From contig OZ076409.1 of the NCBI GenBank assembly GCA_964187785.1, positions 73,968,001 through 74,032,000 on the forward strand: a stretch of DNA of 64,000 nt. Reading direction: 5' to 3'. Position numbers and translations under genes: made by a program. The notes beneath the pieces are model-generated. The model did no database searches. It worked only from the letters and a program-made list of their open reading frames with translations, and was not told where the DNA came from. Below, piece by piece: positions 1 through 64,000 of this stretch. This stretch comes from Amphiscolops sp. MND2022 (lineage: Eukaryota). Position 1 is the first letter of the stretch. The number at the start of each line of letters is the position of its first letter.

Positions 1-1509
1 TAAGTTGGAAACCTTGGTATCCATGGTTTCTGTCGGAACCTACTCGCAGCCAAACACCCAACAGTTTGCATCCAATGTGAAATAAAAAATTTTTTCGAGG
101 TCATAAGCGTTTCACAAGGTTTTCATGATTTAGTATTAAATTACATAGTGGTCATTTTAAACATAAAATTTTGGTCCAGGCATGTCGGATATAGTCTGAA
201 TGCTCACGAACGGTCCTACTGGCAACGTAGGAACCATTTATAGTAATAAAAAGTATTAAAAATTTTTTTCACCCGGTCTTCAGTCATTTTTCAGATATTC
301 GGAACTTAACTTAGAAAATTTTCGAACCAAATACCCATTTTTTGTCAGGTCGAAAATTGAAATTCAGCTATTAAAGCAAAATTTTTTACTCTGACGTAAC
401 CAGTGGGGTCCATGATACTCAAAAATACGATTGGGACTGGTACCAATGGCTCCTATATCATATGAGCCGCGATAAGACGTTATTTTGAGCAATACGTCTC
501 AATTGAGGTAAACATCTCGCAAGCCTGGGATCACAGTGAAATGTAATTTCATCAAAAAATTACTCATTTTCGTCAATCACTATGTGCATAGAGTGGGTAG
601 GGTGAGTTCCAACACTATAATGAGGTTTTTGAAGGCATCGGGTTGCTCAAGGGGTGGTATGAGTCATTACTTTCCTATATACAACTGTATTTTCAAAAAC
701 TTTTAGCCCATTATCTGGAAAAACTAACTTGACAAAATACTTTCAATTACTTTATTCAAAGGTTACAATATAGATGAACACTGTGGTTGATCAGAAACTT
801 TCATCTCTTTCGTTTTCCGAAATAACTCCTTTCAAATGTGTTACATTTGTAGCAGGAAAAAAAACTGAAACTAAAAAATACGCGATTTTGCTGAGATAGA
901 ATCGCAATGGTTGCGCCTAAAATCTCTTTAAAAACTTCTAACGCAGCCTTATGGACCCAAAATGATTGAAAATGCCATTCACAATGCTGACATGTGCTCT
1001 TTCTACGATCCTGGCTGGACAAGTTTTGCATTTTTTTCAAGTACCTGTTAACTGAACATTGTGATAGCCTTTCAAGTTGGCCTTGTGTCAACTTGGGAAG
1101 GCTGTCACATCAAAAAACTGTCCACAAAAATACCATTTGTTTATAGGATATTGCTGTCGATGCTTCACTTCGTGATTCGATCATGTCGTGAGTTCCTTCC
1201 ATCAGGTCAGCTAACATTTGGATTCAGTGTTGGATAAGAACCTATGATTTTCATGACAATTTTCGTTTTTTTTTTGCCAACAAAAAGTACAAATAAATGA
1301 TATAAAACATATTTGTAACCTCTAGGAAGTTTAACTTTACCTTTTTTACCGTTACCATCACAACCCACCCCCTACGACCTCGCAGTGTCCTCATTACAAC
1401 GCCACATAGTGTAGCGACGCCCACAGTCTGTGGGCATGCCGAGGCATGCCCTTCGACGACGTATGCCAAAAATAGCGCCCTCCGCGGTCACTACCGCGGT
1501 AGCAGCTAG
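1..1509 (+). mobile_element. Unit 0 (5' part outside window), ~2-kb class; close copy of unit 23014-25003
   Basis: Body matches 23494-25003 (ORF-track offset 23493). Internal hairpin H2 at 1061-1108, core palindrome 1432-1451, terminal hairpin CCGCGGT-cact-ACCGCGG, then CTAG 1506-1509. Confidence 0.7.
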
Positions 1510-2787
1510 GTGGTCGTTAGCATGGGATTTTCTTTATGAGCGTAGTCCACTTTTTTTAGGCCGGGGTAGGGTCCCGGGCCGTTACCAATTTCTTACGGAG
1601 GAAAAATGTGAAAATCTGCGAGTTTAAAAAATTGGCCCGTACGATTTGGCTGAAAATTGGCACACAGCATCGTCTTGGTAAACAAATGACTTTGTCCTAG
1701 TGACATTTTGCCCAGAAAATTCAAAAAGTTGGTCAAATTGAAAATTTTTTGACCGTCTAAGGCTAAAATTTGACTTTTTCGCTTTTTTTGGTCAATTTCC
1801 TCAGAACTGGTTGATTTTGGTGAAGTAAGTCATAAGAGGTTATAAGGTCTGCAAAAAGCCATCAATTGGCTTGCATAATCAGATTTTGTCAAAAGTGTTT
1901 AGTTTTTTCAAAATTCCACACTTTTTTTTCATGTCAGTGTTTTTTGATACAATTTATTGAATTTTTACTAAGTTCCACTAAATATTTTTAAAATGTTTTT
2001 AAAAAACCTTTTTTTGCACGTTTTTGATGTTTTTTGCTCTCCCATATAGGTTTTCGCATACGGGGAACCTGAATCTGACAACGAAATAATTTTATTCCGC
2101 AGTTCAACTTACGCCATTTTTAATAGTGAAAAATCACTCATTTTCAATCTAACGAGTGAAAATATCAGAATTTAAAAACCTAAAGTTGAGTTTAAGGCGA
2201 CTTACAGGTAGAAACAAATGCTCAGAAACAAACTGATTTCTTGTATTAGCTAAAGAAAGCCTTTAAAATTCTTTTTACTTTCTTTAAATCAAAATTCGAC
2301 ACTTTTCATGAAATTTGTCAGTGGAAAAAATTTATCATTTTTTAAATTAAAAACTTGCTTTGTTGGTCATTTCCGTTAGTCATTAGTAGCTGTGTAATGC
2401 TCCAAAGCCTTTCAAGTTCTTTTGACCCTATTTGAAAATTTTTGATACTGCATAATCAATCCGAGAGAACGAAACAGTTGTGTACATTCCATCTCCCTCT
2501 TGGGGGAGATGAGAATGTACTTCCTAAAGTCCAGGTACTACAGATCATATTTGGTTTTATGCGACGCCCTCTATGCTAGTGCATATAAATACAAGTTGTT
2601 TGGCTGGATTTTGCTTCTGACTTGACGTATACTGTACGTTTGGTACTGACAATACCCATCATTTACATAACAAACGTCAACGCCACATACCCTTACCAAC
2701 GCCCATAGTCCGTAGGCATGCCGAGGCATGCCTTTCGACGACGCGCGCCAAACACAAGCGCGCCCGCACTTTTGCGGTAGCAGCTAG
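1510..2787 (+). mobile_element. Unit 1, 1278 bp, ~1.3-kb class, distinct family
   Basis: Starts GTGGTC. Left hairpin 1559-1580, H1 hairpin 2482-2520, core 2714-2733, CTAG 2784-2787. Body is seen only once in the window. Confidence 0.7.
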
Positions 2788-5022
2788 GTGGGCGGGGGTA
2801 ATTCCCCAACAAAAAAATCGGCCGGCGGGTCGGGTCCTGCCGGCCGTCCAAAATCAAAATTATACTAGTAGAAAACGGCCGGTCAAACGAGCTATTTTTT
2901 TATTTAACCGTTAGAATTTGGGTTTAGATTGCATGCGGCCATGAAATGGCCATACGAATCGAAGTTCCTGCTGACGTTTTGCGATTGAAACACTTTATAA
3001 AAAGTTATGGCCAATTTGTCAGTCACCTAGAAGGGCAAAATGAGGAAAATTTTAACAAAGTCGCTGATAACTCAAAATGTGTTATTTTTTGGACTTTGAC
3101 TGTGAAACAAGCTTGGAACCTTCATTTCGTGGCTGTGGCATTGCACTGAACGCAAAAGATGTAAAGTTTTTACATTTTTTGAAAATTTGACATTTTTGAA
3201 ATTTTTTTCACTACTATCAGTACCATATATGTCAAAAACACCTCAGAAAAAAAATTTTATTTGCTTTAACTTGGAAACCTTGGTATCCATGGTTTCTGTC
3301 GGAACCTACTCGCAACCAAACAACCAACAGTTTGCATCCAATGTGAAAATAAAAAATTTTTCTGGGTCATAAGCGTTTCACAAGGATTTCTCAACTTAGT
3401 ATTGATTTACAAAATGGTCATTTTGAACACAATATTTTCATCGAGGCTTGTCGGCTATAGCCTTAATGTTCTAGAACGGTCCCACTGGCAACGTAGGAAC
3501 CATTTATAGTAATAGAAAGTTTAAAAAATATATTATCACCCTGTCTTCAGTCATTTTTCTGTCATTCGGAACTTAACTTAGAAAAATTTCGACCAAAATA
3601 CCCATTTTTTGACAGATCGAAAATTCAAATTCAACTTTTTAAGCAAAATTATTAACTCTGACGTAACCAGTGGGGCTCATGATACTCAAAAACACGATTG
3701 GGACTGGTACCAATGGCTCCAATATCATATGAGCCGCGATAAGACGTTATTTTGAGCAATACGTCTCAATTGAGGGAAACATCTCGCAAGCCTGGGATCA
3801 CAGTTAAAAGTGATTTCGTCAAAAATTTACTCTTTTTCGTCAATCACTATGTACACAGAGTGCGTAGGGTGAGTTTCAGCACTATAATGCGGTTTTTGAA
3901 GGAATCGGTCTGCTCAAGGGGTGGTATGAGACATTTTTTTTGCATGTAGTACTATATTTCTCAAAACTTTTAGCCCATTATCTCGAAAAGCTCACTTCGC
4001 AAATTACTTTCAGTTACTCTATTCGAAGCTTAGAATATATATGAACACTGTGGTTGATCAGAAACTCTTGACTATTTTGTTTTTGGAAAAAAACTGCCTT
4101 GCATGTGTTACATTAGTGGCAGGAAAAATACCAGTAGCTCCAAAAATCACAATTTTGGACGGACAGACCTGCAATGATGCAAAGCAAAAACGTTTCAACA
4201 ACTTCTGGCGCCACTTTTTTTACCCAAGAGGTTCGAAATTACTATTAACAATGCTGACATTCGCTATAAATAAGATCGAGGTCAATTTATTAACACTTAG
4301 GTTATACATTTATATCTGAGAAACCATTCTTTGTCAGGTCGCAATTTTAAATTTAGTTTGGGAAGCAATACTTTTCACTCTGAAGCAAACCGTTGGGCCC
4401 AAATTACTCAAAAACTACAAAAAGACTGTCACCATATGCCCTAATAGCATATGAGATTCGACCGTTCGTTTTTAACACAAAAACTCTCATCCGAAGTAAA
4501 CATGTTGAAAGCCTTGAATCACCGTGAGAAATGATTTCATCAAAAAATATTCCTTTTTCGTCAATCTTTATCTACACAGAACACGTTGTGTCATTTTCAG
4601 CCGTGAAATGAGCTTCTACCGTAATATGGGTTGCTCAAGGTGTTGTATAAGTCAAAAACTTCCTCTTTTCTACTATCTTCTTCAAATATTTCAACCCTTT
4701 GTCACAAGAAGTTAATATTCAAAATCTCTTTGAAATGTTTCTTTAGGTTGGGGTGAAGTGTTAGAACAATAATTATGATCGAAGAATGATAGTATTGGTG
4801 TTTGGACCATGTCCGGATGAACAAATTGCAAAATCATGAAAAATTTCTTACCATTTTTGGTCATTTTGTCAGTACTAAAAATGTTAGCTGAAAAAGAATT
4901 TTTTTGATGGCACCATTGGATTCCTCTCAAAAAGTTAGCTATATGAACTGTGTAATAACCCCGTATCTTTTCAATTTAAATAATTTTAAAAAGCAAACTT
5001 TTTTGACTAAAATCCTAAAAAT

Positions 5023-6370
5023 CATACCATTTCCTAAAAAATTTCAAATGCCCCCCATTTGACGTATAAGAATAGCACAGAAAACTATCACATACCGATC
5101 GACTCTACTTCCATTGTAAATTACCAGAATTTTGTTTAGAACAATTTTTGACGGATGCAAAAAAAATTTAAACCCTCCAAAAAAGGGCCAAAATTACACG
5201 AAAAAATTGACCTTAAAATTTTAAAATGTCGAAAAATCATCAAAACCACAGCTTCTTGGGGTTCTATCAACTCCACGTGGTCCACAGAGTATGTTAAAAC
5301 AAGTTTTACCCGTATTTGAGCAATATGTGAAAAAGCCGACTTTTTTGGGAATGAAAAACATACCATTTCCTAAAAAATTTCAAACGCACCCCATTTGACG
5401 TATAAGAATAGCACAGAAAACTATCACATACCGATCGACTCTACTTCCATTGTAGGTTACCAGAATCTTGTTTAGAACAATTGTTGACGGATGCAAAAAA
5501 AAATTAAACCCTCCAAAAATGGGCCAAAATTACACGAAAAAATTGACCTTAAATTTTTAAAATGTCAAAAAATCATCAAAACCACAGCTTCTTGGGGTTC
5601 TATCAACTCCACGTGGTCCACAGAGTATGCTAAAACAGGTTTTACCTGTTTCTGAGCTATATGTGAAAAAACCGACATTTTGGGGAAGAAAAACATACCA
5701 TTTCCTAAAAAATTTCAAATGCACGCCATTTGCCGTATGAGAATAGCACAGAAAACTATCACATACCGATCAACTCTACTTCTATTGTAGATTATCAGAT
5801 TCTTGTTTAGAACAAATTTTTATGGATATAAAAAATTTTTAAACCCTCCAAAAATGAGCCAAAATAACACGAAAAAATGGACCCTAAATTTTTAAAATGT
5901 CAAAAAATTATCCAAACCACAGCTTCTTGGGGTTCTATCAGCTCCACGTGGTCCACAGAGTATGCTAAAACAGGTTTTGCCCGTTTTTGAGCAGTATATG
6001 AAAAAGCCGACATTTTTGGGGAAGAAAAACATACCATTTCCTAAATAATTTCAAATGCAGGCAATTTGCCGTATGAGAGTAGCACAGAAAACTATCACAC
6101 ACCGATCAACTCTACTTCTTTTGTAGATTATCAGAATTATGTTTAGAGTAAAGTTTTATGGATATGAAAAATTTTTATACCCTCCAAAAATGGGCCAAAA
6201 TGACACGAAAAAATTGACCTCAAATTTTTAAAATGTCAAAAAATTATCCAAACCACAGCGTCTTGGCGTTCTATCAACTCCAAATGACCTTCAGAGTATA
6301 CCAAACCAGGTATTGCCAATCTTTTGAGCAATATTTAAAAACACCGACAATTTGGCAAGAACACCATAAT
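5023..6370. repeat. Internal tandem repeat, ~4 x 336 bp (unit 2)
   Basis: CATACCATTTCCTAAA recurs at 5023, 5359, 5694 and 6030. End position approximate. Confidence 0.9.
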
Positions 6371-7436
6371 ATGTTCCATATAAGAAGTGAATCATTCCAC
6401 ATATATACCCGGTCTAATATTTCCAAATTAGCGATAACATTTATACATGATGGTTTTTGAAAGTGAGCTTCATAAGAGGTTGAGATGTAATAATACGTAA
6501 ATGGACCCTAAGTTTCATTGAAATCTCAATTGAATACGTCCAATCAACTTCAATCCTAACTATTATATATCAAAAAACACTTGAGTACATTCCATCTCCC
6601 CATCGGGGGAGATGAGAATGTACTTTTCAAAAGCCAAAAACTTCGAATTTTAAATCTTTTGTAACATTGTATGTAACTGTTGAAACGATGAACGAATAAA
6701 AATGCTTCTAGTACCTTCATCAATTTTTGCTTCAGCTCCTATTTCTGCAGAACAAAACCAAAAGACACACTTACAGCAGTTAAGTTCGATTGTATAACTC
6801 AGTGAATAAAGGTATGACTGAGGAAGTTCACAAGTTGTTTCAAAAGTTTCCGGCCTTCCAAAATCATGAAACGTCCACACAACCAAGATAGCAAGTGAAA
6901 GAATGCTGAATGCACCTTATTAGATGAGATAAATAATGTGTGGAACTTGCCATTATCTCAAGATGACGTTGATTTATGATCTTTTCAGGATAGTTCGATA
7001 TGTGACCACAATAGTGGAAAACTTATTACTATTTGAAGAACACCGTGGAAAGCGTTCAGAAAGGACAGTATATTTGTTTCGAGCATGCATGCGTGTGTTC
7101 CTTTGGTGACGTTAGCTTAGTGTACATGACGGAGGTATTCGAGAGATTATGATAGAGTTTACTCACAAGTCTTTGTTTTTTTAAACTTTCTATGCCGTTG
7201 AGTACATTCGTAAGGTACATCCATCCCCTTCTCTGGGAATGTACGTTTGCCAAATGACTGTCATCCAAAATTCGTAATCCGGACGAGTTTAACTACATAA
7301 ACATGTGATGAGCGTTTTCAATTCACAACCGAATAACATTTTTTTCTCGAAAATGATGATGGTTTTGATTTTGATGTCTTCTACTTTTATCATCATGCAA
7401 ACGACCTTACCATGTCTCTCTTCTGTCGTCATTTGT

Positions 7437-7549
7437 ACAACGCCACATAGCGTTCCGACGCCCACCGTCTGTGGGCATGCCGAGGCATGCCCTTCGACGA
7501 CGTATGCCAAATGAGCCATACCCGCACTCTGGAGTGCGGTAGCAGCTAG
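7437..7549 (+). other. Representative conserved right-end module (present in all 23 unit ends)
   Basis: CAACGCC...CGACGCCCAC-GTCYGT-RGGCATGCCGAGGCATGCCY-TTCGACGACG-variable spacer-GC hairpin-CTRR. About 48-59 nt separate the palindrome from the end. Confidence 0.9.
7473..7492. promoter_or_regulatory. Invariant 20-bp palindrome, probable protein-binding site; 19/20 match to the p53-family response element (representative of 23 copies)
   Basis: GGGCATGCCG|AGGCATGCCC compared with RRRCWWGYYY x2 with zero spacer. Function not demonstrated. Confidence 0.5.
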
Positions 7550-9531
7550 GTGGGCGGGGGTAATTCCCCTTCAAAAAATTCGGCCGGCGGGTTGGGTCCT
7601 GCCGGACGTCAAATAGTGTGAAACATCCAGTAGGAAACGGCGACATTTATCAGCGATTTTAAAATTTAACCGTTAGAATTCGGACTTGGAGTGCATGCGG
7701 CCCCAAAATGCCCATACGAATGGAAGTTCCTGCTGACGTTAAGCGATAAAAACACTTTATAAAAAGTTATGGCCCATTTTACGTTCACTTAGAGAGGTAA
7801 AATGAGGAAAATTTTAACAAAGTTGCTGATAACTCAAAATACTTTAATTTTTGGACTTTGACTGTGAAACAAGCTTGGAACCTTCATTTCGTGGCTGTGG
7901 CATTGCACTGAACACAAAAGATGTAAAGTTTTCACATTTTTTGAAAATTCGACATTTTTGAATTTTTTTCACTACTATCTGTACACTATATGTCAAAAAC
8001 ACCTCTGAAAAAATTTTTTGTTTGCTTAAATTTAGAAACCTCGGTATCCATGGTTTCTGTCGGAACCTACACGCAGCCAAACACTCAACAGTTTGCATCC
8101 AATGTGAAAATAAAATTTTTTTCGGGGTCATAAGCGTTTCACAAGGATTTCTCAACTTAGTATTAATTTACAAAATGGTCATTTTGAACACAATATTTTC
8201 ATCGAGGCTTGTCGGCTATAGCCTTAATGTTCTAGAACGGTCCCACTGGCAACGTAGGAACCATTTATAGTAATAGAAAGTTTTAAAAAAATTTTTTCAT
8301 CCGGTCTTCAGTCATTTTTCAGTCATTCGGAACTTAACTTAGAAAAATTTCGACCAAAATACCCATTTTTTGTCAGGTCGAAAATTCAAATTCAGATTTT
8401 TAAGCGATATTATTAACTCTGACGTAACCCATGGGGCCCATGATACTCAAAACAACGATTGACACTGGTATCAATGGCTCCAATAACATATGAGTCGCGA
8501 TAAGACGTTATTTTGAGCAATACGTCTCAATTGAGGTAAAGATCTCGCAAGCCAGCGATCACTGTGAAATGTGATTTCATCATAAATTTACTCATTTTTG
8601 TCAATCACTATGTGCACAGAATGCGTAGGGTGCGTTTCAGCACTATAATGAGGTATTTGAAAGCATCGAGTTGCTCAAGGGGTGGTATGAGACATTTTTG
8701 TCCCATATACTTCTGTATTTTCCAAAATTTTTAGCCCAATATCTGGAAATACAAACATGACAAATAACTTTCAACTACTTTATTCAAAGGTTACAATATA
8801 GATGAACACTGTGGTTGGTCAGAAACTTTCATCTCTTTCGTTTTCCGAAATATTTCCCTTCGCATGTGTTACATTTGTAGCAGAAAAAAAATCGATACTG
8901 AAAAATACGCTATTTTGCTAATATAGAATCGCAATGATTGTGCCTAAAAACTCTTTAAACACTTCTAGCGCGACCTTACGCACCCAAAATTATCGAAAAT
9001 GCTATTCACAATGGTGACATGTGCTCTTTCAACGATCCTGACTGAACAATTTTCGCAAATTATTCAAGTACCTGTTAACTGAATCTCGTGATAGCCTTTT
9101 AAGTTGGCCTTGTGTCAACTTGGGAAGGCTATCACATCAAAAAATTTCCAACAATAATACTTTTTGTTTATTGGAAATGACAGTCGATATATAATTTCGT
9201 GATTCTATACTACCGTTAGTACCTTCCATTAAGTCACGTGACGATTGCATTCAGTCTTTGATAAATACCTATGAACTCGAAGTCATATTTATAAATTTTT
9301 CGCTAAAAATAATTATCAAAATTATCCAAATTATTTAAAATTGAGTCTTTATCGTTTTTGTTTTTCTTTTTCTACTGTTATTAGGCCCATCAACTTCCTA
9401 CAGCCACGCTCTCTGTCATTAGTACAACGCCACATAGTGTTGCGACGTTCACAGTCTGTGGGCATGCCGAGGCATGCCCTTCGACGACGTATGCCGAATA
9501 CCGCGGGCCTACGCCCGCGCTCCCCGGCTAG
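7550..9531 (+). mobile_element. Unit 3, 1982 bp, ~2-kb class
   Basis: Shares its first ~1.27 kb with the 4.76-kb class. H2 at 9088-9135, core 9460-9479, hairpin CGCGGGC-ctac-GCCCGCG, CTAG 9528-9531. Confidence 0.75.
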
Positions 9532-12500
9532 GTGGGCGGGGGTAATTCCCCAACTAAAAAATCGGCCGGCGGGTAGGGTCCTGCCGGCCGTCCAAAATCA
9601 AAAATATACTAGTAGAAAACGGCCGGTCAAACGAGCTATTTTTTTATTTAACCGTTAGAATTTGGGTTTAGATTGCATGCGGCCATGAAATGGCCATACG
9701 AATCGAAGTTCCTGCTGACGTTTTGCGATTGAAACACTTTATAAAAAGTTATGGCCAATTTGTCAGTCACCTAGAAGGGCAAAATGAGGAAAATTTTAAC
9801 AAAGTCGCTGATAACTCAAAATGTGTTATTTTTTGGACTTTGACTGTGAAACAAGCTTGGAACCTTCATTTCGTGGCTGTGGCATTGCACTGAACGCAAA
9901 AGATGTAAAGTTTTTACATTTTTTGAAAATTTGACATTTTTGAAATTTTTTTCACTACTATCAGTACCATATATGTCAAAAACACCTCAGAAAAAAAATT
10001 TTATTTGCTTTAACTTGGAAACCTTGGTATCCATGGTTTCTGTCGGAACCTACTCGCAACCAAACAACCAACAGTTTGCATCCAATGTGAAAATAAAAAA
10101 TTTTTCTGGGTCATAAGCGTTTCACAAGGATTTCTCAACTTAGTATTAATTTACAAAATGGTCATTTTGAACACAATATTTTCATCGAGGCTTGTCGGCT
10201 ATAGCCTTAATGTTCTAGAACGGTCCCACTGGCAACGTAGGAAACATTTATAGTAATAGAAAGTTTAAAAAATATATTATCACCCTGTCTTCAGTCATTT
10301 TTCTGTCATTCGGAACTTAACTTAGAAAAATTTCGACCAAAATACCCATTTTTTGACAGATCGAAAATTCAAATTCAACTTTTTAAGCAAAATTATTAAC
10401 TCTGACGTAACCAGTGGGGCTCATGATACTCAAAAACACGATTGGGACTGGTACCAATGGCTCCAATATCATATGAGCCGCGATAAGACGTTATTTTGAG
10501 CAATACGTCTCAATTGAGGGAAACATCTCGCAAGCCTGGGATCACAGTTAAAGGTGATTTCGTCAAAAATTTACTCTTTTTCGTCAATCACTATGTACAC
10601 AGAGTGCGTAGGGTGAGTTTCAGCACTATAATGCGGTTTTTGAAGGAATCGGTCTGCTCAAGGGGTGGTATGAGACATTTTTTTTGCATGTAGTACTATA
10701 TTTCTCAAAACTTTTAGCCCATTATCTCGAAAAGCTCACTTCGCAAATTACTTTCAGTTACTCTATTCGAAGTTTAGAATATATATGAACACTGTGGTTG
10801 ATCAGAAACTCTTGACTATTTTGTTTTTGGAAAAAAACTGCCTTGCATGTGTTACATTAGTGGCAGGAAAAATACCAGTAGCTCCAAAAATCACAATTTT
10901 GGACGGACAGACCTGCAATGATGCAAAGCAAAAACGTTTCAACAACTTCTGGCGCCACTTTTTTTACCCAAGAGGTTCGAAATTACTATTAACAATGCTG
11001 ACATTCGCTATAAATAAGATCGAGGTCAATTTACTAACACTTAGGTTATACATTTATATCTGAGAAACCATTCTTTGTCAGGTCGCAATTTTAAATTTAG
11101 TTTGGGAAGCAATACTTTTCACTCTGAAGCAAACCGTTGGGCCCAAATTACTCAAAAACTACAAAAAGACTGTCACCATATGCCCTAATAGCATATGAGA
11201 TTCGACCGTTCGTTTTTAACACAAAAACTCTCATCCGAAGTAAACATGTTGAAAGCCTTGAATCACCGTGAGAAATGATTTCATCAAAAAATATTCCTTT
11301 TTCGTCAATCTTTATCTACACAGAACACGTTGTGTCATTTTCAGCCGTGAAATGAGCTTCTACCGTAATATGGGTTGCTCAAGGTGTTGTATAAGACAAA
11401 AACTTCCTCTTTTCTACTATCTTCTTCAAATATTTCAACCCTTTGTCACAAGAAGTTAATATTCAAAATCTCTTTGAAATGTTTCTTTAGGTTGGGGTGA
11501 AGTGTTAGAACAATAATTATGATCGAAGAATGATAGTATTGGTGTTTGGACCATGTCCGGATGAACAAATTGCAAAATCATGAAAAATTTCTTACCATTT
11601 TTGGTCATTTTGTCAGTACTAAAAATGTTAGCTGAAAAAGAATTTTTTTGATGGCACCATTGGATTCCTCTCAAAAAGTTAGCTATATTAACTGTGTAAT
11701 AACCCCGTATCTTTTCAATTTAAATAATTTTAAAAAGCCAACTTTTTTGACTAAAATCCTAAAAATCATACCATTTCCTAAAAAATTTCAAATGCCCCCC
11801 ATTTGACGTATAAGAATAGCACAGAAAACTATCACATACCGATCGACTCTACTTCCATTGTAGATTACCAGAATTTTGTTTAGAACAATTTTTGACAGAT
11901 GCAAAAAAAATTTAAACCCTCCAAAAAAGGGCCAAAATTACACGAAAAAATTGACCTTAAAATTTTAAAATGTCGAAAAATCATCAAAACCACAGCTTCT
12001 TGGGGTTCTATCAACTCCACGTGGTCCACAGAGTATGTTAAAACAAGTTTTACCCGTATTTGAGCAATATGTGAAAAAGCCGACTTTTTAGGGAATGAAA
12101 AACATACCATTTCCTAAAAAATTTCAAACGCACCCCATTTGACGTATAAGAATAGCACAGAAAACTATCACATACCGATCGACTCTACTTCCATTGTAGG
12201 TTACCAGAATCTTGTTTAGAACAATTGTTGACGGATGCAAAAAAAAATTAAACCCTCCAAAAATGGGCCAAAATTACACGAAAAAATTGACCTTAAATTT
12301 TTAAAATGTCAAAAAATCATCAAAACCACAGCTTCTTGGGGTTCTATCAACTCCACGTGGTCCACAGAGTATGCTAAAACAGGTTTTACCTGTTTCTGAG
12401 CTATATGTGAAAAAACCGACATTTTGGGGAAGAAAAACATACCATTTCCTAAAAAATTTCAAATGCACGCCATTTGCCGTATGAGAATAGCACAGAAAAC

Positions 12501-14293
12501 TATCACATACCGATCAACTCTACTTCTATTGTAGATTATCAGATTTTTGTTTAGAACAAATTTTTATGGATATAAAAAATTTTTAAACCCTCCAAAAATG
12601 AGCCAAAATAACACGAAAAAATGGACCCTAAATTTTTAAAATGTCAAAAAATTATCCAAACCACAGCTTCTTGGGGTTCTATCAGCTCCACGTGGTCCAC
12701 AGAGTATGCTAAAACAGGTTTTGCCCGTTTTTGAGCAGTATATGAAAAAGCCGACATTTTTGGGGAAGAAAAACATACCATTTCCTAAATAATTTCAAAT
12801 GCAGGCAATTTGCCGTATGAGAGTAGCACAGAAAACTATCACACACCGATCAACTCTACTTCTTTTGTAGATTATCAGAATTATGTTTAGAGTAAAGTTT
12901 TATGGATATGAAAAATTTTTATACCCTCCAAAATGGGCCAAAATGACACGAAAAAATTGACCTCAAATTTTTAAAATGTCAAAAAATTATCCAAACCACA
13001 GCGTCTTGGCGTTCTATCAACTCCAAATGACCTTCAGAGTATACCAAACCAGGTATTGCCAATCTTTTGAGCAATATTTAAAAACACCGACTATTTGGCA
13101 AGAACACCATAATATGTTCCATATAAGAAGTGAATCATTCCACATATATACCCGGTCTAATATTTACAAATTAGCGATAACATTTATACATGATGGTTTT
13201 TGAAAGTGAGCTTCATAAGAGCTTGAGATGTAATAATACGTAAATGGACCCTAAGTTTCATTGAAATCTCAATGGAATACGTCCAATCAACTTCAATCCT
13301 AACTATTATATAACAAAAAACACTTGAGTACATTCCATCTCCCCATCGGGGGAGATGAGAATGTACTTTCCAAAAGCCAAAAACTTCGAATTTTAAATCT
13401 TTTGTAACATTGTATGTAACTGTTGAAACGATGAACGAATAAAAATGCTTCTAGTACCTTCACCAATTTTTGCTTCAGCTCCTATTTCTGCAGAACAAAA
13501 CCAAAAAACACACTTACAGCAGTTAAGTTCGATTGTATAACTCAGTGAATAAAGGTATGACTGAGGAAGTTCACAAGTTGTTTCAAAAGTTTCCGGCCTT
13601 CCAAAATCATGAAACGTCCACACAACCAAGATAGCAAGTGATAGAATGCTGAATGCACCTTATTAGATGAGATAAATAATGTGTGGAACTTGCCATTATC
13701 TCAAGATGACGTTGATTTATGATCTTTTAAGGATAGTTCGATATGTGACCACAATAGTGGAAAACTTATTACTATTTGAAGAACACCGTGGAAAGCGTTC
13801 AGAAAGGACAGTATATTTGTTTCGAGCATGCATGCGTGTGTTCCTTTGGTGACGTTAGCTTAGTGTACATGACGGAGGTATTCGAGAGATTATGATAGAG
13901 TTTACTCACAAGTCTTTGTTTTTTTAAACTTTCTATGCCGTTGAGTACATTCGTAAGGTACATCCATCCCCTTCTCTGGGAATGTACGTTTGCCAAATGA
14001 CTGTCATCCAAAATTCGTAATCCGGACGAGTTTAACTACATAAACATGTGATGAGCGTTTTCAATTCACAACCGAATAACATTTTTTTTCTCGAAAATGA
14101 TGATGGTTTTGATTTTGATGTCTTCTACTTTTATCATCATGCAAACGACCTTACCATGTCTCTCTTCTGTCGTCATTTGTACAACGCCACATAGCGTTCC
14201 GACGCCCACCGTCTGTGGGCATGCCGAGGCATGCCCTTCGACGACGTATGCCAAATGAGCCATACCCGCACTCTGGAGTGCGGTAGCGGCTAG
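9532..14293 (+). mobile_element. Unit 4, 4762 bp, 4.76-kb class (near-identical to unit 2)
   Basis: ORF track repeats at offset 6744. Core 14217-14236, CTAG 14290-14293. Confidence 0.75.
11767..13115. repeat. Internal tandem repeat, ~4 x 336 bp (unit 4)
   Basis: Same monomers as unit 2. End approximate. Confidence 0.88.
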
Positions 14294-17200
14294 GTGGGCG
14301 GGGGTAATTCCCCAACAAAAAAATCGGCCGGCGGGTCGGGTCCTGCCGGCCGTCCAAAATCAAAATCCTCCTAGTAGAAAACGGCATGTCAAACGAGCTA
14401 TTTTTTTATTTAACCATTAGAATTTCACCATTTTTTGCATGCGGCCCTGAAATGGCCATACGAGACGAAGTTCCTGCTGACGTTTTGCGATGTAAATGTT
14501 TTATAAAAAGTTATGGCCGATTTGTCATTCACCTAGAAGGGTAAAATGAGGAAAATTTTAACAAAGTCGCTGATAACTCAAAATGTGTTAATTTTTGGAC
14601 TTTGACTGTGAAACAAGCTTGGAACCTTCATTTCGTGGCTGTGGCATTGCACTGAACGCAAAAGATGTAAAGTTTTTACATTTTTTGAAAATTTGACATG
14701 TTTGAAATTTCTTTCACTACTATCAGTATCATATATGTCAAAAACACCTCAGAAAAAAAATTTTATTTGCTTTAACTTGGAAACCTTGGTATCCATGGTT
14801 TCTGTCGGAACCTACTCGCAACCAAACAACCAACAGTTTGCATCCAATGTGAAAATAAAAACTTTTTCTGGGTCATAAGCGTTTCACAAGGATTTCTCAA
14901 CTTAGTATTAATTTACAAAATGGTCATTTTGAACACAATATTTTCATCGAGGCTTGTCGGCTATAGCCTTAATGTTCTAGAACGGTCCCACTGGCAACGT
15001 AGGAACCATTTATAGTAATAGAAAGTTTAAAAAAATATATTTTCACCCTGTCTTCAGTCATTTTTCAGTCATTCGGAACTTAACTTAGAAAAATTTCGAC
15101 CAAAATACCCATTTTTTGACAGATCGAAAATTCAAATTCAACTTTTTAAGCAAAATTATTAACTCTGACGTAACCAGTGGGGCTCATGATACTCAAAAAC
15201 ACGATTGGGACTGGTACCAATGGCTCCAATATCATATGAGCCGCGATAAGACGTTATTTTGAGCAATACGTCTCAATTGAGGGAAACATCTCGCAAGCCT
15301 GGGATCACAGTTAAAAGTGATTTCGTCAAAAATTTACTCTTTTTCGTCTATCACTATGTACACAGAGTGCGTAGGGTGAGTTTCAGCACTATAATGCGGT
15401 TTTTGAAGGAATCGGTCTGCTCAAGGGGTGGTATGAGACATTTTTTTTGCATGTAGTACTATATTTCCTAAAACTTTTAGCCCATTATCTCGAAAAGCTC
15501 ACTTCGCAAATTACTTTCAGTTACTCTATTCGAAGCTTAGAATATATATGAACACTGTGGTTGATCAGAAACTCTTGACTATTTTGTTTTTGGAAAAAAA
15601 CTGCCTTGCATGTGTTACATTAGTGGCAGGAAAAATACCAGTAGCTCCAAAAATCACAATTTTGGACGGACAGACCTGCAATGATGCAAAGCAAAAACGT
15701 TTCAACAACTTCTGGCGCCACTTTTTTTACCCAAGAGGTTCGAAATTACTATTAACAATGCTGACATTCGCTATAAATAAGATCGAGGACAATTTACTAA
15801 CACTTAGGTTATACATTTATATCTGAGAAACCATTCTTTGTCAGGTCGCAATTTTAAATTTAGTTTGGGAAGCAATACTTTTCACTCTGAAGCAAACCGT
15901 TGGGCCCAAATTACTCAAAAACTACAAAAAGACTGTCACCAAATGCCCTAATAGCATATGAGATTCGACCGTATGTTTTTAACACAAAAACTCTCATCCG
16001 AAGTAAACATGTTGAAAGCCTTGAATCACCGTGAGAAATGATTTCATCAAAAATATCCCTTTTTCGTCAATCTTTATCTACACAGAACACGTTGTGTCAT
16101 TTTCAGCCGTGAAATGAGCTTCTACCGTAATATGGGTTGCTCAAGGTGTTGTATAAGACAAAAACTTCCTCTTTTCTACTATCTTCTTCAAATATTTCAA
16201 CCCTTTGTCACAAGAAGTTAATATTCAAAATCTCTTTGAAATGTTTCTTTAGGTTGGTGTGAAGTGTTAGAACAATAATTAAGATCGAAGAATGATAGTA
16301 TTGGTGTTTGGACCATATCCGGATGAACAAATTGCAAAATCATGAAAAATTTCTTACCATTTTTGGTCATTTTGTCAGTACTAAAAATGTTAGCTGAAAA
16401 AGAATTTTTTTGATGGCACCATTGGATTCCTCTCAAAAAGTTAGCTATATGAACTGTGTAATAACCCCGTATCTTTTCAATTTAAATAATTTTAAAAAGC
16501 AAACTTTTTTGACTAAAATCCTAAAAATCATACCATTTCCTAAAAAATTTCAAATGCCCCCCATTCGACGTATAAGAATAGCACAGAAAACTATCACATA
16601 CCGATCGACTCTACTTCCATTGTAGATTACCAGAATTTTGTTTAGAACAATTTTTGACGGATGCAAAAAAATTTAAACCCTCCAAAAAAGGGCCAAAATT
16701 ACACGAAAAAATTGACCTTAAAATTTTAAAATGTCGAAAAATCATCAAAACCACAGCTTCTTGGGGTTCTATCAACTCCACGTGGTCCACAGAGTATGTT
16801 AAAACAAGTTTTACCCGTATTTGAGCAATATGTGAAAAAGCCGACTTTTTTGGGAATGAAAAACATACCATTTCCTAAAAAATTTCAAACGCACCCCATT
16901 TGACGTATAAGAATAGCACAGAAAACTATCACATACCGATCGACTCTACTTCCATTGTAGGTTACCAGAATCTTGTTTAGAACATTTGTTGACGGATGCA
17001 AAAAAAAATAAAACCCTCCAAAAATGGGCCAAAATTACACGAAAAAATTGACCTTAAATTTTTAAAATGTCAAAAAATCATCAAAACCACAGCTTCTTGG
17101 GGTTCTATCAACTCCACGTGGTCCACAGAGTATGCTAAAACAGGTTTTACCTGTTTCTGAGCTATATGTGAAAAAACCGACATTTTGGGGAAGAAAAACA

Positions 17201-19055
17201 TACCATTTCCTAAAAAATTTCAAATGCACGCCATTTGCCGTATGAGAATAGCACAGAAAACTATCACATACCGATCAACTCTACTTCTATTGTAGATTAT
17301 CAGATTTTTGTTTAGAACAAATTTTTATGGATATAAAAAATTTTTAAACCCTCCAAAAATGAGCCAAAATAACACGAAAAAATGGACCCTAAATTTTTAA
17401 AATGTCAAAAAATTATCCAAACCACAGCTTCTTGGGGTTCTATCAGCTCCACGTGGTCCACAGAGTATGCTAAAACAGGTTTTGCCCGTTTTTGAGCAGT
17501 ATATGAAAAAGCCGACATTTTTGGGGAAGAAAAACATACCATTTCCTAAATAATTTCAAATGCAGGCAATTTGCCGTATGAGAGTAGCACAGAAAACTAT
17601 CACACACCGATCAACTCTACTTCTTTTGTAGATTATCAGAATTATGTTTAGAGTAAAGTTTTATGGATATGAAAAATTTTTAAACCCTCCAAAAATGGGC
17701 CAAAATGACACGAAAAAATTGACCTCAAATTTTTAAAATGTCAAAAAATTATCCAAACCACAGCGTCTTGGCGTTCTATCAACTCCAAATGACCTTCAGA
17801 GTATACCAAACCAGGTATTGCCAATCTTTTGAGCAATATTTAAAAACACCGACTATTTGGCAAGAACACCATAATATGTTCCATATAAGAAGTGAATCAT
17901 TCCACATATATACCCGGTCTAATATTTTCAAATTAGCGATAACATTAATACATGATGTTTTTTGAAAGTGAGCTTCATAAGAGGTTGAGATGTAATAATA
18001 CGTAAATGGACCCTAAGTTTCATTGAAATCTCAATGGAATACGTCCAATCAACTTCAATCCTAACTATTATATAACAAGAAACACTTGAGTACATTCCAT
18101 CTCCCCATCGGGGGAGATGAGAATGTACTTTTCAAAAGCCAAAATTTTCGAATTTTAAATCTTTTGTAACATTGTATGTAACTGTTGAAACGATGAACGA
18201 ATAAAAATGCTTCTAGTACCTTCATCAATTTTTGCTTCAGCTCCTATTTCTGCAGAACAAAACCAAAAGACACACTTACAGCAGTTAAGTTCGATTGTAT
18301 AACTCAGTGAATAAAGGTATGACTGAGGAAGTTCACAAGTTGTTTCAAAAGTTTCCGGCCTTCCAAAATCATGAAACGTCCACACAACCAAGATAGCAAG
18401 TGAAAGAATGCTGAATGCACCTTATTAGATGAGATAAATAACGTGTGGAACTTGCCATTATCTTAAGATGACGTTGATTTATGATCTTTTAAGGATAGTT
18501 CGATATGTGACCACAATAGTGGAAAACTTATTACTATTTGAAGAACACCGTGGAAAGCGTTCAGAAAGGACAGTATATTTGTTTCGAGCATGCATGCGTG
18601 TGTTCCTTTGGTGACGTTAGCTTAGTGTACATGACGGAGGTATTCGAGAGATTATGATAGAGTTTACTCACAAGTCTTTGTTTTTTAAAACTTTCTATGC
18701 CGTTGAGTACATTCGTAAGGTACATCCATCCCCTTCTCTGGGAATGTACGTTTGCCAAATGACTGTCATCCAAAATTCGTAATCCGGACGAGTTTAACTA
18801 CATAAACATGTGATGAGCGTTTTCTATTCAAAACCGAATAACTTTTTTTTTCTCGAAAATGATGATGGTTTTGATTTTGATGTCTTCTACTTTTATCATC
18901 ATGCAAACGACCTTACCATGTCTCTCTTCTGTCGTCATTTGTACAACGCCACATAGCGTTCCGACGCCCACCGTCTGTGGGCATGCCGAGGCATGCCCTT
19001 CGACGACGTATGCCAAATGAGCCATACCCGCACTCTGGAGTGCGGTAGCGGCTAG
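14294..19055 (+). mobile_element. Unit 5, 4762 bp, 4.76-kb class
   Basis: Near-identical to unit 4 except for a variant patch near 14415-14545. Core 18979-18998, CTAG 19052-19055. Confidence 0.75.
16529..17875. repeat. Internal tandem repeat, ~4 x 336 bp (unit 5)
   Basis: Same monomers as unit 2. End approximate. Confidence 0.88.
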
Positions 19056-21039
19056 GTGGGCGGGGGTAATTCCCCAACAAAAATTACGGCCGGCGGGTTG
19101 GGTCCTGCCGGACGTCAAATAGCAAAGAATATCTAGTAGGAAACGGCGACACAGAATCGCGATTTTTAAATCTAACCACAATTTTTTGGACTTGGAGTGC
19201 ATGCGGCCCTGAAATGCCCATACGAATCGAAGTTCCTGCTGACGTTAAGCGATTGAAATAATATATAAAAAGTTATGGCCCATTTTTCACTCACAAAGAA
19301 GGGTAAAATGAGGAAATTTTTAACAAAGTCGCTGATAACTCAAAATGTGTTAATTTTTGGACATTGACTGTGAAACAAGCTTGGAACGTTCATTTCGTGG
19401 CTGTGGCATTGCACTGAACACAAAAGATGTAAAGTTTTCACATTTTTCGAAAATTCGACATTTTTGAATTTTTTTTCACTAGTATCAGCACCCCATATGT
19501 CAAAAACGCCTCAGAAAAAAATTTTTATTTGCTTTAAATTGGAAACCTTGGTATCCATGGTTTCTGTCGGAAACTACTCGCAGCCAAACACCCAACAGTT
19601 TGCATCCAATGTGAAAATAAAAATTTTTTCTGGGTCATAAGCGTTTCACAAGGATTTCTCAACTTAGTATTAATTTACAAAATGGTCATTTTGAACACAA
19701 AATTTTCATCGAGGCTTGTCGGCTATAGGCTTAATGTTCTAGAACGGTCCCACTGGCAACGTAGGAACCATTTATAGTAATTGAAAGTTATAAAAAAAAT
19801 TTTTCACCCGTTCTTCAGTCATTTTTCAGACATTCGGAACTTATCTTAGAAAAATTTCGTCTCAAACACCCATTTTTTGACAGGTCGAAAAATCAAAGTA
19901 GGATTTTTAAGCAAAATTATTAACTCTGACGTAACCCATGGGGCCCATGATACTCAAAACAACGATTGACACTGGTATCAATGGCTCCAATAACATATGA
20001 GTCGCGATAAGACGTTATTTTGAGCAATACGTCTCAATTGAGGTAAACATCTCGCAAGCCTGGGATCACAGTGAAATGTAAATTCATCAAAAATTTACTC
20101 ATTTTTGTCAATCACTATGTGCACAGAGTGCGTAGGGTGAGTTCCAGCACTATAATGAGGTTTTTGAAGGCATCGGGTTGCTCAAGGGGTGGTATGAGAC
20201 ATTTTTTTCTATATACTACTGTATTTTCCAAAACTTTTAGCCCATTATCTGGAAAAACTAACTTGACAAAATACTTTCAATAATTTTATTCAAAGGCTAC
20301 AATGTAGATGAACCCAGTGGTTGATCAGAAACTTTCATCTCTTTCGTTTTCCGAAATATTTCCCTTCGCATGTGTTACATTCATAGCAGAAAAAAAAATC
20401 GAAACTGAAAAATACGCTATTTTGCTGATATAGAATCGCAATGATTGTGCCTAAAAACTCTTTAAACACTTCTAACGCAACCTTACGCACCCAAAATGAT
20501 CGAAAATGCTATTCACAATGGTGACATGTGCTCTTTCTACGATCCTGGCTGGACAAGGTTTGCATATTTTTCAAGTACCTGTTAACTGAATCTCGTGATA
20601 GCCTTTTAAGTTGGCCTTGTGTCAACTTGGGAAGGCTATCACATCAAAAAACCATCAACAAAAATAATTTTTGTTTATTGGATCTTACAGTCGATATATA
20701 ATTTCGTGATTCTATACTACCGTTAGTACCTTCCATTAAGTCACCTGACGATTGCTTTCAGTCTTTGATAAATACCTATGAACTCGAAGTCTTATTTATA
20801 AATTTTGTGCTAAAAATAAACATCAAAACTATCCAAATTATTTAAAATTGAGTCTTTACCGTTTTTGTTTTTCTTTTTCTACTCTTATTAGGCTCATCAA
20901 CTTCCTACAGCCACGCTCTCTGTCATACTGTACAACGCCACATAGTGTTGCGACGTGCACGGTCTGTGGGCATGCCGAGGCATGCCCTTCGACGACGTAT
21001 GCCGAATACCGCGGGCCTACGCCCGCGCTCCCCGGCTAG
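19056..21039 (+). mobile_element. Unit 6, 1984 bp, ~2-kb class
   Basis: H2 hairpin near 20595-20642, core 20968-20987, CTAG 21036-21039. Confidence 0.75.
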
Positions 21040-23013
21040 GTGCGGGGGGGAAACCCCAACAAAATTTTTGGAGGATTCGGGTAGGGTCCTGAATCCGAGT
21101 TCAGTGCTGCCAGCTTTCGTTAAGAAAATTTGGATAGGATTCGGGATCTCGTGATCTAACCATAGGATTTTAAAGTTGGAGCGGCCCCCACCAGATTTTC
21201 CGAAAATTAGCGCCCCCCACCGGGTTCCATACCCCGGAAAATTTTTTTCTGGCCACACGGGCGACCGTTAGGGGGTCATTTTAGGGGTAAAATTCATATT
21301 GGGCCACATAACTTTTTTTCTGTTGATTTAAAACTTTGGGACCCTGCTAAAAGTTTCTTGACCGTGTTGCAAGGGCTCCGGAGGTCCAAACCAAATTTTT
21401 CTATCTTGAAGCTATCTCCAAGTACCCCCCCGCCCAAAACGTTATTTTTCCGGAAACGCAGGTTTTAGACCCGGAAGGAGTCGTCTGAGCGCGGGGTCGT
21501 TAGGTGATGTTTTGGGGACGGCCTTAAGACGAAGTGGGGGACATGTAGTTTGTCAACCTCAGTTTACCCCCCGGACAGGAAATGACCGTTATATGAGCGG
21601 GAAAATTGCCCCCCTCCACGTTTTACCGCTATTTCCGGTGTGAAGGAGTGGGAGTAGCGCGTCGGGTGTTATATAACAAAAGTAGGTTTAGACAAGAACC
21701 TATCGGAAACATGTAGTTTGGGACCCTCTGGACCAACCCGTTAGCGGGAAATGGCGCTTCCGCTTCCTTTTTTTACTGCTAAAACCGTAAAATGGGCATT
21801 GAGGGGTAAATATCTCGTGAACGCGTGGAGCAATCGTGTCCATCACTACTACAAGGTTTCATACCCATGATATGGTGCCTTCAGGGGGGCAAACAGATTT
21901 CCGCTATCTATCACCGTTACGGACTTGGCCCCCCAGCCTAACCGCTATGTGACCGGAAATGTCACTTTTTGAGCCCAAAGGGTCGGTCCCAGCCGGGGAA
22001 CGTTAGGTAACTTATTGTAGTACTCAATGAGACGAGTTGGGGGACATAGTTTCAGTCACCCCCCGTTACCCCTTGGGACCGGAAATGACCGTTATGTGGG
22101 TAAATTTGCTTTTTTTATACTCTTTGAAGTGGATTTATGTGCGGAAGGAGTGGTAATAGGTGCTTGGACACTATATGAGGTAAGGGAGGACGTGAGGCGA
22201 GCATTCGGAAATAACCGTTATGTTGACCCTAAAGTCCCCCTGGTACCGGAAGTGACCCGTAATGGTCAAATTTTGTGTTCAAAGGGTACAAATGTTTGGT
22301 GTTTTATGGATAACAGTGCCTATTAGGTGTTTCGACGGTCTGCAGTCGTGAACATATTCATGAAACCTTGTGGGGGGTAACGGTATAAAGCACCGGAAGT
22401 CCAAACCTTTGGAGAAAGGATAAGTTTTTTGGTTTTAAAATGTCTTTCGGCCTACTTTTGTCGACTATTACGGTCTATTTTTGAAAAATAATGTTTTTCC
22501 ATATAGTTTCAGAGACTCCGAAACCTCAACCAACATAACCGTTACGTTATGATAGCCTTTCAAGTTGGCCTGGTGTCAACTTGGAAGGGCTATCCTTCAA
22601 AAATCATTAATCAATTGTGTTTTTGAGTATGTTTGTATTACTTTAGAATCAATTAGAGCTTCAAAAAAGTTTGCCAACGACAAAAACTATGTCGTGATGA
22701 TTCCGTTATTAGAATAATGGTTAAGAAAATGTTGATAAATTTGATTTTTTACATTTCAAATGTGTCCTAAATGCCAGAAAACCTCTTTACCAAACAAATG
22801 GTATTGAGTGAATTGTATATAACAGCTAATAAAAGTTCAAATTGAATATTACGTTTCATTTTGGAAGCTGAAACGTCATATTGTAGTTTAATTAACGTCA
22901 ACGCCACATACTTTACATCAACGCCCACCGTCCGTAGGCATGCCGAGGCATGCCTTTCGACGACGTATACCAGATTCCACCCACACAACACCCCCGAGCG
23001 CGGTAGCAGCTAG
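21040..23013 (+). mobile_element. Unit 7, 1974 bp, ~2-kb length but a different, GC-richer body
   Basis: Starts GTGCGGGGGGGAAACCCC. Left hairpin 21073-21096, many CCGGAA motifs, H2 at 22551-22594, core 22936-22955, CTAG 23010-23013. Confidence 0.7.
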
Positions 23014-25003
23014 GTGGGCGGGGGTAATTCCCCAACAAAAAAATCGGCCGGCGGGTTGGGTCCTGCCGGACGTCAAATAGTGTGAAACATCCAGTAGGAA
23101 ACGGCGACATAAATCAGCGATTTTAAAATTTAACCGTTAGAATTCGGACTTGGAGTGCATGCGGCCCCAAAATGCCCATACGAATCGAAGTTCCTGCTGA
23201 CGTTAAGCGATAAAAACATTTTATAAAAAGTTATGGCCCATTTTACGTTCACCTATAAGGGTAAAATGAGGAAAATTTTAACAAAGTTGCTGATAACTCA
23301 AAATACATTAATTTTTGGACATTGACTGTGAAACAAGCTTGGAACCTTCATTTCGTGGCTGTGGCATTGCACTGAACACAAAAGCTGTAAAGTTTTCACA
23401 TTTTTTGAAAATTCGACATTTTTGATTTTTTTTTCAATACTATCAGTACCCCATATGTCAAAAACACCTCAGAAAAAAATTTTTATTTGCTTTAAATTGG
23501 AAACCTTGGTATCCATGGTTTCTGTCGGAACCTACTCGCAGCCAAACACCCAACAGTTTGCATCCAATGTGAAATAAAAAATTTTTTCGAGGTCATAAGC
23601 GTTTCACAAGGTTTTCATGATTTAGTATTAAATTACATAGTGGTCATTTTAAACATAAAATTTTGGTCCAGGCATGTCGGATATAGTCTGAATGCTCACG
23701 AACGGTCCTACTGGCAACGTAGGAACCATTTATAGTAATAAAAAGTATTAAAAAATTTTTTTCACCCGGTCTTCAGTCATTTTTCAGACATTCGGAACTT
23801 AACTTAGAAAATTTTCGAACCAAATACCCATTTTTTGTCAGCTCAATAATTGAAATTCAGCTATTAAAGCAAAATTTTTTACTCTGACGTAACCAGTGGG
23901 GTCCATGATACTCAAAAATACGATTGGGACTGGTACCAATGGCTCCTATATCATATGAGCCGCGATAAGACGTTATTTTGAGCAATACGTCTCAATTGAG
24001 GTAAACATCTCGCAAGCCTGGGATCACAGTGAAATGTAATTTCATCAAAAAATTACTCATTTTCGTCAATCACTATGTGCATAGAGTGGGTAGGGTGAGT
24101 TCCAACACTATAATGAGGTTTTTGAAGGCATCGGGTTGCTCAAGGGGTGGTATGAGTCATTACTTTCCTATATACAACTGTATTTTCAAAAACTTTTAGC
24201 CCATTATCTGGAAAAACTAACTTGACAAAATACTTTCAATTACTTTATTCAAAGGCTACAATATAGATGAACCCTGTGGTTGATCAGAAACTTTCATCTC
24301 TTTCGTTTTCCGAAATATTTCCCTTCGCATGTGTTACATTTGCAGCAGAAAAAAAAACTGAAACTAAAAAATACGCGATTTTGCTGAGATAGAATCGCAA
24401 TGGTTGCGCCTAAAATCTCTTTAAATACTTCTAACGCGACCTTACGGACCCAAAATGATTGAAAATGCCATTCACAATGCTGAAATGTGCTCTTTCTACG
24501 ATCCTGGCTGGACAAGTTTTGCATTTTTTTCAAGTACCAGTTAACTGAACATTGTGATAGCCTTTCAAGTTGGCCTTGTGTCAACTTGGGAAGGCTGTCA
24601 CATCAAAAAACTGTCAACAAAAATACCATTTGTTTATAAGATATTGCTGTCGATGCTTCACTTCGTGATTCGATCATGTCGTGAGTTCCTTCCATCAGGT
24701 CAGCTAACATTTGGATTCAGTGTTTGATAAGAACCTATGATTTTCATGACAATTTTTGTTTTTTTTTGCCAACAAAAAGTACGAATAAATGATATAAAAC
24801 ATATTTGTAACCTTTAGGAAGTTTAACTTTACCTTTATTTACCGTTACCATCGCCACCCACCCCCTACGACCTCGCAGTGTCCTCATTACAACGCCACAT
24901 AGTGTAGCGACGCCCACAGTCTGTGGGCATGCCGAGGCATGCCCTTCGACGACGTATGCCAAATATAGCGTTAGCCCGCGGTCACTACCGCGGTAGCAGC
25001 TAG
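23014..25003 (+). mobile_element. Unit 8, 1990 bp, ~2-kb class
   Basis: Same subfamily as unit 0. Core 24925-24944, CTAG 25000-25003. Confidence 0.75.
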
Positions 25004-26988
25004 GTGGGCGGGGGTAATTCCCCAACAAAAATTACGGCCGGCGGGTTGGGTCCTGCCGGACGTCAAATAGCAAAGAATATCTAGTAGGAAACGGCGACAC
25101 AGAATCGCGATTTTTAAATCTAACCACAATTTTTTGGACTTGGAGTGCATGCGGCCCTAAAATGCCCATACGAATCGAAGTTCCTGCTGACGTTAAGCGA
25201 TTGAAATAATATATAAAAAGTTATGGCCCATTTTTCACTCACAAAGAAGGGTAAAATGAGGAAATTTTTAACAAAGTCGCTGATAACTCAAAATGTGTTA
25301 ATTTTTGGACATTGACTGTGAAACAAGCTTGGAACCTTCATTTCGTGGCTGTGGCATTGCACTGAACACAAAAGATGTAAAGTTTTTAGATTTTTTGAAA
25401 ATTCGAAATTTTTGAAATTTTTTTCACTACTATCAGTACCCCATATGTCAAAAACGCCTCAGAAAAATTTTTTTATTTGCTTTAAATTGGAAACCTTGGT
25501 ATCCATGGTTTCTGTCGCATCCTACTCGCAGTCAAACACCCAACAGTTTGCATCCAATGTGGAAATAAAAATTTTTTCGGGGTCATAAGCGTTTCACAAG
25601 GATTTCTCAACTTAATTTCAAGTTACAAATTGGTCACATTGAACACATTATTTTCATCGAAGCGCGTCAGATACCGCCCTAAAGCTCACGAACGGTCCTA
25701 CTGGCAACGTAGCAACCATTTATAGAAATGTAAAGTTATAAAAAAAATTTTTCACCCGGTCTTCAGTCATTTTTCAGTCATTCGGAACTTAACTTAGAAA
25801 AATTTCGACCAAAATATCCATTTTTTGTCAGGTCGAAAAATCAAATTCAGATTTTTAAGCAAAATTATTAACTCTGACGTAACCCATGGGGCCCATGATA
25901 CTCAAAACAACGATTGACACTGGTATCAATGGCTCCAATAACATATGAGTCGCGATAAGACGTTATTTTGAGCATTACGTCTCAATTGAGGTAAAGATCT
26001 CGCAAGCCAGCGATCACTGTGAAATGTAATTTCATCAAAAATTTACTCATTTTTGTCAATCATTATGTGCACAGAATGCGTAGGGTGCGTTTCAGCACTA
26101 TAATGAGGTTTTTGAATGCATCGAGTTGCTCAAGGGGTGGTACGAGACATTTTTGTCCCATGTACTACTGTATTTTCCAAAATTTTTAGCCCAATATCTG
26201 GAAATACAAACTTGACAAAATACTTTCAACTACTTTATTCAAAGGTTACAATATAGATGAACACTGTGGTTGATCAGAAACTTTCATCTCTTTCGTTTTC
26301 CGAAATATTTTCCTTCGCATGTGTTATATTTGTATCAGAAAAAAAATCGAAACTGAAAAATACGCTATTTTGCTAATATAGAATCGCAATGATTGTGCCT
26401 AAAAACTCTTTAAACACTTCTAACGCGACCTTACGCACCCAATATGATCGAAAATGCTATTCACAATGGTGACATGTGCTCTTTCAACGATCCTGGCTGG
26501 ACAAGGTTTGCATATTTTTCAAGTACCTGTCAGCTGAATCTTGTGATAGCCTTTTAAGTTGGCCTTGTGTCAACTTGGGAAGGCTATCACATCAAACAAC
26601 CATCAACAAAAATAATTTTTGTTTATTGGATATTACAGTTGATACCTTATTTCGTGATTCTATACTACCGTTAGTATATTCCATGAGGTCACCTTACGAT
26701 TGCATTCAGACTTTGATGAAAACCTATGAACTCAATGTCACATTTATATATTTTTTGCCCAAGAAAATCATCAAAAACATCTAATATATATAAAATTGAG
26801 TCTTTAACTTTTTTACGTTTCAAGTTTCTGCCGTTATTAGGCCAATCAACTTCCTACAGCCACGCTCTCTGTCATACTGTACAACGCCACATAGTGTTGC
26901 GACGTGCACAGTCTGTGGGCATGCCGAGGCATGCCCTTCGACGACGTATGCCGAATACCGCGGGCCTACGCCCGCGCTCCCCGGCTAG
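25004..26988 (+). mobile_element. Unit 9, 1985 bp, ~2-kb class
   Basis: Close to unit 12. Core 26917-26936, CTAG 26985-26988. Confidence 0.75.
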
Positions 26989-29900
26989 GTGGGCGGGGGT
27001 AATTCCCCAACTAAAAATTCGGCCGGCGGGTCGGGTCCTGCCGGCCGTCCAAAATCAAAATCCTACTAGTAGAAAACGGCATGTCAAACGAGCTATTTTT
27101 TTATTTAACCGTTAGAATTTGGGTTTAGATTGCATGCGGCCATGAAATGGCCATACGAATTGAAGTTCCTGCTGACGTTTTGCGATTGAAACACTTTATA
27201 AAAAGTTATGGCCAATTTGTCAGTCACCTAGAAGGGCAAAATGAGGAAAATTTTAACAAAGTCGCTGATATCTCAAAATGTGTTAATTTTTGGACTTTGA
27301 CTGTGAAACAAGCTTGGAACCTTCATTTCGTGGCTGTGGCATTGCACTGAACACAAAAGCTGTAAAGTTTTCACATTTTTTGAAAATTCGACATTTTTGA
27401 AATTTCTTTCACTACCATCAGTACCCCATATGTCAAAAACACCTCAGAAAAAAATTTTTATTTGCTTTAAATTGGAAACCTTGGTATCCATGGTTTCTGT
27501 CGGAACCTACTCGCAGCCAAACACCCAACAGTTTGCATCCAATGTGAAATAAAAAAATTTTTCGAGGTCATAAGCGTTTCACAAGGTTTTCATGATTTAG
27601 TATTAAATTACATAGTGGTCATTTTAAACATAAAATTTTGGTCCAGGCATGTCGGATATAGTCTGAATGCTCACGAACGGTCCTACTGGCAACGTATGAA
27701 CCATTTATAGTAATAAAAAGTATTAAAAAAATTTTTTCACCCGGTCTTCAGTCATTTTTCAGACATTCGGAACTTAACTTAGAAAATTTTCGAACCAAAT
27801 ACCCATTTTTTGTCAGGTCGAAAATTGAAATTCAGCTAATAAAGCAAAATTTTTTACTCTGACGTAACCAGTGGGGTCCATGATACTCAAAAATACGATT
27901 GGGACTGGTACCAATGGCTCCTATATCATATGAGCCGCGATAAGATGTTATTTCGAGCAATACGTCTCAATTGAGGTAAACATCTCGCAAGCCTGGGATC
28001 ACAGTGAATTGTAATTTTATCAAAATTTTACTCATTTTTGTCAATCACTATGTGCACAGAGTGCGTAGGGGGAGTTGTAGCACTATAATGAGGTTTTTGA
28101 AGGCATCGGGTTGCTCAAGGGGTGGTATGAGACATTTTTTTCCTATATACTACTGTATTTTCCAAAACTTTTAGCCCATTATCTGCAAAAACTAACTTGA
28201 CAAAATACTTTGAGTTACTCTACTCAAAGCTTAGAACATAGATGAACACTGTGGTTGATCAGAAACTATTTACTATTTTGTTTTTAGAAAAAACTGCCTT
28301 GCATGTGTTACACTAGTGGCAGGAAAAATACCAGTAGCTCCAAAAATCACAAATTTGGACGGACAGACTTGCAATGATGCAAAGCAAAAACGTTTCAACA
28401 ACTTCTGACGCCACTTCTTTTACCCAAGAGGTTCGAAAACGCCATTAACAAGGCTGACATTCGCAATAAATAAGATCGAGGTCCATTTACTAACACTTAG
28501 GTTTCAAATTTGTTTCTGAGAAACCCGTTTTTGTCAGGTCGCAATTTCAAATTTAATTTGGGAAGCAAAATTTTTCACTCTGAAGCAAACCGCTGGGCCC
28601 AAATTACTCAAAAACAACAAAAAGACTATCACCATATGCTCTAATAACATATGAGATGCGACAGTATGCTTTTAACACAAAAACTCTCATCCGAAGTAAA
28701 CATGTTGAAAGCCTTGAATCACCGTGAGAAGTGATTTCATCAAAAAATATTTCTTTTTCGTCAATCACTATATACACAAAACCCGTTGTGTTAGTTTCAG
28801 CCGTGAAATGAGGTTCTACCGTAATATGGGTTGCTCAAGGTGTTGTATAAGAGAAAATCGTCCTCTTTTCTACTAACTTCTTCAAATATTTCGACCCTTT
28901 GTCACACGAAGTTAAAATTCAAAATCTCTTTGAATTGTTTCTTTAGGTTGGGATGAAGTGGTAGAACAATAACTTTGATCCAAGAATGCTAGTATTGGTG
29001 TTTGGACCATGTTTGGATGAACAAATCGCAAAATCATGAAAAATTTGTTTCTTTTTTTGGTTATTTTGGCAGTACTAAAAATGTTAGCTGACAAATAATT
29101 TTTTCGATAGCACCATTGGATTCCGCTCAAAAAGTTGGTTATATGACATGTGTAATAACGCCGTATCTTTTCAATTTAAATATATTTAAAAAGCCAACTT
29201 TTTTGACCAAAATCCTAAAAATCATACCATTTCCTAAAAAATTTCAAATGCACCCCATTTGACGTATAACAATAGCACAGAAAACTATCATATACCGATC
29301 AACTCTACTCTCATTGTGGATTATTAGCATTTTGTTTTGAACGAATTTTGATGGATATTAAAAAATTTTGAACCCTCCAAATATGGGCCAAAATTACACG
29401 AAAAAATTGACCTTAAAATTTTAAAATGTCAAAAAATCATCAAAACTACAGCTTCTTGGGGTTCTATCAACTCCACGTGGTCCACAGAGTACGCTAAAAC
29501 AGGTTTTACCCGTTTTTGAGCAATATGTGAAAAAGCCGACATTTTTGGGAAAGAAAAACATCCCATTTCCTAAAAAAATTCAATTGCACGCCATTTGCCG
29601 TATGAGAATAGCACGGAAAACTATCACATACCGATCAACTCTACTTTTATTGTAGATGATTAAAAATTAGTTTAAAACAAATTTTGACGGATATTAAAAA
29701 ATTTTAAACCCTTAAAAAATGGGCCAAAATTACACGAAAAAATTGACCTTAAAATTTTAAAATGTCACAAAATCATCAAAACCACAGCTTCTTGGGGTTC
29801 TATCAACTCCACGTGGTCCACAGAGTACGCTAAAACAGGTTTTACCCGTTTTTGAGCAATATGTGAAAAAGCCGACATTTTTGGGGAAGAAAAAATAGGC

Positions 29901-31738
29901 ATTTCCTAAAAAAATCAAATGCACGCCATTTGCCGTATAAGAATAGCACAGAAAACTATCATATACCGATCAACTCTACTCCCATTGTAGATTATTAGAA
30001 TTTTATTTTGAATGATTTTTGATGGTTATTAAAAAATTTTGAGCCCCCCAAAAGCGGGCCAAAATTACACGAAAAAATTGACCTTAAAATTTTAAAATGT
30101 CAAATAATCATCGAAACCACAGCTTCTTGGGGTTCTATCCACTCCACATGGCCCACAGAGTATGCCAAACCAGGTTTTGCGCGTTTTTGAGCAATATTTG
30201 AGAAAGCCGAGTTTTTTGGGGAAGAAAAACATAACATTTCCTAATAAAATTCAAATGCACGCCATTTGGCGTATGACAATAGCACAGAAAACTATCACAT
30301 ACTAATCAACTCTACTCTCTTTGTAGATCACCAGAGTTTTGCTTAGAATAAATTTTGATGAATATTTGTAAATTTTAAACCCTCCTAATATGGGCCAAAA
30401 TCACACGGAAAAATTGACCGTAAGGTATTAAAATGTCAGAAATTCATCAAAACCACAGCTTCTTGGGGTTCTATCATTTCTATATGACTTTCAGAGTATA
30501 CCAAACAAGGTATTAACATTGGGCGATAATTAAAAACACCAATTTTATTTTAGAAGAAAACCATAATAAGTTCAATATAAGAAGTGAATCATTCCATATA
30601 TATACCCTGTCTTATATTTTAAATTAGCGATAATATATATACTTGATGTTTTTTGAAAGTGAGCTTCATAAGTGGTTGAGATGTGATAATACGTAAATGG
30701 ATTCCAAGTTTCATCGAAATGTCAATGGAATACGTCCAATCAACTTCAATCTTAACAATTAGATAACAAAAAACCTAAGTACATTCCATCTCCCCATCGG
30801 GGAGATGAGAATGTACTTTTCAAAAACCAAAAACTTAGATGTTTTTTTTTTGTAACACTTACTGTAACTGCTGAAATGATGAAAGAATAATTATGCTTCT
30901 AATAACTCCATGATTTTTTGCTTCAGCATTTTTTTTGCAGAACAAAACCATCAGACATATTTTTCGCAGTTAAGTTCGATCGTATTACCCAGTGAACAAA
31001 GGTATGGAAGGATGTTTACAAGTTGTTTCAAAACTTTCCCGCCTTCCAAAATAATGAAACGTCTACACAACCAAGATAGCAAATGAATGAATGCGGAATG
31101 CATCTTATTAGATAAGATAAATAACGTGTAGAACTTACCTTTATCTGAAGTTGACGTTGATTTATGATCTTTAGAGGATAGTTTGATTTTTGACCATAAT
31201 AGTGGGAAACTAATTATTATATGAATGATGGCGTGGAAAGCGTTCAGAAATTGTAGTATTTTGGATTCGAGCATGTATGCGTGGGTTCCTTTGGTGGCGT
31301 TAGCTTAGTGTACATGATGGAAGTTTTCGATCTGTTATGATTAATTTTACTCACGAGTCTTTGTTTTTCCTATTTTTTTGCCATTAAGTACATTCATTCT
31401 ATCCCCTTTTCTGAGAATGTACGTTTGTCAAATGACTGTCATCCAAATTTTGCATTCCCGAAGAGTTTAAATACATAACACGTGTTTAGCGTTTCCAAAT
31501 CACAACCGAGTAACATTCTATTTTTTTTTCTCAAAATTGATAATGGTTTTGATTTTGGTGTCTTCTACTTTCATCATCCATCATAACAACCACCTTACCA
31601 TGTCTCTCGCTTGTCTTCATTTTACAACGCCACATAGTGTAGCGACGCCCACAGTCTGTGGGCATGCCGAGGCATGCCCTTCGACGACGTATGCCAAATT
31701 TAGCGTTAGCCCGCGGTCACTACCGCGGTAGCAGCTAG
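26989..31738 (+). mobile_element. Unit 10, 4750 bp, diverged 4.76-kb class member
   Basis: Has the 336-bp array and H1 (~30777-30817), but its terminal hairpin is the unit 0/8 type. Core 31660-31679, CTAG 31735-31738. Confidence 0.75.
29223..30570. repeat. Internal tandem repeat, ~4 x 336 bp (unit 10)
   Basis: Diverged monomers, same copy number. End approximate. Confidence 0.85.
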
Positions 31739-34700
31739 GTGGGCGGGGGTAATTCCCCAACTAAAAATTCGGCCGGCGGGTCGGGTCCTGCCGGCCGTCC
31801 AAAATCAAAATCCTCCTAGTAGAAAACGGCATGTCAAACGAGCTATTTTTTTATTTAACCGTTAGAATTTGGGTTTAGATTGCATGCGGCCATGAAATGG
31901 CCATACGAATTGAAGTTCCTGCTGACGTTTTGCGATTGAAACACTTTATAAAAAGTTATGGCCAATTTGTCAGTCACCTAGAAGGGCAAAATGAGGAAAA
32001 TTTTAACAAACTCGCTGATATCTCAAAATGTGTTAATTTTTGGACTTTGACTGTGAAACAAGCTTGGAACCTTCATTTCGTGGCTGTGGCATTGCACTGA
32101 ACACAAAAGCTGTAAAGTTTTCACATTTTTTGAAAATTCGACATTTTTGAAATTTTTTTCACTACTATCAGTACCCCATATGTCAAAAACACCTCAGAAA
32201 AAAATTTTTATTTACTTTAAATTGGAAACCTTGGTATCCATGGTTTCTGTCGGAACCTACTCGCAGCCAAACACCCAACAGTTTGCATCCAATGTGAAAT
32301 AAAAAATTTTTTCGAGGTCATAAGCGTTTCACAAGGTTTTCATGATTTAGTATTAAATTACATAGTGGTCATTTTAAACATAAAATTTTGGTCCAGGCAT
32401 GTCGGATATAGTCTGAATGCTCACGAACGGTCCTACTGGCAACGTAGGAACCATTTATAGTAATAAAAAGTATTAAAAAAATTTTTTCACCCGGTCTTCA
32501 GTCATTTTTCAGACATTCGGAACTTAACTTAGAAAATTTTCGAACCAAATACCCATTTTTTGACAGATCGAAAATTCAAATTCAACTTTTTAAGCAAAAT
32601 TATTAACTCTGACGTAACCAGTGGGGTCCATGATACTCAAAAATACGATTGGGACTGGTACCAATGGCTCCAATATCATATGAGCCGCGATAAGACGTTA
32701 TTTTGAGCAATACGTCTCAATTGAGGGAAACATCTCGCAAGCCTGGGATCACAGTTAAAAGTGATTTCGTCAAAAATTTACTCTTTTTCGTCAATCACTA
32801 TGTACACAGAGTGCGTAGGGTGAGTTTCAGCACTATAATGCGGTTTTTGAAGGCATCGGGTTGCTCAAGGGGTGGTATGAGACATTTTTTTTTGCATGTA
32901 GTACTATATTTCTCAAAACTTTTAGCCCATTGTCTCGAAAAGCTCACTTCGCAAATTACTTTCAATTACTCTATTCGAAGCTTAGAATATATATGAACAC
33001 TGTGGTTGATCAGAAACTCTTGACTATTTTGTTTTTGGAAAAAAACTGCCTTGCATGTGTTACATTAGTGGCAGGAAAAATACCAGTAGCTCCAAAAATC
33101 ACAATTTTGGACGGACAGACCTGCAATGATGCAAAGCAAAAACGTTTCAACAACTTCTGGCGCCACTTTTTTTTTACCCAAGAGGTTCGAAATTACTATT
33201 AACAATGCTGACATTCGCTATAAATAAGATCGAGGTCAATTTACTAACACTTAGGTTATACATTTATATCTGAGAAACCATTCTTTGTCAGGTCGCAATT
33301 TTAAATTTAGTTTGGGAAGCAATACTTTTCACTCTGAAGCAAACCGTTGGGCCCAAATTACTCAAAAACTACAAAAAGACTGTCACCATATGCCCTAATA
33401 GCATATGAGATTCGACCGTATGTTTTTAACACAAAAACTCTCATCCGAAGTAAACATGTTGAAAGCCTTGAATCACCGTGAGAAATGATTTCATCAAAAA
33501 ATATTCCTTTTTCGTCAATCTTTATCTACACAGAACACGTTGTGTCATTTTCAGCCGTGAAATGAGCTTCTACCGTAATATGGGTTGCTCAAGGTGTTGT
33601 ATAAGACAAAAACTTCCTCTTTTCTACTATCTTCTTCAAATATTTCAACCCTTTGTCACAAGAAGTTAATATTCAAAATCTCTTTGAAATGTTTCTTTAG
33701 GTTGGGGTGAAGTGTTAGAACAATAATTATGATCGAAGAATGATAGTATTGGTGTTTGGACCATGTCCGGATGAACAAATTGCAAAATCATGAAAAATTT
33801 CTTACCATTTTTGGTCATTTTGTCAGTACTAAAAATGTTAGCTGAAAAAGAATTTTTTTGATGGCACCATTGGATTCCTCTCAAAAAGTTAGCTATATGA
33901 GCTGTGTAATAACCCCGTATCTTTTCAATTTAAATAATTTTAAAAAGCAAACTTTTTTGACTAAAATCCTAAAAATCATACCATTTCCTAAAAAATTTCA
34001 AATGCCCCCCATTTGACGTATAAGAATAGCACAGAAAACTATCACATACCGATCGACTCTACTTCCATTGTAGATTACCAGAATTTTGTTTAGAACAATT
34101 TTTGACGGATGCAAAAAAAATTTAAACCCTCCAAAAAAGGGCCAAAATTACACGAAAAAATTGACCTTAAAATTTTAAAATGTCGAAAAATCATCAAAAC
34201 CACAGCTTCTTGGGGTTCTATCAACTCCACGTGGTCCACAGAGTATGTTAAAACAAGTTTTACCCGTATTTGAGCAATATGTGAAAAAGCCGACTTTTTT
34301 GGGAATGAAAAACATACCATTTCCTAAAAAATTTCAAACGCACCCCATTTGACGTATAAGAATAGCACAGAAAACTATCACATACCGATCGACTCTACTT
34401 CCATTGTAGTTTACCAGAATCTTGTTTAGAACAATTGTTGACGGATGCAAAAAAAAATTAAACCCTCCAAAAATGGGCCAAAATTACACGAAAAAATTGA
34501 CCTTAAATTCTTAAAATGTCAAAAAATCATCAAAACCACAGCTTCTTGGGGTTCTATCAAATCCACGTGGTCCACAGAGTATGCTAAAACAGGTTTTACC
34601 TGTTTCTGAGCTATATATGAAAAAACCGACATTTTGGGGAAGAAAAACATACCATTTCCTAAAAAATTTCAAATGCACGCCATTTGCCGTATGAGAATAG

Positions 34701-36503
34701 CACAGAAAACTATCACATACCGATCAACTCTACTTCTATTGTAGATTATCAGATTTTTGTTTAGAACAAATTTTTATGGATATAAAAAATTTTTAAACCC
34801 TCCAAAAATGAGCCAAAATAACACGAAAAAATGGACCCTAAATTTTTAAAATGTCAAAAAATTATCCAAACCACAGCTTCTTGGGGTTCTATCAGCTCCA
34901 CGTGGTCCACAGAGTATGCTAAAACAGGTTTTGCCCGTTTTTGAGCAATATATGAAAAAGCCGACATTTTTGGGGAAGAAAAACATACCATTTCCTAAAT
35001 AATTTCAAATGCAGGCAATTTGCCGTATGAGAGTAGCACAGAAAACTATCACACACCGATCAACTCTACTTCTTTTGTAGATTATCAGAATTATGTTTAG
35101 AGTAAAGTTTTATGGATATGAAAAATTTTTATACCCTCCAAAAATGGGCCAAAATGACACGAAAAAATTGACCTCAAATTTTTAAAATGTCAAAAAATTA
35201 TCCAAACCACAGCGTCTTGGCGTTCTATCAACTCCAAATGACCTTCAGAGTATACCAAACCAGGTATTGCCAATCTTTTGAGCAATATTTAAAAACACCG
35301 ACTATTTGGCAAGAACACCATAATATGTTCCATATAAGAAGTGAATCATTCCACATATATACCCGGTCTAATATTTCCAACTTAGCGATAACATTTATAC
35401 ATGATGGTTTTTGAAAGTGAGCTTCATAAGAGGTTGAGATGTAATAATACGTAAATGGACCCTAAGTTTCATTGAAATCTCAATGGAATACGTCCAATCA
35501 ACTTCAATCCTAACTATTATATAACAATAAACACTTGAGTACATTCCATCTCCCCATCGGGGGAGATGAGAATGTACTTTTCAAAAGCCAAAAACTTCGA
35601 ATTTTAAATCTTTTGTAACATTGTATGTAACTGTTGAAACGATGAACGAATAAAAATGCTTCTAGTACCTTCATCAATTTTTGCTTCAGCTCCTATTTCT
35701 GCAGAACAAAACCAAAAGACACACTTACAGCAGTTAAGTTCGATTGTATAACTCAGTGATATAAAGGTATGACTGAGGAAGTTCACAAGTTGTTTCAAAA
35801 GTTTCCGGCCTTCCAAAATCATGAAACGTCCACACAACCAAGATAGCAAGTGAAAGAATGCTGAATGAACCTTATTAGATGAGATAAATAATGTGTGGAA
35901 CTTGCCATTATCTCAAGATGACGTTGATTTATGATCTTTTAAGGATAGTTCGATATGTGACCACAATAGTGGAAAACTTATTACTATTTGAAGAACACCG
36001 TGGAAAGCGTTCAGAAAGGACAGTATATTTGTTTCGAGCATGCATGCGTGTGTTCCTTTGGTGACGTTAGCTTAGTGTACATGACGGAGGTATTCGAGAG
36101 ATTATGATAGAGTTTACTCACAAGTCTTTGTTTTTTAAACTTTCTATGCCGTTGAGTACATTCGTAAGGTACATCCATCCCCTTCTCTGGGAATGTACGT
36201 TTGCCAAATGACTGTCATCCAAAATTCGTAATCCGGACGAGTTTAACTACATAAACATGTGATGAGCGTTTTCAATTCACAACCGAATAACATTTTTTTC
36301 TCGAAAATGATGATGGTTTTGATTTTGATGTCTTCTACTTTTATCATCATGCAAACGACCTTACCATGTCTCTCTTCTGTCGTCATTTGTACAACGCCAC
36401 ATAGCGTTCCGACGCCCACCGTCTGTGGGCATGCCGAGGCATGCCCTTCGACGACGTATGCCAAATGAGCCATACCCGCACTCTGGAGTGCGGTAGCGGC
36501 TAG
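31739..36503 (+). mobile_element. Unit 11, 4765 bp, 4.76-kb class
   Basis: The first ~0.8 kb resembles unit 10 and the remainder resembles unit 2. Core 36427-36446, CTAG 36500-36503. Confidence 0.75.
33977..35325. repeat. Internal tandem repeat, ~4 x 336 bp (unit 11)
   Basis: Same monomers as unit 2. End approximate. Confidence 0.88.
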
Positions 36504-38488
36504 GTGGGCGGGGGTAATTCCCCAACAAAAATTACGGCCGGCGGGTTGGGTCCTGCCGGACGTCAAATAGCAAAGAATATCTAGTAGGAAACGGCGACAC
36601 AGAATCGCGATTTTTAAATCTAACCACAATTTTTTGGACTTGGAGTGCATGCGGCCCTGAAATGCCCATACGAATCGAAGTTCCTGCTGACGTTAAGCGA
36701 TTGAAATAATATATAAAAAGTTATGGCCCATTTTTGGGTCACCGAGAAGGGCAAAATGAGGAAATTTTTAACAAAGTCGCTGATAACTCAAAATGTGTTA
36801 ATTTTTGGACATTGACTGTGAAACAAGCTCGGAACCTTCATTTCGTGGCTGTGCCATTGCACTGAACACAAAAGATGTAAAGTTTTTACATTTTTTGAAA
36901 ATTCGAAATTTTTGAAATTTTTTTCACTAGTATCAGTACCCCATATGTCAAAAACGCCTCAGAAAAAAATTTTTATTTGCTTTAAATTGGAAACCTTGGT
37001 ATCCATGGTTTCTGTCGGATCCTACTCGCAGTCAAACACCCAACAGTTTGCATCCAATGTGGAAATAAAAATTTTTTCGGGGTCATAAGCGTTTCACAAG
37101 GATTTCTCAACTTAGTTTCAATTTACAAATTGGTCACATTGAACACATTATTTTCATCGAAGCGCGTCAGATACCGCCCTAAAGCTCACGAACGGTCCTA
37201 CTGGCAACGTAGCAACCATTTATAGTAATATAAAAGATTAAAAAAATTTTTTCACCCGGTCTTCAGTCATTTTTCAGTCATTCGGAACTTAACTTAGAAA
37301 AATTTCGACCAAAATACCCATTTTTTGTCAGGTCGAAAAATCAAATTCAGATTTTTAAGCAAAATTATTAACTCTGACGTAACTCATGGGGCCCATGATA
37401 CTCAAAACAACGATTGACACTGGTATCAATGGCTCCAATAACATATGAGTCGCGATCGGACGTTATTTTGAGCAATACGTCTCAATTGAGGTAAAGATCT
37501 CGCAAGCCAGCGATCACTGTCAAATGTGATTTCATCAAAAATTTACTCATTTTTGTCAATCATTTTGTGCACAGAATGCGTAGGGTGCGTTTCAGCACTA
37601 TAATGAGATTTTTGAATGCATCGAGTTGCTCAAGGGGTGGTACGAGACATTTTTGTCCCATATACTACTGTATTTTCCAAAATTTTTAGCCCAATATCTG
37701 GAAATACAAACTTGACAAAATACTTTCAACTACTTTATTCAAAGGTTACAATATAGATGAACACTGTGGTTGATCAGAAACTTTCATCTCTTTCGTTTTC
37801 CGAAATATTTTCCTTCGCATGTGTTATATTTGTATCAGAAAAAAAATCGAAACTGAAAAATACGCTACTTTGCTAATATAGAATCGCAATGATTGTGCCT
37901 AAAAACTCTTTAAACACTTCTAACGCAACCTTACGCACCCAAAATGATCGAAAATGCTATTCACAATGGTGACATGTACTCTTTCAACGATCCTGGTTGG
38001 ACAAGGTTTGCATATTTTTCAAGTACCTGTCAGCTGAATCTTGTGATAGCCTTTTAAGTTGGCCTTGTGTCAACTTGGGAAGGCTATCACATCAAACAAC
38101 CATCAACAAAAATAATTTTTGTTTATTGGATATTACAGTTGATACCTTATTTCGTGATTCTATACTACCGTTAGTATATTCCATGAGGTCACCTTACGAT
38201 TGCATTCAGACTTTGATGAAAACCTATGAACTCAATGTCACATTTATATATTTTTTGCCCAAGAAAATCATCAAAAACATCTAATATATATAAAATTGAG
38301 TCTTTAACTTTTTTACGTTTCAAGTTTCTGCCGTTATTAGGCCAATCAACTTCCTACAGCCACGCTCTCTGTCATACTGTACAACGCCACATAGTGTTGC
38401 GACGTGCACAGTCTGTGGGCATGCCGAGGCATGCCCTTCGACGACGTATGCCGAATACCGCGGGCCTACGCCCGCGCTCCCCGGCTAG
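36504..38488 (+). mobile_element. Unit 12, 1985 bp, ~2-kb class
   Basis: Close to unit 9. Core 38417-38436, CTAG 38485-38488. Confidence 0.75.
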
Positions 38489-40470
38489 GTGGGCGGGGGT
38501 AATTCCCCTTCAAAAAATTCGGCCGGCGGGTTGGGTCCTGCCGGACGTCAAATAGTGTGAAACATCCAGTAGGAAACGGCGACATAAATCAGCGATTTTA
38601 AAATTTAACCGTTAGAATTCGGACTTGGAGTGCATGCGGCCCCAAAATGCCCATACGAATCGAAGTTCCTGCTGACGTTAAGCGATAAAAACATTTTATA
38701 AAAAGTTATGGCCCATTTTACGTTCACCTATAAGGGTAAAATGAGGAAAATTTTTACAAAGTCGCTGATAACTCAAAATACATTAATTTTTGGACTTTGA
38801 CTGTGAAACAAGCTTAGAACCTTCATTTCGTGGCTGTGGCATTGCACTGAACACAAAAGCTGTAAAGTTTTTACATTTTTTGAAAATTCGACATTTTTGA
38901 TTTTTTTTCACTACTATCAGTACACTATATGTCAAAAACACCTCTGAAAAAAATTATTATTTGCTTAAAATTGGAAACCTTGGTATCCATGGTTTCTGTC
39001 GGAACCTACTCGCTGCCAAACACCCAACAGTTTGCATCCAATGTGAATTTAAAATTTTTTTCGAGGTCATAAGTGTTTCACAAGGTTTTCATAACTTAGT
39101 ATTAAACTACAAACTGGTCATTTTCAACATAATATCTTTGTCGAGGCATGTCGGATATAGTCCTATTGCTCACGAACGGTCCTACTGGCAACGTAATAAC
39201 CATTTATAGAAATGTAAAGTTATAAAAAAAAATTTCACCCGGTCTTCAGTCATTTTTCTGTCATTCGGAACTTAACTTAGAAAAATTTCGACCAAAATAT
39301 CCATTTTTTGTCAGGTCGAAAAATCAAATTCAGATTTTTAAGCAAAATTATTAACTCTGACGTAACCCATGGGGCCCATGATACTCAAAACAACGATTGA
39401 CACTGGTATCAATGGCTCCAATAACATATGAGTCGCGATAAGACGTTATTTTGAGCATTACGTCTCAATTGAGGTAAAGATCTCGCAAGCCAGCGATCAC
39501 TGTGAAATGTGATTTCATCAAAAATTTACTCTTTTTTGTCAATCACTATGTGCACAGAATGCGTAGGGTGCGTTTCAGCACTATAATGAGGTTTTTGAAG
39601 GCATCGAGTTGCTCAAGGGGTGGTATGAGACATTTTTGTCCCATATACTACTGTATTTTCCAAAATTTTTAGCCCAATATCTGGAAATACAAACTTGACA
39701 AAATACTTTCAACTACTTTATTCAAAGGTTACAATATAGATGAACACTGTGGTTGATCAGAAACTTTCATCTCTTTCGTTTTCCGAAATATTTCCCTTCG
39801 CATGTGTTACATTCGTAGCAGAAAAAAAAATCGAAACTGAAAAATACGCAATTTTGCTAATATAGAATCGCAATGATTGTGCCTAAAAACTCTTTAAACA
39901 CTTCTAACGCGACCTTACGCACTCAAAATGATCGAAAATGCTATTCACAATGGTGACAAGTGCTCTTTCTACGATCCTGACTGGACAAGGTTAGCATATA
40001 TTTCAAGTACCTGTCAGCTAAATCTTGTGATAGCCTTTTCAGTTGGCCTTGTGTCAACTTGGGAAGGCTATCACATCAAAAAACCATCAACAACGATAAT
40101 TCTTGTTTATTGGATCTTACAGTCGATACTTTTTTTCGTGATTCTATACTACCGTTAGTATATTTCATCAGGTCACCTTACGATTGCATTCAGTCTTTGA
40201 TAAAAACCTATGAACTCAAAGTCACATTTATATATTATTTTGCCAAAAAAACATCCAAAATATCTAAAATATATGAAATAGAGTCTTTAACATTTTTACA
40301 TTTCAAGTTTTTGCCGTTATTAGGCCCATCAACTTCCTACAGCCACGCTCTCTGTCATTAGTACAACGCCACATAGTGTTGCGACGTTCACGGTCTGTGG
40401 GCATGCCGAGGCATGCCCTTCGACGACGTATGCCGAATACCGCGGGCCTACGCCCGCGCTCCCCGGCTAG
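38489..40470 (+). mobile_element. Unit 13, 1982 bp, ~2-kb class
   Basis: Core 40399-40418, CTAG 40467-40470. Confidence 0.75.
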
Positions 40471-43400
40471 GTGGGCGGGGGTAATTCCCCAACAAAAAAA
40501 TCGGCCGGCGGGTCGGGTCCTGCCGGCCGTCCAAAATCAAAATCCTCCTAGTAGAAAACGGCCGGTCAAACGAGCTATTTTTTTATTTAACCGTTAGAAT
40601 TTGGGTTTAGATTGCATGCGGCCATGAAATGGCCATACGAATGGAAGTTCCTGCTGACGTTTTGCGATTGAAACACTTTATAAAAAGTTATGGCCAATTT
40701 GTCATTCACCTAGAAGGGCAAAATGAGGAAAATTTTAACAAAGTCACTGATAACTCAAAATGTAATAATTTTTGGACTTTGACAGTGAAACAAGCTTGGA
40801 ACTGTCATTTCGTGGCTGTGGCATTGCACTGAACACAAAAGATGTAAAGTTTTCACATTTTTTGAAAATTCGACATTTTTGAATTTTTTTTCACTACTAT
40901 CAGTACACTATATGTCAAAAACGCCTCTGAAAAAAATTTTTATTTGCTTAAAATTAGAAACCTTGGTATCCATGGTTTCCGTCAGTACCTACTCGCTGCC
41001 AAACGCTCAACAGTTTGCATCCAATGTGAAAATATAATTTTTTTCGAGGTCATAGGTGTTTCACAAGGATTTCTCAACTTAGTATCTATTTACAAATTGG
41101 TCATTTTGAACACATTATTTTCATCGAAGCGTGTCAGATACCACCCTAATGCTCACGAATGGGCCTACTGGCAACGTTGGAACCATTTTTAGTAATAGAA
41201 AGTATTAAAAAAATATTTTCACCCGGTCTTCAGTCATTTTTCAGACATTCGGTACTTAACTTAGAAAAATTTCGCATCAAAAACCCATATTTGTAGGGTC
41301 GAAATTTGAAATTCAGTTTTTTATGCAAAATTATTAACTCTGACGTAACCAGTGGAGCCCATGATACTCAAAAACACGATTGGGACTGGTATCAGTGGCT
41401 CCAATAACATATGAGCCGCGATAAGACGTTATTCAGAGCAAACGCTCTAAATCGAAGTAAACATCTCTGAAGCCTGGGATCACAGTGAAATGTGATATCA
41501 CCAAAAGTTTACTCTTTTTTGTCAATCACTATGTACACAGAGTGCGTAGGGTGAGTTTCAGGACTAGAATGAGGTTTTTGAAGTAATCGCGCTGCTCAAG
41601 GGGTGGTATGAGACTATTTTTTCCCATATACTACTACATTTCCATAAATTTGCAGTCCATTGTCTTGGAAAGATAACTTCACAAAAACAATTTTTCTACT
41701 CTATTCAGTTATTAGAATAAAGTTGAACACTGTGGTTGATCAGAAATGCTCAATTCTTTTAGTTTTTAAAAAAAATCCTTCGCATTCGTTACATTTGTGG
41801 AAGGAAGGTTATCAGTAGCTCCAAAAAAAAACGAAATTTAGCACGAACAGACATGCAACGATGCAAAGCAAAAACGTTTTTACAACTTCCGACGTCATTA
41901 TTTTACCCAAGAAGTTCGGAAATATCATTCGCAATGCTGTCATTCGCTATATATACGATCGCGGTCAATTTACAAACATTTAGATTTCATTGTTCTGCTT
42001 GAAAACCAATTTTTGTCAGGTCGAAATTTTAAATTTTGCCTGGGGAGCAATACCCTTCACGCTGAAGTAAACAGTGGGGCCCAAGTTACTCAAAAACAAG
42101 AAAGAGACTGCTACAATATGTCCTAATAACATATGGACCACGATAGTACGTTTTTCACACAAAAAACTCTCATCCGAAGTAAATATGTTGAAAGCTTTTA
42201 ATCACCGTGAGAAGTGATTTCATCAAAAAATAACTCTTTTTTGTCAATCACTATTTACACAGAATTTGTAAAGTTAGTTTGAGTCATGAAATGAGGCTTT
42301 ACCGTAATATGGGTTGCTCAAGGTGTTATATAAGACAAAAACTTCCTCTTTTCTACTAGCTTCTTCAAATATTTCAACCCTTTGTCACAATAAGTTAATA
42401 TTCAAAATCTCTTTGAAATGTATCTTTATGTTGGGGTGAAGTCTAAGAACAATAACTATGATCGAAGAATGCTAGTACTGGTGTTTGAACCATGTCCGGA
42501 TGAACAAATCACAAAATCATCAAAAAATTGTTCCCTTTTTTGGTTATTTTGGCAGTACTAAAAATGTTAGCCGATAAATAATTTTTTCGATGGCACCATT
42601 GGATTCCTCTCAAAAAGTTGGTTATATGACCTGTGTAATAACCCCGTATCTTTTCAATTTAAATATATTTAAAAAGCCAACTATTTTGACCAAAATCCTA
42701 AAAATCATACCATTTCCTATAAATTTTCAAATGCACCCCATTTGACGTATAAGATAAGCACAGAAAACTATCATATACCGATCAACTCTACTCCTATTGT
42801 AGATTATTAGAATTTTGTTTAGAATGAATTTTGATGAATATTAAAAAAATTTTGAACCCTCCAAAAATGGGCCAAAATTACACGAAAAAATTGACCTTAA
42901 AATACCAAAATGTCAAAAAATCATCAAAACCCAGGCTTCTTGGGGTTCTATCAACTCCGCGTGGTCCACAGAGTATGCTAAAACAGGTTTTACCCGTTTT
43001 TGAGCAATATGTGAAAAAGCCGACATTTTTGGGAAAGAAAAACATACCATTTCCTAAAAAAATTCAAATGCACGTCATTTGCCGTATTAGAATAGCACAG
43101 AAAACTATCACATACCAATCAACTCTACTTTCATTGCAGATGAACAGAATTTTGTTTAGAATAAATTTTACCGGATAATAAAAAAATTTGAATCCTTCAA
43201 AAATGGGCCAAAAATACACGAAAAAATGGACCTTAAAAATTTAAAATGTCAAAAAATCATCAAAACAACAGCTTCTTGGGGTTCTATCAACTCCACGAGG
43301 TCCACAGAGTATGCTAAAACAGGTTTTACCCGTTTTTGAGCAATATGTGAAAAAGCCGACATTTTTGGGAAAGAAAAACATACCATTTCCTAAAAAAATT

Positions 43401-45232
43401 CAAATGCACGCCATTTGCCGTATGAAAATAGCACAGAAAACTATCACATACCAATCAACTCTACTTTCATTGCAGATGAACAGAATTTTGTTTAGAATAA
43501 ACTTTACCGGATAAGAAAAAAATTTGATTCCTTCTAAAATGGGCCAAAATTACACGAAAAAATGGACCTTAAAATTTTAAAATGTCAAAAAATCATCAAA
43601 ACCACGGCTTCTTGGGGTTCTATCAACTCCACGTGGTCCACAGAGTATGCTTAACCCGGTTTTACCCATCTTTGAGCAAAATGTGAAAATACCGACATTT
43701 TTGGAAAAGAAAAACATGCCATTTTCTAATAAATTTCAAATGCACGCCATTTGCTGTATGAGAATAACACAGAAAGCTGTCACATACCGATCAACTCTAC
43801 TTCCATTGTAGATTATCAGAAGTTTGTTTAGAATAAATTTTGAAGGATAATAAAAAAATTTGAATCCATCAAAAATGGGCCAAAATTACACGAAAAAATT
43901 GACCTTAAAATATCAAAATGTCAAAAAATCATCAAAACCACAATTTCTTGGCATTCTATCAACTCCATATGATACCAAACCAGGTACTGCCAATCGTTTG
44001 AGTTATAATAAAAAAACGTCTTTTTTGGCAAGAATTCCATACCATAAATAATAATCATGTTCCATATAAGAAGCGAATCATTTCAGATATATACCCTGTT
44101 CATTTTTTTAATATTACCGATTATTAATTTAATAGATGTTTTGAATGTGAGCTTCCTAAAAGGTTCAGGTGTGATGATACGTAAATAGAACCTTAGTTTC
44201 ATCGAAATCTCAATTGAATATGTCCAATCTTAACCATCAGATAACAAGAAACACTTAAGTACATTCCATCTCCCCATCGGGGGAGATGAGAATGTACTTT
44301 CGAGAAGCCAAATACGTCCAACATTCAAACTTTTGTAACTTTGTATGTAACTCCTGAAACGAAGAAGGAATAAAATTGTTTCTGGTACATACATGAGTCT
44401 TTACTTCAGCTTCTATTTCTGCTGAACAAAACCATTCGACTCTTTTGCCGGAGTTAAGATCGATTGTATTACCCAGTGAACAAAGGCATGACTGAAAACG
44501 TTTACTACTTTGTTCATAATTTTCCGGCCTTCCGAAATGATGAAACGTCCACATAACTAAGATAGCAAGTGAATGACTGCGAAATGCACCTTATTAGATG
44601 AGGTAAATAACGTGTAAAACTCTCCTTTATCCTAACATGAGGTTGAGTAATGATCATTTGAGAATAGTTTGATATGTGAATACAATAGTATAAAACAAGT
44701 ACATTTTATATGAATAACGCCGTGGAAAGCGTTCAGAAAGGACAGTAGGCTTGTTTGGAACATGTATGTGTGGTGTCCCTTGGTGGCGTTCGCTTAGTGT
44801 ATATGTCGAGGGGTATTCGAGTTGTTATGATAGAATTTACACACAAGTCTTTTGTTTTTTGGTTTTTTTTAAAATGTCGTTAAGTACCTGCATTCTATCC
44901 CCTTCTCAGAGATGACGTGAAGTTACGTTTGCTAAATAAATGTCATCGAAAGATCACACTCCCGACGAAATTAACTATCTTAACACGTGTTTAGAATTTT
45001 AAATAAACAACCGTATAAGATTTTTATATTTCATTGAGTTTGATGAAGTCTTTTGTTCTTCTCACTACTATTTCAACCAATACACATATCCGTTACCATA
45101 TCACATGTCTCCATTAGTACAACGCCACATAGCGTTCCGACGCCCACAGTCTGTGGGCATGCCGAGGCATGCCCTTCGACGACGTATGGCAAATGGAGCC
45201 ATGCCCGCCGTCTTTACGGCGGTAGCGGCTAG
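40471..45232 (+). mobile_element. Unit 14, 4762 bp, most diverged 4.76-kb class member
   Basis: Many substitutions relative to unit 2 but the same length. H1 at ~44257-44299, terminal hairpin CCGCCGT-cttt-ACGGCGG, core 45155-45174, CTAG 45229-45232. Confidence 0.75.
42706..44040. repeat. Internal tandem repeat, ~4 x 336 bp (unit 14)
   Basis: Diverged monomers, same copy number. End approximate. Confidence 0.85.
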
Positions 45233-47220
45233 GTGGGCGGGGGTAATTCCCCAACAAAAATTACGGCCGGCGGGTTGGGTCCTGCCGGACGTTCAAATAG
45301 CGCGAAGCATCTAGTAGAAAACAAGGAGTCCTGAAACAGCGATTTTAAAATTGAACCGTTAGAATTTGGTTTTAGATTGCATGCGGCCCTAAAATCCCCA
45401 TACGAATGGAAGTTCCTGCTGGCGTTAAGCGATTGAAATAATATATAAAAAGTTATGGCCCATTTTTGGGTCATCGAGAAGGTCAAAATGAGGAAAATTT
45501 TAACTAAGTTGCTGATAACTCAAAATGTGTTAATTTTTGGACTTTGACTGTGAAACAAGCTTGGAACCTTCATTTCGTGGCTGTGGCATTGCACTGAACA
45601 CAAATGATGTAAAGTTTTCACATTTTTTGAAAATTCGACATTTTTGAATTTTTTTCACTACTATCAGTACACTATATGTCAAAAACACCTCTGAAAAAAT
45701 TTTTTATTTGCTTAAAATTGGAAACCTTGGTATCCATGGTTTCTGTCGGAACCTACTCGCTGCCAAACACCCAACAGTTTGCATCCAATGTGAATTTAAA
45801 ATTTTTTTCGAGGTCATAAGTGTTTCACAAGGTTTTCATAACTTAGTATTAAACTACAAACTGGTCATTTTCAACATAATATCTTTGTCGAGGCATGTCG
45901 GATATAGTCCTATTGCTCACGAACGGTCCTACTGGCAACGTAATAACCATTTATAGAAATGTAAAGTTATAAAAAAAATTTTCACCCGGTCTTCAGTCAT
46001 TTTTCAGTCATTCGGAACTTAACTTAGAAAAATTTCGACCAAAATATCCATTTTTTGTCAGGTCGAAAAATCAAATTCAGATTTTTAAGCAAAATTATTA
46101 ACTCTGACGTAACCCATGGGGCCCATGATACTCAAAACAACGATTGACACTGGTATCAATGGCTCCAATAGCATATGAGTCGCGATAAGACGTTATTTTG
46201 AGCATTACGTCTCAATTGAGGTAAAGATCTCGCAAGCCAGTGATCACTGTGAAATGTGATTTCATCAAAAATTTACTCTTTTTTGTCAATCACTATGTGC
46301 ACAGAATGCGTAGGGTGCGTTTCAGCACTATAATGAGGTTTTTGAAGGCATCGAGTTGCTCAAGGGGTGGTATGAGACATTTTTGTCCCATATACTACTG
46401 TATTTTCCAAAATTTTTAGCCCAAAATCTGCAAATACAAACTTGACAAAATACTTTCAACTACTTTATTCAAAGGTTACAATATAGATGAACACTGTGGT
46501 TGATCAGAAACTTTCATCTCTTTCGTTTTCCGAAATATTTCCCTTCGCATGTGTAACATTCGTAGCAGAAAAAAAAATCGAAACTGAAAAATACGCAATT
46601 TTGCTAGAATAGAAACGCAATGATTGTGCCTAAAAACTCTTTAAACACTTCTAACGCAACCTTACGCACCCAAAATGATCGAAAATGCTATTCACAATGG
46701 TGACATGTGCTCTTTCTACGATCCTGGCTGGACAAGGTTTGCATATTTTTCAAGTACCTGTCAGCTAAATCTTGTGATAGCCTTTTCAGTTGGCCTTGTG
46801 TCAACTTGGGAAGGCTATCACATCAAAAAACCATCAACAAAAATAATTTTTGTTTATTGGATCTTACAGTCGATACTTTTTTTCGTGATTCTTTACTACC
46901 ATTAGTATATTTCATCAGGTCACCTTACAATTGCATTCAGTCTTTGATAAAAACCTATGAACTCAAAGTCACATTTATATATTTTTTTGCCAGAAAATAA
47001 CATCAAAAATATCTAAAATATATAAAATAGAGTCTTTAACATTTTTACGTTTCAAGTTTTTGCCGTTATTAGGCCAATCAACGTCCTAGAGCCACATCCT
47101 GCCACATACTGTACAACGCCACATAGTGTTGCGACGTGCACAGTCTGTGGGCATGCCGAGGCATGCCCTTCGACGACGTATGCCGAATACCGCGGGCCTA
47201 CGCCCGCGCTCCCCGGCTAG
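45233..47220 (+). mobile_element. Unit 15, 1988 bp, ~2-kb class
   Basis: Core 47149-47168, CTAG 47217-47220. Confidence 0.75.
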
Positions 47221-50200
47221 GTGGTCAGTGCTGTTGCGTTCATTTTTTTCCGGCCGTGGGGGAGGGCCCCTCTGAGGCCGGTCATTTTTCAGGTAACAGC
47301 TTTCTTATACAAAAAAGCGGGAAAAAACCTCAGTGCTCAAATCCCAACCGTCAGAATGAGCTGAAATTTGGCATGTAGCTAGTGCATTGCAAATGATTAG
47401 GATGGGTTATAACGCTATGTTTGGCAAAATTGGTTTTGTTGCATTTTTTTTGTCATATAGGGCCAAAAATGGCCTTTTTTGCGTATTTTTTGCTTGACTA
47501 GCTAATAACTCGCGTTGGGTTGGTACTAGCGATACGGGTGTGGGGTATGGAATTGTAAGAATACCAAGTACCTTGCTGATCACGTTATTTGATTTCCGCC
47601 CACATCACCCCCCACGCCGGAAATGCCCAATTTGTCACTTCCGGTCGCAATTTTTGACTTTTTTGGATGGAGTCAAAACCCATTTCCGGTGTGAAGGAGT
47701 GGGTTGAGCGCTTCGACCCCAATATACTAAAAGTAGGTTTAGACAAAGTCCTATTAGGAAAAAAGTAATGTAAGCCCGTACCTATCACCCCCTCACCGGA
47801 AATAGGGGTCACGCCTCCTTTTTCTGTGTTGCAAAAGTGACATGTGCACATTTGTCCAACTCCGAAGCCCCGGAGCACTGTGGGACCCTTATACTTTCTA
47901 AACACCTATCCCACACGCTACCGGAAGTGACCGGAAGTTTCACCGGAAATGACATCCTCGGACCGGAAATGGTCAAAAAATGACTTTTTTAATGCAAAAT
48001 AGACACAATTGGTGCGATTTTTAGGCAAAAAGCATAATTCGTGATACGCTTGTTGCAGTTGAAAGGGCCATTGTTCAGCAAGAATGCATACAGCATTACG
48101 TAGCACATCAAGTGGTTGATAATTTTTCGTCCATAATATCCATAGGACCGGAAATGGCCATTTTTGAATCGGAAATTTCTTCAGCTTGACTTTTAACAAG
48201 TTTTTCCACAATATTAGTGTAGGAATTGCTCGTCGGATGCTTTAGGTCTATTTTAAAACTAGCTGACTGCTTCTTAGAAATGTATTTCAGAAATCCCAAC
48301 CAATTCCAGATTACCGGAAATGGGAGTAATTGCCTCCTTTATGACCTTTGAATGATAAATTGTTAAAATCCGCAAATTATTTTATTCCACAACTGTTGCT
48401 CAGGTTATATCTAAGCAATAACATCTGCTTGTTTTGAAGTGCTGTATTGTGGGAGATACAAATATTGCTTTTTAATAGTAATACATACGTGATATTCGCC
48501 GCAATAAAGATTTTTCAAATCAACCATTTTGAAGTCCTACTGGTGTTCCGCACACCCGAAATAATTTAAGTTTCTAGTTTCGATTTTCAGGCTTCCGCGA
48601 CTATTGAGTTGAGATGATAGTTTTCACGTTCTCTGCAAAACGGGCATTTCATTGTGTATGTGACATTTATTGGGTTGTTTCACATGGTAATTCAAAACTA
48701 ATTGATCATACAATTTAGAACAATTGAAAATTTTCAATTGAACAATAAATGTTTTAATAATTTCTCTTTCGTTAAAGATACTCTTTTGTGGCCATTAGAA
48801 CAGGTTGAATTGGTTGAATAAGTAACCAGTGCGTTACATCGTTTATTACATAGCGTTTGACATCGTTTTCTTGCGAACAAAGACAAGCATGATTTGTTGG
48901 AAGTTTTTACCATATCGCTTCAAATCGATCGTGACAAACAATGAATTTCTCGTTTTAATTGCTACTTCGAAAGCAGCCTGAAAACGCAAATCGATCTATT
49001 GAGTTATGGAGATGCAACTAAGCATTTCAAGTCTGGGTTTCAATTTAATTCTATCACTCCGGACTATTTTTATGTCGCAAAAGTGATAAAGGGTGTTAGC
49101 AAGGTTAAAAACATCGAACAATTTTAAAAATAATGCCTCCGGAAAGGGAAGAAAAATGAGTTTTCCTGTCCAAACAATGATAACCACGTACGAAACATCA
49201 AGTATTTGTATTGTTCAATAGTCCAAAACATGAATGAAGTTTTTAAATATCCAAGAGTTTCTAATCAAGCATGCGTTTCAAATGTCTCACAGGGCAGCAT
49301 CGTTTTCAAAAAACAGTGCTTTCAATGTGGTTTCATACCAGCAAAACGAACGCAGGCACAACCACATTCTCAAAATTCTTGCACAACAACCAATTTCTTT
49401 GAAAATCCTATTTGATTCCTCAAGGTATATGGTGAGAACCCTGTTGGGTTCCAAAGTTGATGTGCTGTTTTCTTGGGTTTGCGAGATAAGTTACAACGGA
49501 AATCTGAAAGCAGGTCGTCTCAATAAAATACCTGTTGCTCTTTAAACGATTGGACTTAAGTAGTCGAAATTTCTTCTCAGACACTTTCGATCAGAGAATG
49601 TTTGAGTCCTAACGTTCGAATCAGGTTGGTTTCAGGTGGCTCGAAGTGCCAGCTGAACCAACCTTTCAAATAAAGAAAAACCCCACACCTCCCTTCATGC
49701 CACGCTACCCCGTATAGCGTTTCAACTTGACAGAAAGTGGAACGTTTGATTTTGGCGTCGCTTGGGATTGACACACCAGTGTTGATACTATATTTGGCAA
49801 AGAGAAATCGCAGAAATGATTGTTTCTGTTTTTTCCTTTGATTTAGTGTGTCGAGCGTACAAAGCAGTTTGGGAAACTAACTTGCATTTCCACTGAACGA
49901 AAAGCAAAAGTAGTAACATTGAAAACTTCCGGAATAAATTTAATCAGGTTTCCGTATTTGTGAGATCAGCTGCCACTCAGTTATCAGTTACATCTTTCAA
50001 ATTTTTAAGAACAACTAATCAAACTTTGCTCGACTCTCTTGGATAAGGCAACAATAGTTTACTAATCTGTACTCGTGGAAAAAAGTCAACTGCCGGGTCA
50101 AAAACAATCTGTATGTAACTTTTCTCTCGTGCAAAGTTATTTTTTACCCCCTCTGACTCAACTATAGCATGTACGTAATGAAACCAATAACACCTTCAAC

Positions 50201-50292
50201 TGTTAATCAACGCCCACCGTCCGTAGGCATGCCGAGGCATGCCTTTCGACGACGCGCGCCAAAAACAATATAACGGCGCCACCTGCTTCTGG
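47221..50292 (+). mobile_element. Unit 16, 3072 bp, ~3.07-kb class, distinct family
   Basis: Starts GTGGTCAGTG. CCGGAA(G/A)T clusters, H3 hairpin 49623-49664, core 50225-50244, ends CTGG 50289-50292. Confidence 0.7.
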
Positions 50293-53200
50293 GTGGTCAG
50301 TGCTGTTGCGTTCATTTTTTTCCGGCCGTGGGGGAGGGCCCCTCTGAGGCCGGTCATTTTTCAGGTAACAGCTTTCTTATACAAAAAAGCGGGAAAAAAC
50401 CTCAGTGCTCAAATCCCAACCGTCAGAATGAGCTGAAATTTGGCATGTAGCTAGTGCATTGCAAATGATTAGGATGGGTTATAACGCTATGTTTGGCAAA
50501 ATTGGTTTTGTTGCATTTTTTTGTCATATAGGGCCAAAAATGGCCTTTTTTGCGTATTTTTTGCTTGACAAGCTAATAGCTCGCGTTGGGTTGGTACTAG
50601 CGATACGGGTGTGGGGTATGGAATTGAAAGATTACCAAGTACCTTGCTGATGATGTTATTTGATTTCCGCTCACATCACCCCCCACGCCGGAAATGCCCA
50701 ATTTGTCACTTCCGGTCGCTATTTTTGACTTTTTTGGATGGAGTTAAAACCCATTTCCGGTGTGAAGGAGTAGGTTGAGCGCTCCAACCACGATTTACTA
50801 AAAGTAGGTTTAGACAAAGTCCTTTCAAGAAAAAAGTAATATGAGCCCGTACCTATCACCCGCTCACCGGAAATAGGGGTCACGCCTCCTTTTTCTGTGT
50901 TGCAAAAGTGACATGTGCACATTTGTCCAACTCCGAAGCCCCGGAGCACCGTGGGACCCTTATACTTTCTAAACACCTATCCCACACGCTACCGGAAGTG
51001 ACCGGAAGTTTCACCGGAAATGACATCCTTGGACCGGAAATGGTCAAAAAATGACTTTTCAATGCAAAATAGACACATTTGGTGCGATTTTTAGGCAAAA
51101 AGCATAGTTCGTGAAACGCTTGTTGCAGTTGGAAGGGCCATTGTTCAGCAAGAATGCGTACAGCATTACGTAGCACATCAAGTAGTTGATACTTTTTCGT
51201 CCATAATATCCTTAGGACCGGAAATGGCCATTTTTGAATCGGAAACTTCTTCAGCTTGATTTTTAACAGGTTTTTCCGCAATATTAGCGTAGGAATTGCT
51301 CGTCGGATGCTGTAGGTCTATTTTAAAACTAGCTAACTGCTTCTTAGAAATGTATTTCAGAAGTCCCAACCAATTCCAGAATACCGGAAATAAGAGTAAT
51401 TGCCTCCTTTATGACCTTTGAATAATAAATTGTTAAAATCCGCATATTATTTTTTTCCACACTTGTTGCTGAGATTATATCTAAGCAATAACATGTGCTT
51501 GTCATGAAGTGCTGTAATGTGGGAGTTACGAATATTGCTATTTAAGAGTATTACATACGTGAATATCCGCCGTAATAAAGATTTTTTAAAACAACCACTT
51601 TTGAAGTCCTATAGATTGTCCGCACACCCGAAACAATTCAAGTTTCTAGTTTCGATTTTAAGGCTTCCGCGACTATTTAGTTGAGATGATAGTTTTCACG
51701 TTCTCTGCAAAACGTGCATTTCATTGTGTTTTTGACATTTATTGGGCTGTTTCACATTGTAATTCAAAACTAATTGATCATACAATTTGGAACAATTGAA
51801 AATTTTCAATTGAACATTAAATGTTTTAATAGTTTCTCTTTCGTTGAAGATACTATTTTGTGGCCATTAGAACAGGTTGAATTAGTTGAATAAGTAGCCA
51901 GTGCGATACATCGTTTAATACATAGCGTTTGACATCGGTTTTTTTGCGAACAAAGACAAGCATGATTTGTTGAAAGTTTTTACCATATCGCTTCAAATCG
52001 GGTGTGACAAACAAGGAATTTCTCGTTTTATGTGCTACTCCGAAAGCAACCTGAAAACGCAAATCGATCTATTGAATTATCGAGATGAAACTAAGCATTT
52101 CAAGTCTGGATTTCAATTTAATTCTATCACTCCGGTCTATTTTTATGTCGCAAGAGTGATAAAGCGTGTTAGCAAGGTTAAACACATCGAACAATTTTAA
52201 TAATAAAGCCTCCGGAAAGGGAAGAAAAAATGAGTTTTCCTGTCAAAACTATGATAACCACGTACGAAACATCAAGTTTTTGTATTGTTCAATAGTCCAA
52301 AACGTGAATGAAGTTTTTAAATATCCAAGCGTTTCTAATCAAGCATGCGTTTCAAATGTCTGACAGGGCAGCATCGTTCTCAAAAAACATTGCTTTCAAT
52401 GTGGTTTGATACCAGCAAAACGAACGTAGGCACAACCAGATTCTCAAATTTCTTGCAAAACAGCCGATTTCTTTGAAAATCCTAATTGATTTCACAGGGT
52501 ATATGGTGAAACCCTGTTGGATTCCAAAAATGAAAAGCTGATTTCTTGGGTTTGCGAGATAAAAGACAACGGGAATCTGAAAGCAAGTCATCTCAATAAA
52601 ATACCTGTTGCTCTTTAAACAAATGGACTTTAGTAGTCGAAATTTTTTCTCAGATACTTTCGATCAGAGAATGTTTGAGTCCTAACGTTCGAATCAGGTT
52701 GGTTTCAGGTGGCTCGAAGTGCCAGCTGAACCAACCTTTCAAATAAAGAAAAACCCCACATCTCCCTTCATGCCACGCTACCCCGTATAGCGTTTCAACT
52801 TGACAGAAGTTGGAACGTTTGATTTTGGCGTCGCTTGGGATTGACACACCAGTGTTGATACTAAATTTGGCAAAGAGAAATCGCAGAAATGATTGTTTCT
52901 TTTTTTCCCTTTGATTTAGTCTGTCGAGCGTACAAAGCAGTTTGGGAAACTAACTTGCATTTCCACTGAACGAAAAAAAGTAGTAGCCTTGCAAACTCCT
53001 GGAAAAAATTGAATCAGGTTTTCCTATTTGTGAGATCAGCTGTCACTCAATTATCAATTACTTTTTTAAAAATTTTTAGGAACAACTAACCTAACTCTGC
53101 TCGACTCTCTTGAATAATGCAACAATCGTTTACTGATCTGTACTCGTGAGAAAAAAATCAACTGCAGGTCCAAAAACAATCTATATATCTTTGGTTTATT

Positions 53201-53362
53201 CCGTGCAAAGCTTTTTTTCACACCATGTGACTCAACTATTACATGTATGTAATGAAACCAATAACACCTTCAACTATCAACGCCCACCGTCCGTAGGCAT
53301 GCCGAGGCATGCCTTTCGACGACGCGCGCCGGAAACAATCTAACGGCGCCACCCGCTTCTGG
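50293..53362 (+). mobile_element. Unit 17, 3070 bp, ~3.07-kb class
   Basis: Paralog of unit 16. H3 at 52696-52737, core 53295-53314, CTGG 53359-53362. Confidence 0.7.
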
Positions 53363-56300
53363 GTGGTCAGTGCTGTTGCGTTCATTTTTTTCCGGCCGTG
53401 GGGGAGGGCCCCTCTGAGGCCGGTCATTTTTCAGGTAACAGCTTTCTTATACAAAAAAGCGGGAAAAAACCTCAGTGCTCAAATCCCAACCGTCAGAATG
53501 AGCTGAAATTTGGCATGTAGCTAGTGCATTGCAAATGATTAGGATGGGTTATAACGCTATGTTTGGCAAAATTGGTTTTGTTGCATTTTTTTTGTCATAT
53601 AGGGCCAAAAATGGCCTTTTTTGCGTATTTTTTGCTTGACTAGCTAATAACTCGCGTTGGGTTGGTACTAGCGATACGGGTGTGGGGTATGGAATTGTAA
53701 GAATACCAAGTACCTTGCTGATCACGTTATTTGATTTCCGCTCACATCACCCCCCACGCCGGAAATGCCCAATTTGTCACTTCCGGTCGCAATTTTTGAC
53801 TTTTTTGGATGGAGTTAAAACCCATTTCCGGTGTGAAGGAGTGGGTTGAGCGCTTCGACCCCAATATACTAAAAGTAGGTTTAGACAAAGTCCTATTAGG
53901 AAAAAAGTAATGTAAGCCCGTACCTATCACCCCCTCACCGGAAATAGGGCTCACGCCTCCTTTTTCTGTGTTGCAAAAGTGACATGTGCACATTTGTCCA
54001 ACTCCGAAGCCCCGGAGCACCGTGGGACCCTTATACTTTCTAAACACCTATCCCACACGCTACCGGAAGTGACCGGAAGTTTCACCGGAAATGACATCCT
54101 TGGACCGGAAATGGTCAAAAAATGACTTTTCAATGCAAAATAGACACATTTGGTGCGGTTTTTAGGCAAAAAGCATAGTTCGTGAAACACTTGTTGCAGT
54201 TGGAAGGGCCATTGTTCAGCAAGAATGCATACAGCATTACGTAGCACATCAAGTGGTTGATAATTTTTCGTCCATAATATCCATAGGACCGGAAATGGCC
54301 ATTTTTGAATCGGAAACTTCTTCAGCTTGATTTTTAACAAGTTTTTCCACAATATTAGTGTAGGAATTGCTCGTCGGATGCTTTAGGTCTATTTTAAAAC
54401 TAGCTAACTGCTTCTTAGAAATGTATTGCAGAAGTCCCAATCATATCTAGATGACCGGAAATGGGAGTGATTGCCTCCTTTATAACCTTTGAATGATAAA
54501 CTGTTAAAATCCGCAAATTATTTTATTCCACAATTGTTGCTCAGGTTATATCTAAGCAATAACATCTGCTTGAGATGGAGTGCTGTAATGGGAGATACAA
54601 GTTTTGCTTTTTAATAGTATTACATACGTGATATCCGCCGCAATAAAGATTTTTCAAGTCAACCATTTTGAAGTCCTACTGGTATTCCGCACACCCGAAG
54701 CAATTTAAAACTTTAGTTTCGATTTTCAGCTTCCGCGACTATTTAGTTGAGATGATAGTTTTCACGTTCTTTGCAAAACGTGCATTTTATTGTGTATTTG
54801 ACATTTATTGGGCTGTTTCACATGGTAATTCAAAACTAATTGATCATACAATTTGGAACAATTGAAAATTTGAACAATTTTTTAATAATTTCCCTTTCGT
54901 TGAAGATACTATTTTGTGGCCATTAGAACAGGTTGAATTAATTGAATAAGTAGTCAGTGCGATACATCGTTTAATACATAGCGTTTGACATCGGTTTTTT
55001 TTGCGAACAAAGACAAGCATGATTTGTTGGAAGTTTTTACCATATCGCTTCAAATGGGGTGTGACAAACAATGAATTTCTCGTTTTAATTGCTACTTCGA
55101 AAGCAACCTGAAAACTCAAATCGATCTATTGAATTATCGAGATGAAACTAAGCATTTCAAGTCTGGATTTCAATTTAATTCTATCACTCCGGTCTATTTT
55201 TATGTCGCAAGAGTGATAAAGCGTGTTAGCAAGGTTAAACACATCGAACAATTTTAATAATAAAGCCTCCGGAAAGGGAAGAAAAAATGAGTTTTCCTGT
55301 CAAAACTATGATAACCATGTACGAAACATCAAGTTTTTGTATTGTTCAATAGTCCAAAACGTGAATGAAGTTTTTAAATATCCAAGCGTTTCTAATCAAG
55401 CATGCGTTTCAAATGTCTGACAGGGCAGCATCGTTCTCAAAAAACATTGCTTTCAATGTGGTTTGATACCAGCAAAACGAACGTAGGCACAACCAGATTC
55501 TCAAAATTCTTGCACAACAACCAATTTCTTTGGAAATTCTATTTGATTCCTCAGGGTATAAGGTGAGAACCCTGGTGGGTTCCAAATTTGATTAGCAGTT
55601 TTTTGGGTTCGCGAGATAAGTTACAACGGAAATCTGAAAGCAGGTCGTCTCAATAAAATACCTGTTGCTCTTTAAACGATTGGACTTAAGTAGTCGAAAT
55701 TTATTCTCAGACACTTTCGATCAGAGAATGTTTGAGTCCTAACGTTCGAATCAGGTTGGTTTCAGGTGGCTCGAAGTGCCAGCTGAACCAACCTTTCAAA
55801 TAAAGAAAAACCCCACATCTCCCTTCATGCCACGCTACCCCGTATAGCGTTTCAACTTGACAGAAGTTGGAACGTTTGATTTTGGCGTCGCTTGGGATTG
55901 ACACACCAGTGTTGATACTAAATTTGGCAAAGAGAAATCGCAGAAATGATTGTTTCTTTTTTTCCCTTTGATTTAGTCTGTCGAGCGTACAAAGCAGTTT
56001 GGGAAACTAACTTGCATTTCCACTGAACGAAAAAAAGTAGTAGCCTTGCAAACTCCTGGACGAAATTGAATCAGGTTTTCCTATTTGTGAGATCAGCTGT
56101 CACTCAATTATCAATTACTTTTTCAAAAATTTTTAGGAACAACTAACCTAACTCTGCTCGACTCTCTTGAATAATGCAACAATCGTTTACTGATCTGTAC
56201 TCGTGAGAAAAAAATCAACTGCAGGTCCAAAAACAATCTATATATCTTTGGTTTATTCCGTGCAAAGCTTTTTTTCACACCATGTGACTCAACTATAACA

Positions 56301-56419
56301 TGTATGTAATGAAACCAATAACACCTTCAACTATCAACGCCCACCGTCCGTAGGCATGCCGAGGCATGCCTTTCGACGACGCGCGCCGAAAACAATCTAA
56401 CGGCGCCACCCGCTTCTGG
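53363..56419 (+). mobile_element. Unit 18, 3057 bp, ~3.07-kb class
   Basis: Appears to be a mosaic of unit 16-like and unit 17-like variants. H3 at 55753-55794, core 56352-56371, CTGG 56416-56419. Confidence 0.7.
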
Positions 56420-57722
56420 GTGGCCACGACCATGGTTTCTTGCGTATCTTGTCGAATCTTTTGTCGTTGCCGGCCGGGGAGGGACCCGTTTGCCGGCGTG
56501 TGTAGTGTGGGGCCCCCATACCCAAAAAGTGGTATTTTTTTCAGAGATCTCAAAATCGGCCCGTCAGAATTGCCTGAAATTTGGCATGAGGCTCCCAATT
56601 GGGGAAAAAATAAGAAGTGTAGGAGGCGACTTGTTCGGGTAAATATTGTATGTTGACTTTTGGCCAAAATAGTGTTCCCCCCCAACATGGGCAAAATCAC
56701 ATGAGGTGTAAAAATATGATCACAACTTTTGAACCTTTGGATTTAGGGGTACGGTCGTGGACCACATTAAGCAAGAGCTTTGGTGAGCGGGTAGGATAGA
56801 TGAGTTTTGATCCCAGTACCTTCAACCACTTTTGAGAAATTAACGTTTCAAACAAACATCCGGGAGGTATCTGTTGCCCCTGAAGGCAGGTTTTTCGCCA
56901 TTTTCAATGTGAAGGAGTGGGTTTAGCGCAACGTGTGTGGGGTGCTTTTTTGTTGCCCGTGTGCGGAGCGTTGTATAGAGGTGCTGGTTGTTGAAATTGG
57001 AAAAGTTGGTAAAAAGTTATACCTATACCCCCCCTACTGTCTCTGCCATTCAATTTTTTTTTCAACTTCAGGCCTCCCAAAGGTGAGAAACTTCCACACA
57101 ACTAGTATTGCAAGTGAATGCATGTGGAAAGTACTTGGATAGACGAGAAAAATGAGCTATAGAACGACTCTGTAGCTTAACTTGACGTTGACTTATGACA
57201 TTTTGAGTGTGAGCTTGCTATGTGAGAAAAAAATTCAAAATTGAAAATCGAAGTAAGTCTCATCCAAAACTCATCGAAATACGTTCAATCCATCCCAAAG
57301 CGGATTAATTCCAGATATATAGTGCAGCAACACTATTCAAGACCATTTGACACAATTTTACTAGTTTTGACATTGTATTATTCATCCGAGAGCACAAAAC
57401 AGTTGGGTACATTCCATCTCCCTTTCGGGGGAGATGAGAATGTACCCGCTAAATGACACGCACCATGGTCTAAATTTTACCTTTATGCGACACTTTCTAG
57501 GCTTTCGCGCAAGCCCACTAATATTTAGACTGGTTTCTTTCTCTTTCACTCCAAACATTCCGTCCGTACTAACCACCTTACACACCACCAGCAGCTCAAC
57601 GACACATCTGTAACGTCAACGCCACATACTTGCATCAACGCCCACCGTCCGTGGGCATGCCGAGGCATGCCCTTCGACGACGTATGCCCGTTGTCACAAC
57701 AGGGCGCCCCTACATTCTCTAG
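56420..57722 (+). mobile_element. Unit 19, 1303 bp, ~1.3-kb class, distinct family
   Basis: Starts GTGGCC. Left hairpin 56469-56497, H1 at 57405-57447, core 57653-57672, CTAG 57719-57722. Confidence 0.7.
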
Positions 57723-59716
57723 GTGGGCGGTAGGTTTCCCGTAGTCAAAAAAAAATTGCAGGCCGGGGTAGGGGCCCTGGCCGAGGCAAAATACCATAGA
57801 AAAGGTACCAAATTATGTGAGTTTAGAAAATTGAGCCATACAAATTCTCTGAAAATTGCTGTGTGTACCCTATCGCCCAATCTAAGAACTTTTTCCTGCT
57901 GACGTTTTGCTCTCCAAATGTTACTAATATGACTTTTTGAAAAATTTATCTCTGGTTTTTCATCAAAAATAGTGATTTTGGCAATTTTTGTGAAATATCT
58001 CTGATTGCATTAATTTTTGGACGTTGACTGTGAAACAAGGTCGGAACCATCATTTCGTGACCATGGCAATGCACTAAACACAAAAGATGTAGAGTTTTTA
58101 AATTTTTGGAAAATTTGACATTTTTAAATTTTTTTCACTACTATCAGTACCATATATGTCAAAATAACCTCAGAAAAATTTTTTTATTTTATTTAATTTA
58201 GAATCCTTGCTATCCATGGTTTCTGTTAGTATCTACTCGCTGCCAGAGACTCAACAGTTAGCATCGAATCTGAAATTAAAAATTTTTTCGAGGTCATAGG
58301 TGTTTCACAAGGATTTCACAACATAGTCTTGTTTTACAAATAGGTCATTTACAACATCATATTTTCATCGAGGCATGTCGGATATAGTCTTATTGCTCAC
58401 GAACGGTCCTACTGGCAACGTAATAACCATTTATAGAAATATAAAGTTTTTAAAAAATCTTTTTACCCGTTCTTCAGACATTTTTCAGACATTCGGAACT
58501 TAACTTAGAAAAATTTCGTCTCAAAAACCCATTTTTCGTCAGGTCGAAATTTGAAATTCAGCTTTTGAAGCACAAATATGCACTCTGACGTAACCAGTAG
58601 GGCCAATGATACTCAACAACACCATTGAGACTGGTATCAGTCGCTCCAAAAACATATGAGCCGTGATAAGACGTTTTTTTCAACAATACTGTTCAATTGA
58701 TGTAAACATCGCGGAAGCCTTGGATTACAGTGAAAGTTGATTTGAACAAAAATTTACTCTTTTTTGTCAATCACTATGTAGACAGAATGCGTAGGGTAAG
58801 TTTCAGCACTAATATGAAGATTTTGAAGGAATCGGGTTGCTCAAGGCGTGGTATGAGACACTTTTTTCTCATATACTAGTGTTTTTCAAAACCTTTTCGT
58901 TAAATATCTCGAAAAGCAAACAATAAAAAATACTTTCTGATATCTAATTTAATTCCTAGAATATAAATGAATCATGTGGTTGATCAGAAACTCTCTACTT
59001 TAATGTTTCCAGAAAAAAATCCCTTCCCATGTTTTATATCTGTAGCAGTAAAAAAAGTAGACGCTAAAAAATACGCTATTTTGCTAAGATTGAATTGCAA
59101 TTGTTTAGCTTTAAAACTCTTTTAATACTTCTAACGCCACCTTAAGGACTCAAGATGATTGAAAATGTCAATCACAATGCTGACATGTAGTCTTTCTACG
59201 ATCCTGGCTGGACAGATTTTGATTATTTTTCAAGTACCTGTTAACTGAATCTCGTGATAGCCTTCTAAGTTGACCTTCTGCGTCAACTTGAGAAGGCTAT
59301 CACTAAAATAAACTAAATTCTGATTTGTTTGTTTGTTCCTAACGTCTTTTGGTACGATCGTCTTACGGTTAGTTGGTTAAACCAGGTCGCTTATACTTCC
59401 ACAATTTTCGACCACCGTCCGTGTATTCGGTTCACACGACTTTACATTTTCAGTCGTTTGTTTTCGATAACTATCACAATGTACTGCCATTAGCGCAAAA
59501 TTCATACTAGTACTTGGTTGGTTGAAATACTCAAACAACTGTTTCCATAGTTATTCGCGGTGATGGTACAATCCGCGCGCCTACATACCTACGGCGTCTT
59601 GTCACTACAACGCCACATAAGGAAACAACGCCCATAGTCCGTAGGCATGCCGAGGCATGCCTTTCGACGACGCGCGCCAAATCTATGCGCGCCCGCACTT
59701 GTGCGGTAGCTGCTAG
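57723..59716 (+). mobile_element. Unit 20, 1994 bp, diverged ~2-kb class member with distinct ends
   Basis: Middle is homologous to unit 3 but diverged. H2 variant 59254-59303, core 59643-59662, terminal hairpin CCGCAC-ttt-GTGCGG, CTAG 59713-59716. Confidence 0.7.
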
Positions 59717-61704
59717 GTGCGGGGGGGGTAATTCCCCAACAAAAATTACGGCCGGCGGGTTGGGTCCTGCCGGACGTTCAAATAGCGCGAAGCATCTAGT
59801 AGAAAACAAGGAGTCCTGAAACAGCGATTTTAAAATTGAACCGTTAGAATTTGGTTTTAGATTGCATGCGGCCCTAAAATCCCCATACGAATGGAAGTTC
59901 CTGCTGGCGTTAAGCGATTGAAATAATATATAAAAAGTTATGGCCCATTTTTGGGTCACCGAGAAGGTCAAAATGAAGAAAATTTTAACTAAGTTGCTGA
60001 TAACTCAAAATGTGTTAATTTTTGGACTTTGACTGTGAAACAAGCTTGGAACCTTCATTTCGTGGCTGTGGCATTGCACTGAACACAAAAGATGTAAAGT
60101 TTTCTCATTTTTTGAAAATTCGACATTTTTGAATTTTTTTCACTACTATCAGTACACTATATGTCAAAAACACCTCTGAAAAAATTTTTTATTTGCTTAA
60201 ATTTAGAAACCTCGGTATCCATGGTTTCCGTCAGTACCTACTCGCTGCCAAACACTCAACAGTTTGCATCCAATGTGAAAATAAAATTTTTTTCGAGGTC
60301 TTAGGTGTTTCACAAGGATTTCTCAACTTAGTATCAATTTACAAATTGGTCATTTTGAACACATTATTTTCATCGAAGCGTGTCATATACCGCCCTAATG
60401 CTCACGAACGGGCCTACTGGCAACGTTGGAACCATTTATAGTAATAAAAAGTTTTAAAAAATTTTTTTCACCCCGTCTTCAGTCATTTTACACACTTTCG
60501 GAACTTAACTTAGAAAAATTTCAACCAAAAACCCATTTTTTGTCTAGTCGAAAATTCAAATTCAGCTTTTTAGGCAAAATAAGTAAATCTGACATAACCA
60601 GTGGGGCCCATGAAACTCAAAACCACGATTGAGACTGGTATCAATGGCTCCAATAACATATGAGTCGCGATAAGACGCTATTTTGAGCAAAACATCTCAA
60701 TTGAGGTAAAGATCTCGCAAGCCAGCGATCACTGTGAAATGTGATTTCATCAAACATTTACTCTTTTTTGTCACTCACTATGTGCACAGAATGCGTAGGG
60801 TGCGTTTCAGCACTATAATGAGGTTTTTGAAGGCATCGAGTTGCTCAAGGGGTGGTATGAGACATTTTTGTCCCTTATACTACTGTAGTTTCCAAAATTT
60901 TTACCCCAATATCTGGAAATACAAACTTGACAAACAACTTTCAACTACTTTATTCAAAGGTTACAATATAGATGAACACTCTGGTTGATAAGAAACTTTC
61001 ATCTCTTTCGTTTTCGGAAATATTTCCGTTCGCATGTGTTACATTCATAGCAGAAAAAAAAATCGAAACTGAAAAATACGCTATTTTGCTGATATAGAAT
61101 CGCAATGATTGTGCCTAAAAACTCTTTCAACACTTCTAACGCAACCTTACGCACCCAAAATGATCAAAAATGCTATTCACAATGGTGACATGTGCTCTTT
61201 CTACGATCCTGGCTGGACAAGGTTTGCATATTTTTCAAGTACCTGTCAGCTAAATCTTGTGATAGCCTTTTCAGTTGGCCTTGTGTCAACTTGGGAAGGC
61301 TATCACATCAAAAAACCATCAACAAAAAAAATTTTTGTTTATTGGATCTTACAGTAGATACTTTTTTCGTGATTCTATACTACCGTTAGTATATTTCATC
61401 AGGTCACCTTACGATTGCATTCAGTCTTTGATAAAAACCTATGAACTCAAAGTCACATTTATATATTTTTTTGCCAGAAAATAACATCAAAAATATCTAA
61501 AATTTATAAAATAGAGTCTTTAACATTTTTACGTTTCAAGTTTTTGCCGTTATTAGGCCAATCAACGTCCTAGAGCCACATCCTGCCACATACTGTACAA
61601 CGCCACATAGTGTTGCGACGTGCACAGTCTGTGGGCATGCCGAGGCATGCCCTTCGACGACGTATGCCGAATACCGCGGGCCTACGCCCGCGCTCCCCGG
61701 CTAG
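59717..61704 (+). mobile_element. Unit 21, 1988 bp, ~2-kb class
   Basis: Core 61633-61652, CTAG 61701-61704. Confidence 0.75.
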
Positions 61705-63693
61705 GTGGGCGGGGGTAATTCCCCAACAAAAATTACGGCCGGCGGGTCGGGTCCTGCCGGACGTTCAAATAGCGCGAAGCATCTAGTAGAAAACAAGGAG
61801 TCCTGAAACAGCGATTTTAAAATTGAACCGTTAGAATTTGGTTTTAGATTGCATGCGGCCCTAAAATCCCCATACGAATGGAAGTTCCTGCTGGCGTTAA
61901 GCGATTGAAATAATATATAAAAAGTTATGGCCCATTTTTGGGTCACCGAGAAGGTCAAAATGAAGAAAATTTTAACTAAGTTGCTGATAACTCAAAATGT
62001 GTTAATTTTTGGACTTTGACTGTGAAACAAGCTTGGAACCTTCATTTCGTGGCTGTGGCATTGCACTGAACACAAAAGATGTAAAGTTTTCACATTTTTT
62101 GAAAATTCGACATTTTTGAATTTTTTTTCACTACTATCAGTACACTATATGTCAAAAACACCTCTGAAATTTTTTTTTTATTTGCTTAAATTTAGAAACC
62201 TCGGTATCCATGGTTTCCGTCAGTACCTACTCGCTGCCAAACACTCAACAGTTTGCATCCAATGTGAAAATAAAATTTTTTTCGAGGTCTTAGGTGTTTC
62301 ACAAGGATTTCTCAACTTAGTATCAATTTACAAATTGGTCATTTTGAACACATTATTTTCATCGAAGCGTGTCATATACCGCCCTAATGCTCACGAACGG
62401 GCCTACTGGCAACGTTGGAACCATTTATAGTAATAAAAAGTTTTAAAAAATTTTTTTCACCCCGTCTTCAGTCATTTTACACACTTTCGGAACTTAACTT
62501 AGAAAAATTTCAACCAAAAACCCATTTTTTGTCTAGTCGAAAATTCAAATTCAGCTTTTTAGGCAAAATAAGTAAATCTGACATAACCAGTGGGGCCCAT
62601 GAAACTCAAAACCACGATTGAGACTGGTATCAATGGCTCCAATAACATATGAGTCGCGATAAGACGCTATTTTGAGCAAAACATCTCAATTGAGGTAAAG
62701 ATCTCGCAAGCCAGCGATCACTGTGAAATGTGATTTCATCAAACATTTACTCTTTTTTGTCACTCACTATGTGCACAGAATGCGTAGGGTGCGTTTCAGC
62801 ACTATAATGAGGTTTTTGAAGGCATCGAGTTGCTCAAGGGGTGGTATGAGACATTTTTGTCCCTTATACTACTGTAGTTTCCAAAATTTTTACCCCAATA
62901 TCTGGAAATACAAACTTGACAAACAACTTTCAACTACTTTATTCAAAGGTTACAATATAGATGAACACTCTGGTTGATAAGAAACTTTCATCTCTTTCGT
63001 TTTCGGAAATATTTCCGTTCGCATGTGTTACATTCATAGCAGAAAAAAAAATCGAAACTGAAAAATACGCTATTTTGCTGATATAGAATCGCAATGATTG
63101 TGCCTAAAAACTCTTTCAACACTTCTAACGCAACCTTACGCACCCAAAATGATCAAAAATGCTATTCACAATGGTGACATGTGCTCTTTCTACGATCCTG
63201 GCTGGACAAGGTTTGCATATTTTTCAAGTACCTGTCAGCTAAATCTTGTGATAGCCTTTTCAGTTGGCCTTGTGTCAACTTGGGAAGGCTATCACATCAA
63301 AAAACCATCAACAAAAAAAAATTTTGTTTATTGGATCTTACAGTAGATACTTTTTTCGTGATTCTATACTACCGTTAGTATATTTCATCAGGTCACCTTA
63401 CGATTGCATTCAGTCTTTGATAAAAACCTATGAACTCAAAGTCACATTTATATATTTTTTTGCCAGAAAATAACATCAAAAATATCTAAAATTTATAAAA
63501 TAGAGTCTTTAACATTTTTACGTTTCAAGTTTTTGCCGTTATTAGGCCAATCAACGTCCTAGAGCCACATCCTGCCACATACTGTACAACGCCACATAGT
63601 GTTGCGACGTGCACAGTCTGTGGGCATGCCGAGGCATGCCCTTCGACGACGTATGCCGAATACCGCGGGCCTACGCCCGCGCTCCCCGGCTAG
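61705..63693 (+). mobile_element. Unit 22, 1989 bp, ~2-kb class, near-identical tandem copy of unit 21
   Basis: ORF track repeats at offset 1989. Core 63622-63641, CTAG 63690-63693. Confidence 0.75.
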
Positions 63694-64000
63694 GTGGGCG
63701 GGGGTAATTCCCCAACAAAAAATTCGGCCGGCGGGTTGGGTCCTGCCGGACGTCAAATAGTGTGAAACATCCAGTAGGAAACGGCGACATAAATCAGCGA
63801 TTTTAAAATTTAACCGTTAGAATTCGGACTTGGAGTGCATGCGGCCCCAAAATGCCCATACGAATCGAAGTTCCTGCTGACGTTAAGCGATAAAAACATT
63901 TTATAAAAAGTTATGGCCAATTTTTGGTCCCCATTAGATGTAAAAATGATGAAATTTTTCATAAAAGGGCAAATATCTCAAAATGCAATAATTTTTAGAC
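63694..64000 (+). mobile_element. Unit 23 (partial, left end only)
   Basis: Left end like units 8 and 13, diverging from them after ~63920. Confidence 0.65.

Follow-up and report, generated by a model that had tools for sequence, protein, structure and literature searches.

A polar, multi-megabase array of Helitron-like elements joined end to end at a single type of junction in an Amphiscolops genome

The window, a stretch of 64,000 nucleotides from Amphiscolops sp. MND2022, is occupied by units lying head to tail on the + strand and meeting at one type of junction. CTRRGTG is found exactly 23 times on this strand, as 20 CTAG|GTG and three CTGG|GTG; a pattern search places the first of these CTRG|GTG junctions at 1506..1512 and the others, all on +, after positions 2787, 7549, 9531, 14293, 19055, 21039, 23013 (junctions 2-8), 25003, 26988, 31738, 36503, 38488, 40470, 45232, 47220 (9-16), 50292, 53362, 56419, 57722, 59716, 61704 and 63693 (17-23). 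The earlier note on this DNA had claimed 23 identical CTRR|GTG junctions; all were recovered, among them 1509/1510, 21039/21040, 47220/47221, 56419/56420 and 57722/57723, and the motif holds as CTRG, CTRA never having been seen. The 13 minus-strand CTRRGTG matches in the window are all internal to units and lack the RGGCATGCCGAGGCATGCCY motif, which lies 68-79 nt upstream of every window junction (23/23). Unit lengths within any one family of the window are uniform, and no spacer, nesting, truncation or inversion was found among the window units. The claimed absence of nesting and inversion thus holds inside the window; elsewhere in the genome, solo and nested copies occur, though rarely, and one junction is inverted. 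The longest stop-to-stop frame of the window units is 157 aa, and an Rfam search gave 0 matches.

The window opens with the 3' part (1..1509) of a 2.0-kb A-type non-autonomous unit that starts 478 nt before it, followed by a B-type non-autonomous unit of 1278 nt (1510..2787) and a 4.76-kb A-long unit (2788..7549) with an internal 336-bp x4 tandem repeat at 5018-6355; all units given here are on +. Other A-long copies lie at 9532-14293, 14294-19055, 26989-31738, 31739-36503 and 40471-45232, and have their first ~1.47 kb in common with the 2.0-kb A units, which are found at 7550..9531, 19056-21039, 23014-25003, 25004-26988, 36504-38488, 38489-40470, 45233-47220, 59717-61704 and 61705-63693. The remaining units are a C-type unit of 1974 nt and 44.5% GC (21040..23013), which matches the non-coding 5' region of autonomous lineage 2 at 75-80% identity; three 3.07-kb D-type units ending in CTGG (47221-50292, 50293-53362, 53363-56419), which have both ends in common with autonomous lineage 4 (96.7% identity across the 5'-most 907 nt and 93% across the 3'-most 86 nt); an E-type unit of 1303 nt (56420..57722), with 98% identical copies among other neighbours both upstream and downstream of the window; and a diverged A-related unit of 1994 nt (57723..59716). 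Only the start of the next A-type unit (63694..64000) is included, and the array runs on past the window. Neighbours of different families, previously described as frequent, do exist; such joins are a minority in the window because 16 of the 22 complete units form one related group (nine 2.0-kb, six 4.76-kb and one diverged 2.0-kb unit).

The first of 23 copies of the tandem GGCATGCC motif, GGGCATGCCGAGGCATGCCC, lies at 1432..1451 (+); it resembles the consensus of a p53-family response element and is a candidate site for such a protein. A 29-nt form of the motif has 4733 exact copies in the genome versus 0 for a reversed control, so its abundance is not due to chance. Many array junctions have no such motif upstream. 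Folding gave a 3' subterminal hairpin, exemplified at 1482..1499 (+), that is strong in A-type ends and weak in D and E; of five ends folded, two had the GC hairpin claimed for the 3' end in strong form (z -3.4, -2.9), and in the other three it was weak or lacking (z -1.5, -1.7, +0.3). A 5' subterminal hairpin with the core GGGKAGGGNCCY, exemplified at 2819..2846 (+; variant GGGTCGGGTCCT at 2827-2838), is common to all 32 5'-end types found in a search anchored on it, and 177 of 199 starts have its core at a distance of 36-41 nt from the end. Its own arms pair better than swapped ones (6.06 vs 5.07 +/- 0.17; 0/2000 as high), and 11 of the 32 hairpins reach a z below -2. All 199 starts begin with GTG in a search that required GTR, and the same start was obtained when the search was anchored on the hairpin core. 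We regard this hairpin as a candidate origin or recognition site.

Units of 12-20 kb with the same ends encode an HUH-Y2 Rep/PIF1 helicase (RepHel) with a C-terminal GIY-YIG domain; one of these, 12.3 kb long and bounded by the same junctions, starts 4,950 nt past the window end (C1:74,036,950-74,049,214), its RepHel frame split into 536 + 1888 aa. The trans-acting HUH enzyme predicted earlier is therefore encoded by longer units with the same ends, outside the window, and the alternative offered with it, a tyrosine recombinase, is not needed; Pfam scans of the element ORFs detected no tyrosine integrase of the attI/attC type, and a tyrosine-recombinase element was rejected as the identity. 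The ORFs of the autonomous units are ~7 kb. Pfam scans of RepHel found Helitron_like_N (E 3.4e-10), PIF1 (1.6e-11) and GIY-YIG (1.2e-4), and the HUH and YxxxY motifs are retained in 20 of 20 aligned proteins; ORF2 and ORF3 had no Pfam match, and a profile search with ORF3 gave 0 matches. A PDB sequence search with the Rep region returned no match to Helraiser 7lcc at E<=10, and in a fold comparison based on a weak AlphaFold model (pLDDT 44.6) Helraiser 7lcc_A was closest (Z 8.5, rmsd 3.1, 169 aligned). Rep regions can be 100% identical on different chromosomes, and the autonomous copies are intact-looking by their sequence; none of the seven examined has A-type ends. The RepHel clade comprises 367 protein clusters at E<=1e-30. 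Three relatives were found on metagenome contigs, each shorter than needed to display a junction; one (L159) encodes a RepHel 42% identical and carries the same hairpin core upstream in a stem of its own. The 78 pattern matches in viral contigs included no relative.

The window is part of a ~6.0-Mb one-directional head-to-tail array on C1, and further arrays lie on other contigs. Among the matches listed, 35 of 145 Rep matches fall within C1:70.5-76.5 Mb, all on +, and HLE1/HLE2-type matches of at least 48 bits are absent from this interval. Five RepHel lineages, with 28-34% mutual identity, occupy the array together, joined by one junction type. Nearly all evidence comes from one assembly. 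A plain satellite was rejected as the identity of the array; a centromere role was also considered and is without support, Mb-scale clusters being evident on C1, C2 and C3 only, among the matches listed.

The proteins combine an HUH Rep with two catalytic tyrosines and a PIF1/SF1B helicase, the defining fusion of the RepHel superfamily, and filled and empty sites reveal no target-site duplication (TSD), as is characteristic of Helitron-like elements. RepHel groups with neither HLE1 nor HLE2 of the same genome (split UFBoot 100, SH 1.0) in an unrooted IQ-TREE tree of 17 of 45 sequences with own-genome references only, the HLE1 references being two copies labelled by Pfam scores alone. All 8 HLE2-type references carry the HLE2 marker DUF6570, against none of the 6 clade proteins scanned, and the T^T target of HLE2 is absent. 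Of the HLE1 traits, the 3' CTRR end is present as CTAG/CTGG; the TC 5' start and A^T target are absent, with a GTG start and CTNG^DT target instead. Terminal inverted repeats are not evident by eye, the flanks and ends lack the telomeric-repeat insertion and CCAA 3' end of the Paramecium HLE, and the Replitron traits (Y1 Rep without helicase, terminal direct repeats) are likewise absent. On sequence grounds, the elements are Helitron-like and belong to a separate clade outside own-genome HLE1 and HLE2, and what had been called different mobile families are members of this one clade, not unrelated classes. In the openly accessible main texts searched, no description of the clade or array was found, and the clade may be a new RepHel branch with undescribed arrays.

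Comparison with empty sites places insertion at CTNG^DT without duplication, the empty paralogues reading CTTG^GTA, CTGG^GTA, CTAG^GTC, CTAG^GAT and CTTG^ATC; each copy therefore regenerates a target. Of nine solo or array starts, eight have CTNG as their 5' flank. Where an end is followed by A/T, the +2 base is T in 28 of 30 cases; where it is followed by G but not by GTG, the flank reads GT in 32 of 34; and C at +1 occurs at 0 of 83 ends. The cut, which the earlier note had allowed to lie a few nucleotides away within CTRRGTG, is by these alignments narrowed to CTN^G or CTNG^, a one-base ambiguity. The CTNG upstream of an element is, on the same comparisons, target-derived; a terminal direct repeat or TSD was rejected, because in L008, L011 and L012 the tetranucleotide on the left is not the one on the right. 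Solos, which were to be checked for a TC start, an AT target or a TSD, are rare and have none of these traits. Two 3' ends are followed by GTG in 2003 of 2086 and 141 of 149 copies (~95-96% junction use, including a few host flanks beginning with GTG by chance), and 805 of 810 A starts are preceded by CTRG; these shares compare with ~5.8 million CTNGDT sites genome-wide, an extrapolation from the 414 counted in 76 kb of host DNA. If dispersed copies are selected against, the junction share could overstate the insertion preference, which in static sequence would fit attraction by either terminus, 5' or 3', or by both.

We propose, with a probability of about 0.7, that the array was built by RepHel placing new copies singly at the 5' ends of resident copies; that copies are found almost exclusively at one another's ends is likely because the enzyme treats these ends as its landing site. 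RepHel would bind the 5' GGGKAGGGNCCY hairpin, nick at CTRG^GTG, peel off a strand and close a circle with a CTRG|GTG joint, as reported for Helitrons. The same recognition on a resident 5' end would lead donor and chromosomal joints to exchange strands, and the incoming unit would land between two units, recreating two identical joints. Rare insertions at bare CTNG^DT sites would seed new arrays, and each lineage would favour the ends of its own family, giving short same-family runs. Single-stranded DNA would be coated by the product of an OB-like ORF, and the nick in the second strand may come from GIY-YIG. The wider reading, of a widespread undescribed Helitron branch that works by site-specific recombination between origins and in which many deeply diverged RepHel-GIY-YIG lineages share a ~50-nt 5' hairpin landing pad, building a polar multi-Mb domain that extends itself, we hold tentatively, at slightly less than even odds.

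All 14 pairs of units at least 97% identical lack a neighbour match at that level, and four autonomous copies that are nearly identical lie on four contigs among different neighbours; units therefore move singly. It is unlikely that insertion occurred at any CTNG^DT and that the arrays were made later, as dispersed copies were lost and host recombination took place (unequal crossing-over, or circles recombining via the ~110-nt 3' motif that units share). Such recombination would account for the excess of same-family neighbours (14/50 vs 4.6 shuffled), for the adjacent A pair at 59717-63693 (99.5% identical) and for tails interchanged among A and A-long units. The same-family excess and the runs of up to 10 D copies are also predicted by concatemer insertion or local amplification and, with the 99.5% pair, count against our preferred reading. 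Against it, no duplicated multi-unit block of at least 97% identity occurs among 51 units, units lacking the motif, among them those of lineage 1, join equally precisely, and the HLE1/HLE2-type copies of the same genome stay dispersed. Moreover, the tail of a unit follows the body to which it is attached (0.85; shuffled 0.58, 0/3000; neighbours 0.62-0.63), which means that crossovers between families in the motif are at most exceptions.

A little less plausible again is a RepHel tethered by chromatin or a DNA-binding factor (e.g. a p53-family protein on the GGCATGCC pair) that then uses the junction as the best nearby target. The fixed distance and 4733 exact copies of the motif, two nested insertions at internal CTNG^GTA sites of a unit and a family composition that varies from region to region would suit tethering, but 185 of the 208 CTNGDT sites that the window contains have gone unused and many junctions lack the motif, while the 5' hairpin is universal among the starts found by the search anchored on it. 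Growth by mixed concatemers, with 3'-end bypass in rolling-circle copying carrying several adjacent units, is very unlikely: bypass has been reported for Helitrons (available text of PMC5148889) and fits the same-family runs and a two-family neighbour pair that recurs in two of the sampled stretches, L027 and L028, yet it requires a pre-existing source of mixed junctions, near-identical copies lose their neighbours, and the adjacent D copies of the window are only 93-95% identical to each other. That the mixed order is an assembly artefact is barely tenable; the C2 array does extend to the contig end, but copies within a family diverge by up to ~17%, 306 kb of sampled array contain no N characters, both ends of the C1 array give way to non-array DNA, and the same junction rule governs arrays on many contigs as well as nested insertions for which an empty paralogue exists. 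Single placement at resident 5' ends remains our preferred reading.

Origin-directed integration by HUH enzymes is exemplified by TrwC at oriT and by AAV Rep, and an IS91 end recreates a target-like tetranucleotide. The proposed logic would be the same here and in integrons, a donor joint recombining with a resident copy of its own origin to give a polar cassette array; integrons differ, as no tyrosine integrase, attC-type sites or host-gene cargo were found here, and the earlier term 'integron-like' holds as an analogy of layout only, with no captured host genes. IS91-type elements are prokaryotic and without a fused helicase, and we know of no comparable megabase multi-family arrays among them. 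According to the available text of the sources cited in this paragraph, IS91-type elements have in common with ours an HUH-Y2 transposase and oriented insertion beside a tetranucleotide without TSD (PMC10288648). Replitrons, HUH transposons of eukaryotes, likewise insert in one orientation on the 3' side of a short target, but their Rep is of the Y1 type and has no helicase, and they carry short direct repeats at their termini, in contrast to the Y2 RepHel and target-derived CTNG here (PMC10288648). Canonical Helitrons (HLE1, Helraiser; PMC11417382) share the HUH-Y2 Rep fused to a PIF1 helicase, the lack of TSD, the 3' CTRR end, in HLE1 often with a hairpin, and non-autonomous derivatives with common ends; they differ in their TC 5' end, A^T target and dispersed copies, as opposed to GTG, CTNG^DT, a conserved 5' hairpin, a C-terminal GIY-YIG and arrays. 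HLE2 (Helitron2/Helentron, proto-Helentron, Fusarium FoHeli; PMC11417382, PMC5148889) shares RepHel and, in some, a 5' stem-loop; OTU/OB-type accessory domains, circles, occasional self-insertion and one Sphagnum family with a captured GIY-YIG are reported. Our elements differ in lacking DUF6570 (six members scanned), a T^T target and, by eye, inverted repeats at their ends, and self-insertions, sporadic in FoHeli (PMC5148889), are the rule here. The Paramecium HLE clade (PMC13085455) also lies outside HLE1/HLE2, with a strict target, orientation bias, internal satellites and non-autonomous derivatives; it differs in its telomeric-repeat target, CCAA ends and 9-10 kb ORFs, compared with the own junction and ~7 kb ORFs here, and 'GIY' is absent from the main text. 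Tandem or centromeric Helitron arrays of plants and Meloidogyne (PMC13404089; Xiong 2016 as cited there) also cluster autonomous and non-autonomous copies, but as HLE1 copies amid satellites or truncated tandems, whereas here full-length units of many families abut without spacer over ~6 Mb.

Directed transposition rather than satellite amplification would thus be a likely route to megabase arrays. Target choice and joining by Helitron circles are poorly resolved; since the junction is recreated with each insertion and autonomous copies appear intact, target choice should be directly testable in this system. Annotation based on TC ends or terminal inverted repeats would likely miss the ends of this RepHel clade. 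If the wider reading is true, the domain would carry thousands of p53-like sites, and if the 5' hairpin suffices, it would offer a compact landing pad for repeated TSD-free insertion of kilobase cargo. For the elements themselves, the array may represent a safe haven shared by lineages only ~30% identical.

All 23 junctions described in the earlier note were recovered at the same coordinates by a sequence search of the window, each on the + strand and each joining the 3′ CTRG of one unit directly to the 5′ GTG of the next (20 CTAG, 3 CTGG); the claimed geometry held, and the broader CTRR form narrowed to CTRG. The junctions delimit 22 complete units, all on the + strand, which unit comparison divides into nine 2.0-kb A units, one diverged A-like unit, one 1.28-kb B unit, one 1.97-kb C unit, three 3.07-kb D units, one 1.30-kb E unit and six 4.76-kb A-long units, the last marked by an internal 336-bp tandem repeat in four copies (window 5018–6355 and five further copies). 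BLAST similarity among the A group, B, C, D and E is mostly confined to the final 40–115 nt, except that B and E have about 350 nt in common at 69%. An ORF scan of the window found no coding capacity in these units, and Rfam returned no match to them. RGGCATGCCGAGGCATGCCY lies 68–79 nt 5′ of every window junction, and the 3′ hairpin was strong in two of five folded ends. Lengths near 1.27–1.39 kb or 1.98 kb recur in many small families, a hint that unit length may be constrained.

The array itself is real and larger than first reported. A 29-nt motif has 4733 exact copies in the 1.07-Gb assembly, against 0 for its reversed control. On contig C1, which contains the window at 73,968,001–74,032,000, + strand junctions occurred in 20 of 20 samples from 70.8–76.0 Mb and junctions were present at 76.3 Mb, while six samples at 68.5–70.4 Mb and five at 76.6–78.0 Mb had none. 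The first junction lies at 70,454,838, behind a host CTAG, and the last one seen at 76,484,933, which gives a length of about 6.0 Mb if the array is taken as continuous between samples. Smaller arrays lie elsewhere on C1 and on C2, C3, C4, C6, C7, C8, C9 and C10, that on C2 reaching the contig end. One 7-kb sample at 72.44 Mb interrupts the C1 array with an inverted unit (L130/L177, C1:72.4445 Mb), which adjoins the opening 23 nt of an A unit at a position not matching CTNG, probably an inversion breakpoint within the array. Arrays also switch strand at a point on C2 (~102.7 Mb), C3 (~2.5–2.6 Mb) and C1 (~23.978 Mb), and an assembly gap lies inside the C1:23.97 Mb stretch. The lack of nesting and inversion noted previously thus applies to the window but not genome-wide, given this inverted unit and the nested units at L147/L099 and L131.

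An enzyme-encoding partner with matching ends had been predicted outside the window, and one was found: an array at C1:24.0 Mb includes a 13,675-nt autonomous unit, bounded by GTGCC...CGTCTAG, whose 2377-aa HUH Rep/PIF1 helicase frame (RepHel) has Pfam matches to Helitron_like_N (E 3.4e-10), PIF1 (1.6e-11) and, at the C-terminus, GIY-YIG (1.2e-4; 22.7 bits, just over the 22.6 cut-off). A related RepHel unit with the identical junction type and a split frame lies 5 kb beyond the window end. The Rep query has at least 145 matches in the genome (with 141 of 423 candidates scored) and, among the matches listed, at least 35 inside the C1 array, all on the + strand. Five autonomous lineages, 28–34% identical over aligned protein, all keep motif 1 (FxTxTCN-like), the HUH motif (EFQxxxGNxxHxH) and YxxxY; their 3′ ends are standard junctions, as are the 5′ ends of four of the five, lineage 5 being the uncertain one. 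Lineage 4 and the D units of the window agree at 96.7% over 907 nt at one end and 93% over 86 nt at the other, and none of the seven autonomous units examined has A-type ends. The predicted Rep structure, a weak model (pLDDT 44.6), best matches Helraiser (Z 8.5, rmsd 3.1, 169 residues; next Z 5.0). In lineage 2 and its metagenome relatives (L088, L157, L158, L159), the RepHel frame is broken at one common place just before the GIY-YIG region, which suggests a conserved intron or split; in relative proteins P0003–P0010 the GIY-YIG residues appear degenerate, and several carry an OTU domain. ORF3 (about 280–440 aa, with conserved cysteines) has the OB-fold look-alikes POT1, CTC1 and CDC24 (scores 0.92), a lead only because the recognition value is under the tool's threshold. 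ORF2, for which Pfam gave nothing, looks by its motifs like an SGNH hydrolase.

Insertion sites define the target. CTNG precedes eight of nine solo or array starts (CTGG twice, CTTG three times, CTCG once, CTAG twice; the exception is locus L060), and the 3′ end GCGGTAGCNGCTAG is followed by GTG 2003 times, GTH 32 times, GV twice, A or T 49 times and C never (controls 0–2), with T at +2 in 28 of the 30 A/T cases fetched. Empty paralogues of host repeats reveal clean insertion at CTAG^GTC, CTAG^GAT and CTTG^ATC, and two units nested 13 nt apart inside another unit, at CTTG^GTA and CTGG^GTA, are equally clean, although L142 is ambiguous and, for L126, L133 and L045, CTNG is missing from some diverged paralogues. 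The target is CTNG^DT, a sequence that the element's own joint, CTRG followed by GT, fits. Filled and empty sites bear out the reported absence of a target-site duplication, and the cut, previously left open within CTRRGTG, is CTN^G or CTNG^, since the G is invariant on both sides. One 1.29-kb family has insertions at an internal CTTG^GTA site at two loci and another at a CTGG^GTA site 13 nt away (L147/L099, C8:25.69 Mb; L131, C1:74.376 Mb); in L131 at least two units have entered, forming a sub-array inside a unit. At L096 (C6:15.557 Mb) and L009, the host flank after the terminal unit starts with GTGG or GTGA, a seed site that mimics a junction. The solo copy L009 (C1:28.68 Mb) lies between what we take to be a fragment of a reverse transcriptase and a transposase frame of hAT-like type, and the solo copy L010 (C1:37.447–37.449 Mb) inside a retroelement that we take to be of Ty3/Gypsy type.

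The 6-mer alone is insufficient for arrays, because CTNGDT occurs at 414 sites in 76 kb of host DNA (~5.8 million genome-wide by extrapolation) and at 185 unused sites in the window, yet 96% of GCGGTAGCNGCTAG ends, 141 of 149 D ends and 805 of 810 A starts fit the junction. The core GGGKAGGGNCCY lies 36–41 nt from the end in 177 of 199 unit starts in fetched DNA, representing 32 types, in a count that keeps overlapping loci and a search that itself required such a core. It caps a hairpin whose outer arms vary by family and show stronger pairing when kept together than when exchanged between families (6.06 vs 5.07 ± 0.17; 0 of 2000), with z below −2 in only 11 of the 32 types. In L159, a metagenome contig 42% identical to lineage 2, the same core recurs within a stem of its own, 1.3 kb ahead of the ORF. 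Tandem GGCATGCC (window 1432–1451 and 22 further copies, + strand), the motif whose 29-nt form was counted 4733 times in the assembly, keeps a constant spacing to the 3′ end and resembles a spacer-less p53-family response element; the C1 array probably holds thousands of such pairs, closely packed and all oriented alike. The pair is absent from lineages 1 and 5 and from several small families and is therefore dispensable for joining.

According to PMC13085455 and PMC5148889, a Helitron's 5′ end is nicked and bound covalently, and circles form. The sequences show the ends, the target, the lack of duplication, the enzyme in the array, unit-wise movement, the junction bias and the shared hairpin. 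RepHel would recognise a resident 5′ hairpin as the donor's own and nick at CTRG^GTG, whereupon the joint of the circle and that of the chromosome would exchange strands, recreating two joints; bare CTNG^DT sites would become seeds of new arrays, and lineage bias would yield same-family runs. To this mechanism as a whole, in which the self-targeting step is the part we infer, we assign a probability of about 0.7.

Unit order bears on the alternatives. A run of 51 contiguous units (19 families at 80/80) contains 14 pairs at ≥97%, and in none of them does any neighbour match that closely. Four nearly identical autonomous copies, found on C1, C2, C6 and C8, also sit among different neighbours, and tails track their own body (0.85 vs 0.58). 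Neighbours of the same family are nevertheless commoner than expected (14 of 50 vs 4.6), two adjacent units share 99.5% identity and D runs reach 10 units, all of which count against a simple picture. Set beside both groups of observations, later recombination plus selection is an unlikely source of the arrangement, and the joining of different units as mixed concatemers is improbable. Tethering via a bound factor or chromatin, weighed alongside the junction bias and the shared hairpin, is slightly less plausible than recombination, and misassembly, with no N bases in 306 kb of sampled array, is the least credible of all. With RepHel self-targeting as the preferred reading, the phenomenon is real and accounted for down to its enzyme and target.

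The elements are Helitron-like. A five-sequence Rep profile matched 1627 cluster representatives at E ≤ 0.001, the weaker of which may include canonical Helitrons, and 367 at E ≤ 1e-30; among 85 long relatives that also matched a helicase, 15 of them used in building the C-terminal GIY-YIG profile, 71 scored above 20 bits with that profile. DUF6570 was found in none of six clade members scanned vs all eight HLE2-type references. A Rep and helicase core tree, unrooted and with references all from this genome and none published, separates 37 members from two HLE1-type and six HLE2-type copies (SH support 1.0, stem 1.46; UFBoot 100 for the split in IQ-TREE with 17 sequences), with mean distances of 5.10 and 4.72 from the clade to HLE1-type and HLE2-type vs 3.60 between those two. 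Identity with canonical Helitrons (HLE1) was rejected on the TC start, the A^T target and the grouping in this unrooted, own-genome tree, and identity with Helitron2/Helentron (HLE2) on DUF6570, the T^T target and the same grouping. The same genome also carries dispersed Helitrons of HLE1 type and of DUF6570-containing HLE2 type (L115–L124), and JAB, OTU, UCH or EN domains occur in some of them.

The target geometry is like that of IS91, and the system presumably works like origin-directed HUH integration. No prior account of the clade or array was found in the open-access literature searched. The closest parallel for an outlying Helitron group with a specific target is a Paramecium clade, which differs in its telomeric-repeat target and CCAA end and is set apart here by description (PMC13085455), whereas Fusarium self-insertions are sporadic (PMC5148889), the centromeric Helitrons of Meloidogyne belong to HLE1 and lie among satellites (PMC13404089), Replitrons lack a helicase (PMC10288648), and a preprint on a centromere atlas gives Helitrons no more than a brief mention (10.64898/2026.09.17.752431). 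In 19 of 404 genomes HELIANO reports HLEs that it leaves unclassified (PMC11417382), and the clade may be among them.

Follow-up and report, generated by a model that had tools for sequence, protein, structure and literature searches.

End modules common to seven types of gene-less unit, with a p53-like double palindrome, in a 64-kb array

Why should a 20-bp double palindrome that resembles a p53 site recur throughout a gene-free stretch of DNA, and what reads it? An earlier note on this DNA had described the palindrome and had offered two candidate readers, a host p53-family protein and the enzyme that mobilises the elements. We analysed the whole stretch (64,000 nucleotides, hereafter the window). 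In our view, the better finding is a set of end modules that seven gene-less types of unit have in common within one precisely joined array. To explain these modules, we propose, at somewhat less than even odds (a probability of about 0.42), that the palindrome is the core of a cis-acting right-end signal; that the units are non-autonomous Helitron-like rolling-circle elements, each inserting at the junctions of others; and that the conserved block around the palindrome is read by the elements' own machinery.

Unit types and their joints

The entire window (1–64000, + strand) is a spacer-free, one-way array of non-coding units, of which 22 are full and 2 partial. The units are 1278–4765 bp long and fall into seven types, in the order BACBCCBDBBCCBBCBEEEFGBB(B); the partial units at the two ends of the window are both of type B. 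Copies of the same type are 83–99.6% alike and mosaic. Type B (1982 bp at 7550–9531) has nine full copies, which are 83–99.6% identical and mosaic, and type C (4762 bp at 2788–7549) has six, which are 84–99.5% identical. The first ~1470 bp of type C are common with type B, and each type C unit contains a 336-bp tandem repeat in about four copies (5018–6355 in this unit). Types A (1278 bp at 1510–2787) and D (1974 bp at 21040–23013) are present as single copies. The three type E units (47221–56419) are 3057–3072 bp long and 93–96% identical. Finally, type F (1303 bp) lies at 56420–57722 and type G (1994 bp) at 57723–59716.

The insides of these types differ in how far they are related. Types B, C, and G have long stretches in common at 80–85% identity, and types A and F have 347 bp in common at 69%; types D and E have only blocks of up to ~140 bp in common with other types. 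In type G, the middle resembles type B (~80%) and the right end resembles type A (89% over 110 bp), and the region of the left hairpin is also A-like; ends and bodies are thus exchanged between types.

Several smaller features of the unit bodies were also seen. Two adjacent units (26989–31738 and 31739–36503) are 98–100% alike over the first 800 alignment columns and ~90% alike overall. The unit at 45233–47220 tracks one unit (U21) at its start and end and another (U13) in its middle. A short GTGTGAAGGAGTGGG-like block is common to types D, E, and F (21617–21715, 47680–47765, and 56887–56938), about 460–590 bp from the left end, and the bodies of these types are otherwise unlike. Type C has an old internal duplication of about 280–330 bp (3602–3880 and 4324–4654, 69% alike), for which type B has one copy, and type D has an internal duplication of ~185 bp. 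As for coding remnants, none of 57 stop-to-stop frames of at least 60 aa, from 7 representatives of the 22 full units, matches Pfam at E 0.01. The ratio of observed to expected CpG inside the units is 0.67–1.09, i.e., CpG is not depleted, which suggests that there is little CpG methylation in the host. That the array is free of genes suggests to us that this host is a eukaryote.

Although some of the seven non-coding types have almost nothing in common inside, all of them retain the same end modules, and they meet exactly at CTRG|GTGS (1506–1513 at the first junction), where the switch from one type to the next falls within GGTG (1509–1512). CTRGGTGS occurs 23 times on the + strand of the window and never on the − strand, exclusively at junctions. 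Unlike types are joined at 15 of the 23 junctions, with 13 kinds of neighbour pair overall, and the joints have no spacer, no truncation, and no added or lost bases. GGTG is invariant at all 23 junctions and in L001, a metagenomic contig that carries the same block (see below). All 23 left ends start with GTG. The 3' end is CTRR at all 23 junctions (CTAG at 20 and CTGG at three, those of the type E units); L001 has CGAG. The cut after CTRG is our own placement, as the sequence data fix the joint only to within GGTG.

A single right-end type is found before three different left-end types, and the flanks of the palindrome remain linked, so the switch between units lies in GGTG and not in the palindrome. 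A crossover inside the palindrome is ruled out by the same linkage of the flanks on both sides. We saw neither an empty site nor a solo copy or circle in the window.

Precise joints between unlike units would also be expected if the units were non-autonomous tyrosine-recombinase (Crypton-like) elements, whose circles would recombine at a 4–5 bp core (GGTG or RGGTG) to build an integron-like cassette array, with the block as an accessory binding site. Indeed, one shared word of 4–5 bp bounds each unit, much as Cryptons are described as having terminal direct repeats of 4–6 bp, and circles have been proposed for Cryptons (PMC3212892). However, Cryptons have inverted arms of 11–13 bp around a core of 6–8 bp (PMC3212892), and by eye there are no such arms in the list of junctions; nor do the frames compared to Pfam include a tyrosine recombinase gene. 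Arrays of Cryptons do not appear in the text cited (PMC3212892). Also, the ends of these units form hairpins whose stems change while their loops stay fixed, which points to single strands, and the CTRR-plus-hairpin geometry at 16 of the 23 right ends would be left unexplained (both are described below). We therefore consider a Crypton-like origin to be very unlikely.

A p53-like core within a 36-bp block

All 23 copies of the palindrome in the window match RGGCATGCCGAGGCATGCCY exactly and lie on the + strand (1432–1451 for the first), as the earlier note had claimed, and it is directly visible that each consists of two GGCATGCC palindromes on a 10-bp pitch. In 100 dinucleotide shuffles, the mean number of matches to RGGCATGCCGAGGCATGCCY was 0.00, even if three mismatches were allowed. 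The outer pair of bases is G..C in 17 copies (including the copies at 1432 and, in type F, at 57653) and A..T in six (at 2714 in type A, 22936 in type D, 50225, 53295, and 56352 in the type E units, and 59643 in type G), and no copy is mixed.

To compare the palindrome to p53 sites, we used a consensus of two RRRCWWGYYY decamers separated by a spacer of 0–13 (PMC3485254) and counted mismatches only. As previously claimed, the palindrome fits this consensus at 19 of 20 positions with a spacer of 0, and it does so in all 23 copies. If no spacer is allowed, then perfect sites are absent from the window; one mismatch is found in 23 sites, namely the 20-mer copies, and two mismatches in four others. 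In each of the 23, it is the G at position 10 that departs from the consensus, and this base is fixed in 24/24 copies once L001 is included. The four weaker matches (18/20, at 5287, 12031, 16792, and 34241) lie inside the 336-bp repeat of type C, have cores other than CATG/CATG, and are probably due to chance. For the palindrome itself, 8 of the 256 palindromic 8-mers fit the p53 core, so that the chance of a fit is ~0.03 given a doubled palindrome, and nine-base arms fit a p53 half-site by chance about 4 times in 10,000 (4e-4 per arm).

The claim of an invariant 20-bp core holds for the 20-mer, but the fixed stretch is longer than 20 bp. The 36-bp block (1426–1461) reads GTCYGT-R-GGCATGCCGAGGCATGCC-Y-TTCGACGACG, with three variable positions, and all 23 copies in the window match it exactly; 33 of the 36 positions are invariant when L001 is compared together with the 18 distinct right ends in the window. 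The block has imperfect inverted symmetry out to GTC...GAC, and the fixation extends 6 bp to the left and 10 bp to the right of the 20-bp p53 footprint. On a tree of the right ends, there were 0 changes at positions 2–19 of the 20-mer versus 32 changes over 22 nearby columns (1.45 per column), so the constraint on the block is sharp and is wider than the p53 footprint. Within the 20-mer, only positions 1 and 20 vary, both in ways that the p53 consensus allows, and the 16 flanking bases are equally fixed. Two boxes lie upstream of the block (1397–1424): CAACGCCACAT at 1397–1407, which is present in 20 of the 23 copies, and CRACGYBCAY at 1415–1424. Downstream, the distance from the 20-mer to the joint varies from 48 to 59 bp.

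The perfect covariation of the outer bases stands in that there is no mixed copy, but the 17:6 split reduces to one or two events instead of six. The earlier note had suggested counting the switches between the G..C and A..T forms on a tree of right ends. In our tree (24 right ends, 19 of them different, with the two trait positions masked and 200 bootstraps), the best topology has two switches, and a single switch is not rejected (p-AU = 0.211); 3% of the 200 bootstrap trees need only one. The possible second switch rests on the copy at 57653, which has the G..C form within flanks that resemble the flanks of the A..T copy at 22936. As evidence for symmetry, one or two double changes are modest; they would fit hairpin pairing or templated correction between the arms. 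Nor is the covariation at odds with a p53 site, because spacerless CATG/CATG (AT × AT) p53 elements tend toward full 20-bp palindromes, according to the portion of the source that deals with them (PMC1888811). As both readings fit the covariation, it does not decide between them. Separately, just 3' of the block (1462–1467 and equivalent positions), TAT and CGC are exchanged as a set (GTATGC, GCGCGC, or GTATAC), and this word can pair with a downstream partner in several right ends. We take the exchange as a second hint of pairing.

One alternative to a signal read by the elements' own machinery is that the 20-mer, within a composite block, is a working tetramer site for a host protein of the p53/p63/p73 family. 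Binding would tie DNA damage, or the germ line, to mobilisation or else to transcription from the start of the next unit, which lies 48–59 bp downstream. The copies of the 20-mer, with their CATG cores and without a spacer, are the sole sites of such quality in the window, and the low chance of a fit (~4e-4 per nine-base arm) favours this reading. A coupling across the full palindrome is typical of spacerless AT × AT elements (PMC1888811) and would fit the covariation of positions 1 and 20; the varying distance to the joint would suit a transcription factor; and there is a precedent in the zebrafish element EnSpm-N6_DR (PMC3485254). Still, we rate this explanation as possible but rather doubtful. 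First, the fixed mismatch G10 is in an inner quarter-site, and the inner quarter-sites are the more conserved part of human p53 elements, as reported in the part of the study that compares them (PMC7897521). Second, 14 degenerate inner positions are invariant, as against a rough 7–10 tolerated changes expected, a figure that depends on the tolerated fraction that we assumed and that strong selection for top affinity would lower. Third, fixation is equally strict at the 16 flanking bases, for which another reader is needed. Thus, p53 alone does not account for the fixed flanks or for the fixed mismatch. As to the choice that the earlier note had posed, the p53 match is real, but an enzyme site or a hairpin fits the one or two switches, the fixed flanks, and G10 better. 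Binding should be kept apart from selection: a host p53-family protein of the usual specificity, if present, would probably bind the 20-mer, whether or not this matters to the element. Under the rolling-circle reading that we prefer, such a protein may well bind the block without being what keeps the block fixed.

Another alternative is that the block has no current role: the units would have it by shared ancestry, and gene conversion among their ends would keep it uniform across a satellite-like array. The bodies and ends of the units are mosaic, as in type G with its B-like middle and A-like right end, and a single switch is statistically enough for the split into G..C and A..T forms. This seems improbable because the invariance ends sharply on both sides of the 36 bp while the neighbouring positions change. 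Conversion would also leave unexplained the GGTG joints, the three interchangeable internal hairpins (see below), and the block in L001.

Hairpins and a proposed rolling-circle mechanism

Between the block and the joint is an 18-nt GC-rich hairpin (1482–1499), 10 nt from the 3' end of the unit. This is the geometry of a Helitron right end, which has CTRR and a hairpin of 16–20 nt about 11 nt from the 3' end (PMC4067079). Hairpins of 18 nt, 10–12 nt from the end, are found in 16 of the 23 right ends and hairpins of 14 nt in two more. The remaining five right ends (types D, E, and F), and also that of L001, have no hairpin that is better than in shuffled sequences.

The left ends have a hairpin as well (1559–1580 in the second unit), with a fixed core, GGGKHGGGNCC, and family-specific stems. 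The core is present in all 23 left ends and in L001, 39–57 nt inside the unit. Left hairpins fold more stably with their own arms than with arms swapped between families (mean of −9.7 versus −6.5 kcal/mol), but in only 4 of 7 rows is the best partner found among a hairpin's own arms.

Finally, each of the 23 units has one long internal hairpin of 16–22 pairs, which comes in three unrelated sequences. Type I (2482–2520) is found in 8 of the 23 units and in L001, 306–974 bp from the right end; type II (1060–1109) in 12 units, 443–464 bp from the right end; and type III (49623–49663) in three units, ~670 bp from the right end. The z-scores of these hairpins are −5 to −10, and are inflated because the windows were chosen. 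When we scanned seven representative units over their full length, the long hairpin was the sole strong one in the interior. The three sequences seem to be interchangeable; candidate roles are second-strand origin, terminator, or small-RNA precursor.

Other kinds of structure were considered. The longest asymmetric inverted repeats in the nine units tested are 5–7 nt and were equalled by 23–192 of 200 shuffles, so we reject them in 9 of 9 units. We also reject DIRS-like internal complementary regions, as short matches between an end and the interior numbered just two, in 2 of 9 units. Hammerhead ribozymes are set aside as well, on a loose scan for a 7-letter core (6 and 27 matches) and on Rfam, which gave none. 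Across the 64 kb, there is no match to Rfam at the gathering score; within 1000–3200, there are six weak matches, with E values of 0.16–4.9.

These results bear on whether the units move via RNA. If units were added serially from RNA copies, then the upstream right end would be the promoter of the next unit and the hairpins would be RNA structures. Arrays of telomeric retroelements have a similar layout. The single orientation, the absence of spacers, the structured ends, and a transcription-factor-like site 48–59 bp before each start all agree with this idea. On the other side, none of the 23 joints has a poly(A) tail or a 5' truncation, no Rfam family reaches the gathering score, and there are no split or internal complementary end repeats. 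We give serial addition of RNA copies very little credence indeed.

Instead, we propose that the units move by a rolling-circle route. An enzyme of the HUH type, encoded elsewhere, would cut and join single strands within GGTG; we infer this class of enzyme from the unit ends only. A unit would leave as a circle, whose junction would resemble the junctions of the array. Circles would then insert at existing junctions, or be copied as concatemers (for example, EEE), which would give a mixed one-way array, and host recombination would afterwards mix the copies into mosaics. The block would be read base by base by the element's protein complex, either as a two-fold symmetric duplex site or as an extruded hairpin. 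As for the long internal hairpin, a possible role is to prime the second strand, for which rolling-circle plasmids provide an analogy.

Several results argue for this rolling-circle reading: the precise joints, most of them between unlike units (15/23); the CTRR at every right end (23/23) and the 18-nt hairpin at most of them (16/23); the fixed left loop with exchanged stems; the internal hairpin in every unit (23/23); the fixation of the block beyond the p53 footprint; and the recurrence of the modules in L001. Other results argue against it. The 5' end is GTG rather than TC or T, and an asymmetric inverted repeat is absent in 9 of 9 units. Seven of the 23 right ends lack the full hairpin, L001 has CGAG, and the distance from the block to the joint varies. 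A hairpin does not need self-palindromic arms on a 10-bp pitch, which is the architecture of a p53 site. Also, there is no enzyme gene among the 57 frames from the seven representative units.

A bolder possibility is that the units belong to an undescribed eukaryotic class of self-targeting elements. Gene-less circles of many families would dock exclusively at the junctions of one another, which would build integron-like arrays; each circle would carry a hairpin that primes the second strand and a high-affinity p53-family site that would license mobilisation in the germ line or in response to DNA damage. We consider this to be unlikely.

Known elements and relatives elsewhere

How do these units compare to described elements, in the portions of the cited reports that deal with their ends? 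Like canonical Helitrons (Helitron1/HLE1), they have CTRR and the right-end hairpin at the counts given above (PMC4067079), and they are non-coding units with internal tandem repeats and end-to-start junctions without duplication (PMC2267711, PMC5148889). Head-to-tail Helitron junctions are known, including one between unlike elements (PMC2267711, PMC5148889). Unlike canonical Helitrons, the units start with GTG instead of TC, and no A/T host target was seen; they also add the left hairpin, the long internal hairpin, and the 36-bp invariant double palindrome. Furthermore, the maize report describes one unlike pair of Helitrons, whereas this array of mixed types extends over at least 64 kb.

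The second main group of Helitrons (Helitron2/Helentron, with DINE-1 and HINE) is like these units in having hairpins at both ends (PMC3627910, PMC4067079), which we find at all 23 left ends and most right ends. Central tandem repeats, which we see in one type of unit, are a further similarity, as is a conserved word that lies some tens of bases in from the 3' end. In contrast to this group (HLE2), no asymmetric or subterminal inverted repeat is common to the two ends (9 units), and the junction letters lack a 5' T and the TT or T(T/C) target. To judge from their sequence, the units appear to work most like Helitrons, but we do not class them as such, as the tests for 5'-TC and for asymmetric repeats failed. 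Annotation that relies on the ends would probably miss such elements, since their ends pass the tests of neither main Helitron group.

Other rolling-circle elements offer partial parallels. Third-clade Helitrons of Paramecium have non-canonical ends, strict orientation, internal satellites, and a chosen target (PMC13085455), like the units here. Telomeric repeats flank the Paramecium elements; flanking DNA is absent here, and the junction of another unit appears to serve as the target. Replitrons, which are HUH elements, resemble the units in their short terminal direct repeat, the ~50 bp that the ends of partners share, and a right-end palindrome (PMC10288648). Their definition includes a Y1 Rep without a helicase (PMC10288648). 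However, Replitrons in Chlamydomonas have fuzzy right ends and variable target duplications, and they are known from plants, algae, and protists; the text cited mentions no mixed arrays of them (PMC10288648).

EnSpm-N6_DR is similar in that it is a non-autonomous DNA element with a p53 consensus site, but it is a dispersed inverted-repeat element that regulates neighbouring genes (PMC3485254), whereas the p53-like site here is the most fixed part of the ends of several types of unit in a gene-free array. Subtelomeric arrays of a single Helitron subfamily (bioRxiv 10.1101/2024.11.21.624632) and tandem mosaics of transposons in centromeres (bioRxiv 10.64898/2026.09.17.752431) are known from the available text of those reports. 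In the literature covered (in part, and outside repeat databases and supplements), we found no description of this motif or of mixed arrays with such ends, and the excerpts on Helitrons contained no case of a p53 binding site.

The length of the array and the single base-exact word at which its unlike units meet point to an enzyme whose target is its own junction, and such self-targeting would be a route from transposon to satellite DNA. If it is true that a p53-family protein binds the block and is needed, then a mobile element's core cis-signal would be a switch of the host's response to DNA damage. For the missing autonomous partner, a search key is available in the 36-bp block, together with the junction word and the core of the left hairpin.

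We searched other collections for such relatives. The exact 20-mer and the type I internal hairpin each have 0 matches in viral contigs. GGCATGCCNNGGCATGCC is found at 12 loci in viral contigs, none of which has the flanks of the block or similarity to the units. If the flanks are required and the core is left free, there are 29 viral loci and one prokaryote locus, and in none of these is the core palindromic (at most 12 of 20 positions are self-complementary). The 26-mer has no match in prokaryote genomes, and phages and plasmids gave no match either. As these scans of viruses, prokaryotes, phages, and plasmids found no relatives, they gave no divergent copy in which the retention of the CWWG cores could be compared to the retention of the palindrome.

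In metagenomes, the block was found in 1 of 241 million records, which is contig L001. The block of L001 has the A..T form, and L001 is identical to type D over 51 bp, up to the end of the type D block. L001 also has a GGTG junction 52 bp further on, the left hairpin core, and the type I internal hairpin (567–605), and the rest of its sequence is different. A 16-nt inverted match across the junction of L001 is not repeated in the window, and we take it to be chance. Finally, two sequencing runs, with shares of 0.06 and 0.05, were listed for this DNA, and none from RNA; at 80% similarity, they gave only short pieces. Of these, one 519-base contig, on which we base no conclusion, spans 7431–7884 of the window, including a junction, with 59 differences.

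Follow-up and report, generated by a model that had tools for sequence, protein, structure and literature searches.

According to the available text of the papers cited here, Helitrons of the Helitron1 (HLE1) type end 3′ in CTRR with a short stem 10–12 nt upstream (PMC11417382, PMC5148889), and head-to-tail Helitron arrays are already known (PMC11417382, PMC5148889, PMC5876387). Helraiser, in the same portion of the literature, forms end-joined circles that are double-stranded in cells, needs double-stranded donors and does not strictly require its right end (PMC5876387). Other Helitrons with non-canonical ends exist (PMC5148889, PMC13085455), and those of Paramecium insert into telomeric repeats (PMC13085455). 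As far as these texts go, Helitron-type elements have so far been described by their two ends, and the step that leads from the peeled-off strand to a double-stranded circle is unsettled.

Single-strand origins comprise several unrelated types. On most plasmids such an origin (sso) is orientation-specific and lies upstream of the nick origin, in the accessible part of the source (PMC4595007). By its available description (PMC5027507), the attC site has R and L boxes (R box RYYYAAC/GTTRRRY), a central spacer that is unpaired and two or three bases that are extrahelical, and the crossover takes place within it.

Here we analyse a window of 64,000 nt (the whole stretch of contig OZ076409.1 of Amphiscolops sp. 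MND2022 under study), in which an earlier note had singled out a hairpin with one bulged base, H1. This hairpin is real, selected and more general than that note saw.

A one-way array of several unit families

The window is a one-way head-to-tail array of 22 complete units and two more that are cut by its edges. Six of the units are 4.76 kb long, eleven belong to the 1.98-kb family (ten complete, one cut short), three measure 3.07 kb and two 1.3 kb, and one of 1.97 kb stands apart (u7); the two 1.3-kb units (u1 and u19) are diverged and only 53% identical overall.

1510, 2788, 7550, 9532, 14294, 19056, 21040, 23014, 25004, 26989, 31739, 36504: unit starts, first half
38489, 40471, 45233, 47221, 50293, 53363, 56420, 57723, 59717, 61705, 63694: unit starts, second half
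2788..7549, + strand: 4.76-kb unit u2 (family u2, u4, u5, u10, u11, u14)
7550..9531, + strand: 1.98-kb unit u3 (family u0, u3, u6, u8, u9, u12, u13, u15, u20, u21, u22)
21040–23013: u7, a separate family that has the hairpin H2 (below) in common with the 1.98-kb family
47221..56419, + strand: three 3.07-kb units, u16–u18, with right ends in CTGG
5018..6355, + strand: internal tandem repeat of 336 bp in about four copies, present in each of the six 4.76-kb units

From left to right, the 4.76-kb unit consists of 1473 nt in common with the 1.98-kb family, four 336-bp repeats, H1, and a 3′ part that contains a decayed hairpin (H1′) and is homologous to u19 and to L001 (contig OBOP01004400.1, 1172 nt), the one locus found in a metagenome pattern scan with H1. 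An internal module is common to the otherwise unrelated u7, u16 (twice) and u19 (21560–21800, 47600–47850, 48140–48340 and 56870–56940), and a higher-order duplication of 13.7 kb and four units (7424–21091 versus 24879–38540) has 92% identity. The GC content of the window is 37%, with CpG at 0.97, not depleted.

The longest open reading frame in the window is 146 aa. A Pfam scan of 79 of the 90 open frames of at least 62 aa from ten units (11 near-duplicate frames being left out) gave nothing above the cut-off and four weak matches, which we rejected; the window frames scanned thus held no coding remnant of a partner enzyme. ARAGORN predicted 0 genes in the window, and neither an array edge nor a dispersed copy lies within it. 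An array of LTR or TRIM elements was considered and rejected, since the change from one family to an unlike one falls on the junction core and not within a common block.

Unit ends and junctions

2784..2790, + strand: junction CTRG|GTG, example
2678..2787, + strand: right end common to all units, example u1 (CAACGCC-like repeats, palindrome, stem, CTRG)
2714..2733, unstranded: 20-bp palindrome, example; in 23/23 right ends and L001, 68–79 nt from the junction
2820..2846, + strand: left-end hairpin, example u2, with a conserved G-rich loop motif 39–57 nt inside the left end

All 23 junctions read CTRG|GTG (CTAG in 20 and CTGG in 3, the L001 row excluded). Each right end carries short CAACGCC-like repeats, two or three in number, followed by a palindrome of 20 bp, a GC-rich stem that is specific to the family, and finally CTRG. 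In 18 of the 23 units the stem (5–7 bp) leaves 10 or 12 nt between itself and the junction; it is weak in u7, lies 13–17 nt from the junction in u16–u19, and is weak or displaced in L001 too. Left ends begin GTG in 23/23 units (TG if cut one base later), with a 5′ TC in 0/23, and each carries the G-rich loop, whose closing stems have family-specific sequences but pair nonetheless. Such stems, present at both ends, point to single-strand recognition. In L001, the right-end block and the left-end hairpin are likewise present, and H1 lies 317 nt before a junction CGAG|GTG at 883|884.

Set beside the available descriptions of Helitron1, the units are alike in their CTRR end (23/23), in the stem 10–12 nt upstream (18/23), in having no inverted ends, and in their internal tandem repeats, shuffled ends and tandem arrays. 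They are unlike it in three respects: they begin with GTG (or TG) at the 5′ end where Helitron1 has TC; joints between unlike families are exact and contain no A|T target; and they have a conserved left-end hairpin as well as a bulged hairpin once per unit, the latter absent from those descriptions. Since the left ends are without TC, we do not file the units as HLE1. Helitron2/Helentron elements (HLE2) have asymmetric terminal inverted repeats of 12–16 nt, whereas no inverted match between the two ends was found in any of the seven unit types searched (E 0.5).

Unlike families abut exactly at 1510, 21040, 47221, 56420 and 57723, with only a 4–6-nt core in common, which argues for a site-specific enzyme; the elements may thus have their own junctions as targets. 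Between families, certain right ends and left parts have also been exchanged within common sequence; homologous exchange is therefore acting too. Judged from these ends, we lean towards the view that the units are non-autonomous rolling-circle (HUH, Helitron-like) elements.

The exact joints could also be the work of another enzyme class, and we give a minor share of our confidence to the units being non-autonomous elements of Crypton type (tyrosine recombinase) or Replitron type that recombine at the GGTG core, H1 serving as accessory site; this can be combined with the other readings of H1 considered below. Unlike families with only a 4–6-nt core in common are what it would predict, and in the available text Cryptons have 4–6-bp terminal direct repeats and a proposed circle (PMC3212892), while Replitrons have short direct repeats, with Replitron-1 inserting after RG (PMC10288648). 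As in both groups, the units lack inverted ends and have a short common core at their ends, and, with a cut at CTRG|GTG, every left end would follow RG, as in Replitron-1. The GGTG core is compatible with a Crypton direct repeat, each junction holding a single copy and the window no flank. Against this, no inverted binding arms flank the junction, no enzyme is seen in the window, and animal Cryptons are described, in the part of the source available, with no terminal repeats found (PMC3212892). CTRR with a stem 10–12 nt upstream is moreover the Helitron1 signature in the texts at hand, and end stems that vary between families yet pair suggest single-strand recognition, so that the rolling-circle reading remains the one we prefer.

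The junction core TAGG|T resembles arthropod and metazoan telomeric repeats; none of the five telomeric-repeat patterns tried occurs in the window. The available accounts of Helitrons at Paramecium chromosome ends (PMC13085455) and of subtelomeric Helitron arrays in Hydractinia (10.1101/2024.11.21.624632) share several features with the window, namely non-canonical ends, target preference, one-way orientation, satellite cargo and arrays of varied unit length. By those accounts, however, Paramecium copies end in CCAA and are flanked by telomeric repeats, which are absent between the units of the window.

The right-end palindrome agrees at 19 of 20 positions with the p53-family consensus (RRRCWWGYYY twice), a site found in 9 of 200 shuffles of 14.4 kb. 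Its outer pair switches jointly between G-C and A-T (e.g., 1432–1451; L001 812–831), and either a host p53/p63 protein or the partner enzyme may have its site there. A 7-bp complement between a right-end repeat and the main left end was rejected, as it shows no covariation across families. At the 3.07-kb junctions (e.g., 50278–50297), a short stem using the GGTG core is possible across the junction.

H1 is an island of conservation

2482..2520, + strand: H1 in 1.3-kb unit u1 (1510–2787); 6-nt loop; 306 nt from the right end
6585..6623, + strand: H1 in 4.76-kb unit u2; 965 nt from the right end
13328..13366, + strand: H1 in 4.76-kb unit u4
18090..18128, + strand: H1 in 4.76-kb unit u5
30779..30816, + strand: H1 in 4.75-kb unit u10; loop shorter by one base
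35539..35577, + strand: H1 in 4.76-kb unit u11
44259..44297, + strand: H1 in 4.76-kb unit u14
57407..57445, + strand: H1 in 1.3-kb unit u19 (56420–57722); 316 nt from the right end

The earlier note had listed eight copies of H1, and all eight have exact arms and lie on the + strand; the window holds no further copy at up to 3 mismatches, and 100 shuffles gave 0.29 matches on average and never 8. As six of the copies belong to one family, four of them 97–99% identical, the eight represent three lineages and not eight independent cases. Folded with 25-nt flanks, H1 has an 8-bp outer stem, a single bulged base on the 3′ arm and an 8–10-bp inner stem, in total 16–20 pairs with neither a basal stem nor an internal loop (z −3.3 to −8.2 as RNA, −3.5 to −7.4 as DNA), and the − strand folds as well as or slightly better than the + strand. 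Its outline is TA-inverted repeat-TA, its loop sequence varies among copies, and its spacer is 5 or 6 nt. In the two 1.3-kb units the distance to the right end and the common upstream motif are as the earlier note had described them.

When the three diverged 4.76-kb lineages (u2, u10, u14) are aligned over their final 1180 nt, no arm column varies (33 of 33 invariant), whereas the region around the arms has an invariant share of 0.66. H1 was picked post hoc, but only the right-end palindrome block forms a longer invariant run than its two arms, which rank second and third. Between unrelated families H1 is 0.87–0.95 identical, whereas its 100-nt flanks are 0.39–0.54 identical in 11 of 12 comparisons and 0.68 in one (shuffled, 0.45–0.48). 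H1 is thus a conservation island in four lineages, L001 included, and the doubt that its arms might be conserved no better than their flanks is dispelled. A weaker second conserved island lies 520–700 nt from the right end and is common to the 4.76-kb family, u19 and L001 (6848–7005, 57067–57225 and L001 ~250–380).

The bulged A, held to be invariant, is not: L001 has the identical 16 core pairs with a bulged T in place of the A, and hence the position of the bulge is kept while its base is not. All 16 core pairs are invariant across the four lineages, with zero compensatory changes, and are for that reason uninformative on pairing. As for the covarying flanks described earlier, the letters do show A-T/G-C switches in the flanking pair (of 7 distinct rows, 4 have A-T and 2 G-C). 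Double changes are limited to one flanking pair, however, which is a T.T mismatch in the copy at 2482, and just as many double changes turn up in 453 of 500 shuffles. Folding of H1, as DNA or as RNA, is thus putative. The proposal of a protein-recognised single-stranded DNA or RNA structure accordingly divides: a conserved, selected, protein-recognisable element stands, and its folding is unsupported by changes in the core.

Could H1 be the neutral remnant of a small inverted-repeat transposon? Its TA-inverted repeat-TA form would fit, as would the 4.76-kb copies, whose flanks are unrelated to those of the other families, and one contig of a sequencing run (X1, below) that seemingly has another upstream flank. 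We regard this as very unlikely, for a remnant would decay with its flanks, and H1 keeps its place in three families (306, 316 and 317 nt from the end) while the flanks are 0.39–0.68 identical and the arms differ by one change in 33; it sits at an orthologous place in three diverged families, and where a spare copy exists it is the spare that decays (below).

Two analogies drawn for the bulge likewise fail. In the MS2 operator a purine bulge on the 5′ arm lies two pairs below a 4-nt loop; the bulge of H1 is an A or a T, lies on the 3′ arm and is 8–10 pairs from the loop. With attC, as far as its description is available, H1 has an extrahelical base in common, but a single one, and it has no R box (AAC/GTT), no unpaired central spacer and no internal crossover. 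A role for H1 as a folded, attC-like recombination site by which units are joined or swapped, which its single site per unit and the cassette-like array might suggest, seems to us highly improbable. The suspected breakpoint is not at H1: units are joined 267–926 nt downstream of it, at CTRG|GTG, the homology of u19 with u1 and L001 spans H1, and the bacterial, phage and plasmid collections searched held no matches. A Pol III hairpin gene was also tried for H1 and rejected, its TATA-like run and T run not being kept between families.

One hairpin per unit

1061..1108, + strand: H2; also at 9088, 20595, 22549, 24554, 26543, 38043, 40027, 46774, 59254, 61259 and 63248
49623..49664, + strand: H3 of the 3.07-kb units; also at 52696 and 55753; 667–670 nt from the right end
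7202..7244, + strand: H1′, decayed positional orthologue of H1; also at 13945–13987, 18707–18749, 31388–31422, 36156–36198 and ~44884–44926

A right end is present in 23 units, and in every one of them the most stable internal fold over 60 nt is H1 (8 units), H2 (12) or H3 (3), never two of them; these top folds have −27 to −34 kcal/mol, the runner-up −22 or weaker, and lie 306–974 nt from the right end. The 23 units amount to about seven lineages rather than 23 independent trials. We regard the once-per-unit hairpin as a well-supported anatomical rule, to which the mechanism proposed below is our inference.

H2 has an 8-bp upper stem, one 3′ bulge and a 13–14-bp lower stem (22 pairs in total, G.U pairs among them) and lies 444–465 nt from the right end. 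When u7 is compared with the 1.98-kb family, H2 is 0.90 identical, against ~0.5 around it. It has no sequence likeness to H1, with which it has the 8-bp upper stem and the single 3′ bulge in common; H3, with its bulge on the 5′ arm, stands outside this geometry. Among H2 variants, 5 pairs have changed one-sidedly (mostly G.T-type) and one pair on both sides, with 96% of cells pairing, a result that is not significant (47 of 500 shuffles are as good). The + strand of H2 folds better than the − strand in 4 of 5 variants, as RNA and as DNA. The mutual exclusion of H1 and H2 that the earlier note had proposed holds, taking its H2 to be the hairpin of the 1.98-kb units: the two never occur in one unit, because the 4.76-kb family departs from the 1.98-kb family ~68 nt before H2, onto an alternative 3′ module.

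The 4.76-kb units add a comparison within the same molecule. Their final 800 nt are homologous to u19 and L001, and H1′ occupies the place of H1 there; an intact H1 is found 617 nt upstream, between unrelated flanks. Only 26 of 51 columns are invariant in H1′, under the 0.66 background and in contrast to 33/33 in intact H1. The outer 8-mers are retained in 5 of 6 copies, the inner stem is gone, the two copies folded have weak folds (z −0.9 and −2.3), and the copy in u14 is broken differently from the others. A single intact hairpin per unit thus seems enough and needed. From the decay of the spare beside an intact H1, one natural experiment, we infer a function in the same molecule (in cis) rather than a product shared in trans, which would not be expected to need a copy in each unit. 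Taken together, H1 is very probably a selected, orientation-fixed, cis-acting element needed once per array unit, with H2 and H3 in the same slot in other families.

What is recognised there is less certain. H1 might be an inverted pair of protein binding sites in double-stranded DNA, for a dimeric partner enzyme or a host factor, the hairpin being incidental. Such a site would account for the once-per-unit need, for the 16 of 16 core pairs that are invariant in four lineages with no covariation measure that beats shuffles, for the nearly equal folding of the two H1 strands, and for the outer 8-mers that persist in 5 of 6 H1′ copies despite loss of the inner stem. It sits less well with a spacer of 5 or 6 nt and half-sites offset by one free base, with pairing that continues into the variable flanks and loop, and with H2 and H3, which lack the H1 sequence and of which H2 changes in ways that preserve wobble pairs on one strand. 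On balance we consider it a serious but rather unlikely alternative.

Somewhat less probable still is that H1–H3 act as RNA hairpins, either as a cis signal for packaging or priming on a unit transcript, should units be mobile via RNA, or as a short-hairpin precursor of small RNAs that the p53-type site might drive. The hairpins fold strongly as RNA (z −3.3 to −8.3), the combination of constant arms and a changing loop is that of microRNAs, and H2 has a 22-pair stem with G.U pairs and a + strand bias. A pre-microRNA has a ~22-bp upper stem plus a basal stem, however, and H1 (just 16–20 pairs) and H2 (22 pairs) are both without a basal stem. The window has 0 Rfam matches at E up to 1, no TATA box or T run near H1 is conserved across families, and the junctions show neither poly(A) nor an LTR or primer site; an RNA acting in trans would also leave one copy per unit unexplained.

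A candidate start site for the second strand

Under the rolling-circle reading, a partner enzyme encoded elsewhere would nick the left end and peel off the + strand; peeling would halt after the terminal stem, at CTRG, and the circle would be closed. The right-end/left-end junction of the circle would double as a preferred insertion site, and insertion at the elements' own junction would assemble unlike units, exactly joined, into an array that homologous exchange would later reshuffle. H1 would fold on the displaced + strand, late in release, and the folded hairpin would be a start or loading site for converting the single-stranded circle to a double-stranded one, comparable to a single-strand origin; the position of the bulge would matter, its base would not.

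We propose a single-strand-origin-like element because the hairpin is fixed in orientation, lies upstream of the presumed nick junction, occurs once per unit and can be exchanged for types unrelated to it, as single-strand origins also exist in several. To the sso of rolling-circle plasmids and sso1 of ICEBs1, in the available text (PMC4595007), it is alike in being a fixed-orientation hairpin upstream of the presumed nick junction and in tolerating redundancy. Orientation and position relative to the inferred nick site are sso-like in 23 of 23 units. The sso in that text differ from it in being bacterial and, for the pBAA1 type, in having three stem-loops, whereas H1 is one of 39 nt. Several observations count against the mechanism: left ends start GTG and L001 ends in CGAG, 5 of the 23 units have a terminal stem that is weak or out of place, neither H1 nor H2 exceeds shuffles in covariation, H1 folds no worse on the − strand, H3 has its bulge on the opposite arm, and H1′ decay is a single natural experiment. 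To our knowledge, eukaryotic primase requires no special origin on single-stranded DNA, which counts against a priming role. The full reading, rolling-circle units with H1 as a single-strand-origin-like start or loading site, is thus argued by analogy and is put forward tentatively, as a possibility we would not call probable.

If gene-less elements must retain one internal hairpin of several unrelated types, this would be a third cis element beside the two ends, and the second-strand step would become testable via 40–50 nt. A broader and quite speculative view, which we think improbable as a whole, is that of an undescribed eukaryotic rolling-circle group built as plasmid replicons: the joined ends would be the nick origin, H1, H2 or H3 an interchangeable upstream single-strand origin, insertion would be into the elements' own junction (perhaps at chromosome ends), and the p53-family site would tie mobilisation to DNA damage or the germ line.

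Relatives outside the window

Pattern scans of viral contigs with the right-end motif, H1 and H2, and of prokaryote genomes with the right-end motif and H1, gave 0 matches each, and blastn of 2400–2900 against phages and plasmids found no match. A text search of the literature with four motifs returned unrelated papers only, and we found no publication on these elements or on such an internal hairpin; the supplements of PMC3212892, PMC11417382 or PMC10288648, or Repbase, could hold their ends.

In the search of sequencing runs, X1 was the sole run listed (share 0.07), with no RNA run among the matches listed. It contains relatives of the units: 23 contigs aligned, 15 of them less than 90% alike. 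One X1 contig has a 56-letter loose end before 6574, and depth within 6360–6807 is confined to two bins spanning H1, a weak hint of H1 in another upstream flank. On 6360–9700, X1 has no joints and no cover of H1′ or H2 and is uninformative. At 9304–9340, a 37-nt AT-rich stretch lies under very deep X1 contig cover, probably an unrelated low-complexity match.

Follow-up and report, generated by a model that had tools for sequence, protein, structure and literature searches.

The window analysed here, a 64-kb stretch of DNA from Amphiscolops sp. MND2022, contains 22 complete non-coding units arrayed head to tail with no spacer (1510-63693, + strand; both window edges cut partial units). In all 22, the internal hairpin that folds most strongly is placed at a fraction of ~0.77-0.80 of the unit's length, over a 3.7-fold span of lengths. 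The array mixes 6-7 lineages of elements that lack genes and are likely mobile. Our preferred reading, offered tentatively and held at somewhat below an even chance, is that these are rolling-circle, Helitron-like elements in which the hairpin, located ~19% of the length before the 3' end, would time second-strand priming, such that unit length is tied to the position of the hairpin and not to a particle.

Junctions and ends of the units

All 23 junctions lie 67-78 bp past the start of an invariant GGCATGCC-GA-GGCATGCC palindrome (Table 1). With ^ marking the joint, they read CTAG^GTGG (18/23), CTGG^GTGG (3/23) or CTAG^GTGC (2/23): the 3' end is invariably a hairpin followed by CTRG (CTAG in 20, CTGG in 3), the unit start is GTG in 23/23, and every joint between units is G^G. 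The ends and starts are paired in 15 different combinations, and unlike bodies are exchanged exactly at an RG^GTG core with 4-5 bases in common. The GGTG that the junctions share could represent one direct repeat per junction, the array edges lying outside the window. The stems of the 5' hairpins vary in sequence by family with pairing retained, and the terminal hairpins fold in the 10 end types examined, weakly in unit 7. Terminal sequence does not follow size, as the unit 1 end is closest to that of unit 20 (88%), and the ends of family B are nearer to unit 8 (84-86%) than unit 8 is to unit 3 (74%).

The exact switch at the 4-5-base core and the free reassortment of bodies would also suit a site-specific recombinase (tyrosine or serine) that cuts and joins circles at a GG/GGTG core, as in integron cassettes or CTX/RS1 arrays, the hairpin serving for loading or synapsis, with its placement relative to both junctions being important; for KolobokP multimers, it has been proposed that a circle inserts into a copy already present (PMC9587614). 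However, the core has no flanking inverted binding arms, the best matches between the 5' end and the reverse complement of the 3' end being 7-9-base exact stretches or short gapped matches. Furthermore, the 3' hairpin followed by CTRG fits a Helitron terminator, and a synapsis site, were it symmetric, should lie at 0.5 of the unit and not at the observed 0.79. A recombinase thus appears unlikely, although it is the alternative that we take most seriously.

Mixed head-to-tail arrays are also known for telomeric retroelements. A template-jumping reverse transcriptase could join full-length RNAs, with the hairpin acting as an RNA signal or as an internal plus-strand priming site akin to a central polypurine tract. 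The mixed arrays of telomeric retroelements (PMC11934779) are consistent with this possibility, as are the G.T pairs of the + strand in the 5' hairpins and in the internal hairpin H2, where they favour that strand, and one UUCG-type loop (unit 19). By contrast, neither a poly(A) tail nor 5' truncation was found at any of the 23 junctions, even behind 4.76-kb units, a search of 15 kb of the 64 kb (45000-60000) against Rfam gave no matches at E<=1, and H3 contains no purine tract. We therefore consider an RNA-based origin highly improbable.

Table 1. Positions of units, repeats, hairpins and end modules within the window
Feature	Position	Strand	Remarks
Example 3' terminal module, ~110 bp	1397..1509	+	CAACGCC repeats, invariant GGCATGCC-GA-GGCATGCC palindrome, 1-2 GC-rich hairpins (sequence variable), CTRG last
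Unit 1, 1278 bp	1510..2787	+	3' end nearest unit 20 (88%)
H1 of unit 1	2482..2520	+	0.776; 286 bp to 3' end
Unit 2, family B, 4762 bp	2788..7549	+	Family B also comprises units 4, 5, 10, 11, 14
Example 5' hairpin	2819..2846	+	30-50 bp past junction; loop region GGGT(A/C/T)GGGTCC or purine-rich variant
Four 336-bp tandem repeats of unit 2	5018..6355	+	3.8-4.0 copies in 6/6 B units
Intact H1 of unit 2	6585..6623	+	0.801; 946 bp to 3' end
H1 remnant in unit 2, broken, with one arm shortened	7211..7248	+	0.93; colinear with unit 19 H1, which is intact
Unit 3, family A, 1982 bp	7550..9531	+	Family A also comprises units 6, 8, 9, 12, 13, 15, 21, 22
H2 of unit 3	9090..9133	+	0.788; 420 bp to 3' end
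Unit 7, 1974 bp	21040..23013	+	Body not alignable to family A; partial kinship to family C (520-760); H2 and ends as in A
H2 of unit 7	22551..22594	+	0.777; 441 bp to 3' end
Unit 14, diverged colinear family B member	40471..45232	+	86% to unit 2; 40 indels, net 0
H1 of unit 14	44259-44297	+	
Units 16-18, family C, 3072/3070/3057 bp	47221..56419	+	
H3 of unit 16	49623..49664	+	0.789; 649 bp to 3' end; identical in units 16-18
Unit 19, 1303 bp	56420..57722	+	C-like 5' part; 3' 665 bp colinear with family B 3' 715 bp
H1 of unit 19	57407..57445	+	0.772; 296 bp to 3' end
Unit 20, 1994 bp, relative of family A, colinear but diverged	57723..59716	+	
H2 of unit 20	59256-59301	+	0.780

Families and length classes

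Three families of colinear homologues, shaped by ordinary indels and in-register recombination, account for 19 of the 22 units. Family members are colinear end to end, with identities of 83.5-99.6% in A, 84-99.5% in B and 93-96% in C, and mosaicism among them is extensive; unit 20 is colinear with family A at 79-82% across ~290-1590, the offset staying within ~10 bp. The body of family B, exemplified by unit 2, includes ~1473 bp at the 5' side in common with family A, an internal duplication of ~330 bp and four 336-bp repeats, which were homogenized separately in units 2 and 14 and yet number ~4 in all six B units. Because homologous segments shared across size classes have equal length, the classes differ through block changes and not through even stretching.

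The four discrete length classes described in the initial annotation are real: 1278 and 1303 bp (units 1 and 19), 1974-1994 bp (11 units), 3057-3072 bp (three units) and 4750-4765 bp (six units), with units 2, 4, 5 and 14 at exactly 4762 bp, as it had stated. The steps of ~1.54-1.55-fold between successive classes were likewise recovered (class-mean ratios of 1.539, 1.545 and 1.553), the nominal probability of such a ladder being 3e-4 to 2e-3. Capsid T-number ratios were considered as a source of the 1.54-fold step and discarded; (4/3)^1.5=1.54 suits one step, but no plausible series serves for 1-5 kb. For the most part, the clustering of lengths reflects kinship, that is, descent and in-register recombination within families, and, given that only 6-7 lineages are present, its evidential weight is smaller than 22 units would imply.

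Whether units of the same size are simply colinear homologues depends on the pair. This is the case for unit 14 and unit 2 and for unit 20 and family A, but not for units 7 and 8 or units 1 and 19, which share only their ends and a 3' module and whose middles align with scores no higher than those of shuffled or reversed controls; in the latter pair, the offset goes from 14 to 15 across an unalignable middle of ~680 bp. Among six log-uniform lengths, two disjoint size matches would arise by chance with P=0.025 if both are to agree to within 2%, or 0.013 if one is to agree to within 0.6%, whereas one or more pairs agreeing to within 2% would be seen 32% of the time.

These observations bear on the view that length is not constrained at all, the families being uniform by descent and in-register recombination and both the cross-family matches and the proportion of the hairpin being coincidental. 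The colinearity of 19/22 units, the extensive mosaicism and the ease with which one close pair arises all speak for it. So do the indels: the indel/substitution ratios within families are mostly 0.03-0.10, and net indels fit a random-sign null in 24/25 pairs. The compensating indels envisaged in the initial annotation were not borne out, with P<0.05 in 1/25 pairs (units 2 and 14, P=0.028); in this test, the comparisons of units 1 and 19 and of units 3 and 7 are forced global alignments that carry little meaning. On the other hand, the cross-family matches number two and not one, and no family alignment contains a gap >13 bp at divergence of up to 28%. Together with the hairpin evidence presented below, this makes the complete lack of constraint rather improbable.

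As reasons for fixed length, satellite-like packaging of monomers in fixed-capacity particles, with the body as stuffer, and a fit to a chromatin period had been put forward. Under the former, the hairpin would be a packaging signal, and bulged hairpins are indeed common packaging signals. In addition, units of the 2-kb class vary less in overall length than in either component part, the middles of units 1 and 19 are equal in length, the number of 336-bp repeats is constant despite separate homogenization in units 2 and 14, and the geometric ladder has no explanation in the other models. However, under packaging a single set of ends would have to go with four sizes of particle, proportional placement of the hairpin is not predicted, and the length ratios of the classes (1 : 1.54 : 2.38 : 3.69) are not simple fractions of one helper genome. 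Furthermore, no capsid or Rep gene was found in the window, where 36 of the 140 listed ORFs (at least 55 aa in 1510-9531 and 47221-57722, at least 100 aa in the whole window) were compared with Pfam and none matched at the cut-off (best E 0.038), and the end motifs had no matches in three scans of viral contigs. Packaging is accordingly an improbable cause of the size classes.

The chromatin alternative, in which lengths are whole multiples of the nucleosome repeat, draws on A/T tracts phased at ~10.2 bp in the bodies (0/300 tract-preserving shuffles attain the pooled value), a weak autocorrelation bump at 160-180 bp and the B repeat of 336 = 2x168 bp. Nevertheless, even at the best-fitting repeat length, 182 bp, the error amounts to 0.15 of the period (P=0.42), and the unalignable middles have profiles that keep register no better than controls, so that a chromatin period hardly merits credence as the determinant of length.

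Overall, the claim of selection on length survives as some constraint on geometry, indicated by the cross-family size matches, gaps of no more than 13 bp, the constant repeat number and the scaling hairpin, and not in the reasons proposed for it. The notion of the body as stuffer is similarly right only in part. There is no coding signal (lowest p for period-3 substitution bias of 0.05 across 61 windows), but within the bodies lie a hairpin that is conserved, A/T tracts with 10-bp phasing and blocks of uneven conservation. The turning points of GC/AT skew occupy no shared fraction of unit length, and the scaled GC profiles of different families fail to coincide.

Scaling of the internal hairpin

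With DNA parameters, the lowest-energy internal 50-nt window lies at 0.775-0.801 in 22/22 units (-12.8 to -19.0 kcal/mol versus -7.1 to -10.8 for the next best), and with RNA parameters it is also the strongest window, ends included, in all 11 units folded. The hairpins are bulged, ~40 nt long and of three unrelated sequences (H1, H2 and H3), ~90% conserved between unalignable flanks with a 1-nt bulge retained; H1 folds nearly equally on both strands. Their complementarity to the unit ends amounts to short, chance-level matches.

The distance from hairpin to 3' end, d3, follows 52.5+0.1885L, where L is unit length (r2 0.9987 for 22 units; 0.998 with one point for each of seven lineages). For four lineages, the nulls of uniform position and of distance independent of length give P=1.4e-4 and 7.7e-4, respectively, values that are post hoc and rest on four independent size points from a single window. 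The same hairpin can occupy very different distances: d3 for H1 is 286-296 bp in units of 1.3 kb and 941-954 bp in those of 4.76 kb. Family B carries a broken H1 (E 0.0012 in unit 2, 0.0036 in unit 10 and 0.27 in unit 14) where its 1.3-kb relative has the hairpin, and an intact H1 620 bp further upstream, suggesting that the geometry is constrained. A possible remnant of an H2 arm in unit 1 is not significant (E 0.66). Both the proportional placement (P 1e-4 to 8e-4) and, in family B, the intact H1 at the scaled position with the broken one at the old position argue against coincidence.

The ratio rule does not account for everything. In the 2-kb class, d3 is 420-441 (5% span) versus L of 1974-1994 (1% span), and the rule is too loose for so tight a class, because d3 residuals of ~13 bp would permit ~70 bp in L. 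Nor does it account for the 1.54-fold ladder.

Possible mechanism and relation to known elements

In the rolling-circle reading that we tentatively prefer, a putative HUH-type enzyme would nick at a junction, and the + strand would be peeled off 5' to 3' and circularized at the next junction; insertion of the circle at an existing junction would yield the mixed array. This reading draws on the CTRG-terminated hairpin found at 23/23 junctions, the lack of spacers, the 15 combinations of ends and starts and the recurrence of the junction type in a metagenomic locus (L001, below). The hairpin would become single-stranded once ~80% of the strand is out and might then prime back-copying. Were back-copying ~4.3 times faster than displacement (0.81/0.19), both would end together, and a fixed fraction would therefore be favoured. 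Bodies sharing a hairpin-to-end module (~290, 430, 650 or 950 bp) would be pushed to one total length whatever their sequence, so that timing of priming by the hairpin could generate the size classes.

The mitochondrial OL is a strand-specific hairpin which, on becoming exposed, primes synthesis of the second strand, the role proposed here for H1-H3. Eukaryotic primase, to our knowledge, normally does not need a special hairpin, which counts against a priming role. The role proposed for H1-H3 resembles that played by the single-strand origin in bacterial rolling-circle plasmids, likewise a strand-specific hairpin priming the second strand once exposed (PMC5703833). However, its position is described as flexible, and fixed-fraction placement is not described in the available text of that source, which weighs against fixed-fraction priming. 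From its + strand, Helraiser makes circles in which end and start are joined exactly, and the strand that is displaced has been proposed to undergo lagging-strand synthesis; its conversion to double-stranded DNA is a model only in the available text (PMC5876387).

Similar to canonical Helitrons (the HLE1 group, Helraiser included) and non-autonomous derivatives of these, the units have a GC-rich hairpin shortly ahead of 3' CTRR, no terminal inverted repeats and variable non-coding bodies, and head-to-tail junctions and tandem arrays have been reported for that group (PMC11417382, PMC5876387, PMC5148889). By contrast, HLE1 elements start with TC, as opposed to GTG in 23/23 starts here, and insert at A^T without duplication, as opposed to the G^G joints of this array, whose edges lie outside the window. 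The GTG start in place of TC and the absence of an A^T target count against a Helitron-like assignment. Autonomous HLE1 elements encode RepHel, and none of the 36 window ORFs compared with Pfam reached the cut-off. Exact mixed arrays of 6-7 lineages also set the present units apart, and a proportional internal hairpin is not described for Helitrons in the available portions of these papers (PMC11417382, PMC5876387, PMC5148889). HLE2 elements (Helitron2/Helentron) resemble the units in having hairpins at both ends but target T^T or T^C in place of G^G and carry 11-18 nt asymmetric terminal inverted repeats, which were not found here (best exact match of the 5' end to the 3' reverse complement, 7-8 bases in nine units).

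Helitron-derived tandem arrays reportedly occur in plant centromeres, as Xiong is said to have described in 2016. Long arrays in Xenopus (PMC12001565) and Hydractinia subtelomeres (PMC11934779) are also ascribed to rolling-circle copying, and their internal minisatellites of 166 and 372 bp, respectively, parallel the 336-bp repeat. However, the Xenopus arrays contain 2-7 repeats, compared to 22 full-length units of several families here, and Hydractinia copies show a broad length distribution with many indels, in contrast to the tight size groups. A length continuum is also reported for non-autonomous LTR elements of beet (PMC13570524). Paramecium Helitrons target telomeres, and their anatomy, as far as the available text describes it, does not match the present units (PMC13085455).

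Among other elements, Replitrons (PMC10288648) are HUH elements with short direct terminal repeats, and Replitron-1 inserts right after RG, the dinucleotide that precedes every junction here; yet they have been reported from plants, algae and stramenopiles, and the ends of Replitron-1 are fuzzy and its target duplications variable, in contrast to the exact joints of the array. No gene for the Y1 Rep (HUQ, GYxxK) of such elements was seen in the window. In KolobokP multimers and tandem Dada insertions, tandem arrays result when a copy already present or a fixed site is targeted. KolobokP, however, has long direct repeats and TIRs (PMC9587614), neither of which was seen here. Dada can insert two families in tandem, albeit with 6-7-bp target duplications in small-RNA genes (PMC3706591), which were not observed.

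Outside the window, metagenomes yielded one locus (L001, 1172 bp) with one junction of the same type, the same 5' hairpin as the array units and a 3' end of CGAG; d3 in its left unit is ~296, for which the ratio rule predicts a length of ~1.27-1.30 kb. Neither end nor hairpin motifs had matches in the three viral-contig scans, and two scans of prokaryote genomes gave none. Three sequencing runs contain a small share of matching sequence, with no RNA run listed; their contigs (45-363 bp among the longer fitting pieces) are too short for unit lengths, and none was counted as bridging a junction.

In the literature searched, outside which lie most subscription papers and Repbase Reports, the combination of precise mixed arrays and a proportionally placed hairpin is not described. 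It is possible, if doubtful, that the units represent an undescribed class of animal mobile DNA that forms self-targeting, integron-like mixed arrays, carries any of several unrelated hairpins at four-fifths of its length, re-sited on growth, and has lengths on a ~1.54-fold ladder set by a replication or packaging machine. Non-autonomous DNA elements are usually assumed to require their ends alone. Here, an internal signal is apparently placed by proportion and not by distance or sequence, pointing to a rate-matching or geometric step, and, should the enzyme be found, exact self-targeting that restores its own site would also be a candidate means of stacking DNA in order.

Junctions and organization of the array

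The entire window is occupied by a single array, in which an invariant 18-bp palindrome is found in 23 copies, each followed, 67–78 bp past the palindrome start, by the motif CT(A/G)G|GTG. The 23 junctions (CTAG|GTGG in 18 cases, CTGG|GTGG in 3 and CTAG|GTGC in 2) delimit 22 complete head-to-tail units, u1–u22, with no spacer between them and with 15 different end/start combinations. Because unrelated bodies are switched exactly at the 4–5-base core (from family A, nine of the 2-kb units, to family C, the ~3-kb units u16–u18; from family C to u19; from family A to u7; and others), the unit joint looks site-specific rather than the product of homologous crossover alone. At all 23 junctions, the palindrome matches, with one mismatch, the response element of the p53 family, which consists of two RRRCWWGYYY half-sites; it may serve as a switch in the germline or under stress, or do no more than bind the enzyme.

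Coordinates and properties of individual features (window positions, unless indicated otherwise)
Feature	Position	Strand	Observation
Palindrome, example	1432–1451		22 further copies; outer pair covaries (G..C in 17, A..T in 6)
336-bp repeats, family B	5018–6355; 42701–43967		Cluster within units, not by position: u2 copies 0+1 and 2+3, u14 copies 1+2 (support 98–100)
u8	23014–25003		First 400 bp 97–98% like u13; 400–1000 97–99% like family B units u10/u11; beyond that 94% like u6
Segment of family C	48900–49550	+	Reads like scrambled protein-coding sequence; no Pfam match, no codon bias in substitutions
Second, weaker hairpin of family C	~49696–49745 (u16 2476–2525)		Just past hairpin H3; H2-like core CAACTT/AAGTTG (E about 3, not significant)
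Metagenome contig L001 (1172 bp)	1–1172 of contig		New unit type; intact hairpin H1, with a CGAG|GTGC junction ~296 bp beyond it; u7-like start

Unit lengths and kinship

The initial annotation sorted the units into four length classes separated by ~1.54–1.55-fold steps and proposed that length is under selection. The classes are borne out, with an exact match for all 22 complete units and near-geometric class means (1290, 1985, 3066 and 4760 bp; ratios 1.54–1.55), whereas the interpretation is only partly supported. The alternative raised at the same time, that same-size units are simply colinear homologues, holds for 19 of the 22 units and fails for u7 versus u8 and u1 versus u19. Identity is 83.5–99.6% over their length among nine units of the 2-kb class (family A), 84–99.5% among the six units of the 4.76-kb class (family B) and 93–96% among the three 3-kb units; u14 is colinear with u2, and u20 with the 2-kb family, at an offset of 7–9 bp for most of its length. 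The units therefore represent 6–7 lineages, not 22 draws. In 24 of 25 pairs, net length change is as expected from indels of random sign, with little trace of compensation; only u2/u14, whose 40 indels sum to 0, deviates (P=0.028 without correction). No gap in the family alignments exceeds 13 bp, and families A and B swap segments in register throughout, which alone keeps their lengths aligned. Fine-scale in-register mosaicism is also seen in A and B units other than u8, and u10 has a u8-type 3′ end. The 336-bp repeats of family B have been homogenized separately in u2 and u14 with ~four copies retained, an outcome that gene conversion would also give.

As for the remaining size matches, what u7 and u8 share is limited to the 5′ hairpin, the internal hairpin and the 3′ end; their middles, ~1.3 kb long, differ, that of u7 being similar in part to family C. 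In u1 and u19, shared sequence amounts to ~150 bp at the 5′ and ~450 bp at the 3′ end, and the stretch in between is unalignable, the offset being 14 before it and 15 after it. Two such cross-family matches among six log-uniform lengths (P 0.013–0.025) are only suggestive of anything beyond kinship.

The bodies, regarded in the initial annotation as stuffer, indeed show no coding signal in a Pfam scan of ORFs or in substitution bias, but conservation along the shared body is uneven (window variance 12.0 versus 4.7; 0/5000 permutations), to which mosaicism may contribute. The most frequent substitutions are A–T swaps (148/507). A/T tracts are phased at ~10.2 bp (pooled over u1, u19, u7, u3, u16 and parts of u2; 0/300 shuffles reach the pooled value), most strongly in u1, u7 and u16, and not in u19. 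Although such phasing would suit a chromatin period, no repeat length between 155 and 215 bp accounts for the unit lengths as whole multiples (P=0.42), making nucleosome-repeat multiples a highly improbable explanation.

Position of the internal hairpin

Folding in 50-nt windows with DNA parameters, excluding the first 100 and last 130 bases, revealed one outstanding internal hairpin per unit, located at 0.775–0.801 of the length in 22/22 units; with RNA parameters, no other window, ends included, is stronger in any of the 11 units folded. Three unrelated sequences fill this role, H1 (u1, u19 and family B), H2 (family A, u7 and u20) and H3 (family C), all with stems of 17–22 bp interrupted by a one-base bulge or minor mismatch, and with short loops. 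The distance to the 3′ end equals 52.5+0.1885L, where L is unit length (r2 0.9987 for 22 units; 0.998 with one point per lineage). With four independent size points, P=1.4e-4 against uniform placement and 7.7e-4 against a distance independent of length, both post hoc; the proportion was first noticed on H1 and H2, and H3 was then found where predicted, an order not put on record before the test. H1 is also carried, along with a junction, by L001, and the system is thus present outside this assembly.

Descent does not explain the proportion, because the distance between H1 and the end differs, for the same hairpin, between short units (~290 bp) and long units (~950 bp), and because family B, whose last 715 bp align colinearly with the last 665 bp of u19, has a broken copy at the site of the u19 H1 and an intact one ~620 bp upstream, at 0.80. 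On the plain reading, the hairpin would have been re-sited during element growth, a direction of change that we infer. Terminal sequences do not track size class, and segments common to two classes keep the same length in both. The proportion very likely reflects a real constraint; that there is none appears quite unlikely.

Packaging into fixed-capacity particles, suggested in the initial annotation, would fit two observations: in the 2-kb class, total length varies less (1% range) than the distance from hairpin to end (5% range), and for the 1.54 ladder, whose nominal P of 3e-4 to 2e-3 is post hoc, no mechanism was found among the models considered. However, a Pfam scan of 36 ORFs in the window gave neither a capsid nor a Rep match, scans of viral contigs found none of the end motifs, the model would require four capacities and it does not predict a hairpin placed in proportion to length, so that packaging seems improbable.

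Possible mode of propagation and relation to Helitrons

The 3′ end consists of a GC hairpin, built from several different sequences, followed by a CTRR-type terminus, the Helitron terminator pattern (PMC11417382, PMC5148889). For Helraiser, PMC5876387 describes circles that derive from the + strand and join end to start precisely, and models lagging-strand synthesis on the displaced strand. A putative HUH enzyme would nick at RG|GTG and use existing junctions as targets, regenerating the site and stacking families, and the internal hairpin would prime the back-copy. A hairpin placed too early would bring the polymerase to the 5′ end before circle closure, and one placed too late would leave lingering single-stranded DNA; the optimum would then be a fixed fraction set by the balance of two speeds (~4.3:1). 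Bodies with a common hairpin-to-end module would then converge on one length, which would account for u7 matching family A, and u1 matching u19, to a few percent. We slightly favour a rolling-circle enzyme as the agent that moves the units; recombinase-made circles are an unlikely alternative route and an RNA intermediate a very improbable one. Given a rolling-circle enzyme and a real constraint, the chances of a priming role for the hairpin are somewhat better than even; the complete scheme, rolling-circle elements with hairpin-timed second-strand priming, is tentative.

Non-autonomous Helitrons are closest in working, but the units lack the 5′ TC and A|T target of HLE1 (canonical Helitrons) as well as the asymmetric inverted repeats and T|T target of HLE2. 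With regard to Replitrons, which have short direct terminal repeats, the GGTG at the junctions may be one such repeat. Tandem Helitron arrays (PMC12001565, PMC11934779, PMC5876387) and multimers arising by targeting of an existing copy (PMC9587614, PMC3706591) are known. Our literature search, whose coverage excluded most subscription papers and Repbase Reports, where the family may have been described, returned no array of mixed, exactly joined units in which hairpin position scales with length. A re-sited hairpin that keeps its relative position at every size, within a mixed array with exact joints, thus is apparently undescribed, although it is doubtful that the combination defines a new class of element. 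Known from four size points within a single window, and with a putative enzyme, the re-sited proportional hairpin is a strange property of these elements, and a checkable one.

What the first reader, a model, noticed from the sequence alone, without database searches (positions are those of the whole stretch)
22551..22594. Internal hairpin H2 marks the ~2-kb class, including the otherwise dissimilar unit 7
Seen: GATAGCCTT..AAGTTG-loop-CAACTT..AAGGCTATC lies about 440-460 nt before the right end of the 2-kb units (1061-1108, 9088-9135, 22551-22594, 59254-59303 and others). In unit 7 it is an isolated island of similarity. In unit 20 substitutions keep the pairing (GTGATAGCCTTCT-AAGTTGAC / GTCAACTT-G-AGAAGGCTATCAC, one bulged G). 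I did not see it in the 1.3-, 3.07- or 4.76-kb units. Inference: a structure-selected cis signal that tracks size class, such as a packaging signal, a second-strand origin or an attC-like single-strand site.
Basis: partly seen in the sequence, partly recalled or inferred. Interest (0 to 1): 0.74.

Follow-up and report, generated by a model that had tools for sequence, protein, structure and literature searches.

The report
Repeat hairpin placed by unit length
In a eukaryote-like array of non-coding, transposon-like repeats of four sizes, every unit keeps one strong DNA hairpin about four-fifths of the way along whatever its length, which suggests that something measures these units; what does so is not yet shown.

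Summary
H2 is real. It occurs 12 times, in all 11 full 2-kb units and the cut first unit, and in 0 of the 11 units of other sizes; in unit 7 it is an island among unrelated flanks. Formal covariation is not significant, but 7 of 8 stem changes keep + strand pairing.

H2 is not a size label as such. Each of the 22 full units has one dominant internal hairpin: H2 (2 kb), H3 (1.3 and 4.76 kb) or H4 (3.07 kb), three unrelated sequences. Its centre lies at 0.773-0.802 of unit length, and its distance to the terminal palindrome J is 0.187 x length (r 0.9985). The 4.76-kb units keep an intact H3 at the proportional site and a broken H3 at the ancestral 1.3-kb site. The four sizes step by a near-constant ratio of about 1.54.

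The units are non-coding, with Helitron-like 3' ends but no 5' TC. Best guess (0.35): a single-strand assembly or packaging origin of rolling-circle elements. No host, enzyme, particle or RNA was found, so the function is inferred.

The parts
22551..22594 (+). H2 in unit 7 (the finding): 19-bp stem, 5-nt loop, one bulged base on the 3' arm; centre at 0.777 of unit length, 373 nt before J
21040..23013 (+). Unit 7, 1974 nt; interior unrelated to the other 2-kb units, left part weakly related to the 3.07-kb units
21073..21096 (+). Left subterminal hairpin H0 of unit 7; a G-rich-loop hairpin with differing stem letters is found inside the left end of every left-end type folded
22936..22955 (.). 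Palindrome J of unit 7; its 16-nt core is exact near the right end of all 23 unit ends; outer pair switches G-C / A-T between units
23010..23016 (+). Junction U7/U8, CTAG|GTG; CTRGGTG at 23 of 23 junctions
1060..1109 (+). H2, unit 0 (unit cut by the window start)
9088..9135 (+). H2, unit 3
20595..20642 (+). H2, unit 6
24553..24602 (+). H2, unit 8
26542..26591 (+). H2, unit 9
38042..38091 (+). H2, unit 12
40026..40075 (+). H2, unit 13
46773..46822 (+). H2, unit 15
59254..59303 (+). H2, unit 20 (fully Watson-Crick variant)
61258..61307 (+). H2, unit 21
63247..63296 (+). H2, unit 22
2482..2520 (+). H3 in 1.3-kb unit 1 (0.776 L)
57404..57448 (+). H3 in 1.3-kb unit 19 (0.773 L)
6583..6625 (+). Intact H3 in 4.76-kb unit 2 (0.80 L); likewise 13326-13368, 18088-18130, 30777-30818, 35537-35579, 44257-44299
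7202..7244 (+). Broken relic H3 in unit 2 at the site orthologous to the 1.3-kb H3 (260 nt before J, 0.93 L); likewise 13945-13987, 18707-18749, 31388-31422, 36156-36198 and, weakly (E 0.62), about 44882-44926
49623..49664 (+). H4 in 3.07-kb unit 16 (0.789 L; bulge on the 5' arm, one mismatch); likewise 52696-52737, 55753-55794
5018..6355 (+). About four tandem 336-nt repeats inside each 4.76-kb unit (six such arrays), possible length filler
1..64000 (+). Whole window: head-to-tail array, 22 full units in four size classes (1278-1303 x2, 1974-1994 x11, 3057-3072 x3, 4750-4765 x6) plus two cut units; no coding gene found

Best explanation
SHOWN: H2 is the 2-kb-class version of a one-per-unit internal hairpin that folds best on the + strand and sits at about 0.187 x unit length from the terminal palindrome J (0.77-0.80 L from the left end) in all four size classes. 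The units are non-coding, head-to-tail, with shared terminal signals and interchangeable right ends. INFERRED, step 1: they are non-autonomous rolling-circle (HUH, Helitron-like) elements whose + strand is peeled off as single-stranded DNA and reinserted at an existing junction. INFERRED, step 2: the hairpin is the site where a helper protein starts to coat or package that strand, working both ways at unequal rates (about 4:1) or into geometrically similar particles of a few sizes. That would select both for discrete unit lengths and for a fixed fractional position, and a hairpin left at the wrong distance would decay.
For: Top + strand hairpin at 0.773-0.802 L in 22 of 22 full units by a stem score and in 10 of 10 units tested by folding energy with RNA and DNA parameters. 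Fit H-to-J = 0.187 L - 4 nt, r 0.9985, on 10 of the 22 units. Chance of such a narrow band for four classes about 1e-4 to 2e-4 under two nulls, post hoc. Three unrelated hairpin sequences share the position. The 4.76-kb right part is collinear with 1.3-kb unit 19 and holds a broken H3 at the orthologous site (DNA fold -2.4 to -6.9 kcal/mol) and an intact H3 at 0.80 L (-17.9 to -18.8). Unalignable lineages have like lengths: U7 1974 vs 1982-1994; spacers 244, 259, 261 nt. + strand wobble bias. CTRR at 23 of 23 right ends, with a short GC hairpin of varying letters in 18 of 23. Precedent for a 3'-portion stem-loop nucleating fast 5' and slow 3' coating: TMV (PMC4901926, passages).
Against: No Rep, RepHel or capsid gene in the window (0 of 65 frames above a Pfam cut-off) and no coding relative found. 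Left ends are GTG, not TC, and the one outside relative ends CGAG. No significant covariation in H2. Indel compensation within lineages is not seen: 1 of 7 pairs at p<0.05, so length selection rests on a few unrelated lineages. H4 has its bulge on the other arm and rests on one lineage. Helical coating would not by itself give size classes, and icosahedral packaging would not by itself give a proportional site. The fraction drifts from 0.773 to 0.802 with size.
Confidence: 0.35

Rival explanations
1. Second-strand origin (sso-like) of a rolling-circle element: the displaced + strand exposes the hairpin after about 80% of the round, a primer is laid there, and copying back over the long arm ends as the leading strand finishes the short arm.
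For: One hairpin per unit, + strand bias, upstream of the right end. Rolling-circle replicons start the second strand at a separate single-strand origin with host enzymes (PMC5714925, passages). A kinetic match would give a fixed fraction (inference).
Against: Does not explain discrete, geometric size classes. A host primase gives no reason for three unrelated but each highly conserved arm sequences; H3's 16-nt arms are invariant across units and L001.
Confidence: 0.2
2. RNA-level element: units are transcribed on + and the hairpin is a small-RNA precursor or a protein-binding or processing site in a length-graded non-coding RNA.
For: G.U-compatible changes on + only; H2 stem of 19-22 bp; J matches a recalled p53-family double decamer with one mismatch in 23 of 23 copies, which could be a promoter element.
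Against: No Rfam family at gathering level in the window; best loose match MIR9408 at 20.8 bits against a cut-off of 90, E 2. H3 and H4 stems are 16-19 bp, H3's conserved arm is 16 nt and its bulged base differs in L001; no lower stem beyond H2 in unit 7. A microRNA has no reason to sit at a fixed fraction of unit length.
Confidence: 0.15
3. Recombination site (attC-, res- or dif-like) at which arms are exchanged between units; hairpin type limits which arms can be joined.
For: Similarity between U7 and the other 2-kb units begins and ends at H2; U20's similarity ends just after H2. One X3 contig fits from 24552, the 5' edge of H2, with other letters before it. Two-box arms with one extra base recall folded attC sites (recalled).
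Against: Unit joins lie at CTRG|GTG, not at the hairpin. No 1.3/4.76-kb arm swaps among the 8 H3-bearing units. The spacer also diverges fastest between related units, so the sharp edges can come from conservation alone. Does not explain the scaling. H2 has no unpaired central spacer and its GTT precedes its AAC (attC rules recalled).
Confidence: 0.12
4. No positional selection: each family inherited a hairpin, and the common fraction and the size ladder are coincidences among four families.
For: Only four classes and about six lineages; the tests were chosen after seeing the data; indel test unconvincing.
Against: p about 1e-4 to 2e-4 for position and about 4e-4 for equal log steps; relic H3 decayed at the old site while an intact one stands at the proportional site.
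Confidence: 0.08

Closest known systems
Non-autonomous canonical Helitrons (HLE1), including tandem and centromeric arrays (PMC11417382, PMC13286980, PMC13404089: passages; PMC11934779: abstract)
   Same: Non-coding interior with internal satellites, short GC hairpin plus CTRR at the 3' end, exchangeable right ends, arrays.
   Different: No 5' TC; an extra conserved palindrome J and left hairpin H0; mixed families in one array; four tight size classes; an internal hairpin at a fixed fraction of length, which none of the passages read describes.
Tobamovirus origin of assembly (PMC4901926, passages)
   Same: Works-like model: an internal stem-loop in the 3' portion starts two-way coating, fast towards 5' and slow towards 3'.
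   Different: RNA virus with its own coat gene; no size ladder. No coat gene, RNA or particle is known here.
Single-strand origins of rolling-circle plasmids and phages (PMC5714925, passages)
   Same: A separate site on the displaced strand used only when single-stranded.
   Different: Prokaryotic; no length scaling in the passages read; no sequence match in phage or plasmid collections for units 7-8.
IS607 / Fanzor2 elements (10.1101/2023.08.09.552727, passages)
   Same: A GG dinucleotide at every junction; structured right end with short direct repeats.
   Different: No serine recombinase or TnpB-like gene seen; no internal scaled hairpin in the passages read.
Replitrons (PMC10288648, passages)
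   Same: HUH elements with non-autonomous partners and a right-end hairpin.
   Different: Reported from plants, algae and protists with short terminal direct repeats; no such arrays or size classes in the passages read.

Membership tests
Helitron HLE1 | 3' end CTRR | tested here: met
   23 of 23 window junctions (20 CTAG, 3 CTGG). The outside relative L001 reads CGAG.
Helitron HLE1 | 16-20-nt hairpin 10-15 nt from the 3' end | tested here: inconclusive
   Short GC hairpin with varying letters in 18 of 23 ends; weak or differently placed in U7, U16-18, U19.
Helitron HLE1 | 5' end TC | tested here: not met
   GTG follows the CTRR in 23 of 23 junctions.
Helitron HLE1 | Insertion between A and T without duplication | not testable with these tools
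   No array edge in the window and no genome held.
Helitron HLE1 | RepHel-coding partner with the same ends | tested here: inconclusive
   None in the window; one 1172-nt non-coding relative outside it; eukaryotic genomes are not searchable here.
Helitron HLE2 / Helentron | Short terminal inverted repeats and T^T insertion | tested here: not met
   No TT at the junction; no terminal inverted repeat by inspection of the junction alignment.
IS607 / Fanzor2 | Matching GG core at the crossover | tested here: inconclusive
   GG is invariant at all junctions and in L001, but so is the wider GGT; without flanks the cut site is undefined.
IS607 / Fanzor2 | Serine recombinase or TnpB-like gene | tested here: not met
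   No Pfam match above cut-off in 65 frames of 8 units; a partner elsewhere cannot be excluded.
Replitron | Short terminal direct repeats | tested here: inconclusive
   Only a shared core of about 4 nt at joins.
Integron attC site | R and L boxes with an unpaired central spacer; cassette join at the site (recalled) | tested here: not met
   Continuous stem, GTT before AAC, joins elsewhere.
Animal pre-miRNA | Known family or a stem holding a 22-nt duplex with a lower stem | tested here: not met
   No Rfam match; H3/H4 stems 16-19 bp; no lower stem in unit 7.
Animal pre-miRNA | Discrete mature and star reads | not testable with these tools
   No RNA holder listed.
Single-strand origin / packaging or assembly origin | Function on the displaced strand or in particles | not testable with these tools
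   Needs eccDNA, particle or mobilisation data.
   45 of 500 shuffles reach the score; 13 of 21 pairs never vary. One-sided changes: 7 of 8 keep pairing, rough p 0.003.

The most novel reading that the evidence does not exclude
The array is a stored set of size-graded nucleic-acid rulers or segments of an undescribed endogenous multipartite system. Unit lengths form a logarithmic ladder (left end to J: 1229, 1920, 3007, 4690 nt, ratio 1.56 each; left end to hairpin interleaves it in steps of about 1.25), and each unit's hairpin nucleates a particle or filament whose size is set by the unit. It predicts further rungs near 0.8 and 7.3 kb with a hairpin about 0.19 L before J.
Probability: 0.2. 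Interest if true: 0.95.

Novelty: new variant of a known kind. Interest (0 to 1): 0.77.

Why it matters
Non-autonomous transposons are normally taken to need only their ends, with free length and free interior. Here unrelated interiors converge on four lengths, and an internal hairpin is kept at a fixed fraction of length, apparently re-sited when a unit changed class. If that holds, something measures these elements: a particle, or two coupled processes. It would be direct sequence evidence for a packaged or length-gated stage in a eukaryotic rolling-circle element, which bears on how such elements move between hosts. It also gives sharp tests: where the hairpin of any new size class must lie, and which lengths should exist.

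Tried and rejected
Whole genome: none is held for this window, so flanks, dispersed copies and a coding partner could not be sought.

Collection scans: junction, H2 and H3 patterns gave 0 matches in 6 of 6 viral-contig scans and 0 in 2 of 2 genome-contig scans; the one metagenome scan gave 1 locus. Units 7-8 had no match in phages or plasmids; other units were not searched there.

Coding: 65 stop-free frames of 62 aa or more from 8 of the 22 units; 1 sub-threshold DUF5764 match (19.3 bits against 29.2), taken as chance.

RNA families: none. Sequencing runs: no RNA holder listed. In one search unit 7's H2 is poorly covered (X1 has no depth at 22422-22705), which shows nothing either way. The two H2 changes listed for X2 and X3 (24566, 24597) only restore the main window variant; 191 further rows were not shown.

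Covariation in H2: not significant. Indel compensation: 1 of 7 pairs. Sigma-70 promoter and terminator scan: at or below shuffle level.

Amplification artefact from one circle: rejected, since adjacent same-class units are mostly 86-98% alike (U21/U22, 99.65%, is the exception), and X1 shows unit 7's left end behind a different right-end type. Kinetoplast minicircle: rejected by inspection, the block-like motifs lie on opposite strands (blocks recalled). Tiny TA-flanked MITE: rejected, any inverted repeat holding TA looks so, and H4 lacks it. A second, weaker hairpin in the 3.07-kb units (52789-52819) was considered as their signal; H4 folds far better. Relations such as 'next length = twice the left arm' were noticed and not pursued. 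Earlier scan notes: nothing relevant in 6 look-ups.

Full report
THE ARRAY. The window is one head-to-tail array on the + strand. A 16-nt palindrome core, J, occurs 23 times, and 65-76 nt after its start every copy is followed by CTRG|GTG. Cutting there gives 22 full units and two cut ones, in four size classes: 1278 and 1303; 1974-1994 (11); 3057-3072 (3); 4750-4765 (6). No stop-free frame exceeds 157 aa, 65 frames from 8 units give no Pfam match above cut-off, and Rfam finds nothing. CpG is little depleted (o/e 0.66-1.08 in 7 units). A eukaryotic host is inferred from the non-coding 64-kb array; it was not identified, and no genome is held.

THE OBSERVATION. It occurs 12 times, against 0 in 100 shuffles: in 11 of 11 full 2-kb units, in the cut unit 0, and in none of the 11 other units. 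In unit 7 it is 76-83% identical to the three copies compared, while both flanks are near shuffle level. By unit the link to size is strong (p 3e-6), but units are related; by lineage it is p 0.067 or 0.029. What remains is one-sided. Of 8 distinct changes in the inner 19 pairs (two outer pairs dropped as outside the island shared with U7), 7 keep pairing on +, and the eighth is absorbed by a shift of the bulge. Five positions toggle Watson-Crick/G.T on +, none A.C (rough p 0.003 and 0.03). This points to folding of the + strand, as DNA or RNA.

H2 IS ONE OF THREE. The 1.3-kb and 4.76-kb units share a different hairpin, H3. The 3.07-kb units have a third, H4. H2 and H3 have the same build: an outer stem, one bulged base on the 3' arm, an inner stem of mostly 8-9 bp and a short loop. 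H4 has its bulge on the 5' arm and one mismatch. A scan blind to these sequences ranks them first on + in 22 of 22 units, and sliding-window folding does so in 10 of 10 units tested, with RNA and with DNA energies. An outside metagenome contig, L001, has J and H3 with invariant 16-nt arms, a different loop and a different bulged base. Its H3 lies about 235 nt before J (by hand), as in the 1.3-kb units; its unit length is unknown.

POSITION SCALES WITH LENGTH. The hairpin centre lies at 0.773-0.802 of unit length in all 22 units. Its distance to J is 222-236, 357-374, 588-591 and 872-887 nt in the four classes, 0.174-0.192 of length. On 10 representative units the fit is 0.187 L - 4 nt, r 0.9985, residuals up to 21 nt. 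For four independent classes so narrow a band has probability about 1e-4 (uniform in the unit) or 2e-4 (log-uniform 250-1000 nt from the right end); both tests are post hoc. The spacer between hairpin and J is the fastest-changing part of the 2-kb units. It is unalignable between U7, U20 and U3, yet measures 261, 259 and 244 nt.

A NATURAL EXPERIMENT. The 4.76-kb units are mosaics. Their first 1473 nt match the 2-kb units and stop about 65 nt short of H2, they hold about four 336-nt repeats, and their last 700 nt are collinear with 1.3-kb unit 19. At the place orthologous to unit 19's H3, 260-265 nt before J, five of the six carry a clear broken H3 that has lost the inner 3' box, and U14 a fainter one (E 0.62). 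An intact H3 stands 872-887 nt before J. DNA folding energies are -2.4 to -6.9 for three relics and -17.9 to -18.8 for their intact partners. The simplest reading (inference) is that the hairpin at the old distance decayed once the unit grew, while one at the proportional distance was kept. The decay may be a single ancestral event, so this counts once.

THE SIZE LADDER. Class means of 1290, 1984, 3066 and 4760 nt have log steps of 0.430, 0.435 and 0.440; four random sizes do this well about 4 times in 10,000 (post hoc). Measured from the left end to J the ratios are 1.562, 1.566 and 1.560. I cannot explain this. Against length selection, indels between related units do not cancel more than by chance (1 of 7 pairs at p<0.05), so the case rests on unrelated lineages (U7 against the other 2-kb units; U1 against U19, which are distant relatives).

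THE ENDS. Right ends finish in CTRR (23 of 23), 18 of them after a short GC hairpin whose letters differ between types. This is the canonical Helitron 3' end as described in PMC11417382 and PMC13286980 (passages). Left ends begin GTG, not TC, and L001's join reads CGAG|GTG, so these are not filed as HLE1 members. A second hairpin, H0, with a G-rich loop and differing stems lies about 30-60 nt inside the left end. Right-end modules are shared across classes (U10 with U8, U20 with U1). In run X1, unit 7's left end follows a U8-type right end, so order or ends differ elsewhere. J matches a recalled p53-family double decamer with one mismatch in 23 of 23 copies; this was not tested further.

MECHANISM. 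Shown: one + strand hairpin per unit at a fixed fraction of length, in non-coding units with shared ends. Inferred: rolling-circle mobilisation by an unseen HUH helper (moderate). Inferred further: the hairpin starts a two-way process whose arms must finish together, or sits at a fixed place in particles of a few sizes. I put assembly or packaging first (0.35) because only it addresses both size classes and position; TMV's origin of assembly is the works-like case (PMC4901926, passages). It is still an awkward fit, since no one particle type gives both features. A second-strand origin (0.2), an RNA-level role (0.15), a recombination site (0.12) and coincidence (0.08) follow.

NOVELTY. Arrays of non-autonomous Helitron-like elements are known (PMC13404089, PMC13085455: passages; PMC11934779: abstract only). 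I found no report of size classes with a length-proportional internal hairpin in ten word searches of the held library (aimed most directly at it, returned nothing). The library lacks most subscription papers and Repbase, and I read passages or abstracts, no whole texts and no supplements, where such families could be described. Also read as passages: PMC10288648, 10.1101/2023.08.09.552727, PMC5714925. The attC, kinetoplast and p53 rules are recalled.

VERDICT. Observation confirmed; interpretation partly supported and superseded by a stronger pattern. New variant of a known kind; interest 0.77.

Noticed in passing
window, all 23 J copies (e.g. 22936-22955): J matches a recalled p53-family double-decamer consensus with one mismatch in 23 of 23 copies; the outer pair switches G-C / A-T. 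A two-mismatch match also lies in four of the 336-nt arrays.
   Followed up: partly
window, class lengths: Sizes form a near-geometric series; left-end-to-hairpin and left-end-to-J distances interleave as 1000, 1229, 1554, 1920, 2418, 3007, 3812, 4690 nt, steps 1.23-1.27.
   Followed up: partly
window 21073-21096 and the same place in the other units; L001 about 917-938: Left subterminal hairpin H0 with a G-rich loop, differing stem letters between lineages and a G.T pair kept on + in most types.
   Followed up: partly
window 2788-7549 and other 4.76-kb and 3.07-kb units: Identity between copies is highest at the left end (0.94-1.00 over the first 200 nt) and, in the 4.76-kb class, falls rightwards, with peaks at the hairpin and J.
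   Followed up: no
window 21631-21772, 47682-47767, 56887-56938: An island shared by unit 7, the 3.07-kb units and unit 19; unit 7 and the 3.07-kb units are rich in CCGGAA-containing motifs.
   Followed up: no
window 5018-6355; 335-715 vs 4324-4703; 21538 vs 22040: Interior modules repeat at about 336 nt and, by eye in unit 7, about 500 nt, near multiples of a nucleosome length.
   Followed up: no
window 52789-52819, 55846-55876: Second, weaker hairpin in the 3.07-kb units carrying the two inner H2 hexamers in swapped order.
   Followed up: partly
window 7424-21091 vs 24879-38540: A 13.7-kb higher-order duplication of four units at 92% identity.
   Followed up: no
L001 1-1172: Outside relative with H3, J and a new left end that resembles unit 7's.
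   Followed up: yes
window 24552, run X3: A contig fits from the 5' edge of H2 onward but has other letters before it: a possible further H2-bearing lineage.
   Followed up: no
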